DNA of 64,000 nt, from assembly GCA_041686075.1 (NCBI GenBank), contig JAWLEO010000014.1, positions 2,627-66,626 on the forward strand, written 5' to 3'. This stretch comes from Bacteroidales bacterium. Lineage in GTDB: Bacteria > Bacteroidota > Bacteroidia > Bacteroidales > VadinHA17. Of the stretch, positions 1 through 64,000 are shown one piece after another. The notes beneath the pieces were generated by a model. That model did not search any database. It was given only the letters and a program-made list of their open reading frames with translations, and was not told the origin of the DNA. The position numbers and the translations under genes were made by a program. How positions within the stretch are numbered: the first letter of the stretch is position 1; every line of letters starts with the position of its first letter.

Positions 1-2877
1 ATTAAGAATCCCACTGATTATGGAGAGAACAAAGAAGAACAATTATATCATATTGCACTGGAACTTTCTATTACATGGATCAACCGGATTCTTTTTCTGA
101 AGCTGCTTGAAGGACAGTTAGTAAAATATAATAATGATGACAAATCCTATAAATTCCTTAATGTAAAGGTAATTCCTGATTACGATGCATTGAATAAACT
201 CTTCTTCCATGTTCTTGCAGTTAAAGAAAATGAAAGAAGTAAGCACGTAAGAGAAAATTACAAGAAGATACCTTATTTGAACAGTTCCTTATTTGAGCCT
301 AATGAACTTGAACACAAAACTATTCGGATTAGCAATCTTGAAGACGATTATAATCTACCTATTATTAGCGGTACAGTTTTAAAAGATAATACCGGAAAGA
401 AGAGAAACGGGAAAATAAATCCACTCGTTTACATCTTTGATTTCCTTGATGCCTATGATTTCTCAAGTGAAGGGTCAGAAGATATATCAGAAGAGAACAA
501 AACATTGATTAATGCGTCTGTATTGGGTCTTATTTTTGAAAAGATAAACGGTTATAAGGATGGATCATTCTTTACGCCAGGATTCATTACAATGTATATG
601 TGTCGTGAGACTATTCGAAGAGCTGTTGTACAGAAATTCAATGAAGCAAAAGACTGGAAATGTGAGAATCTTGATGATCTATATAATAGGATAGGAGATA
701 TTGACAAGAAAGAGGCAAATGCGATTATTAATAGTCTGAGGATCTGTGATCCAGCAGTTGGTTCAGGTCATTTCCTTGTTTCGGCACTTAATGAGATTAT
801 TACAATAAAATCTGAACTTAAGATCCTTGTGGATTCTAAAGGGAAAGTATTGAGGGACTATCACATTGAAGTTGAAAATGATGAATTAGCAATTACTGAT
901 GAAGACGGAAAGTTTTTTGAATATCACCCAAAGAATCCTGAAAGCCAGCGCATCCAGGAAGCTTTGTTCCATGAGAAGCAGACCATTATAGAAAACTGCC
1001 TTTTTGGTGTAGATATCAACCAGAATTCGGTAAAAATCTGCCGACTCAGGCTCTGGATCGAATTACTTAAGAATGCATACTATAAGCCAGATTCTGGATT
1101 TACTGAACTGGAGACACTTCCAAATATCGATATAAATATAAAGTATGGAAATTCACTTATAAGTCGTTATCCGCTAGATGCTGACATTAGAAAGGCTCTG
1201 AAAAAAAGTAAATGGACGATTGACAGCTATAGAATAGCTGTTATGACCTATAGGAATGCTGAAAATAAGGAAGAGAAAGCTTCCATGAGAAAGCTTATCG
1301 AGGAGATTAAGTCTGATTTCGAAAGCGAGGTTTCCAAGAGTGATAAACGTTTTTTAAGGCTAAATAAACTTAAGGGAGAATTACTGAATCTTACAGGCCA
1401 GCAGAATCTCTTTGAGATGGAAGGCAAGCAAAAAGCTGACTGGGAGAAAAAGGAGGCTAAAACTACCAAGGAGATCGACAAACTAGAAACTGAATTGGAT
1501 GAAATACAAAACAACAAGATTTACGAAAATGCCTTTGAATGGAGGTTTGAGTTTCCGGAAGTACTAAATGAAGAAGGGGATTTTTTGGGATTTGATGTTG
1601 TAATTGGGAATCCACCGTATATAAGACAAGAAGAAATAAAAGACAATAAAAGTTATTATCAATCCCAATATGAGAATTACTCTGGTGTTGCGGATATTTA
1701 TATTTATTTCATTGAAAGAGGAATTAATGTTCTACAAAAGAATGGAGAATTCATATATATTCTACCGAATAAATGGTTTCTTACAACATATGCAAAAAAC
1801 TTACGCAACTGGTTAAAAAACTTCACAATCAAATCAATCATCGATTTTGGTGATTTACCTGTTTTCGAGGAAGCTACAACATATCCTTGCATTTTGCATA
1901 TAAATAATTCAAAATCAATATCTAACACATTCAAGGCTGCTAAAGTTGATACATTAAAATTTAGTACAACTATAGAAGACTATATCTCAAATGAGATTTT
2001 TGAAGTAGACATAAATAACCTTCAAGATCAAGGTTGGCTGCTAGCTGATAAGAAGATTAAAGATCTTATAAATAAAATCCAATCAAATTCGATACCACTT
2101 GAAACCTATGTGGGTAAGTGCATTAATCGCGGAATCATAACTGGCTACAACAGAGCATTTATTATAGGTGATTCAGTCAAGAATATGCTAATCCATAAGG
2201 ATAGGAATAGTGGGGAAATAATATTTCCTTTCATTACTGGGAAAGATCTTAAGAGATATAAGAACCCAACAACAAATAGATATATTATATTCACTAGAAG
2301 AGGTATAGATATTAAAAAATACCCTGCTGTATATGAATACATTAAAGAGTTTAAAACGAAATTGTTACCAAAACCAAAAGACTGGAAGGGGACTAAATGG
2401 GAAGGAAGAAAGTCTGGAGTTTACAAATGGTATGAAATACAAGACTCCATTGATTATTATAAGGATTTTGAGAAACCTAAGATTCTGTATCCGAATATTT
2501 GTAGAAAACCTGAATTTACATTTGATAATCGTGGGCTGTATGCCAATCAAAAGTGCTTTATAATCCCAAAGTCAGATATGTTTCTATTGGGAATATTGAA
2601 TAGTAATGTTCATGCTTTCTTATATTCAGAGCTATTACCAAAACTTAGAGGTGGATTTTTTGAACCGAGTTACACATACTTGAAAGATTTTCCAATTCCA
2701 AAAGAGAAAAATGATTCTATAGAAGACCTTGTAAATAAGGTAATATTGCTATACAATTCAGACAATCAAGATGAAGTTTCGATAGTTGAAAATCAAATCA
2801 ATGAGATGGTATACCAAATATTTGGACTTTCTGAGGAAGAGATCAATATTATTGAAGAATATTTTCAGAAATTATAA
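1..2877 (+). CDS. Type IIG (Eco57I/TaqI-like) restriction-modification enzyme, N6-adenine MTase plus C-terminal TRD; 5'-truncated by the window edge
   Basis: Frame is open from base 1 (IKNPTDYGE...TWINRILFLKLLEG); motif I DPAVGSGHF, motif IV GNPPY, GSFFTP; TaqI_C-like tail (WYEIQDSIDYY...KPKILYP...LLGILNS). Confidence 0.9.
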   Translation: MKNPTDYGENKEEQLYHIALELSITWINRILFLKLLEGQLVKYNNDDKSYKFLNVKVIPDYDALNKLFFHVLAVKENERSKHVRENYKKIPYLNSSLFEPNELEHKTIRISNLEDDYNLPIISGTVLKDNTGKKRNGKINPLVYIFDFLDAYDFSSEGSEDISEENKTLINASVLGLIFEKINGYKDGSFFTPGFITMYMCRETIRRAVVQKFNEAKDWKCENLDDLYNRIGDIDKKEANAIINSLRICDPAVGSGHFLVSALNEIITIKSELKILVDSKGKVLRDYHIEVENDELAITDEDGKFFEYHPKNPESQRIQEALFHEKQTIIENCLFGVDINQNSVKICRLRLWIELLKNAYYKPDSGFTELETLPNIDINIKYGNSLISRYPLDADIRKALKKSKWTIDSYRIAVMTYRNAENKEEKASMRKLIEEIKSDFESEVSKSDKRFLRLNKLKGELLNLTGQQNLFEMEGKQKADWEKKEAKTTKEIDKLETELDEIQNNKIYENAFEWRFEFPEVLNEEGDFLGFDVVIGNPPYIRQEEIKDNKSYYQSQYENYSGVADIYIYFIERGINVLQKNGEFIYILPNKWFLTTYAKNLRNWLKNFTIKSIIDFGDLPVFEEATTYPCILHINNSKSISNTFKAAKVDTLKFSTTIEDYISNEIFEVDINNLQDQGWLLADKKIKDLINKIQSNSIPLETYVGKCINRGIITGYNRAFIIGDSVKNMLIHKDRNSGEIIFPFITGKDLKRYKNPTTNRYIIFTRRGIDIKKYPAVYEYIKEFKTKLLPKPKDWKGTKWEGRKSGVYKWYEIQDSIDYYKDFEKPKILYPNICRKPEFTFDNRGLYANQKCFIIPKSDMFLLGILNSNVHAFLYSELLPKLRGGFFEPSYTYLKDFPIPKEKNDSIEDLVNKVILLYNSDNQDEVSIVENQINEMVYQIFGLSEEEINIIEEYFQKL

Positions 2878-2954
2878 TCAGTTGAACATCGCACTATGTA
2901 ACCCGATAAGATTTCTAAGTAAAGCCATCAACACTTCCGTCAACACTCCAAAGC

Positions 2955-2986
2955 AAAAATCCCGCAAGTCATTGACTATGCGGGAT
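2955..2986 (-). terminator. Intrinsic terminator downstream of tRNA-Phe
   Basis: Stem ATCCCGCA-AGTCA/TGACT-A-TGCGGGAT followed by a T-run on the minus strand. Confidence 0.65.
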
Positions 2987-3002
2987 CTGCGATTTAAGAG
3001 TG

Positions 3003-3075
3003 TGGTGCCACCTGGAATTGAACCAGGGACACCAGGATTTTCAGTCCTGTGCTCTACCAACTGAGCTATGGCACC
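3003..3075 (-). tRNA. tRNA-Phe (GAA)
   Basis: Reverse complement GGTGCCATAGCTCAGTTGGTAGAGCACAGGACTGAAAATCCTGGTGTCCCTGGTTCAATTCCAGGTGGCACCA folds as a cloverleaf; CCA not encoded. Confidence 0.97.
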
Positions 3076-3089
3076 AACTTTTCGGATTG

Positions 3090-3097
3090 CAAATATA
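3090..3097 (-). promoter_or_regulatory. Bacteroidota -7 box for tRNA-Phe
   Basis: TATATTTG (TAnnTTTG consensus) about 15 nt upstream of the tRNA. Confidence 0.6.
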
Positions 3098-3206
3098 ATC
3101 CGCATTTTCCATTATGGCAAAAAAATAATTCACCTTTTTTAACTGCCTTAGTGCAATATACTTAAAATAATTTTGATAAAGGTTTTATCTTGTGCCCGCC
3201 ATAAAC

Positions 3207-3214
3207 TAACTTTG
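3207..3214 (+). promoter_or_regulatory. Bacteroidota -7 box for the M16 peptidase operon
   Basis: TAACTTTG about 20 nt before the ATG. Confidence 0.6.
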
Positions 3215-3233
3215 CAGCTATATTCTATTATAT

Positions 3234-4457
3234 ATGAATTTATTACATCATACATTGCCCAATGGCATAAGACTGGTACATAAGGCCGTTCCCAATATGA
3301 TAGCCCATGCCGGCGTCATAATGAATACAGGCTCAAGGGATGAAAAGGAAGAAGAACACGGTATGGCCCATTTCGTGGAACATATGATGTTCAAGGGTAC
3401 TCGCAAAAGAAAAACATACCATATCTTAAGCAGCCTTGAAGACCGGGGCGGCGAACTGAATGCATATACCACAAAAGAAGAAACAGCCATATACGGTTCA
3501 TTCCTTAAACATGACTATAACAAGGCCTTCGATATCATAAGCGATATAATCTTTAATTCAACATTTCCTGAAAAAGAAATACAGAAAGAAAAAGAGGTTA
3601 TAATAGAAGAGATAAACTCATACCGGGATACACCATCAGAACTTATCTTTGACGATTTTGAAGAGATGATTTACGCCGGCGCACCGATAGGAAGAAGTAT
3701 TCTGGGTTCGGAAAAATCACTTCGCAATTTTAACCGAAACATGATCAATGGCTTTATAAATGATAATTATGACCCGGCCGGGATGGTTGTCTGCTCAGTT
3801 GGTAACATAAAAGAAAAGCAACTGTTGAAACTCTTTGAGAAATATTTCGGTGACACCCCGCTGAAAAAGACGGATAGAGAAAGAATAGCATTCAGTGATT
3901 ATACACCCGAACAAAAAATCGTGAGTAAAAATACGTGGCAGGACCATTGTATAATAGGGAATCTTGCATATAATGTAAAGGATAAAAGACGCCTCGCCAT
4001 GTTCCTGCTTAATAATTTACTGGGAGGCCAGGGACTGAACTCACGCCTAAACATGTCTATGAGGGAAAAAAACGGCTTTGCCTATAATGTGGAATCCAAT
4101 TATATCCCTTATTGTGACAGCGGTGTATTTATGATATACTTCGGGACGGACGTAAAGAACCGTGATAAGAGCATTAATACAGCAATGAAAGAACTGAAGC
4201 GCCTGCGGGATCATAAACTGGGCAAAGCACAATTGCAGAAAGCAAAAAACCAGATTAAAGGAAATATAGCCAGGGGAAGGGAAATACATGAAAACCTCAT
4301 GCTCGCAATGGGAAAAAACATACTCCTCTTTGACAGGATGGAATCATTGGAAACACTATACGAAAAAATCGACCTACTCTCTTCATCAGACCTGATAGAA
4401 ATAGCTAACGAGGTATTTGCCGAAAATATGCTTTCCTCGCTTATTTACAGTAAATAA
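3234..4457 (+). CDS. M16 (pitrilysin/insulinase) family zinc peptidase
   Basis: Inverted zinc motif HFVEH in GSRDE...GMAHFVEHMMFKGT; LNAYT. Confidence 0.93.
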   Translation: MNLLHHTLPNGIRLVHKAVPNMIAHAGVIMNTGSRDEKEEEHGMAHFVEHMMFKGTRKRKTYHILSSLEDRGGELNAYTTKEETAIYGSFLKHDYNKAFDIISDIIFNSTFPEKEIQKEKEVIIEEINSYRDTPSELIFDDFEEMIYAGAPIGRSILGSEKSLRNFNRNMINGFINDNYDPAGMVVCSVGNIKEKQLLKLFEKYFGDTPLKKTDRERIAFSDYTPEQKIVSKNTWQDHCIIGNLAYNVKDKRRLAMFLLNNLLGGQGLNSRLNMSMREKNGFAYNVESNYIPYCDSGVFMIYFGTDVKNRDKSINTAMKELKRLRDHKLGKAQLQKAKNQIKGNIARGREIHENLMLAMGKNILLFDRMESLETLYEKIDLLSSSDLIEIANEVFAENMLSSLIYSK

Positions 4458-5086
4458 TGGACATCGATATCGAGAAATATATACTTGAGATCAGCTCACC
4501 CGAAGATGATATCCTGCATGAACTTTACAGGAAAACACATACATCGCTTATCAACCCCCATATGATCTCCGGTCACCTGCAGGGCAAGCTGCTTGAAATG
4601 ATAGTGAGGATGATCAGACCTTCACTTGTCCTCGAGATAGGAACATATACAGGTTATTCCGCGATAAGCATGGCCAGGGGACTGACCGGCGGAGCCATGC
4701 TGCACACCATTGAGATCAATGATGAACTGGGGGATATCTGCAGGGAATATTTCCGTAAAGCAGGACTGGAAGACAAAATAGTGCTTCATACAGGTGATGC
4801 ACTTGAGGTAATGAAAGAAATGAAGCTGTCGTTTGACCTGATATTTATCGATGGTGATAAAAGACAGTATCCGCAATACTATGAGCTTGCATTAGACATG
4901 CTTAATGAAAATTCTTATATCCTTGCCGATAATGTATTGTGGGATGGTAAGGTCGTGGACCCCGCCGATAATGACTCTATGACAGAAGGTATCCGGGAAT
5001 TCAACCGTATGGTAAAAGAAGACCGGCGCGTCGAAAAAATAATAATCCCTGCAAGGGACGGCCTGATGATTGTCCGTAAACTTTAA
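4457..5086 (+). CDS. O-methyltransferase (Methyltransf_3, TrmR/CCoAOMT-like)
   Basis: VLEIGTYTGYS SAM motif, FDLIFIDGDK, ADNVLWDG; TAATG overlap with the upstream gene. Confidence 0.9.
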   Translation: MDIDIEKYILEISSPEDDILHELYRKTHTSLINPHMISGHLQGKLLEMIVRMIRPSLVLEIGTYTGYSAISMARGLTGGAMLHTIEINDELGDICREYFRKAGLEDKIVLHTGDALEVMKEMKLSFDLIFIDGDKRQYPQYYELALDMLNENSYILADNVLWDGKVVDPADNDSMTEGIREFNRMVKEDRRVEKIIIPARDGLMIVRKL

Positions 5087-5090
5087 TTCA

Positions 5091-5300
5091 CTATTTTTCA
5101 GGTTCGGGAGATTCCAGCTCCCCGGTTATCTCTTTTATCCTGATAGCATTGATCTCTTTTGATACCGTTGTAAGATTCATCATAATGGTCTTATACTCAG
5201 GGTATTTCCTGTATTTCTCCCTCATGGTGTACATGATGTTCAAAACCATCTTCTGAAGATTTTCGCTGGTGTCAAATTGTTTATCACTTTCAGATGCCAT
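5091..5300 (-). CDS. Small hypothetical protein
   Basis: 69-aa ORF with a TATCTTTG -7 box about 40 nt upstream (5341-5348). Confidence 0.55.
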   Translation of the reverse strand: MASESDKQFDTSENLQKMVLNIMYTMREKYRKYPEYKTIMMNLTTVSKEINAIRIKEITGELESPEPEK

Positions 5301-5458
5301 TTTCCTGCTTTTTAGTATTTGTTCAAAAATATCCGGCTTGCAAAGATAATATAATATACTAAAATCAGTGGTACAGTTTTTGCTCCACCCTAAACAGAGG
5401 GGTCAGGATTTATCACGGATTGCTTTTATCCGGCCCACAAAATCAAAAAGCAATAATT

Positions 5459-6019
5459 ATGGAGATAAAAAGAATATGGAGGATATTAGTGCTTGCGTCC
5501 ATGGCACTGATCATAACATCGGGCTTATCAGCCCAATACTACCAGGCAACAACGAAATCAGTAACCAGGCTTTTTGGCGACAAGGGAAATGCCAGCTCCG
5601 TCATAGCATATATAAAAGCAGATACAACTCTTGATGTGCTGGTTGTGGAAAAGGAATATCTTAAAGTCATTTATGGTGAATCTGAGGGATGGATACCCAC
5701 CGAAAAAGTTACTCTAAGGAATACAGAAGGCGAGATACTGCAGGTCGGTGAACAGGCCCAACAAGCTATTGAACAGGAACAGCCTGTTGACAGGAAGGAA
5801 ATGCTGATCAACAAGTATGGCTCAAAAGTGGGCCAGGCCATCTATGAGCATAAGATATGGAAAGGCATGGATAATGACATGGTCTTCGACAGCTGGGGTA
5901 AGCCCCTCAAGGTAGACAGGATAATCAAGGGATCAAACATACAGGAAAGGTGGATCTACACCGAATCATACGTCATATTTGATGACGACGTCCTGGTTGA
6001 GTGGGGACCGGTGAGATAG
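5459..6019 (+). CDS. Secreted protein with SH3b-like domain
   Basis: Likely ATG at 5459 (MEIKRIWRILVLASMALII.. signal peptide); YLKVIYGESEGWIP is SH3-like; C-terminal KIWKGM...SWGKP. Confidence 0.65.
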   Translation: MEIKRIWRILVLASMALIITSGLSAQYYQATTKSVTRLFGDKGNASSVIAYIKADTTLDVLVVEKEYLKVIYGESEGWIPTEKVTLRNTEGEILQVGEQAQQAIEQEQPVDRKEMLINKYGSKVGQAIYEHKIWKGMDNDMVFDSWGKPLKVDRIIKGSNIQERWIYTESYVIFDDDVLVEWGPVR

Positions 6020-6110
6020 TTGATGGGTTCTGGTTAGCTGGGTAACTGGATAAGTCTTTATTTGATTTTTATATTCAAATGATCTATATTTATATCCAAA
6101 CCCGCTTAAG

Positions 6111-7991
6111 ATGCCTGATAAACCTCAAAACTTCTGGCAGGAGCTAAAACGCAGGAAAGTAATCCGTGTCATAATAGGATATGCCGCAGCTTCCTATGTG
6201 ATCCTGGAACTTATCTCAATCATTGCCGAACCATTCGGGCTGCCCGGCTGGACCCTCAAACTTGTATTTGTGCTTCTGTGTGTGGGCTTTATTATTTCCG
6301 TTGTCATTTCATGGTTATATGATATTACCCCCGAAGGAGTAAAGAAGACAAAACCGGCAAAGAGTGGTGTTGAAAAAGAAAAAGTTTCAAAAGCCGGTAA
6401 AAGAGGACTTAGGACAAGTGATATTATTATTGCGGTCTTACTGATAGCAGTTATAGTCCTGGTTTACCCAAAAATATTCAAACCTGATAAAATAAAACAG
6501 CTCCGGCAGAAAGGTGAAATTTCAATTGCCGTGATGCCCTTTCAGAACCTGACCGGCGATACCCTGAAGAATTTCTGGCAGCTTGTGGTACAGGAAGGCC
6601 TGATAAATACTCTGACAAATTCAGAAGAACTCAAAGTAAGGCAGACTGAATCGACCTATGCGCTTCTTCAAAATACTGATCTCAGCAATTATGCATCACT
6701 GTCGCCTTCTCTTGCCAGCAACATCTCAAAAAAACTGGATGCAGGGATTTTTATACATGGAAGCATAAGCCAGGTCGGTACAAAGATAAGGCTGAACGCA
6801 AAGCTGATCGATTCAGAAACAGAAGAAGTTTTTAAGTCCTTTCAGATCGATGGCACCCCGGAAAATATCCTGAATGTAACAGATTCCCTCTCACGGATGT
6901 TAAAGGATTATCTTATTATCTCTGTCCTCGAAAAGGAATTATCACATGAACTTATACATTACCTGTCATCAACAAAATCTGCTGAGGCAGTAAAGTATTT
7001 CATTGAAGGCAATTTGGCATTTTACAATAGGGATTATACTGGCTCGAGGGAACTTTTTTATAAGGCACTTGATGCTGACTCGAACTTTGTCGCCCCTATG
7101 GTTAAATTGGCTGTTGCATATGGGAACCAGGGTATTTATGAAGAAGCTAAAGAATGGAGCCTTAAAGCCTGGGAAAAGAGAGACCGGATTTCAAGACTGG
7201 AGAAGCTATATACCGGATGGGTCTACAACCTCTATTACGGCGATCCATATGAAGAATTAAAATACATGAGACAAATCATTGAGCTTGATGACCAGATTGC
7301 AGGAGCTTATTATATTCTTGGAATTAATTACAACCAATTATATCAGTATAACAAGGCAATACCTGAATTTGAAAGAGCCCTGGAGCTTTATGCTAAATGG
7401 GACATAAAACCTTTATGGATTTATAATTATACAGCCCTGGGGGAAGCATATCACAAAACAGGGCAGTACAGGAAAGAAAAAAGACTCTATAAAAAAGCTG
7501 AAAAAGACTTCCCCGGTGACCCTGCCCTGCTTTCCATGCAAGCGACACTGGCATTAATTACGGGTAAAACAAAGGAAGCAGATGAATACATTGACAGATA
7601 TGCTACTTCACTGGAAGAAAGATCATACTCTGAAGCAGCGATAGCCTCAATCCTTGGAAGGATTTATCTACGGGCAGGTATGCTCCGGAAGGCAGAAAAA
7701 AAGTACCGCGAAGCACTTTCATTACAGCCCGGGAGTGCCACCAGGATGAATGACCTGGCATATATCCTGATTGATAAGGAAATAAATATTGAGGAGGGCC
7801 TTGAACTGGTTGAAAAAGCACTTTCTGTGGATCCTGACAATTACCAATACCTGGATTGTAAAGGCTGGGGCCTGTACAAGCAGGGGAATTATAAAGAGGC
7901 AGTTAAGTTCCTTGAAAAAAGCTGGGAACTGAAACCTGTGTATGACCACGAAATATATCTTCATCTCGAGGCAGCAAAAAAGGCTTTTTAG
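6111..7991 (+). CDS. Membrane-anchored TolB-N/FlgO-like + TPR protein (paralog 1)
   Basis: ELKRRKVIRV lead, three hydrophobic segments, SIAVMPFQNLT motif, multiple TPR repeats, C-terminal YLDCKGWGLYKQG. Confidence 0.85.
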   Translation: MPDKPQNFWQELKRRKVIRVIIGYAAASYVILELISIIAEPFGLPGWTLKLVFVLLCVGFIISVVISWLYDITPEGVKKTKPAKSGVEKEKVSKAGKRGLRTSDIIIAVLLIAVIVLVYPKIFKPDKIKQLRQKGEISIAVMPFQNLTGDTLKNFWQLVVQEGLINTLTNSEELKVRQTESTYALLQNTDLSNYASLSPSLASNISKKLDAGIFIHGSISQVGTKIRLNAKLIDSETEEVFKSFQIDGTPENILNVTDSLSRMLKDYLIISVLEKELSHELIHYLSSTKSAEAVKYFIEGNLAFYNRDYTGSRELFYKALDADSNFVAPMVKLAVAYGNQGIYEEAKEWSLKAWEKRDRISRLEKLYTGWVYNLYYGDPYEELKYMRQIIELDDQIAGAYYILGINYNQLYQYNKAIPEFERALELYAKWDIKPLWIYNYTALGEAYHKTGQYRKEKRLYKKAEKDFPGDPALLSMQATLALITGKTKEADEYIDRYATSLEERSYSEAAIASILGRIYLRAGMLRKAEKKYREALSLQPGSATRMNDLAYILIDKEINIEEGLELVEKALSVDPDNYQYLDCKGWGLYKQGNYKEAVKFLEKSWELKPVYDHEIYLHLEAAKKAF

Positions 7992-8261
7992 AATAATTGT
8001 CTGAGATCCTCCTCTCCCCCCACACAGGTCCTATCCCACCCTGTAACTGGTAGCGATACCATTTCTGCCCCCAGTGCTTACCATAGCAGATTCCCACTTT
8101 TGGTGACATATTCCTCTTCCCCAAAGATTCTAAACTCTTCAAAGAATGTGTACGCAGCAGAAAAAATTTGGTTTAAAAATTTAATCTTTGCATATTGGTA
8201 ATATAATATTTTGTATATTTGTAATATTCACTTGTGTATAATAGTATTATAAACTAAGAAA

Positions 8262-9467
8262 ATGATACTGAAAAGTAACCTTAAAAAAGTACTCTTAAAG
8301 CAGCAGGAGGACCTTCAGCGCGACCTCGGAGTGGAGCGTGAAAAGAAGGTAAAGATATTACCGAAGCATGCTACAATAATCTCGGGGGTGAGAAGGTGTG
8401 GTAAATCAACTCTGGCCAGACAGTATTTGAAAGATACCTCACCTGTATTCTACATTAGGTTCGAAGACATTAACCTTACGGGATTTGAATTACGTGATTT
8501 TCTAAAAGCTGAAGAAATTTTCAGGGAGATATCGGAAGGGAAAGGTATTTGGTTTTTTGATGAGATACAAAATATTGCAGGTTGGGAAAAGTATGTCAGG
8601 CAACTTGTTGACAGGGGAGATAAAGTTATCATTACGGGCAGCAATGCCAATATGCTGAGTCGCGAACTGGGAACGAAACTCACGGGAAGGCAACTCTCCA
8701 CAGAGCTATATCCTTTCTCTTATGCCGAATTTCTTAAGCTTCGAAAAAAGAAGCACTCGATATCATTATTTGATGAATACCTGGGAGGCGGAGGCTTCCC
8801 GGAATACCTGAAATCAAATGATAAAGAGATCTTAAGGAACCTGTTACAGGATATATTCTACAGGGATATTATGCAACGCAATGAGTTAAGGAGTGAAACT
8901 TCAATAAAAATCCTACTTCACCATGCTATTTCAAATATCGGGAAATTAAGCTCTTATCATAAATTGAAGGATCTGATTGATGTAGGATCGGTGAATAGTG
9001 TCAGTCAGTTCATAAATCATTATGAGGCAGCATATGTTTTGTTTGAGGTCAGGAAATATGATTATTCACTCAGAAAGCAAATGGTGAATTCTAAAAAATT
9101 GTATTGTATTGACAATGGGCTAATCAACCAAAATGCTTTTTCTTTCAGTGAAAACAGGGGGAGGATGCTTGAAAACCTTGTTTTCCTGCAGTTAAAAAGG
9201 GAAAATAAGGAAGTATTTTATCATAAAGGTAAGAAAGAATGTGATTTTGTCATTAAGCAGGGCTCCCGGATAAAAGAGGCCATACAGGTTTGTTATGAGT
9301 TGAATACAGATAATGAAGAGCGTGAGATAGAAGGCCTTCTCGAAGCAATGAAACTTCATGGCCTTAAGGAAGCTTTGCTTCTTACTCATAATGAAGAAGA
9401 TAAACTGAAGATAAATTCAGGCCTTATAAGGATTCTACCGGTATGGAAATGGATTTTGAAATTTTAG
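8262..9467 (+). CDS. AAA_14 ATPase with DUF4143 (PD-(D/E)xK-like) C-terminus
   Basis: Walker A GVRRCGKS, FFDEIQ, ITGSN, GGFPE, KLYCIDNG, ECDFV. Confidence 0.88.
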   Translation: MILKSNLKKVLLKQQEDLQRDLGVEREKKVKILPKHATIISGVRRCGKSTLARQYLKDTSPVFYIRFEDINLTGFELRDFLKAEEIFREISEGKGIWFFDEIQNIAGWEKYVRQLVDRGDKVIITGSNANMLSRELGTKLTGRQLSTELYPFSYAEFLKLRKKKHSISLFDEYLGGGGFPEYLKSNDKEILRNLLQDIFYRDIMQRNELRSETSIKILLHHAISNIGKLSSYHKLKDLIDVGSVNSVSQFINHYEAAYVLFEVRKYDYSLRKQMVNSKKLYCIDNGLINQNAFSFSENRGRMLENLVFLQLKRENKEVFYHKGKKECDFVIKQGSRIKEAIQVCYELNTDNEEREIEGLLEAMKLHGLKEALLLTHNEEDKLKINSGLIRILPVWKWILKF

Positions 9468-9504
9468 CGGGGAAAAGATGGCTCCTTATCGCTCCGGTCA
9501 GCAT

Positions 9505-9850
9505 GCGGCAAAGAGCGCAGAGCACAGAGCACAGAGATGAGCCCTTCGATGCGGCCTGCCCTTCGACCCTTCGACAAGCTCAGGGCAGACAAGCTCAGGG
9601 CTAGCGGCCTTACTCAGGACAAGCGGTGAGCGGTGAGCGGTGTGAGCGTAGAACGCAGAGCGTAAAGCGTAAAGCGTAAAGCGTAAAGCGGGGAGATGAG
9701 ATTAAGGGTTTGATTGTTTGAATGAAGGATCCCCCACACCCCCTCGCCTCCTCGCGGAGGAAGGGGTGGAATGCTTTTATCCCCGGAACTTTGTCACAGA
9801 ACACGAACCGAGCTCATGAGCTTTAGCGAGTAAACCCGGAACTCAATGAC
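9505..9850. repeat. REP-like palindrome and short tandem repeat cluster
   Basis: (AGAGCAC)n, CCCTTCGACAAGCTCAGGG, (GCGGTGA)n, (GCGTAAA)x4, GC hairpin CCCC..CCTCC/GGAGG..GGGG, ATCCCCGGAACTTTGTC. Confidence 0.7.
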
Positions 9851-9891
9851 CTCAAAGCAAAAATAATATATACCTATATAATACACTTTTA

Positions 9892-9917
9892 ATATATACT
9901 TATAATGTATATATTTG
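9892..9917 (+). promoter_or_regulatory. TA operon operator palindrome overlapping the -7 box
   Basis: ATATATAC-N7-GTATATAT overlapping TATATTTG. Confidence 0.5.
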
Positions 9918-9936
9918 TAGTATATAATACTGTATC

Positions 9937-10167
9937 ATGAAAACAATATCCCTTAAAATAGACGATTCAATTTTCATAGAAACCGAAAAGATACTGTCAA
10001 GGATAAAGAAACCCAGGAACAGGTATATTAATGAAGCACTGGATCATTATAACCGCTTACAGAAACGCATGATCCTTGAGGATAAACTCAGGAAAGAATC
10101 CGATGTGGTCAGGGAAGATTCGATGGATGTGCTCAGGGACTTCGAAGATATTGATTATGTTGATTAA
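9937..10167 (+). CDS. Antitoxin (RHH-like)
   Basis: MKTISLKIDD beta-strand start, RNRYINEAL helix, acidic tail; overlaps the toxin start. Confidence 0.75.
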   Translation: MKTISLKIDDSIFIETEKILSRIKKPRNRYINEALDHYNRLQKRMILEDKLRKESDVVREDSMDVLRDFEDIDYVD

Positions 10168-10504
10168 GAAATACGATATCTGGATAGCTGACCTGAGTCC
10201 CAGGATCGGTACCGAACCGGGTAAAAAGAGGCCTGTTCTTGTCATTCAGACCGATTTGCTTAACAATATATCCCATCCGTCAACCATTATTTGTCCAATA
10301 ACAACAAGGGTAAAGAAAAAGGTGGACATATTACGGGTGCATATCAAAAAGGGTACTGCACAGCTGAGCCGCGATTGTGATATCATGATTAACCAGCTAA
10401 GGGCAATAGATAACAGGCGGCTTGTGAGGAAGCTTGGCACCCTGCCGCACATTCAAACGGAAAAGGTCAGGGAAAACCTCCGCATTTTACTGGACCTGGA
10501 GTAA
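10157..10504 (+). CDS. mazF: PemK/MazF family toxin
   Basis: Likely start 10157 (MLIKKYDIWIADL); GTEPGKKRPVLVIQ, IICPITT, QLRAIDNRRL. Confidence 0.88.
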   Translation: MLIKKYDIWIADLSPRIGTEPGKKRPVLVIQTDLLNNISHPSTIICPITTRVKKKVDILRVHIKKGTAQLSRDCDIMINQLRAIDNRRLVRKLGTLPHIQTEKVRENLRILLDLE

Positions 10505-10591
10505 GATTGAAGAATTAAGTTTTGAAACCTATTAATAGTACAATATTGCATTTATATTGCATATTTGTACTAATTATGTTATATTTGAGGT

Positions 10592-11764
10592 ATGATAAAG
10601 AGAGAATTGGAAAGCAAACTGCTCGAACTGGCAAAAAAGTTCCCGGTTGTATCAGTTACCGGTCCCAGGCAATCCGGTAAGACAACCCTTTTAAAGGTAT
10701 CTTTCCCTGAATATACTTATACATCCCTTGAAGATCCTGATACCAGGATAATTGCCAGTGAGGATCCACGGTCTTTCCTGGTAATGTCGGATAAAATGAT
10801 AATTGATGAAATACAACGTCTGCCGGAGTTATTCTCTTATATACAGACAATTACAGATCAAACAGGTATTAGCGGTCAGTTTATTATTTCCGGATCGCAA
10901 AGTTTCCTGCTGAATAAGGACATTGCCCAGTCGCTTGCAGGCAGGGTTGCTGTCCTGCGACTGCTCCCTTTTAGTTATATTGAGTTAAGGGGAGCGGATA
11001 TTAACTTTAGCTCATATGAAACACTCATCCATAAAGGATTCTATCCCAGGATATATGATAAAGAAATAGATCCTGCTGATTTCTTCCCAAGTTATATCCA
11101 GACATATATTGAAAGAGATGTGAGGTTACTTCAGAACATCAGGGACCTGAACCTGTTTGTCAGGTTTATGAAATTATGTGCAGGGCGTACAGGTCAGCTG
11201 CTTAATATGAACTCACTTGCTAATGATACCGGTGTAAGTGTTAATACTGTTAAATCATGGATATCGGTTCTGGAAGCAAGTTTTGTTATTTTCTTATTAA
11301 GTCCGCACCACAAAAATTTCAATAAGCGCCTGGTAAAAATGCCAAAACTATATTTTTTTGATACAGGCCTTGCGTGCTCATTGCTTGGCATTGAGACAGC
11401 GTCCCAGTTGAAGACGCACTATCTTACAGGAGGCTTATTTGAGAACTTTGTGATTTCAGAACTTATAAAGAGTCGCTACCACAGGGGCTTACGAAATAAT
11501 TGTTATTTCTGGAGAGATCATAAAGGTAATGAAGTAGATTGTCTGATTGAGAAAGCCCAGATATTAATCCCGGTTGAGATAAAGTCGGCAAGAACTTACA
11601 CGAAGAAGTTATTTAAAGGCCTTATTTACTGGAAGAAAATATCAGGAAATGAAAAGAAAGAAAAATTTCTTATTTATGGTGGAGACAATGACAGGCTTTT
11701 AGAGGATTATAGAATCATCTCTTGGAAGAATATCAATAATTTAATTAATATGGTCAACAGGTAG
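10592..11764 (+). CDS. AAA_14 ATPase with DUF4143
   Basis: TGPRQSGKTT, IIDEIQ, SGSQ, KLYFFDTGL, FWRD..EVD...PVEIK. Confidence 0.9.
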   Translation: MIKRELESKLLELAKKFPVVSVTGPRQSGKTTLLKVSFPEYTYTSLEDPDTRIIASEDPRSFLVMSDKMIIDEIQRLPELFSYIQTITDQTGISGQFIISGSQSFLLNKDIAQSLAGRVAVLRLLPFSYIELRGADINFSSYETLIHKGFYPRIYDKEIDPADFFPSYIQTYIERDVRLLQNIRDLNLFVRFMKLCAGRTGQLLNMNSLANDTGVSVNTVKSWISVLEASFVIFLLSPHHKNFNKRLVKMPKLYFFDTGLACSLLGIETASQLKTHYLTGGLFENFVISELIKSRYHRGLRNNCYFWRDHKGNEVDCLIEKAQILIPVEIKSARTYTKKLFKGLIYWKKISGNEKKEKFLIYGGDNDRLLEDYRIISWKNINNLINMVNR

Positions 11765-11860
11765 TTGGTGAACACCCTCTGCTCCTTCACTTATGCTGCG
11801 CGACGTAGTGATTAAGGGTGAGGTAAATACTTGTATCCCCGGGACTTCGTCGCGGAACGA

Positions 11861-11889
11861 AAAAAGCCGATGAAAATCATCGACTTTTT
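11861..11889. terminator. Bidirectional hairpin between convergent genes
   Basis: AAAAAGCCGATGA-AAA-TCATCGACTTTTT. Confidence 0.55.
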
Positions 11890-11969
11890 ATGTAACCGGA
11901 GCGGTTACACAACACGGAAAAAAATGGAAAATATAGCAGTTGTAAACCCTAATCTTTTGTCTGTAATGC

Positions 11970-12512
11970 TTATTTTTCAGCAAGCAGTATTTCAATGACT
12001 TTTTTACAGAAAGCATCAAGGTCAGACGGGTTTCGCGAAGTGATTAGTTGATTATCCACAACCACCTCTGAATCAACCCATTTAGCCCCTGCATTCTGAA
12101 GGTCTGTTTTAATAGAATGGAAAGAGGTCATTGTCCGGCCCTTTATCACACCTGCTTCAATTAGCAGTTGTGGTCCGTGGCAAATGGCAGCCACAGGCTT
12201 ATTATTATCAAAAAAGCTTTTGACAAAATATACCGCTGATGGTATTCTCCTGAGTTTATCAGGGTTGATCACGCCTCCGGGAAGGACCAGTGCATCGTAA
12301 TCATTTTCTTTTGCATCATCAACAGTCAGGTCAACTTCGATCTCGTTACTCCAGTCACCATGGTTCCAGCCTTTGATCTTTCCCTTCTGTGGTGCTATTA
12401 TACTGACCTCAGCGCCATTTTCTTCAAATACTATTTTAGGCTTGAACAGTTCAGATTCTTCAAAGCCGTCAGTGGCAAGTATGGCTATTCTTTTTCCTTT
12501 TATGTCTTTCAT
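11970..12512 (-). CDS. pfpI: PfpI/DJ-1 family (type 1 glutamine amidotransferase-like) protein
   Basis: Likely start MKDIKGKRIAILATDGFEESE; LPGG, nucleophile AICHGP, TSRNPSD. Confidence 0.9.
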   Translation of the reverse strand: MKDIKGKRIAILATDGFEESELFKPKIVFEENGAEVSIIAPQKGKIKGWNHGDWSNEIEVDLTVDDAKENDYDALVLPGGVINPDKLRRIPSAVYFVKSFFDNNKPVAAICHGPQLLIEAGVIKGRTMTSFHSIKTDLQNAGAKWVDSEVVVDNQLITSRNPSDLDAFCKKVIEILLAEK

Positions 12513-12976
12513 GATTTTCCAGTTTTTTAATTTATGAATTATTTTTTGGATACTGCTTTTGCACATTTATAATTTCCTTCGGGTGAAATCCGAAGAAAAT
12601 CTGTTGGCAGAGCTTTCAATAGATAAGCTGCAGTACCGGCTTAAAACTATAAAAAAACCGTGCCAGATAATTACAAAATAATGATCTGTTTCTGTCCATC
12701 ATGCTTAGATGCGTGTGCTAAGTACAGTAAATCATAGGCTATAATCAATTATCAGTATTAGCTCAATGGTTTCTAACTGGTGGCCCGGCATGAAATAATC
12801 ATTATTAATGAGTGATATTTTTCTCATTACCGGGTAAATATTCCACAGATATTACATATTCCTGCTTTATCCTGAAGATGGACAGGCACTGAACTGTCGG
12901 CACTTCGTCCCGAATCACTCGTGACTTAGCTTGAACCGCTACATAATGAAAAAGCCTCATTAATTATGAGGCCCCT

Positions 12977-13004
12977 GGTACCAGCAACGGACGAAAGTTG
13001 CAAC
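12977..13004. repeat. 28-bp att-like site S2
   Basis: GGTACCAGCAACGGACGAAAGTTGCAAC, preceded by hairpin GCCTCAT/ATGAGGC; same layout as 19007 and 21755. Confidence 0.7.
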
Positions 13005-13483
13005 AGGATCATGGTACACTGTACAGTCCCTGCTGAAATAGCTTCCTAATTTAAACACACACAAACAATAAGGAAGGAATGCTCAATGCCACCTAATATA
13101 AGGACAGGTGGCTTTTTATTTGATATTAATAAGTGGCAGGTTGATTCTCAATTGAGCTTCTCCGGGACCATGTGCCTGTCTGGCAGACGCTTGGTACTAC
13201 ATTTTCTTCAAATTAACCGTCATATGAAACATTATTATAATAAAATGAAACAATTTGCTTCAATTTCATTCATGCAGGAAACATAATCTGAATAATAGTC
13301 TACATACCTGCTATTTACCGCATTAGTCTTTGTTATAAATTGAATATTGATCGTTCATGAGCTCATTATTGAATGATCAATGGTTAAGAACCGGGTTTCA
13401 GGCCTCCAGGCTATTAACAGTATGCAGTATGTGATTTGAAAATATATAACATCTTAACATTAACTAACTACAAACAAAAAATT

Positions 13484-13915
13484 ATGAAAACAGTAAAATT
13501 TTTATCAGCCCTGTTTGTTATTGCCTTATTGACATTCAATCTGGCAATTGGTCAGCCCAAAAACTATACGATTACTGAAGAACCCTATTATGGCTGGGCT
13601 TACGATGGTAGTGAAATGGTCTCAGGAATTCAAATAACTGAAACTAAATGGAATAAAAATAAAGTTCAGGTTAAAGTTACCTGGCACCTGGTGGGAGAGA
13701 CTTCAGGAGCTAATTATGAAGCTGGTTTTATAGAAAATAATATTATCCATGATTTAAATAATGGGGTTTATAATCAAACCTATACATTTCATTTTTTTGG
13801 GAAAAAAGACAATGTGCCAATGGGTTATGGACAGGCCACAGGCCATGTAACGATCAATCCAGATGGAATAACTAAAGTAGATTTCTACGATATCCGTTGG
13901 ATCAATTTTTACTAG
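13484..13915 (+). CDS. Secreted hypothetical protein
   Basis: Start MKTVKFLSALFVIALL.. signal peptide; beta-rich mature part. Confidence 0.7.
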   Translation: MKTVKFLSALFVIALLTFNLAIGQPKNYTITEEPYYGWAYDGSEMVSGIQITETKWNKNKVQVKVTWHLVGETSGANYEAGFIENNIIHDLNNGVYNQTYTFHFFGKKDNVPMGYGQATGHVTINPDGITKVDFYDIRWINFY

Positions 13916-14006
13916 ATTCATAAGTAGAGGTGTAGTTTTGTCCCCAATAGATTAAAATATTTAAATAAATACCAACCAAACCTAACATTAACATAAATAC
14001 AGACCT

Positions 14007-14921
14007 ATGAAAAAGAACAAGTTAAGTATTGGACTAATCTTACTCTCTGTTGCAATAGTGTGTACTTATTGTACCAAGGAAGAGAGTTCCCTGGTCCCAG
14101 AGGGAGAGCTTTTAATGTTAAAGAAAGCTAAAACTTCGAACTACATACCGGGGACTGATATTACTGAACAGCTAAGAAGTGACCTGGAAAGTGGCCTGAG
14201 TGTAACCCTTCCTGCCGGTCATTTTTATCTGAGTGAAGGTGTCTGGACAGATGGATACACCGGTGGGACAGTTAAAGGTTCTGGCAGGGATCTAACAATT
14301 ATTGAGACAGCAGAGGGATTCCTTCCACCAGATGATCCTTATTTAAATGGAAGAGTTAGCGCAGGTATATTGACATTTCAGAATCCAGTAGGAGATATAA
14401 CAATTAAGGCTATGTCCTTCCTTGTCCAGGGTGAGCATCCTGCCGTAGGCCACATATATCCATTTGGAGGATATTATTCAACAAATATTGAAAATGTAAT
14501 TCTCGTTGCAGGTACCGGCGCATCTCTTGAATGCAAAGATCTATTTATTAAGGGTGAATATGTGGGTGATATAGAAGGTGCTTATCTTGGTTATAATATA
14601 TCATTTCCAATTGTCGGGACAGGATTCATGTGTTCAGGACCCTTCAATAAAATAAGTGTGAAGGATTGTGAGATTGATGGGTGCGGGGGCTCTGCGATGG
14701 GCATATGGACAGGTCGAACAGCAGAATTCAAGGATAACAAAATTACAAATGCCGGTATGGGTCTCTGGCTGATAGATGCCATTGAGGCTATTACAATTAA
14801 AGATTGCCATTTTGAGAATACTTCTCTGGTTATTCTTCAGCAAAATATCGCTGATGATTGTTTGTACTGCTTCAAAGATAACACCCTGGATGGTCAGGCC
14901 ATGGAAGATGATTGTCAATAA
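14007..14921 (+). CDS. Putative lipoprotein with right-handed parallel beta-helix
   Basis: Signal peptide with Cys (CTYCTKEE); VTLPAGHFYL...VKGSGRDLTII is a pectate-lyase-3-like start; C-terminal DNKI/DCHF repeats. Confidence 0.65.
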   Translation: MKKNKLSIGLILLSVAIVCTYCTKEESSLVPEGELLMLKKAKTSNYIPGTDITEQLRSDLESGLSVTLPAGHFYLSEGVWTDGYTGGTVKGSGRDLTIIETAEGFLPPDDPYLNGRVSAGILTFQNPVGDITIKAMSFLVQGEHPAVGHIYPFGGYYSTNIENVILVAGTGASLECKDLFIKGEYVGDIEGAYLGYNISFPIVGTGFMCSGPFNKISVKDCEIDGCGGSAMGIWTGRTAEFKDNKITNAGMGLWLIDAIEAITIKDCHFENTSLVILQQNIADDCLYCFKDNTLDGQAMEDDCQ

Positions 14922-15262
14922 CCCGGACTCCCTGACATAGTGTTCTGAGTTATTATTTTAGGTACCAGTATCAATTCTAGTTCAGGGGTGTACTGAAAGC
15001 CATATTTAATTCCTCCCGGGGAAATATATCTTTTGATACACCCCCCTTTCTGAACCCAGCCTTCTGCTTTAAAAAAGCTGCTGCTGTTAATTCAGCCTGG
15101 TCATTAAACCAGATGGCCCGGGCAATATTTCAATATTTCAAAAAGCTTCATCCTCATAAATATTGTCTGCCGCTTGACTTGAGAAGAATAAAAGCCTAAA
15201 TTTAGGTACAGAACGTGTAATGCACCAGGAAGACACCTTCATGGTATTCTGTTTATAGGCTT

Positions 15263-17314
15263 ATGACCCCGGGAGAATCACATAAGGCAGAAGAACTTTC
15301 CAGGGATGAAATATTCCTTAACAAAATAAGGGATTATGTTATCAGAAATATTTCAAGTGAAGCATTCAGCCTTGAAGCACTTGTACTTGAATTAGGTTAC
15401 AGCAGGTCGCAGGTTCACAAGAAATTAAAAAAAATAACAGGTAAATCTCTTTCTGCTTTTGTGCGGGAAATAAGGCTTGAAGAAGCCTTAAAATTATTAA
15501 GGGCAAAGGCTGGCACAGCATCAGAGATAGCATACCGTACAGGCTTCAGCAGCCCTGCATATTTCAGCCAGTGCTTTAATAATTACTTTGGTTTTACACC
15601 GGGGGAAGCAGTTAAAAAGGAAGTACAAAAACCAGATTCACTGAAGCCCGGTAGTAAGCATGGGTCATTCTCAAAACCCATTAAATGGAAGTTAAGGCTA
15701 GCTATTGTCATTCTGGCTGTCCTGTTGATTGCAGTAATTATTCTTGCGTATCCAAAAATATTCAATCGTGCCAAATCCGGACAACTAGGGGCAGAGGGAA
15801 AAACCACAGTTGCCGTGATGCCTTTCCAGAATATGACAAATGATACAACGAAAAATTATTGTGAAAAAGGAATCCAGATACTTATGGCAAACAGTCTTTC
15901 AAATAATAATGGAATACTGGTCAGACAGTCAGATATAATAAATGGAATGCTTGAAGGAAGGGGGATTACGGACTATGCATCATTAACACCTTCCATCGCC
16001 AGTTTAATTTCCAGGAAGCTGGATGCGGATATTTTTATTACCGGGAACATAATGCCTAAAGGAACAAGTTTAAGGATCACTGCTCAATTGATGAACTCCA
16101 GAACGAAGGAGATCATTAAACCCTTTCAGATAGAAGGTCCCAGGGCGGAAGAAAATATAATTATAATGACAGACTCGCTTTCAGAAATGGTTAATAATTA
16201 TCTTGTTATATCTGTTTTGGAAAAGGAATTGAATGAATTGGATGCATATCTGAAATTCTCATCTACCAGTTCTCGAGAAGCATTAAGAAAATATATTCTG
16301 GGTGTTAACGCACATTACAGAGGGGATGAACTCATTGCAAGAGATTGCTACCTGGACGCATTAAAAATCGATTCAAATTTTTTTGCTGCAAGCTGGGGGC
16401 TTGTTTGGGTATATAACAATCTTAGGATATATGACCAGGCTAAAAAAACATGTCTTAAATTATATGCCATAAGAAATGAGGTAAACAGATACCAGGAGGA
16501 CCAAATAAATTGGGCATATGCCTGGTTTTTTGAAACACCCCGGGAAGTAATTAATGCAGTCAGACAACTTCATGAAATTGATAACCAGGTTCCAGAATCT
16601 TATCGTATCCATGGTAATTCTTACGAAAGGTTGCATGAATATGAAAAAGCAATCCCTGAGTATGAAAAAGCACTGGATATCTATAAAAAATGGGATTTAA
16701 AACCAGAGAGGATTTTCTATTATACAGACCTTGGTCGTGCCTATCATAAAACAGGACAGTACAGGAAAGAAAGAAAGCTTTACAGAAAAGCAGTAAAGGA
16801 TTTTCCTGATGATTATCTTTTGCCTTATTATCAAGCTATTCTCGAATTATCTGAAGGTAAAACAAAAGCTGCAAATGAATACATTGAGAAGTATATATCT
16901 GTCAATAAAGAAAGGTCTTTATCTGAGGCAGATATTGCTATAAATTTGGGACGTATTTATTGGAACGCAGAATTATTTGATAAAGCAGAAGACTACTTGC
17001 GCGAGGCTTTAAGATTAAGACCTGAATCTCCCGCGACGATGAATGTTATTGCATTCTTCCTGATTGATACTGAAAGGAACATAACAGAAGGCCTGGAAAT
17101 CATTGATAAAGCACTTGAACTTAGTCCTGATCATTATGAATATCTTGATACAAAAGGCTGGGGTTTATATAAACAGGGTAAATACCAGGAAGCTCTTGAT
17201 ATTTTGCAAAAGAGCTGGGATTTAAGGATGGAAAATGCAGTATATTGGCATGGAGGGTTTCTTCATCTCGAAGCAGCAAAAAAAGCTGTAGCCGTCGGGA
17301 ACACCGAATATTAA
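15263..17314 (+). CDS. AraC-HTH + TM + TolB-N + TPR one-component sensor-regulator (paralog 2)
   Basis: N-terminal SRSQVHKKLK...IRLEEA...SEIAYRTGFSSPAYFSQCF (AraC), one TM helix, TVAVMPFQNMT, TPRs. Confidence 0.88.
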   Translation: MTPGESHKAEELSRDEIFLNKIRDYVIRNISSEAFSLEALVLELGYSRSQVHKKLKKITGKSLSAFVREIRLEEALKLLRAKAGTASEIAYRTGFSSPAYFSQCFNNYFGFTPGEAVKKEVQKPDSLKPGSKHGSFSKPIKWKLRLAIVILAVLLIAVIILAYPKIFNRAKSGQLGAEGKTTVAVMPFQNMTNDTTKNYCEKGIQILMANSLSNNNGILVRQSDIINGMLEGRGITDYASLTPSIASLISRKLDADIFITGNIMPKGTSLRITAQLMNSRTKEIIKPFQIEGPRAEENIIIMTDSLSEMVNNYLVISVLEKELNELDAYLKFSSTSSREALRKYILGVNAHYRGDELIARDCYLDALKIDSNFFAASWGLVWVYNNLRIYDQAKKTCLKLYAIRNEVNRYQEDQINWAYAWFFETPREVINAVRQLHEIDNQVPESYRIHGNSYERLHEYEKAIPEYEKALDIYKKWDLKPERIFYYTDLGRAYHKTGQYRKERKLYRKAVKDFPDDYLLPYYQAILELSEGKTKAANEYIEKYISVNKERSLSEADIAINLGRIYWNAELFDKAEDYLREALRLRPESPATMNVIAFFLIDTERNITEGLEIIDKALELSPDHYEYLDTKGWGLYKQGKYQEALDILQKSWDLRMENAVYWHGGFLHLEAAKKAVAVGNTEY

Positions 17315-17320
17315 CAGCTC
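16846..17320 (+). repeat. Near-identical block shared with 20556-21030
   Basis: Colinear at offset 3710; about 21 mismatches in 475 nt by eye; 16921-17098 identical to 20631-20808. Confidence 0.92.
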
Positions 17321-17332
17321 GTTTCCTGTCAT

Positions 17333-17433
17333 CAATTCAATTCGTGAATCGTGAGTTTGACATCAATAATTGTTTTGCATCCCCGTTGCAAAAGGAAGTG
17401 TACTTTAAAAAAGGGATGACACCCCCGGTTTTT
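17333..17433. repeat. ~100-bp non-coding repeat, copy A (copy B at 25203-25302)
   Basis: ATTCGT.AATCGTGAGTTTG.CAT.AATAATTGTT.TGCATCCC.GTTGCAAAAGGAAGTGTAC.TTAAAAA shared. Confidence 0.85.
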
Positions 17434-18555
17434 TCAGAATAGTCTTAGATAATTTTCGAAAACGTATAATTTTTTTCTTTTCCCACCGGTAATTTCTTTC
17501 AGGATTCCCAACACTTCAAGGTCATTAATTAACCTGTATGCTGTTGGGGGGGATAAATTAGTGATTTCAACGACAATTGAAGCATCAATTATTGGCTTTT
17601 GATACAGGTAATCCATAATTTTCAGAGCAGGTACTGACCGGCCTTTCAACTCTTGTATTTCACCTTCCACATCGCTCTTTAATTTAAGAATCTTATCAAA
17701 AGTTTTAATCCCTTTTTTTGCTGTTTCTATAACTCCTACCAAAAAGAATTTGAACCATTGATTTATATCATTTTTCTCTCTTACAATCATAAGATTATCA
17801 TAGTAAAGAGATCTATTTCGCTCAAAGAAATCGGATAAATACAATATTGGTCTTTTAAATATTTCTTTTTCGACCAGGTATAAGGTAATTAATAAACGAC
17901 CAACTCTTCCATTCCCATCTAAGAAGGGATGTATAGTTTCAAATTGATAATGAATAAGAGCAATTTTAAGTAAATCAGGAAAAAAGAATTCATTATTATG
18001 AACGAATTTCTCCAGATCATTCATTAATTCCTGTACTGAAGTATGAACCGGTGGGATAAAAACTGCATCATTTATAGAGGCTCCTCCTATCCAATTTTGA
18101 CTATTCCTGAAAACTCCCGGTTGCTTGTGCTTCCCCCTGACTCCCTTAAGCAATGTTGCATGAATGTTCCTGATTAATCGGGAAGAAAAGGGTAGCTCGT
18201 TTAAGGATTCAATTGCCGTATTTAAGGCATTTATATAGTTTTGAACCTCTTCCCAATCATCCCTTTTTTCAATTGATATATCTTTTTTATCTAATAAAGC
18301 ATCTTGAATACTGGTCTGGGTACCTTCTATTTTATTTGATTTTGTTGCTTCCTTAAGGACATGCATACTAATAAACAGGTCAACATTGGGAATATATTCA
18401 GAATACATGTCTAATCTTCCCAGCTGTCTATCCGCCTGGCTTAAAAGATTAAGTAGCTCCATGTCTTCGATAAGCCAGGGTTTATTAATTAATTCTGGTT
18501 GAAAGCTTTTATACGTTCCCTGATTAATATAAGTACCTGCCTTAAAATTTTTCAT
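17434..18555 (-). CDS. Fic family protein (class II) with C-terminal wHTH
   Basis: Catalytic HPFLDGNGRVGR; N-terminal inhibitory motif SNKIEG. Confidence 0.92.
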   Translation of the reverse strand: MKNFKAGTYINQGTYKSFQPELINKPWLIEDMELLNLLSQADRQLGRLDMYSEYIPNVDLFISMHVLKEATKSNKIEGTQTSIQDALLDKKDISIEKRDDWEEVQNYINALNTAIESLNELPFSSRLIRNIHATLLKGVRGKHKQPGVFRNSQNWIGGASINDAVFIPPVHTSVQELMNDLEKFVHNNEFFFPDLLKIALIHYQFETIHPFLDGNGRVGRLLITLYLVEKEIFKRPILYLSDFFERNRSLYYDNLMIVREKNDINQWFKFFLVGVIETAKKGIKTFDKILKLKSDVEGEIQELKGRSVPALKIMDYLYQKPIIDASIVVEITNLSPPTAYRLINDLEVLGILKEITGGKRKKLYVFENYLRLF

Positions 18556-18855
18556 AATATTTCTTAATTATCCAATTCTTTAGTTAAAGATAGGTAAATA
18601 TTTTTAAATAAGCACATGCTTTAATTAAAATATGCGCCAAAAATTAAAATAAGAGAAGGCCAAATGTAAGGCAAATGTTTAAATTAAGTAGAAAAACGGA
18701 CATACTGTAAAAGCTAGTGCCCTGACTACAATTCGCCGGATAAAATTGACCAGATGAAACTTGGGCTCATTCCCAGATATATTAATGAATGCTGAAATCT
18801 TATGATTAACGGTTCAATATTTTCGACATTTTCAGCTTTAGCAGTCAATCCCTGT

Positions 18856-18913
18856 TTGCAACTTTGAGAAAAAAACCGAATTTCAAAATTCAAAAGTTGC
18901 AAGCCTGAACTTA
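18856..18913. repeat. End site R1 with an internal inverted copy
   Basis: TTGCAACTTTGA...AAATTCAAAAGTTGCAAGCCTGAACTTA; similar to 25361-25387. Confidence 0.6.
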
Positions 18914-19006
18914 TGACAATCGGTTCTTCTTATTCCCTCAACTGGTAGGGGTTTCAGAAGGTCGTAAAAAGAAACAAGAGGTCGAAAATGACCTCTTGTG
19001 CCTCTG

Positions 19007-19034
19007 GGTGCCTGGAGCGGACGGAAGTTGCAAC
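19007..19034. repeat. 28-bp att-like site S3
   Basis: GGTGCCTGGAGCGGACGGAAGTTGCAAC after hairpin ACAAGAGGTC/GACCTCTTGT; GTGCCTGGAGCGG matches the tRNA-Leu 3' end GTACCCGGAGCGG at 11/13. Confidence 0.75.
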
Positions 19035-19104
19035 CAGCCAGGTGATCATTTATTTGACTTTGATAACAAGTTAGTTTAATTTTATATATCCAAACCAAAC
19101 AATT

Positions 19105-21024
19105 ATGCCTGAAAAACCAGATAATCCAAATAACTTCTGGCAGGAACTGAAACGCAGGAAAGTTGTTCGTGTCGTTATCGGTTATGCCGCTGCATCATAT
19201 GTACTCCTTGAATTAACATCAATAATAGCCGAACCACTGGGATTACCTGCCTGGACAATAAACCTTGTCCTGGTACTGTTATGCATTGGTTTTGTCATTA
19301 CAGTTGTAGTATCCTGGATATATGACTTTACTCCAAAAGGTATCGAGAAGACAAAACCAGCAAAGGTTGGCGGGGAGCAAGAAACAAGTACCAAACCACT
19401 AAAAAGGAAACTTAAAGTAAGCGATATTATCATCTCAGTTTTGTTGGTTGCAGTAATAGTATTGGTTTACCCCAAAATATTTAAAAAGGATAAACTGGAA
19501 CACCTGAGGTCAGGAGAGGAGATGACGATTGCCGTAATGCCGTTTCAGAATATGACCAGTGATACCACATGGAATATCTGGGAAGATGGTATTAAAGATG
19601 AATTAATAACACAGCTGACAAACTCAGAAGAACTGAAAGTCAGACAAACAGAATCCATAAATACTTTGATTGAAAGCAAGGAGCTAACTAACTATGCCTC
19701 AATCACACCTTCCATTGCCAATGAAATCTCAAGGGACCTGGATGCGGATGTGTTTATCAATGGTAGTATAAAAAAGGCCGGTAATAAAATCCGTGTAAAT
19801 GCTCAGATATTCGATTCAAAAACAAAAGAGTCATTAAAGTCTTTTACAATAGATGAACAATATAATGAAGACCTCATCCTTAATATCACAGACTCGCTTT
19901 CAGAAATGGTTAATAATTATCTTGTTATATCTGTTTTGGAAAAGGAAACGACTCGTTACAGTCGGTATTCATCATCAACCAGTTCGCCTGAAGCATACAG
20001 AAAATTTATCTTGGCACGTAATGCAGGAGGAAAAGCGGATTGGTCTACTGCAAAAGAGTACTTGTTAGACGCGCTAAAAATCGATTCAAATTTTACTGCT
20101 GCAACTATAGCACTTCTATGGAAATATAACAATAATGGGGAATATGACCAGGCAAAGAAAATATGTCTTAAATTATATGCCAAAAGAAATCAGATGACCA
20201 CATATGATAAGGCTAACATAAATTTTATATATGCCTGGCTTTTTGAAACACCCCTGGAAATGAGAATGGCAGTTAGACAACGTCTTGAAATTGATGACCA
20301 GGATCCAGTATTATATAAACTCCTTGGTCAAACTTATTTACGTTTGGATGAATATGAAAAAGCAATCCCTGAGTTTGAAAAAGGGCTTGATATATATAAA
20401 AAATGGGATTCAAAACCGGATTGGCTCACTTATTTTTTCCTTGGTCAAGCTTACCATCGTACAGGACAGCACAGGAAAGCAAGAAAGCTTTACAGAAAAG
20501 CAGGAAAGGATTTTCCTGATAATAGTTATTTGCTGCGTTGGCATACTATTGTCGCATTATCTGAAGGTAAAACAAAAGCTGCAAATGAATACATTGAGAA
20601 GTATATATCTGTCTGTAAAGAAAGGTCTGCATCTGAGGCAGATATTGCTATAAATTTGGGACGTATTTATTGGAACGCAGAATTATTTGATAAAGCAGAA
20701 GACTACTTGCGCGAGGCTTTAAGATTAAGACCTGAATCTCCCGCGACGATGAATGTTATTGCATTCTTCCTGATTGATACTGAAAGGAACATAACAGAAG
20801 GCCTGGAACTCGTTAAAAAAGCACTTGAACTTAGTCCTGATCATTATGAATATCTTGATACAAAAGGCTGGGGTTTATATAAACAGGGTAAATACCAGGA
20901 AGCTCTTGATATTCTGCAAAAAAGCTGGGATTTAAGGATGAAAAATACAGTATATGTTCATAGAGAGTTTCTTCATCTCGAAGCAGCAAAAAAAGCTGTA
21001 GCCGAAGGGAGCAACGAATATTAA
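19105..21024 (+). CDS. Membrane-anchored TolB-N + TPR protein (paralog 3)
   Basis: NFWQELKRRKVVRV lead as in paralog 1, IAVMPFQNMT, TPRs; C-terminus nearly identical to paralog 2. Confidence 0.87.
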   Translation: MPEKPDNPNNFWQELKRRKVVRVVIGYAAASYVLLELTSIIAEPLGLPAWTINLVLVLLCIGFVITVVVSWIYDFTPKGIEKTKPAKVGGEQETSTKPLKRKLKVSDIIISVLLVAVIVLVYPKIFKKDKLEHLRSGEEMTIAVMPFQNMTSDTTWNIWEDGIKDELITQLTNSEELKVRQTESINTLIESKELTNYASITPSIANEISRDLDADVFINGSIKKAGNKIRVNAQIFDSKTKESLKSFTIDEQYNEDLILNITDSLSEMVNNYLVISVLEKETTRYSRYSSSTSSPEAYRKFILARNAGGKADWSTAKEYLLDALKIDSNFTAATIALLWKYNNNGEYDQAKKICLKLYAKRNQMTTYDKANINFIYAWLFETPLEMRMAVRQRLEIDDQDPVLYKLLGQTYLRLDEYEKAIPEFEKGLDIYKKWDSKPDWLTYFFLGQAYHRTGQHRKARKLYRKAGKDFPDNSYLLRWHTIVALSEGKTKAANEYIEKYISVCKERSASEADIAINLGRIYWNAELFDKAEDYLREALRLRPESPATMNVIAFFLIDTERNITEGLELVKKALELSPDHYEYLDTKGWGLYKQGKYQEALDILQKSWDLRMKNTVYVHREFLHLEAAKKAVAEGSNEY

Positions 21025-21119
21025 CAGCTCATTCTGGAAAAAGGAAAATTGTATACCTGTCTTCACTGAGCAGTCAAGCTTATCTTCAGGATTAGTGGTG
21101 AGTTGGGAAGCACTAAAAA

Positions 21120-21754
21120 ATGCCCCGGACAGCGTCCGACGTAGCCCCGAAAATTCGGAGGCGGAGGGGCATAATAATAATAGCCACAGTTAAACCTGTG
21201 GGTAAAAAGCCACACCCCCCCCTCCATCGTCGCGCGGTGGAGGGGAGGGGTAAATGCCTGTATCCCCAGGACTTCGTCCGGGGCTATTGTTGGGGCTGTA
21301 TCATAAGTCCCAAAACCACCCCGTCCTCGGCCTGACGGCCGGGACACCCCTCCTTTAAAAAGGAGGGGAAATTATTGATATTCAAAGTCATACATTCCTC
21401 CTTTTCTGAAGAGGAGAAGTACCCCTGACCGAACAAAGTGAGTGTCAGGGGGGGAAGTGGTGTACTTATGATACAGCCCCATATGATTTTTTATTGTATC
21501 CAGGGGAATGGACCCGGGCTATTATTATTTTCCCCCTACCGGAATTGAGCATAGAGCAGGGGGCAGGGAGTGAGAGGGTTTCCGAAGACGCGGAACAAAC
21601 AGTGTGAGTGTCAGAGCGAGAGTGAGAACCGAACCACGCTTTCGCGTGGTGAGCTCGACGAACGAAGTGAGTCAAAAACATCACGAGAGTGCTCGCTCTC
21701 GCTTTGTCAGCCGAAGCTTTTGCGAAGGCTGGCTCTCACTCTCGCTCTGTTTTC
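21120..21754. repeat. Nested REP/MITE-like palindrome cluster
   Basis: Many GC hairpins (CCCCTCC..GGAGGGG, TATCCCCAGGACTTCGTC, GGCTATTATTATT units, CAGAGCGAGAGTGAG/CTCACTCTCGCTCTG). Confidence 0.7.
21291..21481. mobile_element. MITE-like element with 18-bp perfect terminal inverted repeats
   Basis: TGGGGCTGTATCATAAGT (21291-21308) / ACTTATGATACAGCCCCA (21464-21481); no ORF inside. Confidence 0.65.
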
Positions 21755-21782
21755 GGTACCCCCAATGGGCGGAAGTTGCAAC
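21755..21782. repeat. 28-bp att-like site S4
   Basis: GGTACCCCCAATGGGCGGAAGTTGCAAC, preceded by CTCTCACTCTCGCTCTGTTT as in the tRNA-Leu trailer. Confidence 0.75.
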
Positions 21783-22367
21783 CAATTTTGCAGGTTAATA
21801 GACAGGATACAACAGTTTATGTCTCATAAGAACCCCTATAGTCTAAAACTGGTAATAAACAACTAAATTCAAAAAAGCGAATGGTTAACTTAGCAAACAA
21901 TACCTTTGGTACGGGAAATGGGGAGTATTATAAACAGAGATAAAACAGGAGTTAGTAATCTGTGGTTTAGCTGACCCATTGTTCAGGTCAGTTGAAGCTA
22001 TAATGAAGTTCTTTGGTGGGTATTATATCTATAGTATTGATTGGAAAATGCAAGAGTACCTTAGAGGTGAGTATTATGCAATTCGAAAGCGCAATAAAGT
22101 AGGTATATCAGTATATGCGTATCATATATTGGATTGGGAGTTTATAGCTACGTATTTTAATCGGAAGGATGGCGATGAAATAAAATAAGTTTATTCCAAT
22201 AGTCTGTATATCAGATCAAAGATGTAAAAATAAATTTGACTTGCATTATTATATTTCGTAAATTCGATATACTGTTTGGACTCTTCCTTCTTGATCATTT
22301 GGTTATGATTAGGTGCAACTAATGAACTTTTTTATTACTTTTTATGATTGAATAAGCATACGAAAAA

Positions 22368-22802
22368 ATGAAAGACATATTAAATATGGTAGCCATTTGC
22401 GGAATAGTTTTTATTATAGCTTTTGGCTGTGAGAAAGAAGATAATGATCCTGAATGTTATGGTTCTGTATGCTTAGAAGGAGAACTAATCATGGTTAATT
22501 ATTGTTGGTTCCCAGACGACGTATATAGCGTATTAATTCAAATTCTTAATCCTGATATAAATATAGGTGATACTCTCACTTCTGATCCAACCTATGATAA
22601 TGTTATTGAATGTTATAATTTACCACCTAAATATATAGATCATTTAGATGATACATTATACTTCACATACAGAGATATATCAGGAGAAGATACTGTAAGT
22701 CGGGCTTGTGATGCGTTCTCTCCTAGAATCCATGTTAATAAAGGAATATTTATACTTTGTATATCCACAAAGGGATGTGAATATTTAAAGAGAATAGATT
22801 AG
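22368..22802 (+). CDS. Cys-rich putative lipoprotein
   Basis: Lipobox-like IAFGC-EKED; AT-rich gene. Confidence 0.7.
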   Translation: MKDILNMVAICGIVFIIAFGCEKEDNDPECYGSVCLEGELIMVNYCWFPDDVYSVLIQILNPDINIGDTLTSDPTYDNVIECYNLPPKYIDHLDDTLYFTYRDISGEDTVSRACDAFSPRIHVNKGIFILCISTKGCEYLKRID

Positions 22803-22821
22803 TTTAATACATTTCAGTGTT

Positions 22822-25067
22822 ATGACTATTATTAAAATCCTTACTATGAAAAAGAAGTGGATTATACTCTCTATTATTGTTTTATTAATAATTCTAGGCC
22901 TTAATAATAATAATACAACAAAATTTTATTATGCTTACAATAAACGAATTGAACTGATTCCTTTAAAACATAAAATTATTGTTAAGTATAAAGAAATTAA
23001 AGATTCATCTTATCTTGCTTCATTCATAAATACAAATGTTTTCCCAGATGAATTTTTAATTAATCCGATTGATTATCAATCTTATTACATTACCTTAAAA
23101 CCAGAAGCTAGGATCGTTGACTTTATTAATATATTTAGAGAAAGCGATGAGATACTTTCAATAAATCCTGTTTACGTTACGAGAAGTGGAAATCAAAAAG
23201 GCGTAATTGATGAAATATTAGTATTGTTTCATAAAAATATCTCGGAGAAGCAAAAATATGAATTGCATTCTAAATTTGGAGTAGGAGTCAAGAAATCTCT
23301 GAAGTCATTAGATTTTTTAATTGTGCCACCGAAAGAGGATGCTATCGAAATAGCTAATCAATATCAAGAAAGTGGCATGGTGGAATTTGCACATCCTAAT
23401 TTTATCTCAGAAATTGAATTCTTTCAAGATATTCCAAATGATGAGTATTTTAATTGGCAGTTTCCACTTCATAATACAGGTGATACCACCTTTGATGGTC
23501 GTACATGTACTGCTGATGCTGATGTTGATGCTCCAGAAGCATGGGAAGTTACCAAAGGAAACCAAAATATTGTTATCGCCGTGATTGACCATGGATTAAC
23601 CAGTAATCATCCTGATTTACCCAATGCACGACAATTAAGATTGAATGGAAGTAATTTTGGAGAAGGAGACCCAGATGATCCTTCGCCAACAGGAGATTTT
23701 GCACATGGTAATGCATGTGCAGGAACAATTGCAGCAACTCAGGATAACAACAAAGGTGTTACCGGAATTGCTCCAAACTGCAAGATAATGCCAATAAGAG
23801 TTGATGCTACGACAACAGATGGGGAAAAGGCTGAAGCAATTGAGTTTGCTTATGAAAATGGAGCTGATATTATTTCTTGTAGCTGGGGTGATGAAGGTGA
23901 AACTGATCCAGATCATATACCGGCAATTGTTACGGCAATAGAAAATGCAACAACGGAAGGTCGTGATGGATTAGGTTCAATTGTAGTTTTCGCTGCAAGC
24001 AATACAGCCTGGCATGCTGGAAATGATCCTGGGCATATCACGTTTCCTGCATGTGTTGATATACCAGGAGTAATAACAGTAGGAGCTTCTGATCGAAATG
24101 ATGATCAAGCTGACTATAGTCCGACAAGTGATCCCGAAAGTAATGACAACCAGTTAGTAGATGTTGTTGCACCATCTCATCGTGCTTATCCAAGGGAAGT
24201 AAGTTATTGTCGTGGGATACAAGGCGAAACCTGGGAAATCTGGACAATTGATATTCCTGGAACAGATGGTTACAATCCATGGCCAAGAAATGCTGGCTGT
24301 CTTAATCCACCTCCTTATCAAGAAGAATGCCCTGCATCTGGAACACATCCCTTATACTATACCGGCCGATTTGGTGGCACATCACATTCTTGCCCTTTAA
24401 CGGCTGGAATAGCTGCATTAATACTTTCATTAAATTCAAATTATTTACAACTACAAGTTTATAATATTATTGCCTGCACTGCAGATGAAGTAGGAGGCAT
24501 TACTTATACAAATGGATGGAGTGAAGAATTTGGCTTTGGGAGAGTTAACGCATATCAAGCTGTATCTTTAGCACAAGAACTTACAAATATGTATATTACT
24601 GGGGAATCTCTTGTTTGTTCTTCCGTTTCAAAAACTTTTATTTTACATAATCGCCCATCTCAAACAACAGTTAATTGGGAACATAGTAATAATTTAGTGG
24701 AGGTAAGTGGTCAGGGTACTAATAATTATTGTGTTAAAGCAACTGCTTATGCCTCTAGTCCCGGTTGGGTTGAAGCAACAATAAAAGGTGATAATGGTGG
24801 AGAATTAATATTTACCCAAATCCTACAACTGAAAAGGCTACAATAACTATTGTCTCAAATGAAGACATGAATACTTTCACTAATAATGTTGATGAAGAAT
24901 GGCAGCTTGAGGTTTATACACAGGGACAATTACTTAGGCTAAGTATCCCGGCAATTATTGATAATAAATATGTACTAAATACATCAGGCTGGAAACCTGG
25001 AATGTATTTCATCAGGGTTTACTATAAAGATGAGGTGCTTTGGGGTACACTTATTGTTAATAAATAA
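22822..25067 (+). pseudogene. S8 subtilisin-like protease with T9SS type-A CTD, split by a frameshift at about 24811
   Basis: IAVIDHG (Asp), HGNACAG (His), FGGTSHSCP (Ser); main ORF stops at 24846; the -1 frame reads IYPNPTTEKATITI...GWKPGMYFIRV...LIVNK to 25067. Confidence 0.8.
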
Positions 25068-25202
25068 TTTATAACCCCAGGTTCTAATCGGTAAATAGGT
25101 GTTCGGATTGCTTGCTTTAAGTTGCATAACAGGACCCATACTATAAGGTATGCAACTGAAAACGCAACCCTCACTTGAGGATTATTGCTCGCCTGCTGCA
25201 GC

Positions 25203-25302
25203 CAATTTTATTCGTCAATCGTGAGTTTGCCATTAATAATTGTTCTGCATCCCTGTTGCAAAAGGAAGTGTACGTTAAAAAGAGAAGACATTCCCGGTTT
25301 TT
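25203..25302. repeat. ~100-bp non-coding repeat, copy B
   Basis: Aligns to 17333-17433 at offset 7870. Confidence 0.85.
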
Positions 25303-25360
25303 GTATTAGCCCCCTAAATAGTCGGACAATAAATACAAAAAAATTTAGGAGAAGACATAA

Positions 25361-25387
25361 AATTTCAAAGTTGCAACCCTGGGCTTA
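25361..25387. repeat. End site R2
   Basis: AATTTCAAAGTTGCAACCCTGGGCTTA; shares AAGTTGCAACC with S4. Confidence 0.6.
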
Positions 25388-25388
25388 G

Positions 25389-25739
25389 TTAATAATTCTC
25401 TAATTTCTTTATCAGGGAAAAAAGCATCTTTGAAATTTCCTCAAGACTCTTTAAGTAGTCATTATATTCTTCTTCCTTTATTGCAGCAGTTTCATACAGA
25501 TAATCAAAAATTGCGGCACACTCAAAAGTACTGCCACGTGAAATAACCATGAAATTCTTCCGATCCTTTTTACTGAATCTTGAGCATCCCTCAGCAATAT
25601 TCAGCATTATACTAAAAGAAGCCCTGCGTAGCTGGTCGTTTGTTGTTCTGTCAAAGTTCCTGGCAGCAATTAACTTTTGCATCAGTATGCAAAAAGACTT
25701 GGCCTTCTGGTAAACATCCAGTTTCTGAAAATCAAACAT
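25389..25739 (-). CDS. Four-helix bundle protein (23S rRNA IVP / bAvd-like family)
   Basis: Likely start MFDFQKLDVYQKA; DQLRRASFSIMLNIAEG, F..ISRGS..EC. Confidence 0.88.
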   Translation of the reverse strand: MFDFQKLDVYQKAKSFCILMQKLIAARNFDRTTNDQLRRASFSIMLNIAEGCSRFSKKDRKNFMVISRGSTFECAAIFDYLYETAAIKEEEYNDYLKSLEEISKMLFSLIKKLENY

Positions 25740-25942
25740 AATTTTAAATTTTGCGAGACAATAGCTAAGATAGGAAAAAAGTGTGAATCTGAGTGTGAGT
25801 GTGGGCCCTCCTTCGCTACCGCCTTCGGTAAACCTACGGCGGTCAGAGAAAGCTACGGAGGACGAAGTGTGAGAGTGAGGAAACATTTCGAGAGTGATAG
25901 TTCGAGCTTCTCGCTCTCACTCTCACTCTCGCTCTGTTTCAG

Positions 25943-26027
25943 TACCCGGAGCGGGACTTGAACCCGCACAGCCTAAACGGCCATTGGATTTTAAGTCCAA
26001 CGTGTCTACCAATTCCACCATCCGGGC
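25943..26027 (-). tRNA. tRNA-Leu (TAA)
   Basis: Reverse complement GCCCGGATGGTGGAATTGGTAGACACGTTGGACTTAAAATCCAATGGCCGTTTAGGCTGTGCGGGTTCAAGTCCCGCTCCGGGTA; long variable arm. Confidence 0.96.
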
Positions 26028-26451
26028 TGGTACCAAACTGGTAATATATTATTTTCAATATACTTTATCAAAGTATTCTACAAAGAACTCATTAACTCCG
26101 GATGGTGGAATTGTCTCCCCACTACCTGGCCCCTCCCTAAAATAACCCACAGGGTTATTTCTTTACGGTCGGTCCTACCATCCGGGCGCTTAAAAGTTAC
26201 CATCCAGGCTAGTGCTTTCAGCGGGGCAAAATTACGAAAAAAAATGGAATGATGGATTGATGGAATATTGCTGTCTCCTTAATTCGTGTTAATTCGTTAA
26301 AATTTGTGATAATTGACTCAGGCTTTGCCTTCGTCGAGCTCGCAGCACTCGCATCCCGAATACTCTGGATACTCGCACTACTCGGTTCGTGATCCCCGGA
26401 ATTGCCTCGGCCAAAGGCCTCGGCGGATCCTGGCCTGCCGGCGGCTTGCTT

Positions 26452-26577
26452 TCATCCTGAAAGAGCCGCATTGCGGCTATTTCTTATTTCCCGGATACTC
26501 CTCACGGGAGCAAGCTCCCGACGGAGATCCCGGGAAATAAGAAAGGCAGCGATAAATCGCTGCCTCTTTCAGGATGA
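26452..26577. repeat. Multi-branched palindrome/terminator 3' of tRNA-Gly
   Basis: TCATCCTGAAAGAG/CTCTTTCAGGATGA encloses three inner hairpins. Confidence 0.7.
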
Positions 26578-26649
26578 GCGGGAAACGGAACTCGAATCCG
26601 CGACCCCAACCTTGGCAAGGTTGTGCTCTACCAACTGAGCTATTCCCGC
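26577..26649 (-). tRNA. tRNA-Gly (GCC)
   Basis: Reverse complement GCGGGAATAGCTCAGTTGGTAGAGCACAACCTTGCCAAGGTTGGGGTCGCGGATTCGAGTTCCGTTTCCCGCT. Confidence 0.95.
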
Positions 26650-26786
26650 AAATGTGAATGCAAAAATAACACTTTTTTAAATTATCCAAAAATATGCCGG
26701 AAAATGAATGTTGAATAATAAATTTTTCATAGTCATTGCAAAATACAGTCTAAATAGTAATTTAGAACCTGTAAATTTGCAGATAG

Positions 26787-29006
26787 ATGACTGAACCACG
26801 AAAGAAAGGCTTTGGCACCGCTCCTGTTTTTTTCACTGCAATATCCACCATACTGGGAGCAATATTATTCCTGCGCTTCGGCTTTGCAGTCGGGACACTG
26901 GGCTTCTGGGGTGTGATACTGATAATCCTCCTGGGACATATGGTTACCATCCCAACAGCACTGGCAATATCGGAGATTGCTACCAATAAACGTGTGGAAG
27001 GGGGTGGTGAATATTTTATCATAAGCAGGTCATTCGGCCTGAACATAGGGGCAACAATCGGCATTGCCCTCTTCCTTTCACAGGCCATAAGCGTAGCCTT
27101 TTATGTTATAGCTTTCACCGAATCGTTTGAGTTCTTTTTCAATTATGTGCAAGAGGAATATAATTTTGTTCTTCCCAGGCAGGCAATATCAATACCTGCA
27201 ATGACATTACTGGCTATCCTGATACTTAAGAAAGGTGCTAACCTGGGCGTGAAAGCATTATATGTGGTTGTGGGCATACTTGCATTATCGCTGGTATTGT
27301 TCTTCCTGGGATCAACACACCACTCCGAGGAAGTGAATTACACCCTTGAGTCTGCAGTATTCAGGAACAGGGAAAGTTTTTTCTTTGTATTCGCGATAAT
27401 CTTCCCTGCATTTACCGGCATGACAGCAGGCGTGGGTTTATCCGGTGACCTGAGAAAACCATCCAGGGCAATACCGCTGGGTACTACAATAGCCACCTTC
27501 TCGGGGATGATAATATATTTCTTCATTGTATTCAAACTCGCATCGTCAGCCAGTATCGATGATCTGTTAAATAACCAGTTTGTGATGGGTAAGATAGCCA
27601 TCGGCGGTTCTGTCATCATACCTCTGGGGCTGGCAGCATCAACAATATCATCGGCCCTGGGATCGGTAATGGTGGCACCAAGAACACTACAGGCCCTGGC
27701 AGCCGACCAGTCATTCCCTTCCTCAAAGCTCAACTGGTGGCTTTCAAGGGGCAGAAAAGCCGACAGGGAACCTGTTAATGCTTCCATGGTTACAGTGGTA
27801 ATTGCATTATTTTTCGTGGCCCTGGGAAACGTAAATGCCGTGGCAGGAATAATATCCATGTTTTTCATGGTGACATACGGAACACTATGCCTGATATCTT
27901 TTCTCAACCACTTCGGTGCAAGCCCATCATACAGGCCCTCGTTTAAATCAAAGTGGTATCTTTCATTAACCGGCTTTATAATCTCGCTATGGGTAATGTT
28001 TAAAATTAATGCAAGCTATGCACTGATTGCCATTATCGTTATGATCTTGCTCTATGCTTACATTAATTATTATCACAGAGACAGGCAGGGACTGGAATCA
28101 ATATTCGCAAATGCCTTGTTCCAGCTTAACCGGAACCTGCAGGTCTATCTTCAGAAGAGCGCCAGCAAAAAAACACAGCAGGAATGGAGGCCCAGTGCTA
28201 TATGTATCTCAAAAAATTCCTTCGAGAGGGATACGGCATTCAGGTTATTGAACTGGATATCTTTCAAATATGGTTTTGGTACCTACCTCCACAGGCTGGA
28301 AGGGTATTATTCAAGGAAAACACATGCAGAAGCACAGGAGATTTTGAAAAGACTGGTTAAGAGTTTTGAACATATTGAAAATCACGTTTATATAGATACC
28401 ATAATCTCCCCATCCTATACGTCTGCAATAGCCCAGGCAATACAGCTGCCCGGCATTTCGGGTATGGAAAACAACATGGTCATTTTTGAATACAGCAAGG
28501 AAAAGCCTGAAGAGCTTAAGGAAATTATGGAAAACCATGCCCTGGTTAACGCAGGTAATTTTGATGTATGCATACTGGCAAGTTCACAGAAGAATATTGT
28601 ATTCAAACAGGGTATCCACGTGTGGATTAAATCAATCGATGAGTACAATGCCAACCTGATGATCATGCTGAGCTTCATTGTTTCAGGTCATCCAGACTGG
28701 AAAAAATCACACATAAAAATATTTGATATCTGTAAGCCCGAGCATTATGATGAGATGCTGGAGAATAATAAAAAGCTTATCAAAGAAGGAAGGCTCCCCA
28801 TAACTGAAAAAAATATTGAAATAATTATGGAGGAACCCGATGTCAACCCCAAGGAATTGATCACCGAAAAATCAAAGGATGCCGCGCTTACCCTGATCGG
28901 CTTCAGGGGGGAATCGCTTAAACACGATACGGATGTCTTTTCAGGTTATGAGGAACTGGGAACGATCTTGTTTGTGAACAGTCATAACCAGAAGATGATA
29001 GAGTAA
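26787..29006 (+). CDS. APC-superfamily permease, SLC12/cation-chloride cotransporter-like
   Basis: ILGAILFLRFG, ISEIATN..GGGEYFIISRSFG, IIFPAFTGMTAG..SGDL, APRTLQALA, soluble C-domain starting WRP; -7 box TAAATTTG at 26772. Confidence 0.85.
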   Translation: MTEPRKKGFGTAPVFFTAISTILGAILFLRFGFAVGTLGFWGVILIILLGHMVTIPTALAISEIATNKRVEGGGEYFIISRSFGLNIGATIGIALFLSQAISVAFYVIAFTESFEFFFNYVQEEYNFVLPRQAISIPAMTLLAILILKKGANLGVKALYVVVGILALSLVLFFLGSTHHSEEVNYTLESAVFRNRESFFFVFAIIFPAFTGMTAGVGLSGDLRKPSRAIPLGTTIATFSGMIIYFFIVFKLASSASIDDLLNNQFVMGKIAIGGSVIIPLGLAASTISSALGSVMVAPRTLQALAADQSFPSSKLNWWLSRGRKADREPVNASMVTVVIALFFVALGNVNAVAGIISMFFMVTYGTLCLISFLNHFGASPSYRPSFKSKWYLSLTGFIISLWVMFKINASYALIAIIVMILLYAYINYYHRDRQGLESIFANALFQLNRNLQVYLQKSASKKTQQEWRPSAICISKNSFERDTAFRLLNWISFKYGFGTYLHRLEGYYSRKTHAEAQEILKRLVKSFEHIENHVYIDTIISPSYTSAIAQAIQLPGISGMENNMVIFEYSKEKPEELKEIMENHALVNAGNFDVCILASSQKNIVFKQGIHVWIKSIDEYNANLMIMLSFIVSGHPDWKKSHIKIFDICKPEHYDEMLENNKKLIKEGRLPITEKNIEIIMEEPDVNPKELITEKSKDAALTLIGFRGESLKHDTDVFSGYEELGTILFVNSHNQKMIE

Positions 29007-29054
29007 GCTCTATGTAATTGGCCTCACTTTGTGAGGTGTAATTTATCCCGCTGA

Positions 29055-29120
29055 CCACCTTCGCTCTGCGAGCTTCTGTGGACATAGGGAGATCCGCGCC
29101 AGCGAAGGTGGAGCCTCAGG
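29055..29120. repeat. REP-like palindrome between convergent genes
   Basis: CCACCTTCGCT/AGCGAAGGTGG; CGCGCCAGCGAAGGTGGAGCCTCAG shared with the copy at 36122-36180, variant at 45998-46058. Confidence 0.65.
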
Positions 29121-29123
29121 TCT

Positions 29124-31748
29124 TCACTTGCGGAGCAGTTTCTGGATGTTGTAGAGTTTGTTAAGTGCTTCAACCGGGGTGAGGTTATTGACATCGAGGT
29201 CGACCAGTTCATCCCTTATTTGCTTGAGGACGGGATCATCAAGCTGGTAGAAGCTGAGTTGCAGTCCTTCACGTTTTGATGCCAGGTCGCCCACAGGCTT
29301 TGCAATGCCGCTTTCCCTGCTTCCGTCCTCCATCTGTTTCAGCACATCATCGGCTCTCCTGACCACACTGAGTGGCATGCCTGCCATACGTGCTACATGA
29401 ATACCAAAACTATGCTCACTGCCTCCCCTTTTAAGCTTCCTGAGAAAAATAACCTTGTCGTCAAGCTCCTTGATTGATACATTGTAATTTTTCACCCGGC
29501 CGAAAGAGTTTTCCATCTCGTTCAACTCGTGGTAATGAGTGGCAAAGAGAGTCTTTGCCTTTGCACGTTGCTCGTGTATGTATTCCACCATAGCCCAGGC
29601 TATGGATATACCATCATAGGTTGAAGTACCCCTTCCTATCTCATCCAGGAGTATAAGGCTCCGATCCGACAGGTTATTGAGTATGCTGGCTGCCTCGTTC
29701 ATTTCAACCATGAAGGTTGATTCACCCAGGCTAATATTATCCGAAGCCCCCACCCTGGTGAATATCTTGTCGACAATACCGATACTTGCGGCGGAAGCGG
29801 GGACGAAACAACCCGCCTGTGCCAGGAGCACGATAAGGGCCGTTTGTCTTAACAATGCAGACTTACCGGACATATTGGGGCCGGTGAGTATTATTATCTG
29901 CTGTTCTTCCTTATCAAGGTAAACATCATTAGGTATATAAGGCTCATCGACCGGCAGCTGTTGCTCAATTACAGGGTGACGTCCATCTTTAATGTCGATC
30001 CGGTAGGAGTCGTTTATTTCGGGTCTGACATAATCATTATCAACGGAAACCAGTGCAAATGAAAGCAGGCAATCGAGCTCTGCAATAAAGGCGGCATTAA
30101 TTTGTATATCATTTATATAGCCCGTAAGGAATGATACCAGCTCATCATAGAGCGACTGTTCCAGTTCAAGAATTTTCTCTTCAGCTCCCAGTATCTTATT
30201 TTCATATTCCTTGAGTTCTTCGGTAATGTATCTTTCTGCGCTCACCAGGGTCTGTTTTCTTATCCAATCGGACGGCACTTTTGACTTATGTGTATTCCGC
30301 ACCTCGATATAATAACCGAAAACATTGTTAAATCCTACCTTAAGGCTTGGGATGCCGGTCTTTTTGCTCTCTCTTGCCTGCAAGTTAACAAGATAGTCTT
30401 TACCGGAATGCAGTACTTCCCTCAGCTCATCAAGTTCTTTTGAAACACCATCTGATATTACATTGCCTTTGGAGATCATAACCGGCGGGTCATCTTTTAT
30501 GCTCCCGTCAATTTTTTTCACAGCCTTTTCACAGTTTTTAAGCCCCGAGGAAATATTTTTGAGAGCCTTGCAATCAGTTTTACCGCAATGTTCTTTCACG
30601 GGAGCGACAGCTTCCAGTGCCCTTTTGAGCTGAACCATCTCGCGGGGATTGAGCCTCCCGGTGGCAATTTTGGATACTATACGTTCAAGATCACCCACCA
30701 GTGCTATCTGTTCCTGTATATTTTCCCTGAAGCCATGATTATCAACAAAATACTCAACCACATCATGCCTGGCGCTTACAGCCTCTTTCTCCTTGAGCGG
30801 CAATGATATCCATTTTTTCAGGAGCCTGCCGCCCATAGGACTGGTAGTACGGTCAATAATATCAATAAGGGTTCTTGCACCCTGGAAGGGAGATGAGAAA
30901 AGCTCAAGGTTACGTATTGTGAAACGGTCGAGCCATACATACTTTTCCTCTTCTATTCTTGATATACCTGTTATATGACCTGTCTTTTCATGCTGTGTAA
31001 TATCAAGATAATATAATATGGCTCCTGCAGCTATTATTGCGTAATCCATACCCTGAATCCCGAATCCTTTCAGCGAAGTAGTGCCGAAATGTTTCAGCAA
31101 CCTGTCATTGGCCGCATCTGTCCTGAAGATCCAGTCATCCAGCTTATAATTATAATATCGTGAGCCGAACCTCTCCCTGTATTTATCTGTCTTGCCCTTT
31201 TCAAAAAGCACTTCTTTGGGAGCGAAATTACTCAGGAGCTGATCTACATAAGTGTGGGATCCTTCGGCAACGAGAAATTCACCTGTGGAGATATCAAGAA
31301 AGGCTACACCGCTTATTGTTTTTTGTATGTGAACTGCGGCAAGGAAATTATTTTCTTTATGTTCGAGCACATTATCATTTAGTGACACGCCCGGGGTCAC
31401 AAGTTCAGTAATCCCTCTTTTAACAATTTTTTTTGCCAGTTTGGGATCTTCAAGCTGTTCACATATCGCAACCCTCTGCCCTGCCCTCACTAATTTTGGC
31501 AGGTAATTATCAAGCGCATGATGCGGGAAGCCCGCCAGTTCAACCCATGAAGCTGCGCCATTGGCCCTCCTGGTAAGTGTTATACCCAGTATTTCCGATG
31601 AACGTATGGCATCCTCTCCGAAGGTTTCATAGAAATCGCCTACCCTGAAGAGCAATATTGCATCCGGATGTTTTTCCTTGATGCTGTAATACTGCTTCAT
31701 CAGAGGCGTTTCGACATATTCTTTGGATCCCTTCATAATCTTCGGCAC
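29124..31748 (-). CDS. mutS: DNA mismatch repair protein MutS
   Basis: [55 protein letters not shown]. Confidence 0.98.
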
Positions 31749-31929
31749 TTATTACAAATATACGATGATGAAGGCTTTAAAGAAAGGACTCTTTATTGAT
31801 TGTTAAGAAAAAAATGAAACGGAATATTGGAATAATGGAATATTGGAATAAAAACTGTCACCTATCATTGAAAGCTTAAATACTATTAAGTATCTTCAGG
31901 ATCTTGTTTGAACCCTTTAAATCTGTCCT

Positions 31930-33264
31930 ATGAAAAAAGCACTGGTATTAGGCGCCGGCATGGTGTCAAAGCCACTGATACATTATCTCCTCGAGAATGG
32001 CTGCAAGGTCAAGATAGCATGCAACACCCCTGACAGAGCTCAAAAAATATTGGGAGATCATCCCAATGGTGAAATAGTATACTGGGAAGCCAGCAATATC
32101 CTGGAGCTAAGGCCAATGGTAGAGGAATCAGATATCGTCGTCAGTCTCCTTCCGTATAAATTTCACACCAGCGTGGCAGAGGTATGCGTAGAATACAGGA
32201 AAGATATGGTAACAACCTCATATGTCAGGCAGGAGATGTCAGAACTGGACAGGGCAGCCAGGGATGAGGGCATAATAATTCTTAATGAGATAGGCCTGGA
32301 CCCCGGCATTGACCATATGTCGGCAATGAGAATTATTGACTATGTAAAAGAAAAGGGTGGCACAATTGAAAAGTTCTGGTCGCTCTGTGGAGCTTTGCCT
32401 GCTCCTGACTGCCTGGATAATCCACTTGGATATAAATTTAGCTGGAGCCCCGAGGGTGTGCTCCTCGCGAGCCTGAATGATGCAAGGTACCTGAATGAAG
32501 GTGTAAGGGTGAATATTAAACCCGGGTCTTTATTCAAAAAGACCTTTAACTACGAAATCAAAGATATCGGCACCTTAGAAGTATATGCAAACAGGGATTC
32601 CATTAGTTATATTGATATTTATGGTCTCCAGGATGTTCGAACCATGTTCAGGGGAACATTCAGATACAGGGGGTGGTGCGAAACGATTGATGCTTTCAAA
32701 TCCCTGAACCTGCTAAGCAAGGAAAAAGAAGATCTGAAGGGCAAAACATATGCACAAATGATCAGCTCACGAATAGGTGAAGGCAATAATTCTCTTAAGG
32801 AAGGGCTTGCTGCACATTTTGGCCTGAGCATGGATTCAGTGGCCATAAAGGCATTTGAATGGCTGGGGCTCTTTGATGACAAAAAAATTCCTGAATCATT
32901 AGAAAGTCCATTTAATGTAATCTGTGATCTGATGATGAGTAAAATGATCCTGAAGGAAGATGAAAAAGACATGATTGTGCTCAAGCATGTTTTTCTTGCA
33001 AGGCATAGTGACGGCAGAAAGGAAGTAATAAGTTCACAACTGATTGATTACGGTAGGCCTTCAGAAGACACTTCGATAGCCAGGACCGTAAGTCTTCCTG
33101 CTGCTGTTGCAACAAAGCTGATTCTCGAAGGGAAGATTGATCTGAAAGGCGTTTACAGGCCCGTAAGAAAAGAAATATATTTGCCTGTTCTTTCCAGCCT
33201 CGAAAAAATGGGAATACGAATGGAAGAAGAATACGGCTTACCTGAATCGGAACTTGTTTTTTAA
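31930..33264 (+). CDS. Saccharopine dehydrogenase (Lys9-like, glutamate-forming)
   Basis: VLGAGMV Rossmann motif, MVTTSY, NEIGLDPGIDHM, YKFSWSP, YANRDS, RGTFRY, ARTVSLP. Confidence 0.88.
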   Translation: MKKALVLGAGMVSKPLIHYLLENGCKVKIACNTPDRAQKILGDHPNGEIVYWEASNILELRPMVEESDIVVSLLPYKFHTSVAEVCVEYRKDMVTTSYVRQEMSELDRAARDEGIIILNEIGLDPGIDHMSAMRIIDYVKEKGGTIEKFWSLCGALPAPDCLDNPLGYKFSWSPEGVLLASLNDARYLNEGVRVNIKPGSLFKKTFNYEIKDIGTLEVYANRDSISYIDIYGLQDVRTMFRGTFRYRGWCETIDAFKSLNLLSKEKEDLKGKTYAQMISSRIGEGNNSLKEGLAAHFGLSMDSVAIKAFEWLGLFDDKKIPESLESPFNVICDLMMSKMILKEDEKDMIVLKHVFLARHSDGRKEVISSQLIDYGRPSEDTSIARTVSLPAAVATKLILEGKIDLKGVYRPVRKEIYLPVLSSLEKMGIRMEEEYGLPESELVF

Positions 33265-33283
33265 AAATCAAGAAAGTCCATAC

Positions 33284-34075
33284 TTAAAATTTCTCTATTA
33301 TTCCCAGCCCGAACAAGGAAAAATCATATTTGACAGGATCACTGTTATCAAATAGCCTCAAGACTGAAGTAAGTTCTTCAACTGCTTTCCAGTCGTCCTG
33401 TTTCCTTGACAGTAATCCCAGGGCCCGCGAGGTCTTACCTGTATGGAAGTCAAGAGGTATATACAAGACAGACTTATCTATTGATTTCCATATTCCAAAA
33501 TCAACTCCGCGCCCATCGTCCCGCACCATCCACCTGAAGAACATGTTAAGTCTTTTCCCGGCTGCTCCCCTTGATATATCGGCAAAATGCTTAAGTGTCC
33601 TTGTCCTGTGAGGCACACTGAAAAATTCATTTCGCAAGCTGATAATGGCCTCCTTCCAACTTTTACCTTTCGCAAGGTAGCCTGCCAGTACATCTTCCAT
33701 GGTGTCAAAACTGGTATATATATTTCTCAGTCCCTCAACGAAGGTACAGCAATCGGTGCCATTGAAGGTACGGTAATAAAATTTTCTGATCTTATCCTTT
33801 TCCTCTTCGCTATGATTCAGAATGAAGTCCAGGGGGCTGTTCCCCATCAGTTCCATGAGTTTATTTGCAGAATTGATTATCAGGTCACGCCTGCCCCATG
33901 CTATTGTGGCAGTGAGAAATCCCGATATTTCGATATCCTGTTTAAGGGTATACCGGTGAGGCACTGAAACGGGATCGGAGTCTATAAATGAAGGATTGTT
34001 AAATTGCTCATATTTTGCTTCGAGGAAGTCCTTCATCTCATCATATGAGAATCTTTTTTTCCAGGAATCACCCAT
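33284..34075 (-). CDS. TIGR02757/DUF2400 family protein
   Basis: [41 protein letters not shown]. Confidence 0.88.
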
Positions 34076-34724
34076 TGAAAATCACACCGTCTTTAATTTC
34101 TATTTCCCTGTCTGACATGCCAGATAATTCCCTGTCGTGGGTGACAATAACTATTGTTTGTCCGAACCTGTCCCTGAGGTCAAAAAACAGTTTATGCAGT
34201 TCCTGCTTATTTTCAGTATCCAGGTTACCCGAAGGTTCATCGGCCAGTATCACCCGTGGGTCATTGACCAGGGCCCGGGCCACAGCCACCCTTTGTTGTT
34301 CTCCTCCGCTCAGCTCCGATGGTTTATGCTCCAGCCGTTCTTTCAGCCCCAGGAATTCAAGTAATTGTTTTCCCCTCTTTTCCGCTTCCTGCCTTGGTTT
34401 TCCACCGATATAAGCAGGGATACATACATTTTCGAGTGCGGTGAATTCAGGAAGCAGCTGGTGGAACTGAAAAACAAAGCCTATCTCTTCATTTCTGAAC
34501 TTTGACAGCTGTTTTTCATTCAGTTTATTAAGTAAAATATTATCATATACAATATTTCCCGAATCAGCCTTATCCAATGTTCCCAATATCTGCAGAAGCG
34601 TTGTTTTACCTGCCCCGCTGGGGCCTACGATAGCCACTATTTCACTTTTCTTGATATCCAGGTTTATTCCTTTAAGCACTCTGAGGTCACCAAAGGATTT
34701 TGTTATATCTGTTGCTTTGATCAT
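34068..34724 (-). CDS. lolD: LolD/MacB-type ABC ATP-binding protein
   Basis: [51 protein letters not shown]. Confidence 0.8.
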
Positions 34725-34747
34725 ATATTACAATTAAGGTGCCTTAT

Positions 34748-35677
34748 TCATCTCATGAAGAAGACAAAATAAATATAACTTAAATAAACCAGTGCCAAAA
34801 ATATTCCTTTCCAGCGGCTCAGTTTTGGATTACGTGATGGTAAAACCATGACTATAAGTAGTACAGCTATCCCGATCATCCAGTACATATCTGATGAAAA
34901 ATTAGGATCACTTAAACCATAAGGTTGAACCGATATAGTTATCCCCAATATTGCCAGGATATTAAAAATATTCGAACCTACTATATTTCCTATCGATATA
35001 TCATTCTGCTTCCTGAAAGCTGCTATAATGGAGGTGGCCATTTCCGGCAGGCTGGTGCCCAGTGCGACTATTGAAACAGAAATTATTCTGTCGCTCACAC
35101 CCATCATTGATGCAACTGTGCTGGCGCTTTTCACCAGCATGTTGGCACCGGCTACCAGGAAAAGACTTGAGATTATGACAATGACCAATGAAAGGAGAAG
35201 TGAATATTTTATAAGGGGTGGAATTCCCCTGTATTGTTTTTTATCATTTCTTATTGACCTGTAGATATAAACCACCAGCATTGCAACAAGCATCAGTCCT
35301 TCAATCCGGCTGAATCTAAAATCAATAAGCATTATTAAAAGTACCAGGCTTGCACCTGCCATTATTATCATATCCTCAATTATCGACCGTCTGTTGACAA
35401 AAAAGGGAGATATGATAATCGTAAGAGCAAGTACAAGTCCCAGGTTTGAGATATTACTGCCAACAACATTCCCCAGGGATATATCAGGATAACCTTCTAT
35501 GGCGGCATCGAGGCTGACCACGAGTTCGGGTGATGATGTGCACATGGAAACAATTGTAAGGCCGACTACGACGGGGGAAAGCCTGAGATGGCCGGCCAGG
35601 CTTACACCACCACGCACGAGGAACTCTCCGCCAAAAAGCAGTAGTGCCAATCCAGCAAAGAGCATTATAAATGTCAT
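34748..35677 (-). CDS. Calcium/sodium antiporter (YrbG/CaCA family)
   Basis: Two alpha repeats: TSSPEL...GNVVGSN and GTSLPE...GNIVGSN. Confidence 0.92.
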   Translation of the reverse strand: MTFIMLFAGLALLLFGGEFLVRGGVSLAGHLRLSPVVVGLTIVSMCTSSPELVVSLDAAIEGYPDISLGNVVGSNISNLGLVLALTIIISPFFVNRRSIIEDMIIMAGASLVLLIMLIDFRFSRIEGLMLVAMLVVYIYRSIRNDKKQYRGIPPLIKYSLLLSLVIVIISSLFLVAGANMLVKSASTVASMMGVSDRIISVSIVALGTSLPEMATSIIAAFRKQNDISIGNIVGSNIFNILAILGITISVQPYGLSDPNFSSDMYWMIGIAVLLIVMVLPSRNPKLSRWKGIFLALVYLSYIYFVFFMR

Positions 35678-35711
35678 CGGGGATTTTTTTAGATAAGAAG
35701 ATATTTATCCA

Positions 35712-35951
35712 TCAGCCTTTCAGATCCTTATTAACTGAATCAGACATGTCCCTGATGTCATCCTGAACATCTTTTGTACTTTCATTGAACTCCCTCTTTA
35801 TATCATCGGTTGCCTTCCTGAATTCACGCATGCCCTTACCAATACCCTTTGCTATATCAGGAAGCTTTTTAGCGCCGAAAAGGATCAGGGCAACAACCAG
35901 GATGATAAATATTTCCTGTCCGCTGATGAATAAATAACTTGTCATATTCAA
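35712..35951 (-). CDS. tatA: Twin-arginine translocase TatA/E
   Basis: EIFIILVVALILFGAKKLPDIAKGIGKGMREFRKA. Confidence 0.92.
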   Translation of the reverse strand: MNMTSYLFISGQEIFIILVVALILFGAKKLPDIAKGIGKGMREFRKATDDIKREFNESTKDVQDDIRDMSDSVNKDLKG

Positions 35952-36112
35952 ACCTTCTTTCTTATTAGTACAAATTTAGAAAGAAAAATAATAATAGCAA
36001 TTGGCGGGATAATAAATAGCATAGTAAGGGAATGATGGAATAATGGAATAATGGAATGATGGAATAGTGTATTATGTAGGATTTAGTACCTACTTACCCA
36101 GCACCCAGTTTT

Positions 36113-36219
36113 GCCTTAGCCTGTCCGCCGTAGCTTGGCACGAGTCTGGAGACTCGCGCCAGCGAAGGTGGAGCCTCAGCCTTAGCCTTAGCCTTAGCCT
36201 TAGCCTTAGCCTTAGCCTA
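36113..36219. repeat. REP-like unit plus (CCTTAG)n array
   Basis: TGTCCGCCGTAGCTTGGCACGAGTCTGGAGACTCGCGCCAGCGAAGGTGGAG nearly identical to 45998-46049; about 7 CCTTAG-like hexamers. Confidence 0.8.
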
Positions 36220-36224
36220 TGTGA

Positions 36225-39200
36225 TTAGCTTGATTTTTTGGCTCTGAGCACTCTTTCTGTTTCTCCCTTCCTGATTAAATCGAAGACAACGGGGGTAGCT
36301 ACAAAGAGTGAGGAATATGTACCTATAACAACTCCTATCAGCAGGGCAAAAATAAAGCCTCTGATTGTTTCACCTCCAAAAATAAATATAGCCAGCAGCA
36401 CAACGAAGGTACTCAATGATGTGCTGAATGTACGGCTTATAGTGCTGTTAAGAGCCAGGTTTAGTATTTCTGTCCTGCCCCTCTTCCGGTATAATCCTAC
36501 ATATTCCCTTATACGGTCGAACACAACCACGGTATCGTTAATTGAATAACCCATCACGGTAAGGATGGCGGCAATGAAAGCCTGGTCAATCTCAAGTGAG
36601 AATGGCAATATACCGTACAAGATAGAGAAAATACCCAGCACTATGAGCACATCATGTACCAGGGCAGTCAAGGCACCCAATCCGAAACGCCAGTTCCTGA
36701 ACCTTAATAAAATATACAGGAAGATAATCAATAATGAGAAGGCAACAGCATAAATTGCCTGGATCATTATATCAAAGGCAATGGTGGGCCCAACTGTCTG
36801 GCTGCTCAGTCGGTATTCATCAAGAAACTCTTCCTGATCAACTCCTTCGGGCAGTAAGGGCTGGAGGCCCTGGTAGAGTAAAGTTTCAACCTCTTCTTCG
36901 GCCTCTGGCTGATCGACCTTATATTTTGTGGTTATCTTAACCTGGTTTTCATTCCCATAAACCACTACCAGTGGATCTTCACCATAAACGTCTCCAAGTC
37001 GGTCGGCCACCTCGGTTGTTGCAACAGGTTCATCAAAACATATGACATAGGTGCGGCCACCGGTAAAGTCGATACCGGGGTTAAGACCTTTTATTCCCAG
37101 TGATGCCACTCCTGCAAGGATTATCAGCCCTGAAACCACGTAGAACATTTTTCTACGACCTATAAAGTTAATTTTAAGGTTATTAAAGGCATCCTCCGTT
37201 AGTTTGGTAGCAAAAGTAAGTCTCATATTACGCTTCAGGAAGTTATCGTAAATGATCCTTGTAATAAAGAATGCGGTAAAAAAGGATGATATGATACCGA
37301 TAACCAGTGTTGTTGCGAAGCCTTTTATTGGGCCTGTTCCGAAAATATAAAGAACGGCACCGGTCAACAGTGTGGTGAGGTTGGCATCAATAATAGCTGA
37401 CCTGGCATTTTTATAGCCATCGGCCACAGCCAGCTTCACGCCTTTTCCTGCCTTCAGTTCTTCCCTGATCCTGTCATAGATCAGGACGTTTGCATCAACC
37501 GACATACCAATGGTAAGTATAATACCGGCAATACCCGGAAGTGTAAGCACCGCTCCAAGAGAAGCCAGTATTCCTACTATAAAAAACATATTGATGATAA
37601 GAGCTATATCGGCAACCATTCCGGCCCGTCGACTGTAATAGAATACCATATATGCCAGCACCACAACAAATGCTATGATGAAGGAGTTAAGGCCTGCGTT
37701 TATTGCTTCCTGACCGAGTGAAGGGCCCACGATAGTATCGTTTATGATACGGGCCGGGGCCGGCAGTTTACCTGACTTAAGGATATTAGCCAGGTCTTCG
37801 GCTTCTTCAATTGTGAAATCCCCGGTGATTTCTGAGGATCCACCTTTTATCTCTGTTGTCACGGTAGGTGCCGACCGCACATAGCCATCGAGCACCACTG
37901 CTATGCACCTGCCTATATTTGATCCTGTAAGTCTTGCCCATATACGGGAGCCTTCTGCATTCATTGACATATCCACCTTTGCCGATGAACCTGTTTGTCC
38001 ATATGAAACTCTCGCTGTCGTAATCACATCTCCATCCAGGGGTGGCTGACCATCCCGGGTGGTAACTTTTATGGCATGCAAGGGATATATACTCTCCGTC
38101 TCATCTCCCCTCATAGGGTCAGCAGCCCAATAGAAACGCAGATCCCTTGGAAAAAGGGATCTGATCGGATCCAGATTAAGGTAATCCATTACCTGGGCAG
38201 TATCCATAAAGTGTGAATACCCTATTACAGAGCCCGGCAAGGCTTCGCCTTCCCTGGTAACTGCAGGATTCAAGACTGCAAACAAAGGGTTCTGTGTATT
38301 CCACTCATCCCGGGTTTCTGCCTCTTCCGTCACGGTGGTGTCACCCAGCATATCAAGAAGTGTTTCTTCTGCCGTTGTATCCTGTTGTTCCTCGGAAGAT
38401 AGAAGGTCTTCGATAGAACTCACCCCTTCTTCTTCCACATCGGTAGTATCAGCCTGTTCAGCACTTTCAAGGGCTTCCATATCCTCCTTAAGGGAAGCAA
38501 GGAGGTTATTTGCTTCCATAAGGTATCCTATAACTTCAGAGTTCTCATATGTCTCCCAGAATTCAAGTCTTGCCGTTCCCTGCAACAATTCCCTGACCCT
38601 CTGTGGGTCTTTCACCCCGGGTAATTCAACAAGTATACGCCCTGTAGCCTCAAGCCTTGATATATTAGGCTGGGTAACACCGAACCTGTCAATCCTGCTT
38701 CTAAGTATATTGAAAGCATTATCAATGGCGCTGTTTGCTTCTTCGCGTAAGACATCCAGAACTTCTTCATTGGTTGAATTGAAATTTACTTTGTCACGGA
38801 GCTCCATTGTACCGAAGATAGCAGCCAGGCTTGCATCAGGATCAAGCTCTTCAAAAGACTCCCCAAAAAGATCGACAAAATTCCGCTGGCTCTCCTGCTG
38901 CTTTTGTTTGGCCATGGCCAGAGCCCGGTTAAAGGTTTCGTCGGTATTATAATTTGATAGTGCCCTGATTATTTCTTCCACTGACACCTCAAGCACTACG
39001 TTCATTCCTCCCTTGAGGTCGAGACCAAGATTCAGCTCTTTGGACTGCACTTCCTTAAAAGTATTACCCAGGAAACTCCATTCCTCTTTTGATAAGGACG
39101 AGATGGAATCGAGATAATTAACTTCTTTTACGAGGTCCCCTTCAGCATATTCTTCTGCATGTTGCTTTACGGTGTAAGATGCAACCGTGAATGAAAGCTG

Positions 39201-39260
39201 GTATATCGTTACCAGTGCTAATGCTATGGCTAAAAACAGAATAGCTCCTTTGTTTTGCAT
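36225..39260 (-). CDS. secDF: Protein translocase subunit SecDF (fused)
   Basis: LGLDLKGG, RIDRFGV, GPSLG, GMSVDANVLI, GIDFTGG, GYSINDTVVVFDRIRE. Confidence 0.97.
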   Translation of the reverse strand: MQNKGAILFLAIALALVTIYQLSFTVASYTVKQHAEEYAEGDLVKEVNYLDSISSLSKEEWSFLGNTFKEVQSKELNLGLDLKGGMNVVLEVSVEEIIRALSNYNTDETFNRALAMAKQKQQESQRNFVDLFGESFEELDPDASLAAIFGTMELRDKVNFNSTNEEVLDVLREEANSAIDNAFNILRSRIDRFGVTQPNISRLEATGRILVELPGVKDPQRVRELLQGTARLEFWETYENSEVIGYLMEANNLLASLKEDMEALESAEQADTTDVEEEGVSSIEDLLSSEEQQDTTAEETLLDMLGDTTVTEEAETRDEWNTQNPLFAVLNPAVTREGEALPGSVIGYSHFMDTAQVMDYLNLDPIRSLFPRDLRFYWAADPMRGDETESIYPLHAIKVTTRDGQPPLDGDVITTARVSYGQTGSSAKVDMSMNAEGSRIWARLTGSNIGRCIAVVLDGYVRSAPTVTTEIKGGSSEITGDFTIEEAEDLANILKSGKLPAPARIINDTIVGPSLGQEAINAGLNSFIIAFVVVLAYMVFYYSRRAGMVADIALIINMFFIVGILASLGAVLTLPGIAGIILTIGMSVDANVLIYDRIREELKAGKGVKLAVADGYKNARSAIIDANLTTLLTGAVLYIFGTGPIKGFATTLVIGIISSFFTAFFITRIIYDNFLKRNMRLTFATKLTEDAFNNLKINFIGRRKMFYVVSGLIILAGVASLGIKGLNPGIDFTGGRTYVICFDEPVATTEVADRLGDVYGEDPLVVVYGNENQVKITTKYKVDQPEAEEEVETLLYQGLQPLLPEGVDQEEFLDEYRLSSQTVGPTIAFDIMIQAIYAVAFSLLIIFLYILLRFRNWRFGLGALTALVHDVLIVLGIFSILYGILPFSLEIDQAFIAAILTVMGYSINDTVVVFDRIREYVGLYRKRGRTEILNLALNSTISRTFSTSLSTFVVLLAIFIFGGETIRGFIFALLIGVVIGTYSSLFVATPVVFDLIRKGETERVLRAKKSS

Positions 39261-39504
39261 TTGTAAGTATTTTTATATTTCCCTTAAAATCAAAATATAT
39301 GCTTATGCGCCATTAACGGACGGGCAAAGATATTAATTTTTTCCTAAAAGATTTAACAGTGGGTGTTATAATAAAGGAGTGAGTTTTAATGCTTGTTTCT
39401 TGTCATATTGGCAGGGAGCAGGGAGCAGGGGGCTGGGGGCAGGGGGCTGCCTACGTCCCGCGGGCTTCGGCGGACGAAGCAGGGAAGCCAATAATTTATT
39501 ATTA

Positions 39505-40989
39505 TTATTCCACGAGCTGGTCAAAATCGTATTCAAGAGGCTTATCTGCTTCAAAATCGTAAAGGGTAAGGCTTCGTATGTTATAGTAATAGGTCCAGTA
39601 ATTCTGAAGCGCCTGTATATAAGCCCTCCTATTTTCATCTTTCTTGGTATCTGCATTATTCAGTTCCAGAACATCAACGTTACCTATTAGGAACCTTTGC
39701 TTGGTGACCTCGTACATTTTCATAGCTACGGTATCCGATTTGGCTGCTATGCTTACCTGGTCGTCCTGTAGGTTGAACTGGGCCACATCAAGGAAGAGTT
39801 GTTGTTCAAAATCAATCATCGACTGCTGCACCTGTGTCTTGACAACCTCTTCTGAAGACTGTGCCATACGATAACGCCCCCGCCGCAGACCCCAATCCAT
39901 CAAAGGAATAGTAAAGCCTATACTTACACGTTGCTGGTCATCAAGATCATTGTATGCCCCGGGAATTATTCCATTCTGTCCCTGCAGTCCGTAACTTATA
40001 TTCATATTGGCATTGAGTCCTTTTTCAGCCTTAGCCTCTTCCATGTCTCTCCGGGCTTGCAGCAATTGGACCTGAAGTGAGATCATTTCGGGGTTATTCT
40101 CCAAGGCAAGGTTAAGTACTTCTTCACTATTCACCTCAAACGCTGGTATTTCATCTGGTATAATCAGTTCCAACTCAACATTTTCAGTATAACCAAGGAA
40201 AGATGAAAGTCTTTGCTTCATATCATTCAGGTTATTATAAGCTCCATTTCGTGATGTTTCGGCGTTGAGGAATGACAGTTCCATCTGGAGCATGTCGTTT
40301 TCGGCAATGGTACCCAGGTTATACCTTCCCTGCGCAATCCGGTATAGAGTATCGGCATTGGCATAATTCACGTTGGCAATTTCCATGTTGATCTGTGCCA
40401 GGGCAAGCTGGAAGAACCTGCGTACAGCCATTAGATGCACTTCTTCAACGTTTTCAAGGTAGGTCTTTTTTGCCTCTTCATACCTTAGTGGTTCTATTTG
40501 TTTCTGCCACTTAAGTTCATTGAACCTGAAAAGCGGCTGGTTATATCTTATGCTCACAGGGGTCGAGATATACTGTGTTGCGCCACCTTCTCCCAGAACA
40601 TCAAACCTCCTGAGGTCGGATTCCAGGGAAATACTACCTCCCGTTAATCCTATATTCTGGGATAATGAAAGCTGGCCCAATAAGTTACTGGTATTTTTTT
40701 CAACATAATATTCCTGCCCGGTATTATAATCATATTCCTTTTCATATATCCTGTTGTATTCAGGGAAGGTTCCTGTGAGGGTTAATGAGGGCAGGTATTC
40801 GGCTTTAAATGTACGGTATTGCCAGTAACTGGCCCTGAACATATGTTTGGCCAGGATACCCTGCAATGACTGATCTTCAGCCAGTTGAATAACTTCATCC
40901 AGGGTCAGCCGTTTAACCTCCTGTGAATAACCCATACTACCTGTGCCAATAAATAAGGCAAGTAATAAGAAAAAATATATTCGCTTCAT
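39505..40989 (-). CDS. TolC family outer membrane efflux protein
   Basis: Signal peptide, LTLDEVIQLA, YLPSLTL, IPLMDWG, RFLIG; last gene of the efflux operon. Confidence 0.87.
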   Translation of the reverse strand: MKRIYFFLLLALFIGTGSMGYSQEVKRLTLDEVIQLAEDQSLQGILAKHMFRASYWQYRTFKAEYLPSLTLTGTFPEYNRIYEKEYDYNTGQEYYVEKNTSNLLGQLSLSQNIGLTGGSISLESDLRRFDVLGEGGATQYISTPVSIRYNQPLFRFNELKWQKQIEPLRYEEAKKTYLENVEEVHLMAVRRFFQLALAQINMEIANVNYANADTLYRIAQGRYNLGTIAENDMLQMELSFLNAETSRNGAYNNLNDMKQRLSSFLGYTENVELELIIPDEIPAFEVNSEEVLNLALENNPEMISLQVQLLQARRDMEEAKAEKGLNANMNISYGLQGQNGIIPGAYNDLDDQQRVSIGFTIPLMDWGLRRGRYRMAQSSEEVVKTQVQQSMIDFEQQLFLDVAQFNLQDDQVSIAAKSDTVAMKMYEVTKQRFLIGNVDVLELNNADTKKDENRRAYIQALQNYWTYYYNIRSLTLYDFEADKPLEYDFDQLVE

Positions 40990-41004
40990 TTCAATGATTA
41001 ATTT

Positions 41005-42384
41005 TTATTCGTACCTGAGTGATTCGATAGGATCCCTTTCCGATGCTCTTTTGGCAGGAGAATATCCGAAAATAACTCCTACCGCAGCAGAAACACCAAA
41101 AGCTATTACAACGGAAAATGGAGACACTATTGTTAATATACCTGATATTTCATTTATAAGCCTTGCGAGGATAATACCTAGGAAGACTCCTATAAAACCA
41201 CCGGTTACACTTATAAGTATTGCTTCTGACAGGAACTGCACCACTATATCCATTTTCTTTGCACCTATAGCCATGCGTGTGCCTATTTCTTTTATACGCT
41301 CCATTACCGATGCAAACATGATATTCATAATGCCTATTCCTCCAACCACCAGCGATATACTGGCTATTGCGCCCAGCACGATGTTGAAAATATCCTTTGT
41401 TCTCTGTTGTTGTTTCAATAATAATTCTGGAACGGTAATCTCAAAATCTTTAACGTTTGAATGACGCCTCAGCATCATGCGGCTGAGCACCTCGGTTGAG
41501 GGGTTCAGCTGTTCTGTCTCTTCCACCTGCACCACGATCCTGTCAAGCTGGTGGTAGTTTGTTGAAGATGATTGTGAAGGATCGGAGCCACCTGATATGG
41601 TGCGTCTTACCACCCTGCCATGCCCGAAAGACATAACCTGGGCAGAGGCCTCCGAGGCAAGTTTCTTTGTCAGGAGTTCCCTGTTCTGATACCTGAGTAA
41701 AAAGGTTTTTACAGGTATATAGATATTGTCATTATAAACATTAACCCCTGTTTCCTCAAAGCCCGTAAGATTAACATCCGTTCTTTCAAGCACTCCTATT
41801 ACTTTTAACCAAACACCATCAAACTTAATATACTGCCCGACGGGATCTACCTTACTGAAAAACTTGGCCCTTATATTGGCCCCTATCAGGCATACCGGTA
41901 TACCATGTTGTTCCTGGTAATCGTTAAAGTAAGTGCCATGATTCAGCGGCAGGTTATACAGTTCGAAATAATCATTTCTTACGCCAACCAACTTTGCCGG
42001 GTAACTCATTCCACTCAATAAAACTGTTGAATTATAAGAAATTTCCGGGCTTATTCTTTTCACTGATGGCAAAATTTGTTTAATAGCATCAACATCATAA
42101 AGTGTCAACCCCGGGCTGAATTTGTTTTGCTTTTTCTCCCCTTCATCTTCAGAAGATTCCTCGCTTTGAATTATAGGGCTTATCAGTATATTATTCACCC
42201 CAACCATTTTTATTTGTTCGAGTATTTCCTGTTGTGCCCCCTTTCCAATAGCAAGCATACTGATAACGGCAGCCACTCCGAAGATAATGCCGAGTGCTGT
42301 TAAAATTGACTTCAGTTTATTTGCCATAATTGCTTCAAAAGCAATTATTACGTCATGTAAATACCTTTTTATCATATCAATCAA
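41005..42384 (-). CDS. MacB-like ABC permease (no ATPase domain)
   Basis: SILTALGIIFGVAAVI, ISLVVGGIGIMNIM, ERIKEIGTRMAIGA, DPIESLRYE. Confidence 0.92.
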   Translation of the reverse strand: MIDMIKRYLHDVIIAFEAIMANKLKSILTALGIIFGVAAVISMLAIGKGAQQEILEQIKMVGVNNILISPIIQSEESSEDEGEKKQNKFSPGLTLYDVDAIKQILPSVKRISPEISYNSTVLLSGMSYPAKLVGVRNDYFELYNLPLNHGTYFNDYQEQHGIPVCLIGANIRAKFFSKVDPVGQYIKFDGVWLKVIGVLERTDVNLTGFEETGVNVYNDNIYIPVKTFLLRYQNRELLTKKLASEASAQVMSFGHGRVVRRTISGGSDPSQSSSTNYHQLDRIVVQVEETEQLNPSTEVLSRMMLRRHSNVKDFEITVPELLLKQQQRTKDIFNIVLGAIASISLVVGGIGIMNIMFASVMERIKEIGTRMAIGAKKMDIVVQFLSEAILISVTGGFIGVFLGIILARLINEISGILTIVSPFSVVIAFGVSAAVGVIFGYSPAKRASERDPIESLRYE

Positions 42385-42410
42385 GTAAAAAGATTAAAAC
42401 GTTCTCAGGT

Positions 42411-43895
42411 TTATTGCTGATTACCAACCTGTTCCTGGCCGCGGCCCTGGCCCTGGCCCTGGCCGCCTCCTTGTTGTTGCATCCTGCTCCTCATCTCCTC
42501 CCTTTCTTCTTCACTCATATTCATAAAGCGCTCCCTCATCTCGGGAGACATTTGCTGGGAACCACGTCTATTACGTTCTTCTATCTCCCTTTCTCTTTTT
42601 TCTTCTTCCTTCCTTTTCAATCTTTCTTTCTCACGAATAACATCTATTAATTCTTCTCCTACCAGCCTGAAGTTCTCGGGTTCCTCGGGCAGGCTCAGGT
42701 ACAACTGGTCATCTTCTACAATGCCCTGTTCCACTATCACCGAGTTTTCATTAGACCGCCCCAGCACCACAATCTGCCTGGTTCCGTTCCTGTGGTATAC
42801 ATAAGGTATACTGTCTACAGTGGCATGAACACATTCAAGCGGTATTGAAAGGACATCGTTATAGGAAGCTGTTATTATCTGGTTTCCCGTAGTCATTGAA
42901 GGGCGCAATATAGATTCAACCTCATCAAGTTTGATGATCACTTCAAACACCTTGGCATCGGTATTTGGCAATTGTTCGCCAATATTGGCCACGCTTATCA
43001 CCTTTCCGGTATATTTCTTTTCAGGGAAGGCATCCACGGTAATTTTGACAGGCTGATCCACCTTGACCTTACTTATGTCTATCTCATTAACGTATGTCTT
43101 TGAAATCATCGATGACAGGTCGGGCAGTGTAGCCACAACCGGATCAAAGGGGCTGATATTGGAACCCACTTTTCGTTTTGTTCCATCCCACTCCCTTTTA
43201 TATATCACCATCCCCGGGGCAGGTGCCGTCACTGTAAACTGTTCAAGCACTTTTTGCATGTCTCCTACGGTCTGTCTTTGCTCTTCCAGTTCATAACGCG
43301 CATCCCTCATATCAGCCTTTGCCTGTTGTACCTTAAGCTCATAGTTCTTTAGGGCCTGCTCATATGCCCTGGTTGCCTTGTCAAGGTTTATCCTGTTCTG
43401 CCGGATTGTTGTGGGAGGTTCATATTTTGATTGCTCAAGGGTGATCTCAGCCTCCTCCATATTAAATTTAAGATTCAGTATATCATCTCTCAGGTCACCC
43501 AGGGTTATGGTTGTATCCAGCTTCTTCATTTCATAGTCATTCTCCATCTGCTCCAGTTCATCCATCTCGTCTTTGAGCGTATTTTCTGCTTCTGAACGAT
43601 CGAGTGTAGCCACATAGTCACCTTTCTGCACCACTGTTCCTTCAGGGATAAGGTCCTGTATGGTTATATTCCTGAATCTCATCCGCCTGCCTCCCAGTCC
43701 ACTGGGCCCTTCTATATCAGTTGAATTTTCTGCCTGTAATTCACCTGTGGTTGATACAATTATCTCAAAATCCCCCCTTGTAGCCTCAGCATAAAGCAAG
43801 GCTATCTCATCCTGTTTTGTAAGACGGTTAAAAACAATCAGTGCAATTACTGCAACTGCAACCACTATACCTGAAATAATTAAAGTCTTCTTCAT
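42411..43895 (-). CDS. MacA/HlyD-type periplasmic adaptor
   Basis: EGTVVQKGD lipoyl half, coiled coil, APAPGMV, VNEIDISKVKVDQ, DAFP; low-complexity tail. Confidence 0.88.
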   Translation of the reverse strand: MKKTLIISGIVVAVAVIALIVFNRLTKQDEIALLYAEATRGDFEIIVSTTGELQAENSTDIEGPSGLGGRRMRFRNITIQDLIPEGTVVQKGDYVATLDRSEAENTLKDEMDELEQMENDYEMKKLDTTITLGDLRDDILNLKFNMEEAEITLEQSKYEPPTTIRQNRINLDKATRAYEQALKNYELKVQQAKADMRDARYELEEQRQTVGDMQKVLEQFTVTAPAPGMVIYKREWDGTKRKVGSNISPFDPVVATLPDLSSMISKTYVNEIDISKVKVDQPVKITVDAFPEKKYTGKVISVANIGEQLPNTDAKVFEVIIKLDEVESILRPSMTTGNQIITASYNDVLSIPLECVHATVDSIPYVYHRNGTRQIVVLGRSNENSVIVEQGIVEDDQLYLSLPEEPENFRLVGEELIDVIREKERLKRKEEEKREREIEERNRRGSQQMSPEMRERFMNMSEEEREEMRSRMQQQGGGQGQGQGRGQEQVGNQQ

Positions 43896-44094
43896 TATTT
43901 TAAATATTTGTTCAAATCGATTTTTTTTGCGGGGCTGAAATTATTAAAATTTTAGTCTCCTGATTTTCCTTTTAGTATATTAAACCACTATTTAACAATA
44001 ATTAACAGTGGGAACATATTTTTTGTTCCATCATATAAGTTGACAAATTGAATCAGGGTTTTATTCCACGAAAACCAAATAAGTGACATTCCAC

Positions 44095-45474
44095 TTATTT
44101 TTTAACAATTTTTATAATTTCTTCCGCCAGCGCGTCAGCATCTTCGCTGGTTTTTCCTTCGGAATATATCCTTAATATTGGTTCTGTATTGGATTTTCTA
44201 ATATTAACCCAGCCCCTTTCATTTTCCAGAAGCAGGCCGTCCTCAGTACTTACGACCTGATGACGTAACTTTTCATGGATTTTATTAATTATTTCATCTG
44301 CCTCGGGATCATCTGACAACTCTACCCTGTTTTTTGAAATAACATATTCCGGGTAAGTGGCTCTCAGTTCTGAACAGCTTCCATTCCTGTTTGCCAGTAA
44401 GGAAAGAAACAATGCTATTCCTGCCAGCGCATCACGTCCGTAATGGAGAGGAGGATAGATAACGCCGCCGTTACCTTCACCCCCTATCACTGCATTTACT
44501 TCCTTCATTTTTGCCACCACATTCACTTCGCCTACTGCCGAATAATGCCATTTACCCCCGTAATTTTCAGTTACATTTCTTAAAGCCCTGCTTGATGACA
44601 TGTTGCTTACCGTATTACCCTTTCTTTTTGACAGTATGTAATCGGCACAGGCCACCAGGGTATATTCCTCGTTAAAAAATGATCCGTCTTCGGACACTAT
44701 TGCCAGCCTGTCGACATCAGGATCAACCACAAAGCCCAGATCAGCATTATTATCTATTACCGCACGGCTCAGTTCCTCCAGGTTTTCCGGCAGGGGTTCA
44801 GGATTATGGGGAAAGAGCCCGTTAGGTTCGGTAAAAATGCCTATTATCTTTTTCACGCCCAGCCTGGTGAGCAGTTCCGGTAATATTAATCCACCAACAG
44901 AATTCACGCAATCAATAACAATGGTGAATTCCCTTTCTCTTATTTTATTAATATCAACATCAGGCAGGTCAAGCAGCATTTCAATATGCTTATTATTATA
45001 GCTCTTATCTTTCTTTACCGTTCCGATATTTTCATAAGCAGCAAAACTATAATCCATCCTTTCTGCTATTTCAAGTATCCGGCTTCCGTCATCAGCGGTC
45101 AGGAATTCACCTCTTTCATTAAGTAATTTAAGGGCATTCCACTGGACCGGGTTATGGCTGGCAGTTAGTATTATACCACCGGCCGCATTTTCACGTACCA
45201 CTGCAATCTCAACCGTTGGGGTTGTAGAAAGGCCAAGGTCCAGGACATCCAGGCCCATAGCCGTGAGGGTACCTGTCACCACCCTGCTTATCATCTCACC
45301 ACTTGGCCTGGCATCTCTTCCTGTAATTATTAAGTCTTGCTTTCTTCCCGCATTTTGCAATATCCATTCTCCGTATGCGGCTGTAAATTTCACCACATCA
45401 AGCGGGCTTAGCCCTGTTCCCGGTTTACCGCCTATAGTTCCTCTTATTCCTGAAATTGATTTTATTAATGACAT
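44095..45474 (-). CDS. glmM: Phosphoglucosamine mutase / phosphomannomutase
   Basis: Start MSLIKSISGIRG; TASHNP, DPDVDR, GGEGNGG, RKSNTEP. Confidence 0.87.
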   Translation of the reverse strand: MSLIKSISGIRGTIGGKPGTGLSPLDVVKFTAAYGEWILQNAGRKQDLIITGRDARPSGEMISRVVTGTLTAMGLDVLDLGLSTTPTVEIAVVRENAAGGIILTASHNPVQWNALKLLNERGEFLTADDGSRILEIAERMDYSFAAYENIGTVKKDKSYNNKHIEMLLDLPDVDINKIREREFTIVIDCVNSVGGLILPELLTRLGVKKIIGIFTEPNGLFPHNPEPLPENLEELSRAVIDNNADLGFVVDPDVDRLAIVSEDGSFFNEEYTLVACADYILSKRKGNTVSNMSSSRALRNVTENYGGKWHYSAVGEVNVVAKMKEVNAVIGGEGNGGVIYPPLHYGRDALAGIALFLSLLANRNGSCSELRATYPEYVISKNRVELSDDPEADEIINKIHEKLRHQVVSTEDGLLLENERGWVNIRKSNTEPILRIYSEGKTSEDADALAEEIIKIVKK

Positions 45475-45590
45475 GTCTGCTTGTTTAGTGAAACAAATAA
45501 AGTGGATATGTTTAGCCAATTAACAAAAGTGCAAAAAAATATTTTGTAAACAGATAAATGTTTAATATAAGGCTAAGGCTAAGGCTAAGG

Positions 45591-45875
45591 CTAAGGTTGA
45601 GTAATATTATCCAGTAAACCATTCTTTGATGAGACTTTTTTGCTGGTTTCAATACTTTTTATCATAGGGTCTAATTCCGAAATAACATCGCGGTATCCAT
45701 AAACAAGTTCATTCATTTCTTTATTTGTTATGTAATTAAGTGAATGCGAGGCAAGACTTTGATTAATAATTTCATAACAACTTCCTCTGGCTATCTTATA
45801 AAACCCCGTTTTATCAAATGGCTCATATCTACCAAATCCTTCAGCAGTATTGTTCGTTACAGTATGATTACTCAT
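45591..45875 (-). pseudogene. Degenerate four-helix bundle (IVP-like) gene
   Basis: NNTAEGFGRY...FYKIARGSCYE matches the family core, but the N-terminal helices and QLRRA motif are missing; flanked by (AAGGCT)n and (CCTTAG)n. Confidence 0.65.
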
Positions 45876-45905
45876 AATTTAACTTTAAGTAGCTTTCTAA
45901 TTTAA

Positions 45906-46060
45906 CCTTAGCCTTAGTCCCGAAATTCTTTCGCCAGAATGGCGATTTAGAATTTCGAGGATCCTCGAAAAAGCAAAGCTTTTTCGGGACCTTACCGTGT
46001 CCGCCGAAGCATGGCACGAGTCTGAAGACTCGCGCCAGCGAAGGCGGAGCCTTAGCCTAA
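45906..46060. repeat. REP-like palindromes with CCTTAG hexamers
   Basis: Nested hairpins plus a copy of the 36122 unit. Confidence 0.7.
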
Positions 46061-46106
46061 GAATTCACAAATAATCTTTACCTTTGCAGTCCGAAATTAT
46101 AAAGCA

Positions 46107-46859
46107 ATGAATGACAGGAGAAAAAGAGGATCCGGAAGGGCTGAGGGCGACGAAAAGATGGTAAGGCTGAACAAGTACATCTCAAACAGCGGGGTATGCA
46201 GTCGCAGGGATGCTGACCTACTGATCGCCAGGGGTGAAATAAGTGTTGACGGCAAAATAGTCACTGACCTGGGCACGAAGGTTTCACCCGGGTCGAAGGT
46301 GGAATATAAGGGAAGGATACTGAACCCCGAGAAAAAAGTATATATACTACTGAATAAACCTGCCGGATATGTCAGTACAACCAATGATCCTCATGCCAGT
46401 AAACTGGTCACCGACCTGATCAAAAATGCCTGTTCCGAAAGAGTATACCCTGTGGGCCGTCTGGACAAAAACACCACTGGATTACTCTTGTTCACAAACG
46501 ACGGGGAGTTAACAAAAAAATTAAGCCACCCCTCACATGGCAAAAAGAAAATATACCATGTACACCTGAACCGACCACTTACACGCAGTGATATGACAAA
46601 GCTTGCGGAAGGTGTTGACATCGGTGAAGTAGTAGCGGCAGATGCTGTTGCATATCCTGATCCAGAAGACAAAACCCAGGTGGGGATTGAAATACATTCG
46701 GGTCAGAACAGGGTGGTAAGAAGAATGTTTGAAGGCCTGGGTTACAGGATAAAAAAGCTCGACAGGGTATATTATGCGGGTCTTACGAAAAAAAACCTCC
46801 CCAGGGGAAAGTGGAGGTTTCTCACAAATAAGGAAATAAATATTCTGAAAAGGTCATAA
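46107..46859 (+). CDS. rluB: 23S rRNA pseudouridine synthase (RluB/RsuA family)
   Basis: S4 domain RLNKYISNSGVCSRR, LLNKP, GRLDKNTTG, GQNRVVRR; -7 box TACCTTTG at 46079. Confidence 0.88.
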   Translation: MNDRRKRGSGRAEGDEKMVRLNKYISNSGVCSRRDADLLIARGEISVDGKIVTDLGTKVSPGSKVEYKGRILNPEKKVYILLNKPAGYVSTTNDPHASKLVTDLIKNACSERVYPVGRLDKNTTGLLLFTNDGELTKKLSHPSHGKKKIYHVHLNRPLTRSDMTKLAEGVDIGEVVAADAVAYPDPEDKTQVGIEIHSGQNRVVRRMFEGLGYRIKKLDRVYYAGLTKKNLPRGKWRFLTNKEINILKRS

Positions 46860-46870
46860 ATCAAAAATAT

Positions 46871-47746
46871 ATGGCTCATAAATCAGGTTTTGTTAATATA
46901 CTTGGTAATCCCAATGTCGGAAAATCAACAATCATGAATGCGCTTGTGGGTGAGAAATTGTCGATCATCACCTCCAAATCACAAACCACAAGGCACAGGA
47001 TTCTTGGCATTGTTAATGGTGACGATTTTCAGATAGTATTTTCAGATACACCGGGAATAATAAAACCTGCCTACAAGCTGCAGGAAGCCATGATGAAGTC
47101 GGTTTACAGTGCGATAGGTGATGCCGACCTGATTGTTTATGTGACGGATGTTAATGAGAAGATAGATAAAAACAGGGAAGCCCTTAACAGGGTTATCAAT
47201 TCAGAAGTCCCTGTAATACTGGCCGTAAACAAAATAGATCTTAGCAAGCAGGAGAAACTTGAACAGCTGGTTGAAAAATGGAAGGCGATTATGCCGGGGG
47301 CACTAATAATACCTCTATCGGCCAGGGAGAAATTCAATACGGACAACCTGCTCAAAATCATCCTGGAAAAGTTGCCCGAGGGTCCTGCCTATTTCCCTAA
47401 AGACCAGATAACAGACAGGTATGAAAGGTTCTTTGTTTCAGAAATAATACGGGAGAAGATATTAAATAATTATAAAAAGGAAATACCCTACTCGGTTGAA
47501 ATCGAAATTGAGACTTATAAAGAGGAGAGTAAGATAGTAAATATAAGGGCTGTGATCCATGTTACAAGGGAGAGTCAAAAAGGGATAATCATAGGTCACA
47601 GGGGAAAGATGCTGAAAAAAACAGGAACTGAAGCAAGAAAAGACATTGAGGAATTCATAGGCAAAAAAGTGTATCTTGAGTTATATGTTAAAGTCTCGAA
47701 GGATTGGCGCGACAGGCCTGGTGCACTTAAAAAGTTTGGTTATTGA
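46871..47746 (+). CDS. era: GTPase Era
   Basis: GNPNVGKST, QTTR, DTPG, NKID, KH domain EIPYS...IIIG. Confidence 0.97.
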   Translation: MAHKSGFVNILGNPNVGKSTIMNALVGEKLSIITSKSQTTRHRILGIVNGDDFQIVFSDTPGIIKPAYKLQEAMMKSVYSAIGDADLIVYVTDVNEKIDKNREALNRVINSEVPVILAVNKIDLSKQEKLEQLVEKWKAIMPGALIIPLSAREKFNTDNLLKIILEKLPEGPAYFPKDQITDRYERFFVSEIIREKILNNYKKEIPYSVEIEIETYKEESKIVNIRAVIHVTRESQKGIIIGHRGKMLKKTGTEARKDIEEFIGKKVYLELYVKVSKDWRDRPGALKKFGY

Positions 47747-47757
47747 ATTAAGGTATA

Positions 47758-49062
47758 ATGAACAGGATAGTAGCAATAGTAGGAAGGCCCAATGTAGGCA
47801 AGTCAACCCTGTTTAACAGGTTCACCGAGACCAGGCAGGCCATTGTTGACGAAATGAGCGGCGTCACACGTGACAGGCATTACGGCAAGGTGGAATGGAA
47901 TGGCAGGATATTTTCAGTCATTGATACAGGGGGTTATGTCAATGACTCCGATGATATTTTTGAGAGTGAAATAAACAGGCAGGTAGAAATTGCAATCGAT
48001 GAGGCTGCACTGATCCTTTTTATGGTTGACGTTACCACGGGATTAACTGACCTGGATATGTCAGTGGCCAATATGCTCAGAAAATCTGGTAAAAAAGTTA
48101 TCCCTGTTGTTAATAAGGTTGATAACAACGCCCGTTTACTTGAAGCTGTTGAGTTTTACAAGCTAGGCCTGGGTGAATATTACGCCATTTCATCCATTAA
48201 CGGGGCAGGGACCGGTGACCTGCTTGACAAAATAGTGGACAGCCTCCCCGTAGAAAAAGAGGCAGAAGAAGAGACACTTCCCAGGATAACAGTGGCAGGG
48301 AGACCAAATGTGGGAAAATCATCATTGCTGAACAGCCTGACCGGGGAAAACAGAAATATCGTCACGCCGGTAGCCGGGACAACACGGGATTCGGTACTGA
48401 TAAGATATAAAAAATATGGCCACGATTTTTTCCTTATAGACACTGCAGGCCTGAGAAGAAAATCCAGGGTTAATGAAGATGTTGAATACTATTCGGTAGT
48501 CAGGGCAATAAAGGCTATAGAAAATTCCGATGTCTGTCTTTTAATGATAGATGCAACAATTGGCCTGGAGTCACAGGATATGAAAATAATGAATATAATT
48601 CTTAGCAATAACAAGGGACTCGTTTTACTTGTCAATAAGTGGGATCTTGCCGACAAGGACTCCAATTCGGCCAGGAAGATTGAAAAGGAGATAAAAAATA
48701 AAACCTCACCATTCACTGACTATCCTTTGCTTTTCATCTCTGCAATATATAAACAGAGGATACACCGGGTTATCAGTGAGGCTTTACGGGTTTATGATAA
48801 CAGGATAAGAAAAATACCCACCGCGGCTTTAAACAACTACCTCCTGCCTATTATTGAAAAAAATCCTCCTCCCTCAACGAAAGGTAAATTCATTAAGATT
48901 AAATATATCAGCCAGCTTCCGACATTCTATCCTTCCTTTGCCTTTTTCTGTAATCATCCGCAATATGTCAGGGAATCCTACAGGAGATATCTTGAAAACA
49001 GGCTTAGGGAGAAGTATGAATTCACCGGGGTGCCTATTAAAATATTTTTCAGAAAAAAATAG
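47758..49062 (+). CDS. der: Ribosome biogenesis GTPase Der (EngA)
   Basis: Two G domains: [34 protein letters not shown]. Confidence 0.97.
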
Positions 49063-49097
49063 TTATTTTGGTTTAATTTTTGATACTAGAGCTATAT

Positions 49098-49637
49098 ATG
49101 AGAAATCTGTTAGCCATATTATTTATTTTGGTTTTACTTCACCCCTTTTTCAACAGTTGCGAGAAGATAAAGCAACTTCCTCCGGAACCTCTTGTTGAAT
49201 TCAGGCAGTTTACCATGTACGATACTGTTGACACCCTTCTTGGTAACCCGGCCAAAGCAGGCATACTTGAATTTTATTTTGAAGATGGTGACGGAGATCT
49301 TGGACTGAAGCAACCTGTTGAAGATCAAACTGAAATTGAAACAAAAAACCTTTTTCTTACTCTTTATTACAAGGAAGACGGTATTTTTACCGAGGCTGAT
49401 AGTTCCGATGATAACAGGCCACCTGGCTACAGGATACCATATATGGAAAGGGAAGGCCAGAACAAGATTCTCCAGGGTATAATCGAGATCACTTTCTTTT
49501 ACTATTACTATACCTTTGATCTCACAGACACTATAATGTACGAGTTTTATATAAAGGACAGGGCGGGAAATGAGAGCAATATTGCTTCAACCTGTGAGAT
49601 CCCTTTCAGTCTTGATGGTAGCTGCGTGAATGAATAG
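49098..49637 (+). CDS. Putative lipoprotein
   Basis: MRNLLAIL...FNSC lipobox; FEDGDGDLG and YIKDRAGNESN motifs. Confidence 0.7.
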   Translation: MRNLLAILFILVLLHPFFNSCEKIKQLPPEPLVEFRQFTMYDTVDTLLGNPAKAGILEFYFEDGDGDLGLKQPVEDQTEIETKNLFLTLYYKEDGIFTEADSSDDNRPPGYRIPYMEREGQNKILQGIIEITFFYYYYTFDLTDTIMYEFYIKDRAGNESNIASTCEIPFSLDGSCVNE

Positions 49638-49645
49638 TTGTATCC

Positions 49646-52600
49646 TTATATCCTGAATCCCATCATCAGAACATCATCAACCTGTGGATAGCTTCCTTTC
49701 CATTCATCAAAGTAATCATTTACTCTTTTTTGCTGCTCATCCATGTTAAGGTCCTTAATTTCCTCGATAAGTCTTTTCAGCCTTACTATCTTAAGTTTCT
49801 TCCCATCGGCTCCTCCAAACTGATCAGGATAGCCATCCGAAAAGAGATATACGATATCATTATTCTTGAGATAATATTCCTGGTCATCAAAAAATTTCTC
49901 TTCCATGTATTCACCTCCTACAGAGTTTTTATTCCCCCTGAAGTAATATTGTTCACCATCCATAACAATGATAACGGGGCGCAATGCAGAAGCAAATCTC
50001 AGCAGGCGAATTTTAGGATTATATTCACAAACCACCATGTCCATTCCGTCATTGGATGTATCATCACCTGTCTGGTTGAGGGTTGTGGTAATCTCATTAT
50101 CCAGGGCACGTAATATCTCCGAGGGCCTGGTTATATCCTTCCTGTTGACTATTTCCTGGAGCAAGGCTGATCCTATCATCGACATGAAGGCTCCGGGAAC
50201 ACCATGTCCGGTTGAGTCAGCACACACTATCATGATTTTATCATCACTGACTTTATCAAACCAGTAAAAATCACCACTGACGATATCCCTCGGGCGGAAA
50301 AACACGAATGAACCCTGGAAATTTTCATTCAGCCTTTTCACCGGAGGCAGGAGGCTGGCCTGTATTCTCTGTGCGTAATTAATACTATCCGTTATCTCCC
50401 TGTTTTTATATTCGATTTCTTCTTTCTGGACAATGACCTCCTTGGTCCGCTCCGCCAGTTCTTCCTCCAGGAATTTCTTTACCCTGGCCTGCTTTCTCTC
50501 ACGTACTTTTATAATCACCACCACTATAACCACCAATAATAAGACTGCCGCAGAGATAAACCACCATGTTTTCCAGAATGGTTTTTTGATATTTATTTCA
50601 AAACTTTTTATCTGGTCATCCGATATATCCTCATAGACATAAGCAAGGATATTAAAACGGTAGCTCCCATCACCTAACCTGTATGTTACGCTCCTTGCAT
50701 AGGTTGGATCCGACCACTCCGTATCGTAATTCTCCATGCTATAGCTGTAATACACTTTCTCGGGGTCTGAATAGTTAAGTCCGACATAATCAATTTTTAC
50801 AGTGTATCTCGACTTATAGGGGAGGTTATATACATCTTTCTGGGGCATTATACTATCATTGATGGTCACCGACAGTATATTGGTTTCCGGTGGTTTAAGT
50901 TCTTCTTTCTCCTTTTCAGGGTTATAAAGCATAAAGCCTTCCGTTGTTCCGATCAAAACGTGTCCTTCCGATGTTTCGCATATAGCATTCTCGTTACAAT
51001 CAGCCCCGGTTCCAAAGATGTCGACGAAAGTTCTTATCTCGTCTATGGCCTGGTTATAAACAGAAAATCCCCTGCGGTGTCCAATCCATATTTTGTTTCT
51101 GCTGTCGCAGAGTATACTATAGCAAAAATCTGAGTATAAGCCGTTACGGTTTGTTATACTCCATACTGCATCGCTTTCAAAACAGAAGACGCCGGATCCT
51201 ATTGTGGCACCCCATATTTTGTTCTCTTTTTCCACAGCGAATGATTGGAACACATTTTTGACACCGCCATAAATAATCGTTTTACCTGAAGAAACTCCTG
51301 TGTCGGGGTTTATTTGATACAGTCGCTTACTTTCAGTGGCGACAATAACATTACCATCACCCAGTGGCACCAACTGGTTTATATTATTGTGTGGCAATTT
51401 TTCAGATGTTGTGAACCGGCTGATACTCTTTGTCACCTTATTTATGCTTATAACACCTCCCCTTGTTCCGAGCCAGATATAGCCGGATTCATCGAGTATG
51501 TCTTCTATATAGTTTTCCATGTTATTGCCTGATCTGAACAGGATGTCTGTTCTCCCATTGCTATCGCGTGTATACACTCCCTGTCCCTCCGTTCCCAGCA
51601 AAATAGAGCCGTCATCATAAAGATAATAATCTGAAATCCTTGCACCATTGACTGAACGTCTGAGATCAGTGTAACTCAGGGTGCTTTCTGCATTAATATC
51701 AAACAGGTAATATCCCTCTGCTGTACCGGCAAAAATATTTCCTTTAAATTCATCAACATATATAATATTATTCTTATCAGGCACATTAGCCGGCCTGTAA
51801 AATTTATATGCCTCTGACCTTAGGACAGACACGCCACTGCCGAAATGCCCTATCCAGATGTTACCCCAATCGTCCTCATAACTGGTTTTTATATCGTTTC
51901 CGGGCATTCCAGCATCCACGCCGAGCACTTCATATGATATTATATCAGCTGTAATGCTATCGATTTCGGCTTTTATCAATCCGTTTCGGAAAGTGGAAAT
52001 CCACAAGGTCCCCTTACTGTCGATCATTAATGACTGTATCCTGGAGCGGGTAAAAATATCTTCCTCCCCTATTCTTTTTAGATTTATTTTACCATTATCG
52101 AAACTGGCAGCGAATAAACCATTATCTTCTGTGCCTATAAAATAGATACCGGCTTTATTACTTTGCTTTATATCCTGTACCTTGTTATACATCAGCTCAT
52201 CTGCCACTGCAATCTCCTTCAATGTGTCATCCTCAAAACTACACAATGACAGCCCGTTCTGTGTGCCCAGAACCATTTGATCATCTTCCGTGAAGGCACC
52301 GCAGAAGAGGAATTCATTTACAGGATTATCAATTGATATAGTTGATGTATTATTTTCAGGATCAAAGGCATACAGCCCTTTGCTCTGTGTAATAATAAAT
52401 ATTATTGAATCCCGGTTTTCAGAGATATTATTTACTCGCACCGCATCGATACCCGGTATCTCTTTGAGGTGCCTGCCATCTGTGTAATGGACTGTTCCAT
52501 CATTGAACCCGAAATATATTGTTCCATCCTGTGCCTCATATGATGATATGGGAAAATTTGTTTCCAGAGTATCAGAAACATATGACATATGGTATTCGAA

Positions 52601-52804
52601 GCCATCATAAAAACAAAGGCCTTTGTCTGTTCCCAGCCAGATAAAACCATCATTGTCCTGGTTAATTGTATAAATAAAACGCCCCGGCAATCCTTCATTA
52701 ACGCTATAATTTGTAAACTGGTAGGTCTGCGACAGGGATAAAATAGAATTGAAGGATAAGAATAATAATACTATCGAATTTTTAAACAGGAGCTTCCGGA
52801 TCAT
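49646..52804 (-). CDS. Periplasmic beta-propeller/Y_Y_Y sensor fused to SpoIIE (PP2C) phosphatase
   Basis: Reg_prop repeats (QDNDGFIWLGT), Y_Y_Y, PFWKTWWF TM helix, DSINYAQRIQ, VSGDFYW, ADSTGHGVPGA, DGMD, SDGYPDQFGG, QVDD. Confidence 0.9.
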   Translation of the reverse strand: MIRKLLFKNSIVLLFLSFNSILSLSQTYQFTNYSVNEGLPGRFIYTINQDNDGFIWLGTDKGLCFYDGFEYHMSYVSDTLETNFPISSYEAQDGTIYFGFNDGTVHYTDGRHLKEIPGIDAVRVNNISENRDSIIFIITQSKGLYAFDPENNTSTISIDNPVNEFLFCGAFTEDDQMVLGTQNGLSLCSFEDDTLKEIAVADELMYNKVQDIKQSNKAGIYFIGTEDNGLFAASFDNGKINLKRIGEEDIFTRSRIQSLMIDSKGTLWISTFRNGLIKAEIDSITADIISYEVLGVDAGMPGNDIKTSYEDDWGNIWIGHFGSGVSVLRSEAYKFYRPANVPDKNNIIYVDEFKGNIFAGTAEGYYLFDINAESTLSYTDLRRSVNGARISDYYLYDDGSILLGTEGQGVYTRDSNGRTDILFRSGNNMENYIEDILDESGYIWLGTRGGVISINKVTKSISRFTTSEKLPHNNINQLVPLGDGNVIVATESKRLYQINPDTGVSSGKTIIYGGVKNVFQSFAVEKENKIWGATIGSGVFCFESDAVWSITNRNGLYSDFCYSILCDSRNKIWIGHRRGFSVYNQAIDEIRTFVDIFGTGADCNENAICETSEGHVLIGTTEGFMLYNPEKEKEELKPPETNILSVTINDSIMPQKDVYNLPYKSRYTVKIDYVGLNYSDPEKVYYSYSMENYDTEWSDPTYARSVTYRLGDGSYRFNILAYVYEDISDDQIKSFEINIKKPFWKTWWFISAAVLLLVVIVVVIIKVRERKQARVKKFLEEELAERTKEVIVQKEEIEYKNREITDSINYAQRIQASLLPPVKRLNENFQGSFVFFRPRDIVSGDFYWFDKVSDDKIMIVCADSTGHGVPGAFMSMIGSALLQEIVNRKDITRPSEILRALDNEITTTLNQTGDDTSNDGMDMVVCEYNPKIRLLRFASALRPVIIVMDGEQYYFRGNKNSVGGEYMEEKFFDDQEYYLKNNDIVYLFSDGYPDQFGGADGKKLKIVRLKRLIEEIKDLNMDEQQKRVNDYFDEWKGSYPQVDDVLMMGFRI

Positions 52805-52811
52805 TAATTTG

Positions 52812-53795
52812 CTATTTTTCTACTTCTATTCTATTTGCTTTAAGGCTGGGATTATATACCGGTACACCACCAATGGGAACCGTGAAGAATTCCAGGTATT
52901 CGCCATACTGGTTTTGAACGGATATAACCACGTTATTATTTCTGACGAGTGGAGATTTCTTTTTAATGAACTGAAAATCAAGAGATGAATTAATTTCTTC
53001 CTCGTCGATCTTTATTTTACTTTCCACCCAGTTATCTTCACCAGACGTTTCTGCCAGATAGCCCCTGCGTACACGAGACACAACCCTTATGTATCCATCA
53101 TCATCCCAGTCAAAATTAACCTGCTTCACATATATTGTGGCTGTATCAATATAGGGATAAATATGGGATACATTATCCGAGTTATTCCACATTCTGAATG
53201 AGTATTCGTAGGTAAAAGCATTGCCGTCCTCGATTGCGTTGTTTTCATCCGGATCGGTACTCAGAAAATACCTGTAGAGGTTTCCATCATCTCCTTCTAT
53301 TCCTTCACAGATAATTTTAAAAATATAACCACCGAATTCATCAACTTTTTCTCCCTCCGCAGGGTTGAAGGGGCCAAATGTATACCAGTCATCATCATAC
53401 CTTTGGTCTTCACCAAACACTTTGGAGGCCAATAATATACCACTTCTGTAATTGCCAACCGGGTCGATACCCTTGGCATCGTCATCGCTCCATGACCCCT
53501 CACCTCCGTAAACAGAATAAGACATCCTGGTATCCCACACACCGTTTATTTCATCCACTTCACCCCCGGTGTCGGGATCATAAACCCTTATGTAAAAAGG
53601 CTCGGAATAGGACAGTGGCACTTTAAAAAAGAATGTTTGTGAGAAGTCATCGTCACCCCATGAAGTTTCTCCATCGCATCCGAATGTCATCAGGTGTGGT
53701 ATATTTTCGTCACTGGCAGGCACCGGTTGCGACCGGGAGTACAATGCTATGCTCAGCAGACAGATAATCAGTATGTATTTACTTAAATTTTTCAC
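52812..53795 (-). CDS. Secreted hypothetical protein
   Basis: Signal peptide; acidic, beta-rich; co-oriented within the T9SS operon. Confidence 0.75.
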   Translation of the reverse strand: MKNLSKYILIICLLSIALYSRSQPVPASDENIPHLMTFGCDGETSWGDDDFSQTFFFKVPLSYSEPFYIRVYDPDTGGEVDEINGVWDTRMSYSVYGGEGSWSDDDAKGIDPVGNYRSGILLASKVFGEDQRYDDDWYTFGPFNPAEGEKVDEFGGYIFKIICEGIEGDDGNLYRYFLSTDPDENNAIEDGNAFTYEYSFRMWNNSDNVSHIYPYIDTATIYVKQVNFDWDDDGYIRVVSRVRRGYLAETSGEDNWVESKIKIDEEEINSSLDFQFIKKKSPLVRNNNVVISVQNQYGEYLEFFTVPIGGVPVYNPSLKANRIEVEK

Positions 53796-53835
53796 ATTCC
53801 TTAATATCAGTGCAAAAATAGCATAATTAGTTAAA

Positions 53836-55272
53836 TCATCTCATCCTCACCACTATATTCTTTGACACACATGTTTCCCGTACATTTCCTTCCTCGTCGG
53901 GCTGCGAACTCACAATAAGCTGTATGTTAAATAAGCCCTCTTCCATATACGTCTTTTCAATTGTTATTCCCCTGCCCGCTGTGCCATCATCAAAATTCCA
54001 GTAATACTCAGCGATATCCCATCCTGGGAGGTAGCTCATAGATGCATCCAGGCTGATGGTCTCGCCTGCATAGCATGTATCAGGTGATGAAATGAATGCC
54101 TGCTCGGTCCTTTCAATCTGCAGCAGGTAGCTTGTTTCATTTTTTCGCACCTCACCGGTGATCGTATCTATCACATTAAGTTTAACAAGATATGTGCCGG
54201 GTTCCTCGAAACAATGGATAGCCCTTGCCTCAACAGTCTGTAGTTTTGTGCCATCATCAAAATCCCATTCATAGGTGAAAGGTATTGAATCAAATTTCAC
54301 CGAATTTTCTTCTACAAATTCCCAGCAGAAATCTTCATAGACAAGTTCATTGCATTCACTCATTCTTCTGATAAGTGATGAATAGATATATATATCATCT
54401 GTTCTGTCCCTGTTTGAAGCGAAATATCCTTGGTCTTTGTTGTCTTCCTTGAAGAGTCCGAAATCATCTGCCGCTGAATTTATAGGTTCCGGCATCAATA
54501 CCGGCTTAGACCACTGATCATTATTCATTCTCGTTTTATAGATGTCAAGGCCTCCATATCCTCCTTCACGGTCAGAAGTAAAAAAGAGAACCCCTTCAGG
54601 GCTGAAAAAGGGATATAGTTCAGAAGAGGGACTGTTTACTGCAGTGCCCAGGTTTTCAGGTTCAGACCAGGTGTTGTTCTCCCACCGACACAGGTATAAA
54701 TCAGAGCCTCCATAACCACCGGGTATATCCGACGAGAAGAAAAGGTATTTACCATCGGCACTGATAAAGGGGTGGCCCAGGTTCCATAAAGGATCATTAT
54801 ATTCGAATGGCCTCGGTTCTGACCAGCCGGTGGTAGTTTTTTCGGCAATAAGTATTCCGCTCCTGTTTTCAAAATCGCTCCTGAAAGCACTATTTCCCCT
54901 TTCAACATCACTGGTATAATATATCTGGCGGCCATCAGGGCTGAAGCAAAAAGGCCCCTGGGTAAATATTGTGTGCAGATCTTTCGAAAATATTTCTGGC
55001 CGTCCCCATTCCATAGTGTCTTCACGCACAGCGTAAAATATGTTATATATACGGTCGCCTTCAAATGTCTTATTATTAACCGCCCCTGATGTGCGCCGGT
55101 CAGAACAGAAGGCTATACCTTCGCCAAGGGGAACAACCGTCATTTCATTAAACTGGTTTGAGCTCAGCGGTAGCTTCTCAACTTTAATCATATTATCAGC
55201 CTGTCCGTGTAAGATATTTACAGGCACAAGAAAAAGAAGCAATAATATGTATACGCTGTATAATTTCCGCAT
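53836..55272 (-). CDS. PD40 (TolB-like propeller) + PKD domain protein, PorE-like but without OmpA domain
   Basis: FSPDGRQIYYTS, ISADGKYLFFSSD..GGYGGSDLY, LFFTSDREGGYGGLDIY; two W.FDDG PKD units. Confidence 0.8.
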   Translation of the reverse strand: MRKLYSVYILLLLFLVPVNILHGQADNMIKVEKLPLSSNQFNEMTVVPLGEGIAFCSDRRTSGAVNNKTFEGDRIYNIFYAVREDTMEWGRPEIFSKDLHTIFTQGPFCFSPDGRQIYYTSDVERGNSAFRSDFENRSGILIAEKTTTGWSEPRPFEYNDPLWNLGHPFISADGKYLFFSSDIPGGYGGSDLYLCRWENNTWSEPENLGTAVNSPSSELYPFFSPEGVLFFTSDREGGYGGLDIYKTRMNNDQWSKPVLMPEPINSAADDFGLFKEDNKDQGYFASNRDRTDDIYIYSSLIRRMSECNELVYEDFCWEFVEENSVKFDSIPFTYEWDFDDGTKLQTVEARAIHCFEEPGTYLVKLNVIDTITGEVRKNETSYLLQIERTEQAFISSPDTCYAGETISLDASMSYLPGWDIAEYYWNFDDGTAGRGITIEKTYMEEGLFNIQLIVSSQPDEEGNVRETCVSKNIVVRMR

Positions 55273-55273
55273 C

Positions 55274-56200
55274 TTAAAAATATCGTGGATTTGAAGCACT
55301 CACTGTTTTTCCAAACTCATATCTCAACGCTACTTCATGTGTACCCCCGACAAAGGTACTTATGCTGCCCAGGTTATATTCATATGCATATCCCAGTTTA
55401 AACTGCTGGCTGAGCTGAAATTCAAGTATGCCGACAATCACTTCCTCCCCCAGCCTCCAGGAAGCACCTATCCAGAGAAAATCGGAAATAATAAAATTAC
55501 CGTTTAAATCTATTAAGAACGGACTGCTAAAAGAATACCTTGCCAGTACCGAAGGTTTAAACTTGAAGCCCTCAGTAAAACTCAGCAAGCCTCCCGCAGT
55601 ACCCATGAAATAATAGTTTTCATAATCATGGTATAGTTCATAACCACTTCTGCTACTGTTCTCACGGTAACTGAACATTTCCGGGACGGCAAGACCTGCA
55701 AAAAAGACATTTGAATTATAATATACACCCACTCCTACATTGGGCAGGGTATAGGAGGATATAGCTTCTGTAAATGCCGGATCCGGCTCAACCGTATTAA
55801 TACTGGAATAATCATTATTCACCATGTCCGCCCCTGCTTTTATCCCGAGAGACCACCTGCCTTTATCAGTTTTAATGTGAAAGGCATAACTGGCAAATAC
55901 GCTTGCTTTCTTAGTGACACCGTATGTCTGGTAATGGGACATAAGACCCAGTGCTATCCTGTCATTCTTCAGCGGGGAGTGAAGGGAAAAAGTGCCCATC
56001 ATTGGAGCCCCGTCAAAATTCAATGATTTCCTCCTTACAGAGAGCGAAGCTGTCAATGCTTCCCTGGTGCCGGTATAAGCGGGATTTATAACAAGACCAT
56101 CAAGCAGGTACTGGCTGTAAACAGGATAATTCTGAGCCCTTGTATTTAAGGTGGTAAATACTAACAGCAGTAATACGGTATATAATGCTATTTTCTTCAT
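55274..56200 (-). CDS. porP: T9SS PorP/SprF family outer membrane protein
   Basis: YSQY...INPAYTG, FKPSVL, GYAYEY, GTHEVALRY, C-terminal PRYF. Confidence 0.92.
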   Translation of the reverse strand: MKKIALYTVLLLLVFTTLNTRAQNYPVYSQYLLDGLVINPAYTGTREALTASLSVRRKSLNFDGAPMMGTFSLHSPLKNDRIALGLMSHYQTYGVTKKASVFASYAFHIKTDKGRWSLGIKAGADMVNNDYSSINTVEPDPAFTEAISSYTLPNVGVGVYYNSNVFFAGLAVPEMFSYRENSSRSGYELYHDYENYYFMGTAGGLLSFTEGFKFKPSVLARYSFSSPFLIDLNGNFIISDFLWIGASWRLGEEVIVGILEFQLSQQFKLGYAYEYNLGSISTFVGGTHEVALRYEFGKTVSASNPRYF

Positions 56201-59200
56201 TTATCTCTTTATCACTACATATCCACTCAGCCGTTCTTTGACCGGTGTTTTTATTGTTAGATAATAGTAGTATGTTCCCTCCGGCAGCGGATCTCCGTCA
56301 ATACCCCTGCCATCCCAGTCGTTATTGTAATTTTTTGCCCTGTAGACCACTGCTCCTGCAAGGTTAGTAACAACCATTTCGTTTTGTGTGTATTCTATAC
56401 CATCTATCATAAATGTCTGGTTGAACTCATCACCATTTGGTGAAAAACCCTGGGGTATCATCACAGTGCTTACCTCAAGTATCACCCTGTCAGATTCGGG
56501 CGGGCATACACCGTTCACTATGGTCCACTCGAGGATATTCTCTCCATATGACAGATCACTTACTGTTGTTGTGGCATAATTTGGATCCATAAATGCGGGA
56601 TCTCCCTGGCTTTGAATCACGGCCCATGTCCCTGTGCCCACCGTTGGTTCTTCGGCTTCAAGGGTATATTCAAACTGGAAAGGTTTAAGTTGCCGGTCAT
56701 CACCTGCAAAGGCAGGCGCAGGGGCTTCCCAGAAAGTGACATCAACCGAAGCTGAATCCTTACATTCCCAGTTAGTTTCCTTCCACCAGAATGTATGGGT
56801 GCCATAACTATCTACGGTAACTGTTTCTGACGAACTGTTTACTTCCACTGATGATACTACGGAACCATCAAAATTCATCCATGTTCCCGTACCCGCACTT
56901 GGATTTGCCTGGAGTGTATATTCGAGTCCACATACTTCATCATCCTCCCCCGGGTCAGCGGCCGGCACCTCATATACCACAACCCTGCGGCTACCGCTCA
57001 TCGAAGTGGCAACACATGTATTATTATCAGTTATTGAGGCAAATGTGTAATCGCTTGTATAAACGGGGGAATGTGTGAAATCGTAATTCGCTCCATCGGC
57101 CTCAAATGAAGGCAGGTCTACCGTACCATCATTTAAGACTACCGTCCATGGCGCCTCTCCTGTAAGAGTCATGGAAACAATAATATCTGTGCCTGCGCAG
57201 GTGGTGTCCAGTGCTGCCGTTATGGTTCCGGTTGGCAGGGGATGAATGCCAACGCTAACCGGACTGCTAATATCCTGGCAGCAATCAGATAAACCCGAGA
57301 ACACTATTCTCCGGTAGTATCTTAGATCCGTTAAACTACCAGGCTGGTAATCGATATCCGTATTGTCTCCGGGAGCAGCTGACCATGTTATATTATCAGG
57401 GCTTTCTTCCCACAGGTAGGTATATACACCATTGCCACCAGTTGGTTCACTGCCAGTAATAATCTCCGGTTCCGTATTGTAACATGTCATTTTATCTTCA
57501 GAGAGAGTATTATTGCCTATAGGTGGCAAGACTGTTATCTTAACTGAATTACTTTCAACAGCACACTCCCCGGACAATACTTTCCGGCGGTACCATGTAT
57601 CCTCAGTTAAGGACGGGGGATTGTAAGCGGCCAGGTTATTTGTTCCGGGCGCTGTACTCCAGCTCACCTCGTCAGCACTATATTGCCATTCGAAAGCATA
57701 AGTCCCACTACCTCCTCCGGGAGCATCTCCTATTATGATATTTGGTGTCTGTCCCGAACAAATAGTAGTGTCAAGGATTCCTGACAATGTGTATATATTA
57801 TTATCTGTGATTGACGGGTGGACATTTATAACAGCAATATTACTTGTATCATCACATACTGATGAAGTGATTATCCTCCTGTACCAGGTTGTATCGGCAA
57901 GGGCCGGAGGATAATAATCTATCTGATCTGCCCCGGAGATCAAGGTCCATGCACCCGCCCTTGTGCTGTCTTCCCAGATATAAGTGTAATTATTACCATC
58001 ACCACCTGTTGGAGTATCTCCGATCAGGGGATCGGGTACTGAATCCTGGCAGATAGACTGGTCAGGTGAAATGATATTATCACCAATTTCAGGAAGACTT
58101 GTCAGGTGCACTGTCAGCGAAGAAGTATCCACACAACAATCGAGTAATCCTGATTTTACTATTCTCTTGTAATATTGATCACCCGGAAAGTTAACTGATC
58201 CTTCATCGGGGTTATAATCTTTTTCGTTGTTGGTACCTTCGGCGGGCACCCAGCTATTCTGGTCGGTACTGCTTATCCATTCGTACCTGTAGGTCCCGTC
58301 ACCGTTAAGAGGATCTGAGCCGGTGAGGTCATTAAAGAGATTATCATGACAGATAAGCTGGTCGGCACCAATGGTATTATTTGTTATAACCGGTAATACT
58401 TCTATTTCAGTAATATTACTTGTATCAGTGCACATACCGGAAACAATCACCCTGGAATAATACCTTGTTGCAGTGAGTGCGGGAGGATCATAATCTTCAT
58501 TGTTCACCGATCCCGGTGCTGTCTGCCAGCTTTCTGATTCAGCGCTGTCGAGCCACTGGTAACTGTATATATTATTCCCTCCCCCCAGTATCAATCCATT
58601 TTGTTGAACCAGCAATTCCGGATCCTGGCCTGCACAGATGATGGTATCATAACCGATAAGATTATTGACGATAGGAGGTTGTACAATAACGGTAACCTCT
58701 TTACTGGTGTCTGATATTGGTGTGGTATTGCTATCGGTTACCACCCTTCTGAACTGCACCGTATCTGTTTCGGGGTCAGTGGGTGTAAAGTTCTGGGTGC
58801 TCCCCGATCCGGGCACCAGTGACCAGTCCGCTTCTTCATCTCCCTTTCTCTCCCACCTGAAAGTATAAGGTGCCAATCCTCCTACAGGTTCTGTCCCAAT
58901 TATTTCATGTGGAATCTGGCCATAACATATGGAATCTATTCTTGTATATGTAAATTCGGATTGTATGGAGTTAAACAGGAAACCATTTAACAATATATTC
59001 AGGTTAGTTCTTATAATTCCATCCGTTCCGGACCCTCCCTGTGAAGACCCTGATGGGTAATCAATCTTACCGGCTTCACCTCCGTCAACACTAAAGTTCA
59101 ATTCTGGTTCGGTGCCCGTACCACTTATCCATATCAGGCCTCCGCCTCCGCCGCCGCCAGTGCCAAACAATTCGTAGCTATGACCACCTGTTCCTCCCTT

Positions 59201-60358
59201 TGCTTCCATGTAGATATCTGAAGATGCATATGATTTAACCGACAGAACCAGTGATCCTGCGCCACCTCCTCCTCCAGCACCCCCATCTCCCGAGGCAATT
59301 GTTGTCACGGTATCACCATTAGCCTTTATGAAATTACCATTTCCTACCACTGTATCTGCCACCAGAAATACTATCCCTCCACCTGGGGCTCCCCCTGTTC
59401 CCGTTCCTCCTCCACTATAGCCGCTTCCGCCACCGCCGCTGCCCATAATTACCCTATCGTCAAAGTCGTCCTCATCTACGCGTATGCCACCCAGTCCACT
59501 CACATTATATCCTGAGGATCGCTGCCTGTGGCCATTCCCACCGGATCCAAAGCTGGCTCCACCGCCTGCTCCGGAGAATTCACCCGTTGCTCCTCCACCT
59601 CCCGAATACAATTTGCCGATACCTTTTGCATAATTTTCAATAAACAATTTATCGCCGGTTCCATTCCTGTGGCTTGCCAGGCTTTCTCCCTTCCTGCCTG
59701 CGACCGTAGAAGATTCACTATAATAATAATTAGTATCCCTGAGTGGTAAGCCATCCATGGTAGCTACAGTACCGCCAGTAAAGCCTTTACCCGAGACATC
59801 AATATCAGCATTCAATTCAAGTCTATTGTTAACTATAAGTGCCAGTACACCACCTGTGCCTGCTATGCTGTCCCAGGCCGGACATGTAAGCTCACCTGTG
59901 ACTGATGCATTTTCATAGGAAGGCACTTTCACAATTTGCAGCAAACCCTCAGCATCATAGCCGTCATAACCCACAAGGTTGTTCCTGAAGATAATCCTGT
60001 TTGGACCTGTTTCAACCTGTTCAATAATTATAACCTCGTAAAAGCCAACACCATAATCACCTGGTTGACCCAGGTAACCATCGGTTGATCCAAACAGGCC
60101 GGATGTCGAATCAGAGGGAGTATATATTGAAACACCTTTCATCTGGATGACAAGTACTGTATCCCCATCGTTGAAACCTGTAACATCATCCAGTATCACT
60201 GCATCAGCGGCTTCAATGGTAGTCACCCGTGAATATGTGGTATTGATTATCCCCGATATATCTTCCTGGGGGGACCCTAATAATATACCTCCGGTCAATG
60301 AAGCCAAAATAGTAAAAAGGGCTGTTAATGATATATTCCTACTAAAATACCGGGTCAT
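56201..60358 (-). CDS. Large T9SS type-B CTD (gliding motility-associated C-terminal domain) surface protein
   Basis: C-terminal IPQGFSPNGDEFN...WDG...LPEGTYYY; Gly-rich N-region; six ~95-aa IC..P..GG.G.Y.Y.W..YRR repeats. Confidence 0.9.
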   Translation of the reverse strand: MTRYFSRNISLTALFTILASLTGGILLGSPQEDISGIINTTYSRVTTIEAADAVILDDVTGFNDGDTVLVIQMKGVSIYTPSDSTSGLFGSTDGYLGQPGDYGVGFYEVIIIEQVETGPNRIIFRNNLVGYDGYDAEGLLQIVKVPSYENASVTGELTCPAWDSIAGTGGVLALIVNNRLELNADIDVSGKGFTGGTVATMDGLPLRDTNYYYSESSTVAGRKGESLASHRNGTGDKLFIENYAKGIGKLYSGGGGATGEFSGAGGGASFGSGGNGHRQRSSGYNVSGLGGIRVDEDDFDDRVIMGSGGGGSGYSGGGTGTGGAPGGGIVFLVADTVVGNGNFIKANGDTVTTIASGDGGAGGGGGAGSLVLSVKSYASSDIYMEAKGGTGGHSYELFGTGGGGGGGLIWISGTGTEPELNFSVDGGEAGKIDYPSGSSQGGSGTDGIIRTNLNILLNGFLFNSIQSEFTYTRIDSICYGQIPHEIIGTEPVGGLAPYTFRWERKGDEEADWSLVPGSGSTQNFTPTDPETDTVQFRRVVTDSNTTPISDTSKEVTVIVQPPIVNNLIGYDTIICAGQDPELLVQQNGLILGGGNNIYSYQWLDSAESESWQTAPGSVNNEDYDPPALTATRYYSRVIVSGMCTDTSNITEIEVLPVITNNTIGADQLICHDNLFNDLTGSDPLNGDGTYRYEWISSTDQNSWVPAEGTNNEKDYNPDEGSVNFPGDQYYKRIVKSGLLDCCVDTSSLTVHLTSLPEIGDNIISPDQSICQDSVPDPLIGDTPTGGDGNNYTYIWEDSTRAGAWTLISGADQIDYYPPALADTTWYRRIITSSVCDDTSNIAVINVHPSITDNNIYTLSGILDTTICSGQTPNIIIGDAPGGGSGTYAFEWQYSADEVSWSTAPGTNNLAAYNPPSLTEDTWYRRKVLSGECAVESNSVKITVLPPIGNNTLSEDKMTCYNTEPEIITGSEPTGGNGVYTYLWEESPDNITWSAAPGDNTDIDYQPGSLTDLRYYRRIVFSGLSDCCQDISSPVSVGIHPLPTGTITAALDTTCAGTDIIVSMTLTGEAPWTVVLNDGTVDLPSFEADGANYDFTHSPVYTSDYTFASITDNNTCVATSMSGSRRVVVYEVPAADPGEDDEVCGLEYTLQANPSAGTGTWMNFDGSVVSSVEVNSSSETVTVDSYGTHTFWWKETNWECKDSASVDVTFWEAPAPAFAGDDRQLKPFQFEYTLEAEEPTVGTGTWAVIQSQGDPAFMDPNYATTTVSDLSYGENILEWTIVNGVCPPESDRVILEVSTVMIPQGFSPNGDEFNQTFMIDGIEYTQNEMVVTNLAGAVVYRAKNYNNDWDGRGIDGDPLPEGTYYYYLTIKTPVKERLSGYVVIKR

Positions 60359-60470
60359 TTATCAGATCTATAATAATGCTAATATAATTATTTTTATCAC
60401 ATTATTCATTATCGGTTCGGCAGGAAAACTGTTCTTTTATATTCTTTTTTATCAACATACAAAGCTGTTT

Positions 60471-63400
60471 TTATTCCAGGCTGTACGACAATAAGGGGTA
60501 CTCTATATAAAAAACGCTCCCCCTTCCCGGTTCAGATTCAAACCATATTTCACCGTCAGCTGTTTCAACCACCCTTTTTACAATGGCCAGTCCAAGCCCC
60601 ATACCTGACGATTTGGTTGTGAAATTAGGGGTAAAAAGCTTGTCTTTGAGCTCATCCGGTATACCCACTCCATTATCTTCAACCCTGATAAGTGCCCTGT
60701 TGTTATTCACTGAAAGACTTATGTTGATAATCCCCTTCCTGCTTCCTGGTATTGCCTGTACCGCATTCCTGATTACATTTGAAAGCATGCTGTTCATTTG
60801 TTCCTTATCAGCAAATACCTTCACTTCTTTGAGTCCGTTGAAATTAATATTGATATCTATATTCTTGATATCACTATATAAATCAGCTGCAGCGTTAATG
60901 TGAGCTACCAGGTCAGTTTCGCGGGGACTGGCTTTGGGCATACGGGCGAAGCTTGAAAACTCTGATGCTATTGAGGACAAATTATCTATCTGCTCTATCT
61001 GGTACTGTTTAAAACTTTCAAGATTATCTTCAAAATTTTCAGGATTATCTTTCCATTTCTTATATAACTGCTGCACATTAAGCTTCATCGGGGTGAGGGG
61101 ATTTTTTATCTCATGGGCTATTTGTTTTGCCATTTCCCTCCATGCGTCTTCCCTCTCCGAGCGTGCCAGCTTCATTGCACTTTTCTGCAATTCATCAAGC
61201 ATTTTATTATATTGCTGAACAAGTTCCGATATTTCATCATGCCCCCTGTATTCAAGTGGTTTGCTTTTTTCTTCAAGCCTTACCGAAGCCAGGCCCTGCT
61301 GCAACATTCTCAAAGGATTTGTTATTCTTACAGAGATGAAAACCGCTATACTCAATGATATGACAATCAGTATCATTGTGAAATTTATCATGGCCACTAT
61401 CAGGTTCGAAGTCTCCTCGTTTATCCTGCTTTGCATATTGAAATAAGGAAGATTAAGATAGACAAGCACCTTGTTCTGGTTGTTCACAAAAGGGGTGTAA
61501 GCTGACAAATATTCAAGCTTTCCTATCCTTTCATTCTGAATATACTGTGCCTGCCCCTCATGCTTTAACCTGGTATAGGCTTCGAAATTCATCCTTTTGC
61601 TCTTCAGGTTATTATTGAACACCTCCCTCCTTGAGGTTGCAACTAGTTCTCCTCTGGTATCATAAAGGTTAATATCAAAACGGAATACATTGGAAAACTT
61701 AATCAGCAATTCGTCCAGGTTGGAATAACTCTCTGCACTCCATGTTTGAGTAAGAGTATCAACTTCAGATAATTTATGATCCAGTTCAATATACACCGAT
61801 CCCAGTTTTTCCTCGATGTTTTCATAGTGTTTACTGCGGTACTGGTTAATACTGAGTATCACAACTACAGTTCCTATTGCAACGATTGATCCAAGAAGGA
61901 TTCCGATAAATGCCACCTGCAGTTTCTGGGTAAAATTCAAAGTACCCGGGAAAATATTTTCCGGGGGTTTTATAATAAGCAGCATTAATAAGTGCAGAAT
62001 AAAAAATGCAACGAAGAGATATGTGAATGTTATGATAATATCAATAAAAGTGAGGCAGGGTCTGGCCACAACTATTGATATTTTACCGGAGGAATATATA
62101 AAATATTCTTCGCCGGCATCAACCGTCACAGTATGATATCCGGTGGAATCATTTAAGGGTAGATTTAAATTGTTCTCAAAAGGGTAATCCCCGGTCTGTA
62201 ACACCAAAGAGCCATTGATGTATTTAGCAATTGAATAATCCCCGGTATTAATTCTCTTATCATATTCTTTATCTATCAGGAGTTCAGGATATCCCGACTG
62301 GGTATATTTTAGCAGATGTATAAGTTCAATGAATAAGCCTGTCTTTCCCCCGTTTTCACCTTTAAAATAAAGGCAGCCCAGGTAATATGGCCTGCCTGAA
62401 TTATTGTCAAGGAAAACCAGATTACTGTCACTTACGGGGGTGCCCATTTCCCTGGCTCTGTTCTGAAAAAAATCAAAACAATTTTCAACCCTGCCGGTAT
62501 CAGATTCAAAATACAGTGGTGAATCTTCCTTACATATAGTGTACATCCTGTCATAATTATCCCAGTAGCCTGTGAAATATACACTGTCAAGATAGGAATA
62601 TACCGCGTGTACATCCTCGGGGCTTAAAAAATCTTTATTCATCATCTCCGGCATCAGGCTGTCATTTTCCAGTTCCGGCCATAAATCAAGCAAGAGTGCT
62701 TCACCGTATATATCATTCTGATTACTGAAATTTACTGCTATTACTTTTAATTTTTCCGTTTCTTTTTGCCAGGTCAGACCGGGGACGAGATAGGCTGCAT
62801 AAGCAGCCGTTATTATGGCAAAAGTCACTGATATGTTTAGCAGCCTTGATTTTTCTTTTCTGAAGAACCAAGCCTGGGCAAGCAATAAAATAAATACGAG
62901 GATATGTACTATAGAGTACTCGCCTGCTGCCATGTTTAGCAGGTATAGTATAACCAATGATACGACCAGGGCCGGAAAGATGTTTTTTAACCGCAGCTTC
63001 CTACAAAATCTCACAAACCGCAAGAGGTAAATACTTAATCCAACAAGTATTAAACCAGCTGCAGTGATACTGATCACAGTAAATATGTCTACATCAAGAA
63101 TCTCATAAATTTTGAAGTGGATATTGGATTCGAGTATTAGTGCATGCAGCAGCCTGTTGAATAAAAAGAAAATAAATGAAGATATTGAAAAAAAGACCGT
63201 TAATTTTAAGAAATCCATCGAAGGCCTCCTGCCGTCACATGAGGGATCCGGGAAATACCTGTAAAACTCAAGGCAGGCAAACAGGAATAAGACACTCAGG
63301 AATAATAAATGACCGGCTGATGGAACCAGGGGACCCAGATTAAACCTGAAAGAAGAGAAAATCTCCATTCCTGTAAAGATGCCGGGCTTATCCAATAGAA

Positions 63401-64000
63401 GGAAAATGAAGTAGAAAATAATGATAAACTGCAAGGATGCTAAGAAACCGAGACAGGAAAAGCCTTTATTTACCAACCACCCGGCAATCCGGTGTGTTGC
63501 AATCAAAAAGATAACAGAAAATAACAACCACAATATCAATGAAATTATTGTAATCCCTGAAATGAAGGTACTTGTTTCATCAAAGACAAGTGAAAAAAGA
63601 TATTGCCCTTCAATATCATAAACGGGAAAGCCGGATTCAATATCACTACTGAAACCCGTACCGGCTTTTAAACCGAGTGCTGGATTAAACCCGGATTCAA
63701 GATATTTATTCTCAATACTATATTCCCTGTAAAAATTTATAAGACATAAATATATATTATCTTCTTCCTCCAGTTTTTTTACGATCACCCGGCGATCATC
63801 AAGCTTAATAAGCTTGTCAGCAAAAAGATCATCATCGTAAACTGATGGTAAAAGAATACTGTTATTTGTCCATGCTGCTAGCTTTTCTCCTCTATATTTA
63901 AAAAAACTGTAAATACGGTTTGAATGAAGTTCATGAATGTATTCAGGTTTCTTAAAGAGGGAATCTTCTTCCGACAGCTTTTGCAGGTATTTCATGCCTT
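60471..64000 (-). CDS. Large multi-TM HAMP sensor histidine kinase (NtrY-like); probably 5'-truncated by the window edge
   Basis: H-box MAKQIAHEIKNPLTP, NAVQA, DNGVG, FTTKSSGMGLGL; frame open to the window end. Confidence 0.9.
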   Translation of the reverse strand, partial: GMKYLQKLSEEDSLFKKPEYIHELHSNRIYSFFKYRGEKLAAWTNNSILLPSVYDDDLFADKLIKLDDRRVIVKKLEEEDNIYLCLINFYREYSIENKYLESGFNPALGLKAGTGFSSDIESGFPVYDIEGQYLFSLVFDETSTFISGITIISLILWLLFSVIFLIATHRIAGWLVNKGFSCLGFLASLQFIIIFYFIFLLLDKPGIFTGMEIFSSFRFNLGPLVPSAGHLLFLSVLFLFACLEFYRYFPDPSCDGRRPSMDFLKLTVFFSISSFIFFLFNRLLHALILESNIHFKIYEILDVDIFTVISITAAGLILVGLSIYLLRFVRFCRKLRLKNIFPALVVSLVILYLLNMAAGEYSIVHILVFILLLAQAWFFRKEKSRLLNISVTFAIITAAYAAYLVPGLTWQKETEKLKVIAVNFSNQNDIYGEALLLDLWPELENDSLMPEMMNKDFLSPEDVHAVYSYLDSVYFTGYWDNYDRMYTICKEDSPLYFESDTGRVENCFDFFQNRAREMGTPVSDSNLVFLDNNSGRPYYLGCLYFKGENGGKTGLFIELIHLLKYTQSGYPELLIDKEYDKRINTGDYSIAKYINGSLVLQTGDYPFENNLNLPLNDSTGYHTVTVDAGEEYFIYSSGKISIVVARPCLTFIDIIITFTYLFVAFFILHLLMLLIIKPPENIFPGTLNFTQKLQVAFIGILLGSIVAIGTVVVILSINQYRSKHYENIEEKLGSVYIELDHKLSEVDTLTQTWSAESYSNLDELLIKFSNVFRFDINLYDTRGELVATSRREVFNNNLKSKRMNFEAYTRLKHEGQAQYIQNERIGKLEYLSAYTPFVNNQNKVLVYLNLPYFNMQSRINEETSNLIVAMINFTMILIVISLSIAVFISVRITNPLRMLQQGLASVRLEEKSKPLEYRGHDEISELVQQYNKMLDELQKSAMKLARSEREDAWREMAKQIAHEIKNPLTPMKLNVQQLYKKWKDNPENFEDNLESFKQYQIEQIDNLSSIASEFSSFARMPKASPRETDLVAHINAAADLYSDIKNIDININFNGLKEVKVFADKEQMNSMLSNVIRNAVQAIPGSRKGIINISLSVNNNRALIRVEDNGVGIPDELKDKLFTPNFTTKSSGMGLGLAIVKRVVETADGEIWFESEPGRGSVFYIEYPLLSYSLE

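Follow-up and report, generated by a model that had tools for sequence, protein, structure and literature searches.

Stacked accessory-gene cassettes behind a tRNA-Leu gene of a Bacteroidales genome, each apparently closed by a short site that imitates the tRNA end

The window, the whole 64,000-nucleotide stretch of Bacteroidales DNA analyzed here, carries a tRNA-Leu(UAA) gene (anticodon taa; ARAGORN, and Rfam RF00005 with 61.7 bits) whose 3′ end reads ...GTCCCGCTCCGGGTAC and behind which lie modules D, C, B, and A and an older variable segment (Table 1); whether this segment is part of the array is uncertain. The gene modules are as they had been described (PfpI; a secreted pair, an AraC-TPR regulator, and Fic; a TPR protein; a lipoprotein and an S8 protein), and a Pfam scan covering the ORFs of 8262-31748 adds a gene for an intervening-sequence protein (IVP; PF05635, E = 9e-26 on ORF 25389-25886), whose start was placed at about 25740 from the sequence and the orthologue in the related genome G025. 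The cargo of module D has a 92% identical copy in another context with no adjoining sites (G001:C82), the Fic gene of module B has a 96% identical counterpart in G014 next to the terminator of the tRNA, and in G001 an ATPase is found 295 bp from the tRNA. The two GTTGCAAC-like boxes of cassette B are at 18854-18862 and 18896-18903, and GC-rich repeats (21030-21570) come after the displaced trailer of S4.

Table 1. Features of the array, from the tRNA-Leu gene outward (positions in the window)
Feature	Position	Strand	Description
tRNA-Leu(UAA)	25942-26027	-	Putative docking point
GAGAG-rich leader	25741-25941	-	Abuts the tRNA 3′ end; proximal end of the presumably newest cassette, module D
IVP gene	25389-25740	-	First gene of module D; encodes a four-helix-bundle member of the 23S rRNA intervening-sequence protein family
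Extra AAGTTGCAAC box	25368-25377	+	Just past the IVP stop codon; without tRNA-like half
Module D cargo	22368-24846	+	144-aa putative lipoprotein and S8 subtilase (PF00082, PF22148)
Site S4	21755-21782	+	GTTGCAAC-TTCCGCCCATTGGGGGTACC in tRNA orientation; closes module D
Displaced GAGAG-type tRNA trailer behind S4	21570-21754	-	Aligned with the present tRNA trailer; without IVP gene
Module C cargo	19105-21024	+	TPR protein (Pfam TPR families)
Site S3	19007-19034	+	GTTGCAAC-TTCCGT-CCGCTCCAGGCACC in tRNA orientation; right half tRNA-type
Proximal module of cassette B	18854-18999	-	Terminator (18974-18999) and two GTTGCAAC-like boxes
Module B cargo	13436-18555	mixed	159-aa protein, beta-helix protein, AraC-TPR regulator (all +); Fic (-); Pfam
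Site S2	12977-13004	+	GTTGCAAC-TTTCGTCCGTTGCTGGTACC in tRNA orientation; closes module B
Module A	11970-12972	-	Terminator hairpin (12954-12972), trailer, pfpI gene (11970-12566)
Site S1	11866-11947	+	Apparently the oldest, degenerate junction: terminator, tRNA-type right half, degenerate left half
Older variable segment past S1	8168-11865	+	AAA_14/DUF4143 ATPase, MazF, second ATPase (Pfam)

The three 28-bp sites of the preliminary description, identical in their internal spacing, were recovered as S2, S3, and S4 with the pattern GGTRCC-N5-YGGRC-GRAAG-TTGCAAC, all on the plus strand. None of 100 dinucleotide-preserving shuffles matched this pattern (chance expectation 0), and in the whole assembly (G000; 3,516,775 bases) it hits only these three sites, even if up to three mismatches are allowed. 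Furthermore, four of the six copies of AAGTTGCAAC in the genome lie within the array locus. The tRNA gene is on the minus strand, and therefore S2, S3, and S4 share its orientation, as had been claimed. Read in this direction, each is made up of GTTGCAAC-TTYCG, a sequence that mimics the 3′ end of the tRNA, and then a displaced tRNA trailer, which is either an intrinsic terminator or the GAGAG-rich leader of an IVP gene. On the plus strand, S2 is preceded by the hairpin of module A, S3 by the terminator of cassette B, and S4 by a copy of the GAGAG-rich trailer also found after the tRNA, in agreement with the statement that the sites follow a hairpin or a trailer copy. The partial site reported at 11892 was found as well: its right half, GTAACCGGAGCGG (11892-11904), matches the tRNA end at 12 of 13 positions behind the hairpin 11868-11882, which is of the ancestral tRNA-Leu terminator type of the genus, and a degenerate left half, GTTGTAAAC, is at 11939-11947. 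S1 is a degenerate copy of the site beside the ancestral terminator.

The earlier interpretation of the sites as tRNA-derived hybrids stands for S1 and S3, which are the only tRNA-type sites in the window (the right half of S3 is identical to the tRNA at 12 of 14 positions), but not for most other sites. Across the family, the tRNA-like half is a conserved mimic carried by the cassettes, with the consensus GTCCGTTCGGGGTAC compared to GTCCCGCTCCGGGTAC in the tRNA, and is not mainly a decaying tRNA remnant. The tRNA-like half of S4 cannot have served the present tRNA because 4 of 13 positions differ. Among 154 sites of the family, the tRNA-like half has the variant GTTCGGG in 90, the hybrid GTTCCGG in 11, and the tRNA-type GCTCCGG in 9, and the reciprocal GCTCGGG is found in only 2. 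These counts fit an exchange with the tRNA, which GCTCGGG would damage if left there.

In the site alignment, information content is high over 28 nt only, the edges are sharp, and there is no conservation to the right of GGGTAC; the site samples were collected by pattern, and therefore the logo is biased. Linkage to the flanks begins exactly at both site edges, and polymorphisms within the site show no linkage to the left or the right flank (only 14 pairs have a common left flank), so that the crossover point is not mappable. Outside the sites, another 54 GTTGCAAC boxes occur between +100 and +200; at least one is present downstream of 44 of 143 sites, compared to 1 upstream. Inverted half-sites, the usual need of tyrosine and serine recombinases, were not seen in the site, and Rfam gave no RNA family at the array apart from the tRNA.

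The site is found in 114 of 349 family genomes, with no match of the reversed-pattern control in any genome; the 235 genomes without a match have to be read with a pattern tuned to the window and with many fragmented assemblies in mind. The arrays comprise 2 to 8 co-oriented sites, and the sites are spread across six genera with unrelated flanks. Scans of genome contigs yielded 119 stretches with a site, nearly all from Bacteroidales MAGs, and scans of metagenome contigs at least 131. tRNA-Leu(taa) lies upstream and co-oriented in G025, G004, G003, G009, G242, and G171; of 227 site-bearing loci, only 3 contain a tRNA, each time tRNA-Leu(taa), upstream and co-oriented. The link to this tRNA gene thus passed the genome-wide scan that had been proposed: all three copies in G000 are in the locus, and in relatives any tRNA that came into view with a site is tRNA-Leu(taa), with the site behind it. 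Of the related genomes searched, about a third show recombinase-less stacking, which therefore looks like a family-wide mode of gene collecting. Cassettes can be as short as 1.2-1.3 kb, with just one gene or one toxin-antitoxin pair.

Relatives and metagenome contigs (runs X1, X4, and X6, compared as assembled contigs) differ in gene content, and the changes fall at the sites, as had been predicted for synteny breakpoints. In G012, G014, G005, and one contig of X4, modules C and D are both missing and the tRNA is joined straight to the left flank of S3; the BLAST matches of tRNA and S3 flank overlap by 13 bp in the three genomes, and in the X4 contig position 19020 continues directly into GACTTGAACCCGCACA, the tRNA. 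Homology of G012 with the pfpI module ends at 13007, 3 bases past the end of S2, and a different cassette lies beyond. A further break is at 11946, the edge of the S1 left half, in G012 and in one contig of X1, which joins 8167 to 11946; the segment 8168-11865 is missing from both. Module D is missing from contigs of X4 and X6, where one contig per run joins 21611 to 25851 and the depth over 22322-24925 is 0 or below 1 (0 in bin 22322-22972). This last form joins two homologous trailer copies and may have arisen by deletion through homologous recombination instead of representing a pre-insertion state; by the comparisons alone, insertion and deletion are indistinguishable.

The tRNA-Leu gene itself is near-identical among 14 genomes of the genus, and divergence begins directly after GGGTAC(C). 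What follows the tRNA in one genome is found displaced in another. The terminator at S3 is near-identical to the one directly after tRNA-Leu in G012 and G014 and also resembles those of G004, G005, G242, and G171; the trailer of module A, at S2, has its homologue behind tRNA-Leu in G009; and a terminator of the S1 type comes immediately after tRNA-Leu in G001 and G011, as do variants of it in G003 and G015. G025, G004, and G014 each yielded one site, again with this ancestral terminator downstream; in G025 and G004, this site is at the cassette end that faces away from the tRNA. The GAGAG-type leader present after S4 and after the G000 tRNA is found again after the tRNA of G025 and after a duplicated tRNA end in G009; it is downstream of 70 of the 154 sites of the family-wide set, and within G000 its motif is confined to the array locus.

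No recombinase ORF had been seen in the window, and the search by profile agrees: the contig has no tyrosine recombinase (PF00589), and a serine recombinase (PF00239) was found nowhere in the genome. All PF00589 matches in 10 genomes checked are outside the arrays, none of the ORFs flanking the fetched site loci (0/345 and 0/331, 676 together) resembles the eight tyrosine recombinases of G000, and 108 Pfam-scanned ORFs in and around arrays included one IS110 transposase and zero site-specific recombinases. Absence in cis hence holds family-wide, in line with the proposal of mobilization in trans or loss, and we infer that a recombinase acts on the cassettes in trans. A circular cassette form was not seen among the contigs; the only small contig with two sites, L229, is linear.

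In sum, our data support the earlier reading of repeated insertion of small cargo elements at tRNA-Leu. We consider it rather probable that non-autonomous cassettes insert successively at the 3′ end of tRNA-Leu(UAA) by means of a short attP-like site, flanking GTTGCAAC boxes, and a recombinase provided in trans; the tRNA end would be the docking point, with a role akin to attB or attI. Read in the tRNA direction, a cassette starts with its own tRNA trailer, which is either an intrinsic terminator, in many cases with one or two GTTGCAAC boxes 100-200 nt further on, or an IVP gene and its GAGAG-rich leader. Next come cargo genes, which may point either way, and the cassette ends with the 27-28-bp site G-GTTGCAAC-TTTT-GTCC-GTTCGGGGTAC, the last ~16 nt of which imitate the T-stem and acceptor end of the tRNA. 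In our model, a circular intermediate would bring site and own trailer together to an attP-like region of box, core, terminator, and boxes. Site-specific recombination of the core with the tRNA end would leave the tRNA intact and provide it with the newcomer's trailer, and the former trailer, now headed by the newcomer's site, would be shifted one step outward. The recombinase might be encoded at another place of the genome or on a helper element that is seldom assembled.

It is unlikely that the arrays are shuffled by homologous recombination alone, after DNA uptake or conjugation and with the conserved tRNA region and shared cassettes as anchors. The site would then be kept for another function, the 28-nt element and the GTTGCAAC boxes serving as regulator operators, insulators, or tRNA-like RNA-processing signals. 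Such a function would suit the perfect palindrome of GTTGCAAC and the operator-like pairing of boxes about 35 nt apart in the trailers, and homologous exchange would suit the X4/X6 variant with its two joined trailer copies, the site polymorphisms without linkage to either flank, and the missing inverted half-sites. However, the element is confined to cassette junctions behind one tRNA (including 3/3 copies in G000), no tRNA other than tRNA-Leu(taa) was seen near the sites, and the sites are always co-oriented, with unrelated cargo on either side and breaks exactly at the site edges. Junctions in which a mimic of the tRNA end meets a displaced tRNA terminator would not result from homologous recombination alone, and Rfam has no RNA family at the element.

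Similarly, we regard it as improbable that the modules are decayed classical islands which once had their own integrase (NBU-like elements, ICEs, or prophages) and whose sites are functionless leftover attR sequences. The tRNA-type ends of S1 and S3 do adjoin old tRNA terminators, and MAG binning tends to drop mobile elements, so that helpers may be under-sampled. Islands of tycheposons are described as tandem accretions that include degenerate remnants and partial tRNAs (10.1101/2020.12.28.424599). Nevertheless, an integrase or a fragment of one was found in 0 of 10 arrays and 0 of the 676 ORFs near fetched site loci, 27-28 nt with sharp edges are conserved across the six genera, most tRNA-like halves are a conserved mimic (GTTCGGG) instead of decaying copies, and some cassettes are very small. 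Far less probable still are ends of tRNA-targeting transposons (Tn7-like, IS110 with bridge RNA, or rolling-circle IS91) with the arrays as non-autonomous derivatives: CGGACAAAAGTTGCAAC is reminiscent of the TnsB-binding repeats of Tn7 ends, Tn7-like elements insert in a single orientation behind conserved genes and carry defense cargo, an IS110 transposase adjoins the distal site in G004, and the core contains GTTC, an IS91 target, but TniQ had no match in G000 (a weak search, since control genomes gave none either), the rve matches of G000 have the size and context of IS3/IS21, IS110 is near the site in G004 only (1 of 676 flanking ORFs), no IS91-like protein is near any site, and neither target-site duplications nor multiple terminal repeats were seen at the left edge.

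Successive insertion at the tRNA end resembles tandem accretion as in CIMEs or tycheposons. CIMEs, cis-mobilizable elements described for ICESt1/ICESt3 of Streptococcus thermophilus, are likewise devoid of recombination genes, bounded by att sites, and stacked in one orientation at one chromosomal site, where newcomers push older elements outward. A related integrase-bearing ICE with the same att site can act on them; here, in contrast, neither 10 arrays nor the ORFs near fetched site loci yielded a relative with an integrase, and a 27-28-bp tRNA-end mimic with GTTGCAAC boxes takes the place of a copy of a long att region. NBU1 of Bacteroides, a mobilizable transposon of about 10 kb that encodes the integrase IntN1 and mobilization genes and whose insertion target is the 3′ end of a tRNA-Leu gene, shares the Bacteroidales host and this target; compared by description, it differs in that the arrays have no integrase or mobilization genes. 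The tycheposons of Prochlorococcus are cargo elements that integrate at tRNA genes, and repeated integration leads to islands with partial tRNAs whose cargo mirrors niche and defense (10.1101/2020.12.28.424599). Integration at tRNA genes, cargo, and islands by repeated integration are common to both, whereas many tycheposons bear replication modules and leave plain partial tRNAs, and the cassettes here have no such modules and are closed by a conserved short site.

IMEX/dif modules, which use the host XerC/XerD, are also recombinase-less, bounded by 28-bp sites, dependent on a chromosomal recombinase in trans, and stacked in tandem at one site. However, the array site is dissimilar to the probable dif of G000 and the target is a tRNA end, not dif. 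This probable dif, ATTTGCCTATAA-TTAATA-TTATGTTAAAT at about 1517 of contig C68, was recognized by the dif consensus.

The comparison with integrons drawn in the preliminary description holds for the manner of working: cassettes without a recombinase line up in one orientation in a growing array behind a single docking point, a short conserved site ends each of them, and toxin-antitoxin and defense genes abound in the cargo. It does not extend to identity, and none of the defining integron features tested was found in the array. An intI is missing beside the docking point, the site does not form an imperfect palindrome as attC sites do, and the cassettes are 1.2-11 kb long, with genes in both orientations and their own terminators. 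A separate integron-like locus is present elsewhere in the family.

The data make it very likely that gene cassettes have accreted at the end of a tRNA-Leu(UAA) gene. Four cassettes (modules A to D) lie between this gene and a degenerate site (S1), and each of them has a site at both ends. The pattern GGTRCC-N5-YGGRC-GRAAG-TTGCAAC matches the window three times (S2, S3 and S4), always on the plus strand, with matches in 0 of 100 shuffles in a dinucleotide-type control. No further match was found across the assembly (3,516,775 bases, 90 contigs, with the window at C14:2627-66626) with 3 mismatches allowed, and the three matches in the window are therefore all there are. The three-site pattern of the preliminary description, which was drawn from the sequence alone, was borne out in this way (3/3 genomic matches at the locus), and the gene modules listed there agree with the Pfam assignments, to which an IVP gene adjoining the tRNA has to be added. 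Six copies of AAGTTGCAAC are present in the genome, four of them within the array locus. Read on the minus strand, which is the direction of the tRNA, the sites consist of GTTGCAAC-TTYCG followed by a stretch that resembles the tRNA end. Compared with the tRNA 3' end, S1 is identical at 12 of 13 and S3 at 12 of 14 positions; most sites, however, have a conserved mimic that departs from the tRNA sequence.

Features of the array locus and its surroundings (positions in the window; the last column gives the basis of a call or, for sites and the tRNA-Leu end, the minus-strand reading)
Feature	Position	Strand	Basis or sequence
tRNA-Phe	3002-3075	-	ARAGORN, Rfam
TPR gene	6058-7988
MazF gene between two AAA_14/DUF4143 ATPase paralogues	8262-11764
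GC-rich palindromic repeat cluster	~9510-9610
S1, partial degenerate site	11866-11947
PfpI (module A)	11970-12566		Pfam
Hairpin with T-run behind S2	12972-12954	-
S2	12977	+	tRNA-end-like stretch CCGTTGCTGGTACC
Two weak- or no-domain proteins, AraC-TPR regulator, Fic (module B)	13436-18555	both	Pfam
TPR gene of module B	15263-17314
Intrinsic terminator with T-run behind S3	18999-18974	-
S3	19007	+	tRNA-end-like stretch CCGCTCCAGGCACC
TPR protein (module C)	19105-21024		Pfam
GC-rich palindromic repeat cluster	21030-21570
GAGAG leader	21570-21754
S4	21755	+	tRNA-end-like stretch CCATTGGGGGTACC
144-aa protein and S8 peptidase (module D)	22368-24846		Pfam
GC-rich palindromic repeat cluster	~25130-25210
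IVP gene with GAGAG-rich leader	25389-25941		Pfam
tRNA-Leu(taa)	25942-26027	-	ARAGORN, Rfam; 3' end CCGCTCCGGGTAC
GC-rich palindromic repeat cluster	26100-26570
tRNA-Gly	26576-26649	-	ARAGORN, Rfam

The tRNA-Leu of the window is intact, the insertion being at the 3' end of the gene, and it is adjoined by tRNA-Gly and by genes for an amino-acid permease and MutS (Pfam). Across 14 genomes of the genus it is almost invariant, and downstream divergence begins directly past ...TCCGGGTAC(C). Closer inspection of what follows the sites in tRNA direction revealed sequences that serve as tRNA trailers in related genomes (numbered with G, G000 being the genome of the window). The terminator behind S3, together with ~100 nt further, is the direct tRNA-Leu trailer in G012 and G014, and terminators of this type are also present in G004 and G005 and in two other genera (G242 and G171). 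The S2 trailer matches the tRNA-Leu trailer of G009. Behind S4 lies a GAGAG-rich leader alike to the present trailer of tRNA-Leu; it matches the tRNA trailers of G000 itself and of G025, plus a second copy in G009, at which an exact 14-bp repeat of the tRNA end is found ~110 nt downstream. The S1 hairpin (AAAAGTCGATGA..TCATCGGCTTTTT) is of the terminator type that stands directly 3' of the tRNA in G001, in G011 and, as variants, in G003 and G015. G025, G004 and G014 yielded one site each, and a terminator of this type stands behind it; in G025 and G004 this site is on the tRNA-distal side of the cassette. Hence, the trailers behind the sites are former tRNA-Leu trailers, and the arrays occupy the interval that separates the tRNA from its old terminator, an arrangement that repeated insertion at the tRNA end would predict. 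The IVP gene (23S-rRNA-intervening-sequence protein family) and its GAGAG-rich, partly palindromic leader start 1-2 nt past the 3' end of tRNA-Leu; a further IVP unit was located at L009:7832-8315 (a fetched locus), and within G000 the leader motif is confined to the array locus. It looks like an IVS-type unit that resides in the tRNA trailer and that might act in RNA processing or as an accessory factor.

If cassettes had been inserted at these sites, gene content should change there between relatives, a check already proposed in the preliminary description, and this was indeed seen both in a blast comparison of window 6500-26100 with 15 genomes of the genus and in contigs of public runs. In G012, G014 and G005, the tRNA is joined to the left flank of S3, with an overlap of 13 bp between the two blast matches that corresponds to the tRNA end; these genomes are therefore without modules C and D. 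The Fic gene of G014 is 96% identical to that of the window and adjoins the S3-type terminator, and on contig C81 of the same genome a site lies past genes for an aldo-keto reductase, another Fic protein and a pterin dehydratase. G012 has a pfpI module that is 90% identical up to window 13007, 3 bases past the end of S2 (13004), and the sequence beyond its own diverged site is unrelated to the window. It is also without 8168-11945. The break, at 11946, falls in GTTGTAAAC (11939-11947), a sequence that we read as the degenerate left half of S1. In G001, the tRNA is followed by 295 bp and then by the ATPase gene of window 8180-9464; no site was detected in this genome at up to 2 mismatches. Four public runs were represented by contigs only, placed on the window at 90% likeness or more. 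In run X4, a contig leaves the window at 19020 and continues as GACTTGAACCCGCACA, the tRNA. Both X4 and X6 have contigs that connect 21611 with 25851, and with a depth of 0 or <1 across 22322-24925 (0 in the bin 22322-22972), module D is missing from these runs. A contig of X1 joins 8167 to 11946. One further X4 joint, 19009-12985, was considered as the circle junction of module B and dismissed, the site variant there matching neither S2 nor S3; it would thus come from a relative with another neighbour. Copies of the two cargo genes of module D (92% identical) are present in G001 (contig C82) with no sites beside them, showing that cassettes can hold genes that elsewhere are ordinary chromosomal genes.

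The sites are not restricted to the window's genome. The window-derived pattern at <=2 mismatches matched 6 of 61 relatives' genomes (G000 counted in) and, in the family, 114 of 349 genomes (72 of the 215 of good quality) in 6 of 20 genera; the reversed pattern used as control gave 0 matches in every family genome. In many genomes, several sites follow each other on one contig and one strand, 1-15 kb apart, with 5 in G242 and 4 in G214. At <=3 mismatches, there are 8 on one contig of G348, 7 on one contig plus 1 elsewhere in G357, and 6 in G355. The arrays of G242 and G171 begin behind tRNA-Leu(taa), in G242 also with tRNA-Gly upstream, as in the window. Among 227 site-bearing loci with flanks of <=2 kb, tRNAs were present in 3 only, all of them tRNA-Leu(taa), upstream, co-oriented and 1051-1678 nt off. 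An exact scan with the consensus GTACCCSSARCGGACRRAAGTTGCAAC gave 119 stretches in genome_contigs, labelled by the submitters as Bacteroidales or Rikenellaceae MAGs in nearly all cases (with a few oddly labelled bins), at least 131 in metagenome_contigs and 0 in viral_contigs; the last result speaks against a phage attP as the identity of the site. In one relative (G003, L011:8011-11418 on contig C259), tRNA-Leu and a one-cassette array (AbiEii with DUF6922) are inverted relative to tRNA-Gly, and genes for MazF and an outer-membrane beta-barrel protein lie between the two tRNAs.

The site is sharply bounded. In 154 distinct site contexts, the information content is ~2 bits across G-GTTGCAACTTTTGTCCGTTCGGGGTAC and ~0 on either side, where it should be noted that the contexts were collected by pattern, which biases the core and leaves the edges unbiased. 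In 503 pairs of contexts sharing only the right flank, linkage starts at the first base past GGGTAC, and in 14 pairs sharing only the left flank, it stops with the base that precedes GTTGCAAC. Within the site, polymorphic positions were linked to neither flank in this adjacency-based run; a hint from a blast-based run that positions 17 and 20 are linked to the right flank was not confirmed by the stricter adjacency-based one. On the right, the site is flanked by a GAGAG-type IVP leader in 70, by a terminator in 58 and by another sequence in 26 of the 154 contexts, several of the last group being a hairpin followed by the leader. Additional GTTGCAAC boxes are frequent behind the site: 54 lie within +100 to +200 nt, and 44 of 143 sites have at least one at +40 to +330 (16 have two or more); upstream (-300 to -10), a box was seen at 1 site only. 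In tRNA direction, a cassette thus begins with a trailer, either a terminator with boxes or an IVP unit, and continues with the cargo and a closing site. If its two ends are joined, the elements line up as box, core, terminator, box, box, in an attP-like layout. One metagenome locus (L229) holds a complete 1.2-kb one-gene cassette between two sites; this contig is linear, and none of the 79 metagenome loci searched for circular cassettes has a terminal direct repeat of 20-200 nt.

At fixed positions, the consensus core GTCC-GTTCGGGGTAC departs from the tRNA sequence GTCCCGCTCCGGGTAC, and none of the 38 tRNAs of G000 has an GTTCGGGGTAC end that could have been its source. Both observations together indicate that the core is a conserved mimic. 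Its most frequent variant is the cassette-type consensus GTTCGGG (90 of 154), followed by GTTGGGG (29) and GTTCCGG (11), the latter of cassette type on the left and tRNA type on the right. The fully tRNA-type GCTCCGG, as in S3 and S1, was counted 9 times, and GCTCGGG, the reciprocal of GTTCCGG, twice. Judging from these counts, the excess of GTTCCGG over its reciprocal would be expected if the exchange with the tRNA falls in the 16-nt similar stretch and tRNA-spoiling products are lost.

The cargo is diverse. Cassettes reach 11 kb and can contain an entire polysaccharide-utilisation locus. Pfam identified toxin and conflict genes (HipA/HipB, MazF, AbiEii with DUF6922, MNT-HepT and Fic), a TOTE-type primase-helicase and an nSTAND NTPase, an ECF/FecR/SusC/SusD locus with alkaline phosphatase and GH2, as well as esterases, beta-lactamase-fold proteins, peptidases, ABC/MacB transporters and two-component regulators. 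The three TPR genes of the window, which lie in separate modules, are paralogues (65-75% DNA identity), and many more copies are dispersed in G000 and related genomes; this TPR family is expanding and travels with the cassettes. The segment of 3.8 kb with a MazF gene between two ATPase paralogues is missing from G012 and from an X1 contig, and an ATPase of the AAA_14/DUF4143 type is also found beside the arrays of G001 and G214.

We consider it probable that the cassettes are non-autonomous and are inserted site-specifically by a recombinase acting in trans. The preliminary description had proposed repeated insertion at the tRNA with the recombinase acting in trans or since lost, and this interpretation is supported by arrays that are recombinase-less and break at the sites. 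An integrase encoded in cis was sought and was not found in the arrays and site flanks covered. In 10 of 10 genomes (G348, G357, G355, G242, G214, G230, G227, G171, G248 and G258), all PF00589 matches lie outside the arrays, the nearest on an array contig being ~100 kb (G242), 448 kb (G258) and 507 kb (G248) away. With the 8 tyrosine recombinases of G000 as queries, phmmer found no match, either among 345 ORFs (>=130 aa) from the loci L024-L139 or among 331 ORFs (>=80 aa) from the 79 metagenome loci (218,582 bases). The absence of a recombinase from the array, claimed from the window alone, thus extends to the family. G000 itself has 9 PF00589 matches, 0 of them on the window's contig (C14), and no match to the serine recombinase family PF00239. 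Pfam analysis of 108 ORFs in and around arrays (16 + 30 + 29 + 33) revealed no site-specific recombinase and one IS110 transposase.

Tandem accretion at tRNA genes is known from genomic islands and CIMEs, which makes them the closest comparison. It has also been described for tycheposon islands (10.1101/2020.12.28.424599). Like NBU1-like and tycheposon-like islands, the cassettes are inserted at the 3' end of a tRNA gene that stays intact, but the arrays encode no integrase of their own. Like a CIME, they have att-type sites that flank modules devoid of recombinase or transfer genes (Pfam); for a CIME, however, an integrase-bearing relative with the same att site is expected, and the surroundings of the sites in family genomes, genome_contigs and metagenome_contigs yielded no such element (mostly with flanks of <=2 kb, and MAGs may miss such a relative). 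Compared with genomic islands, CIMEs and tycheposons, the arrays differ in that none of those examined, and no site neighbourhood examined, has a member with an integrase, and further in a short, sharply bounded and conserved site that mimics rather than copies the tRNA end, GTTGCAAC boxes, and a new tRNA trailer supplied by every cassette. Should the cassettes be no more than decayed islands, there would be nothing unusual in the finding. A literature search, with subscription journals outside its coverage, found nothing on this system under either the site motif or tRNA-Leu stacking in Bacteroidetes.

An integron is the second comparison, and the term "integron-like" used in the preliminary description holds for the way of working, whereas it fails for integrase, attC and single-gene cassettes. 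An integron needs an integrase gene beside attI, and the window's contig carries an array but no PF00589 match. attC sites are imperfect palindromes with RYYYAAC and GTTRRRY ends; the array site, in contrast, has 27-28 nt, is not a long palindrome and is conserved in sequence, and the attC-like repeats of the family look different. Integron cassettes are mostly promoterless, co-oriented and single-gene, whereas the array cassettes are up to 11 kb in size and genes lie on both strands in module B. The locus functions like an integron, yet none of the three integron features tested was found.

Tn7-like transposons are characterized by TnsA/B/C, TniQ/TnsD, several TnsB sites per end and a 5-bp duplication. 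In G000, TniQ gave no match (in a weak search, in which control genomes gave none either), the rve matches are IS-like, and the left side of the site has no conserved repeats, indeed nothing conserved beyond 28 nt, and such an element found no support. A dif consensus consists of a XerC arm, a 6-bp spacer and a XerD arm. The probable dif of G000 (ATTTGCCTATAA-TTAATA-TTATGTTAAAT) is outside the window, at ~1517 of contig C68, and its right arm equals the XerD arm of E. coli; the 28-bp site does not resemble it, and a dif/Xer site (IMEX, dif modules) was rejected. The IS110-family transposase (L010:10188-11246, contig C46 of G004) is inserted ~130 nt past the terminator of the distal site, a single case among 676 flanking ORFs, and IS110 was discarded as the mover, as was IS91, which is not near any site. 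A promoter can be dismissed since the spacing fits neither the sigma-54 (-24/-12) nor the Bacteroidetes (-33/-7) consensus and the next gene is 70 to 590 nt off. An RNA gene is contradicted by Rfam matches to the three tRNAs only, by ARAGORN, which calls no tRNA at the sites, and by the tRNA-like half, for which no T-arm fold was obtained by eye, and a genome-wide repeat by matches that are confined to the locus.

If the cassettes are indeed moved in trans, the locus would capture genes in the manner of an integron but with different parts, the tRNA end serving for docking and the short mimic as the cassette site. We put forward only tentatively, as a possibility that we doubt more than we believe, a tRNA-anchored integron analogue that is family-wide in uncultured Bacteroidales: the 3' end of tRNA-Leu(UAA) would be the fixed docking site and the 27-bp mimic with its GTTGCAAC boxes the cassette site, and the capture, stacking and release of recombinase-less multi-gene cassettes would fall to a recombinase encoded elsewhere on the chromosome. 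Each cassette would bring the tRNA a fresh terminator or IVP unit. Such a platform would store whole operons, among them toxin-antitoxin pairs (HipA, MazF, AbiE, MNT-HepT), Fic, a TOTE-type conflict system, an nSTAND NTPase, a SusC/SusD locus and peptidases, and it would explain how these Bacteroidales, which are widespread in sediment and soil, maintain a flexible gene pool although no machinery of mobile elements is visible at the locus. In any case, the 27-bp site is a simple handle on cassette borders in metagenomes.

The enzyme might be the Xer/IntI-like one beside the attC-type array of the family or one of two Xer-like enzymes; G214 has two intact tyrosine recombinases only, both of Xer size. 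The IntI-like recombinase (470-530 aa) is encoded in G000 on another contig than the window's (C5:124873-126291). It scored 216 bits against the NCBIfam model "tyrosine recombinase/integron integrase" (cut-off 220) and 187 bits against "integron integrase" (cut-off 265), and relatives with E values of 1e-50 or less are present in 82 of 131 family genomes sampled. In G242 and G248, the gene adjoins 10-11 long repeats ending in ..CCTAAC and ..GTTAGG, which are attC-like. The family therefore has an integron-like locus elsewhere, with unusually long attC-like sites. Sites occur in 13 of 27 genomes with a strong orthologue versus 10 of 75 other listed genomes (counted by eye, 29 genomes with no match being unlisted), but this association follows genus membership and assembly quality and is not counted as evidence. 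The regions adjoining the IntI-like gene in G242 and G248 have no GTTGCAAC box, and the IntI-like recombinase as the enzyme is a lead only. In the G000 assembly, the end motifs of the attC-like repeats of G242 and G248 do not occur. Its orthologues are almost always close to a contig end. The attC-like arrays themselves (L179:7520-17926 on contig C8 of G242 and L181:1-11900 on contig C9 of G248) have repeats of ~130-300 nt spaced by 0.5-2.6 kb and small cassettes, e.g., a DUF433/PIN-like pair.

The clusters of GC-rich palindromic repeats in the window lie in AT-rich spacers. In X1 contigs, 25205 is joined back to 9512, with 47-50 nt at 9557-9605 skipped, which points to copies of a short repeat at both places.
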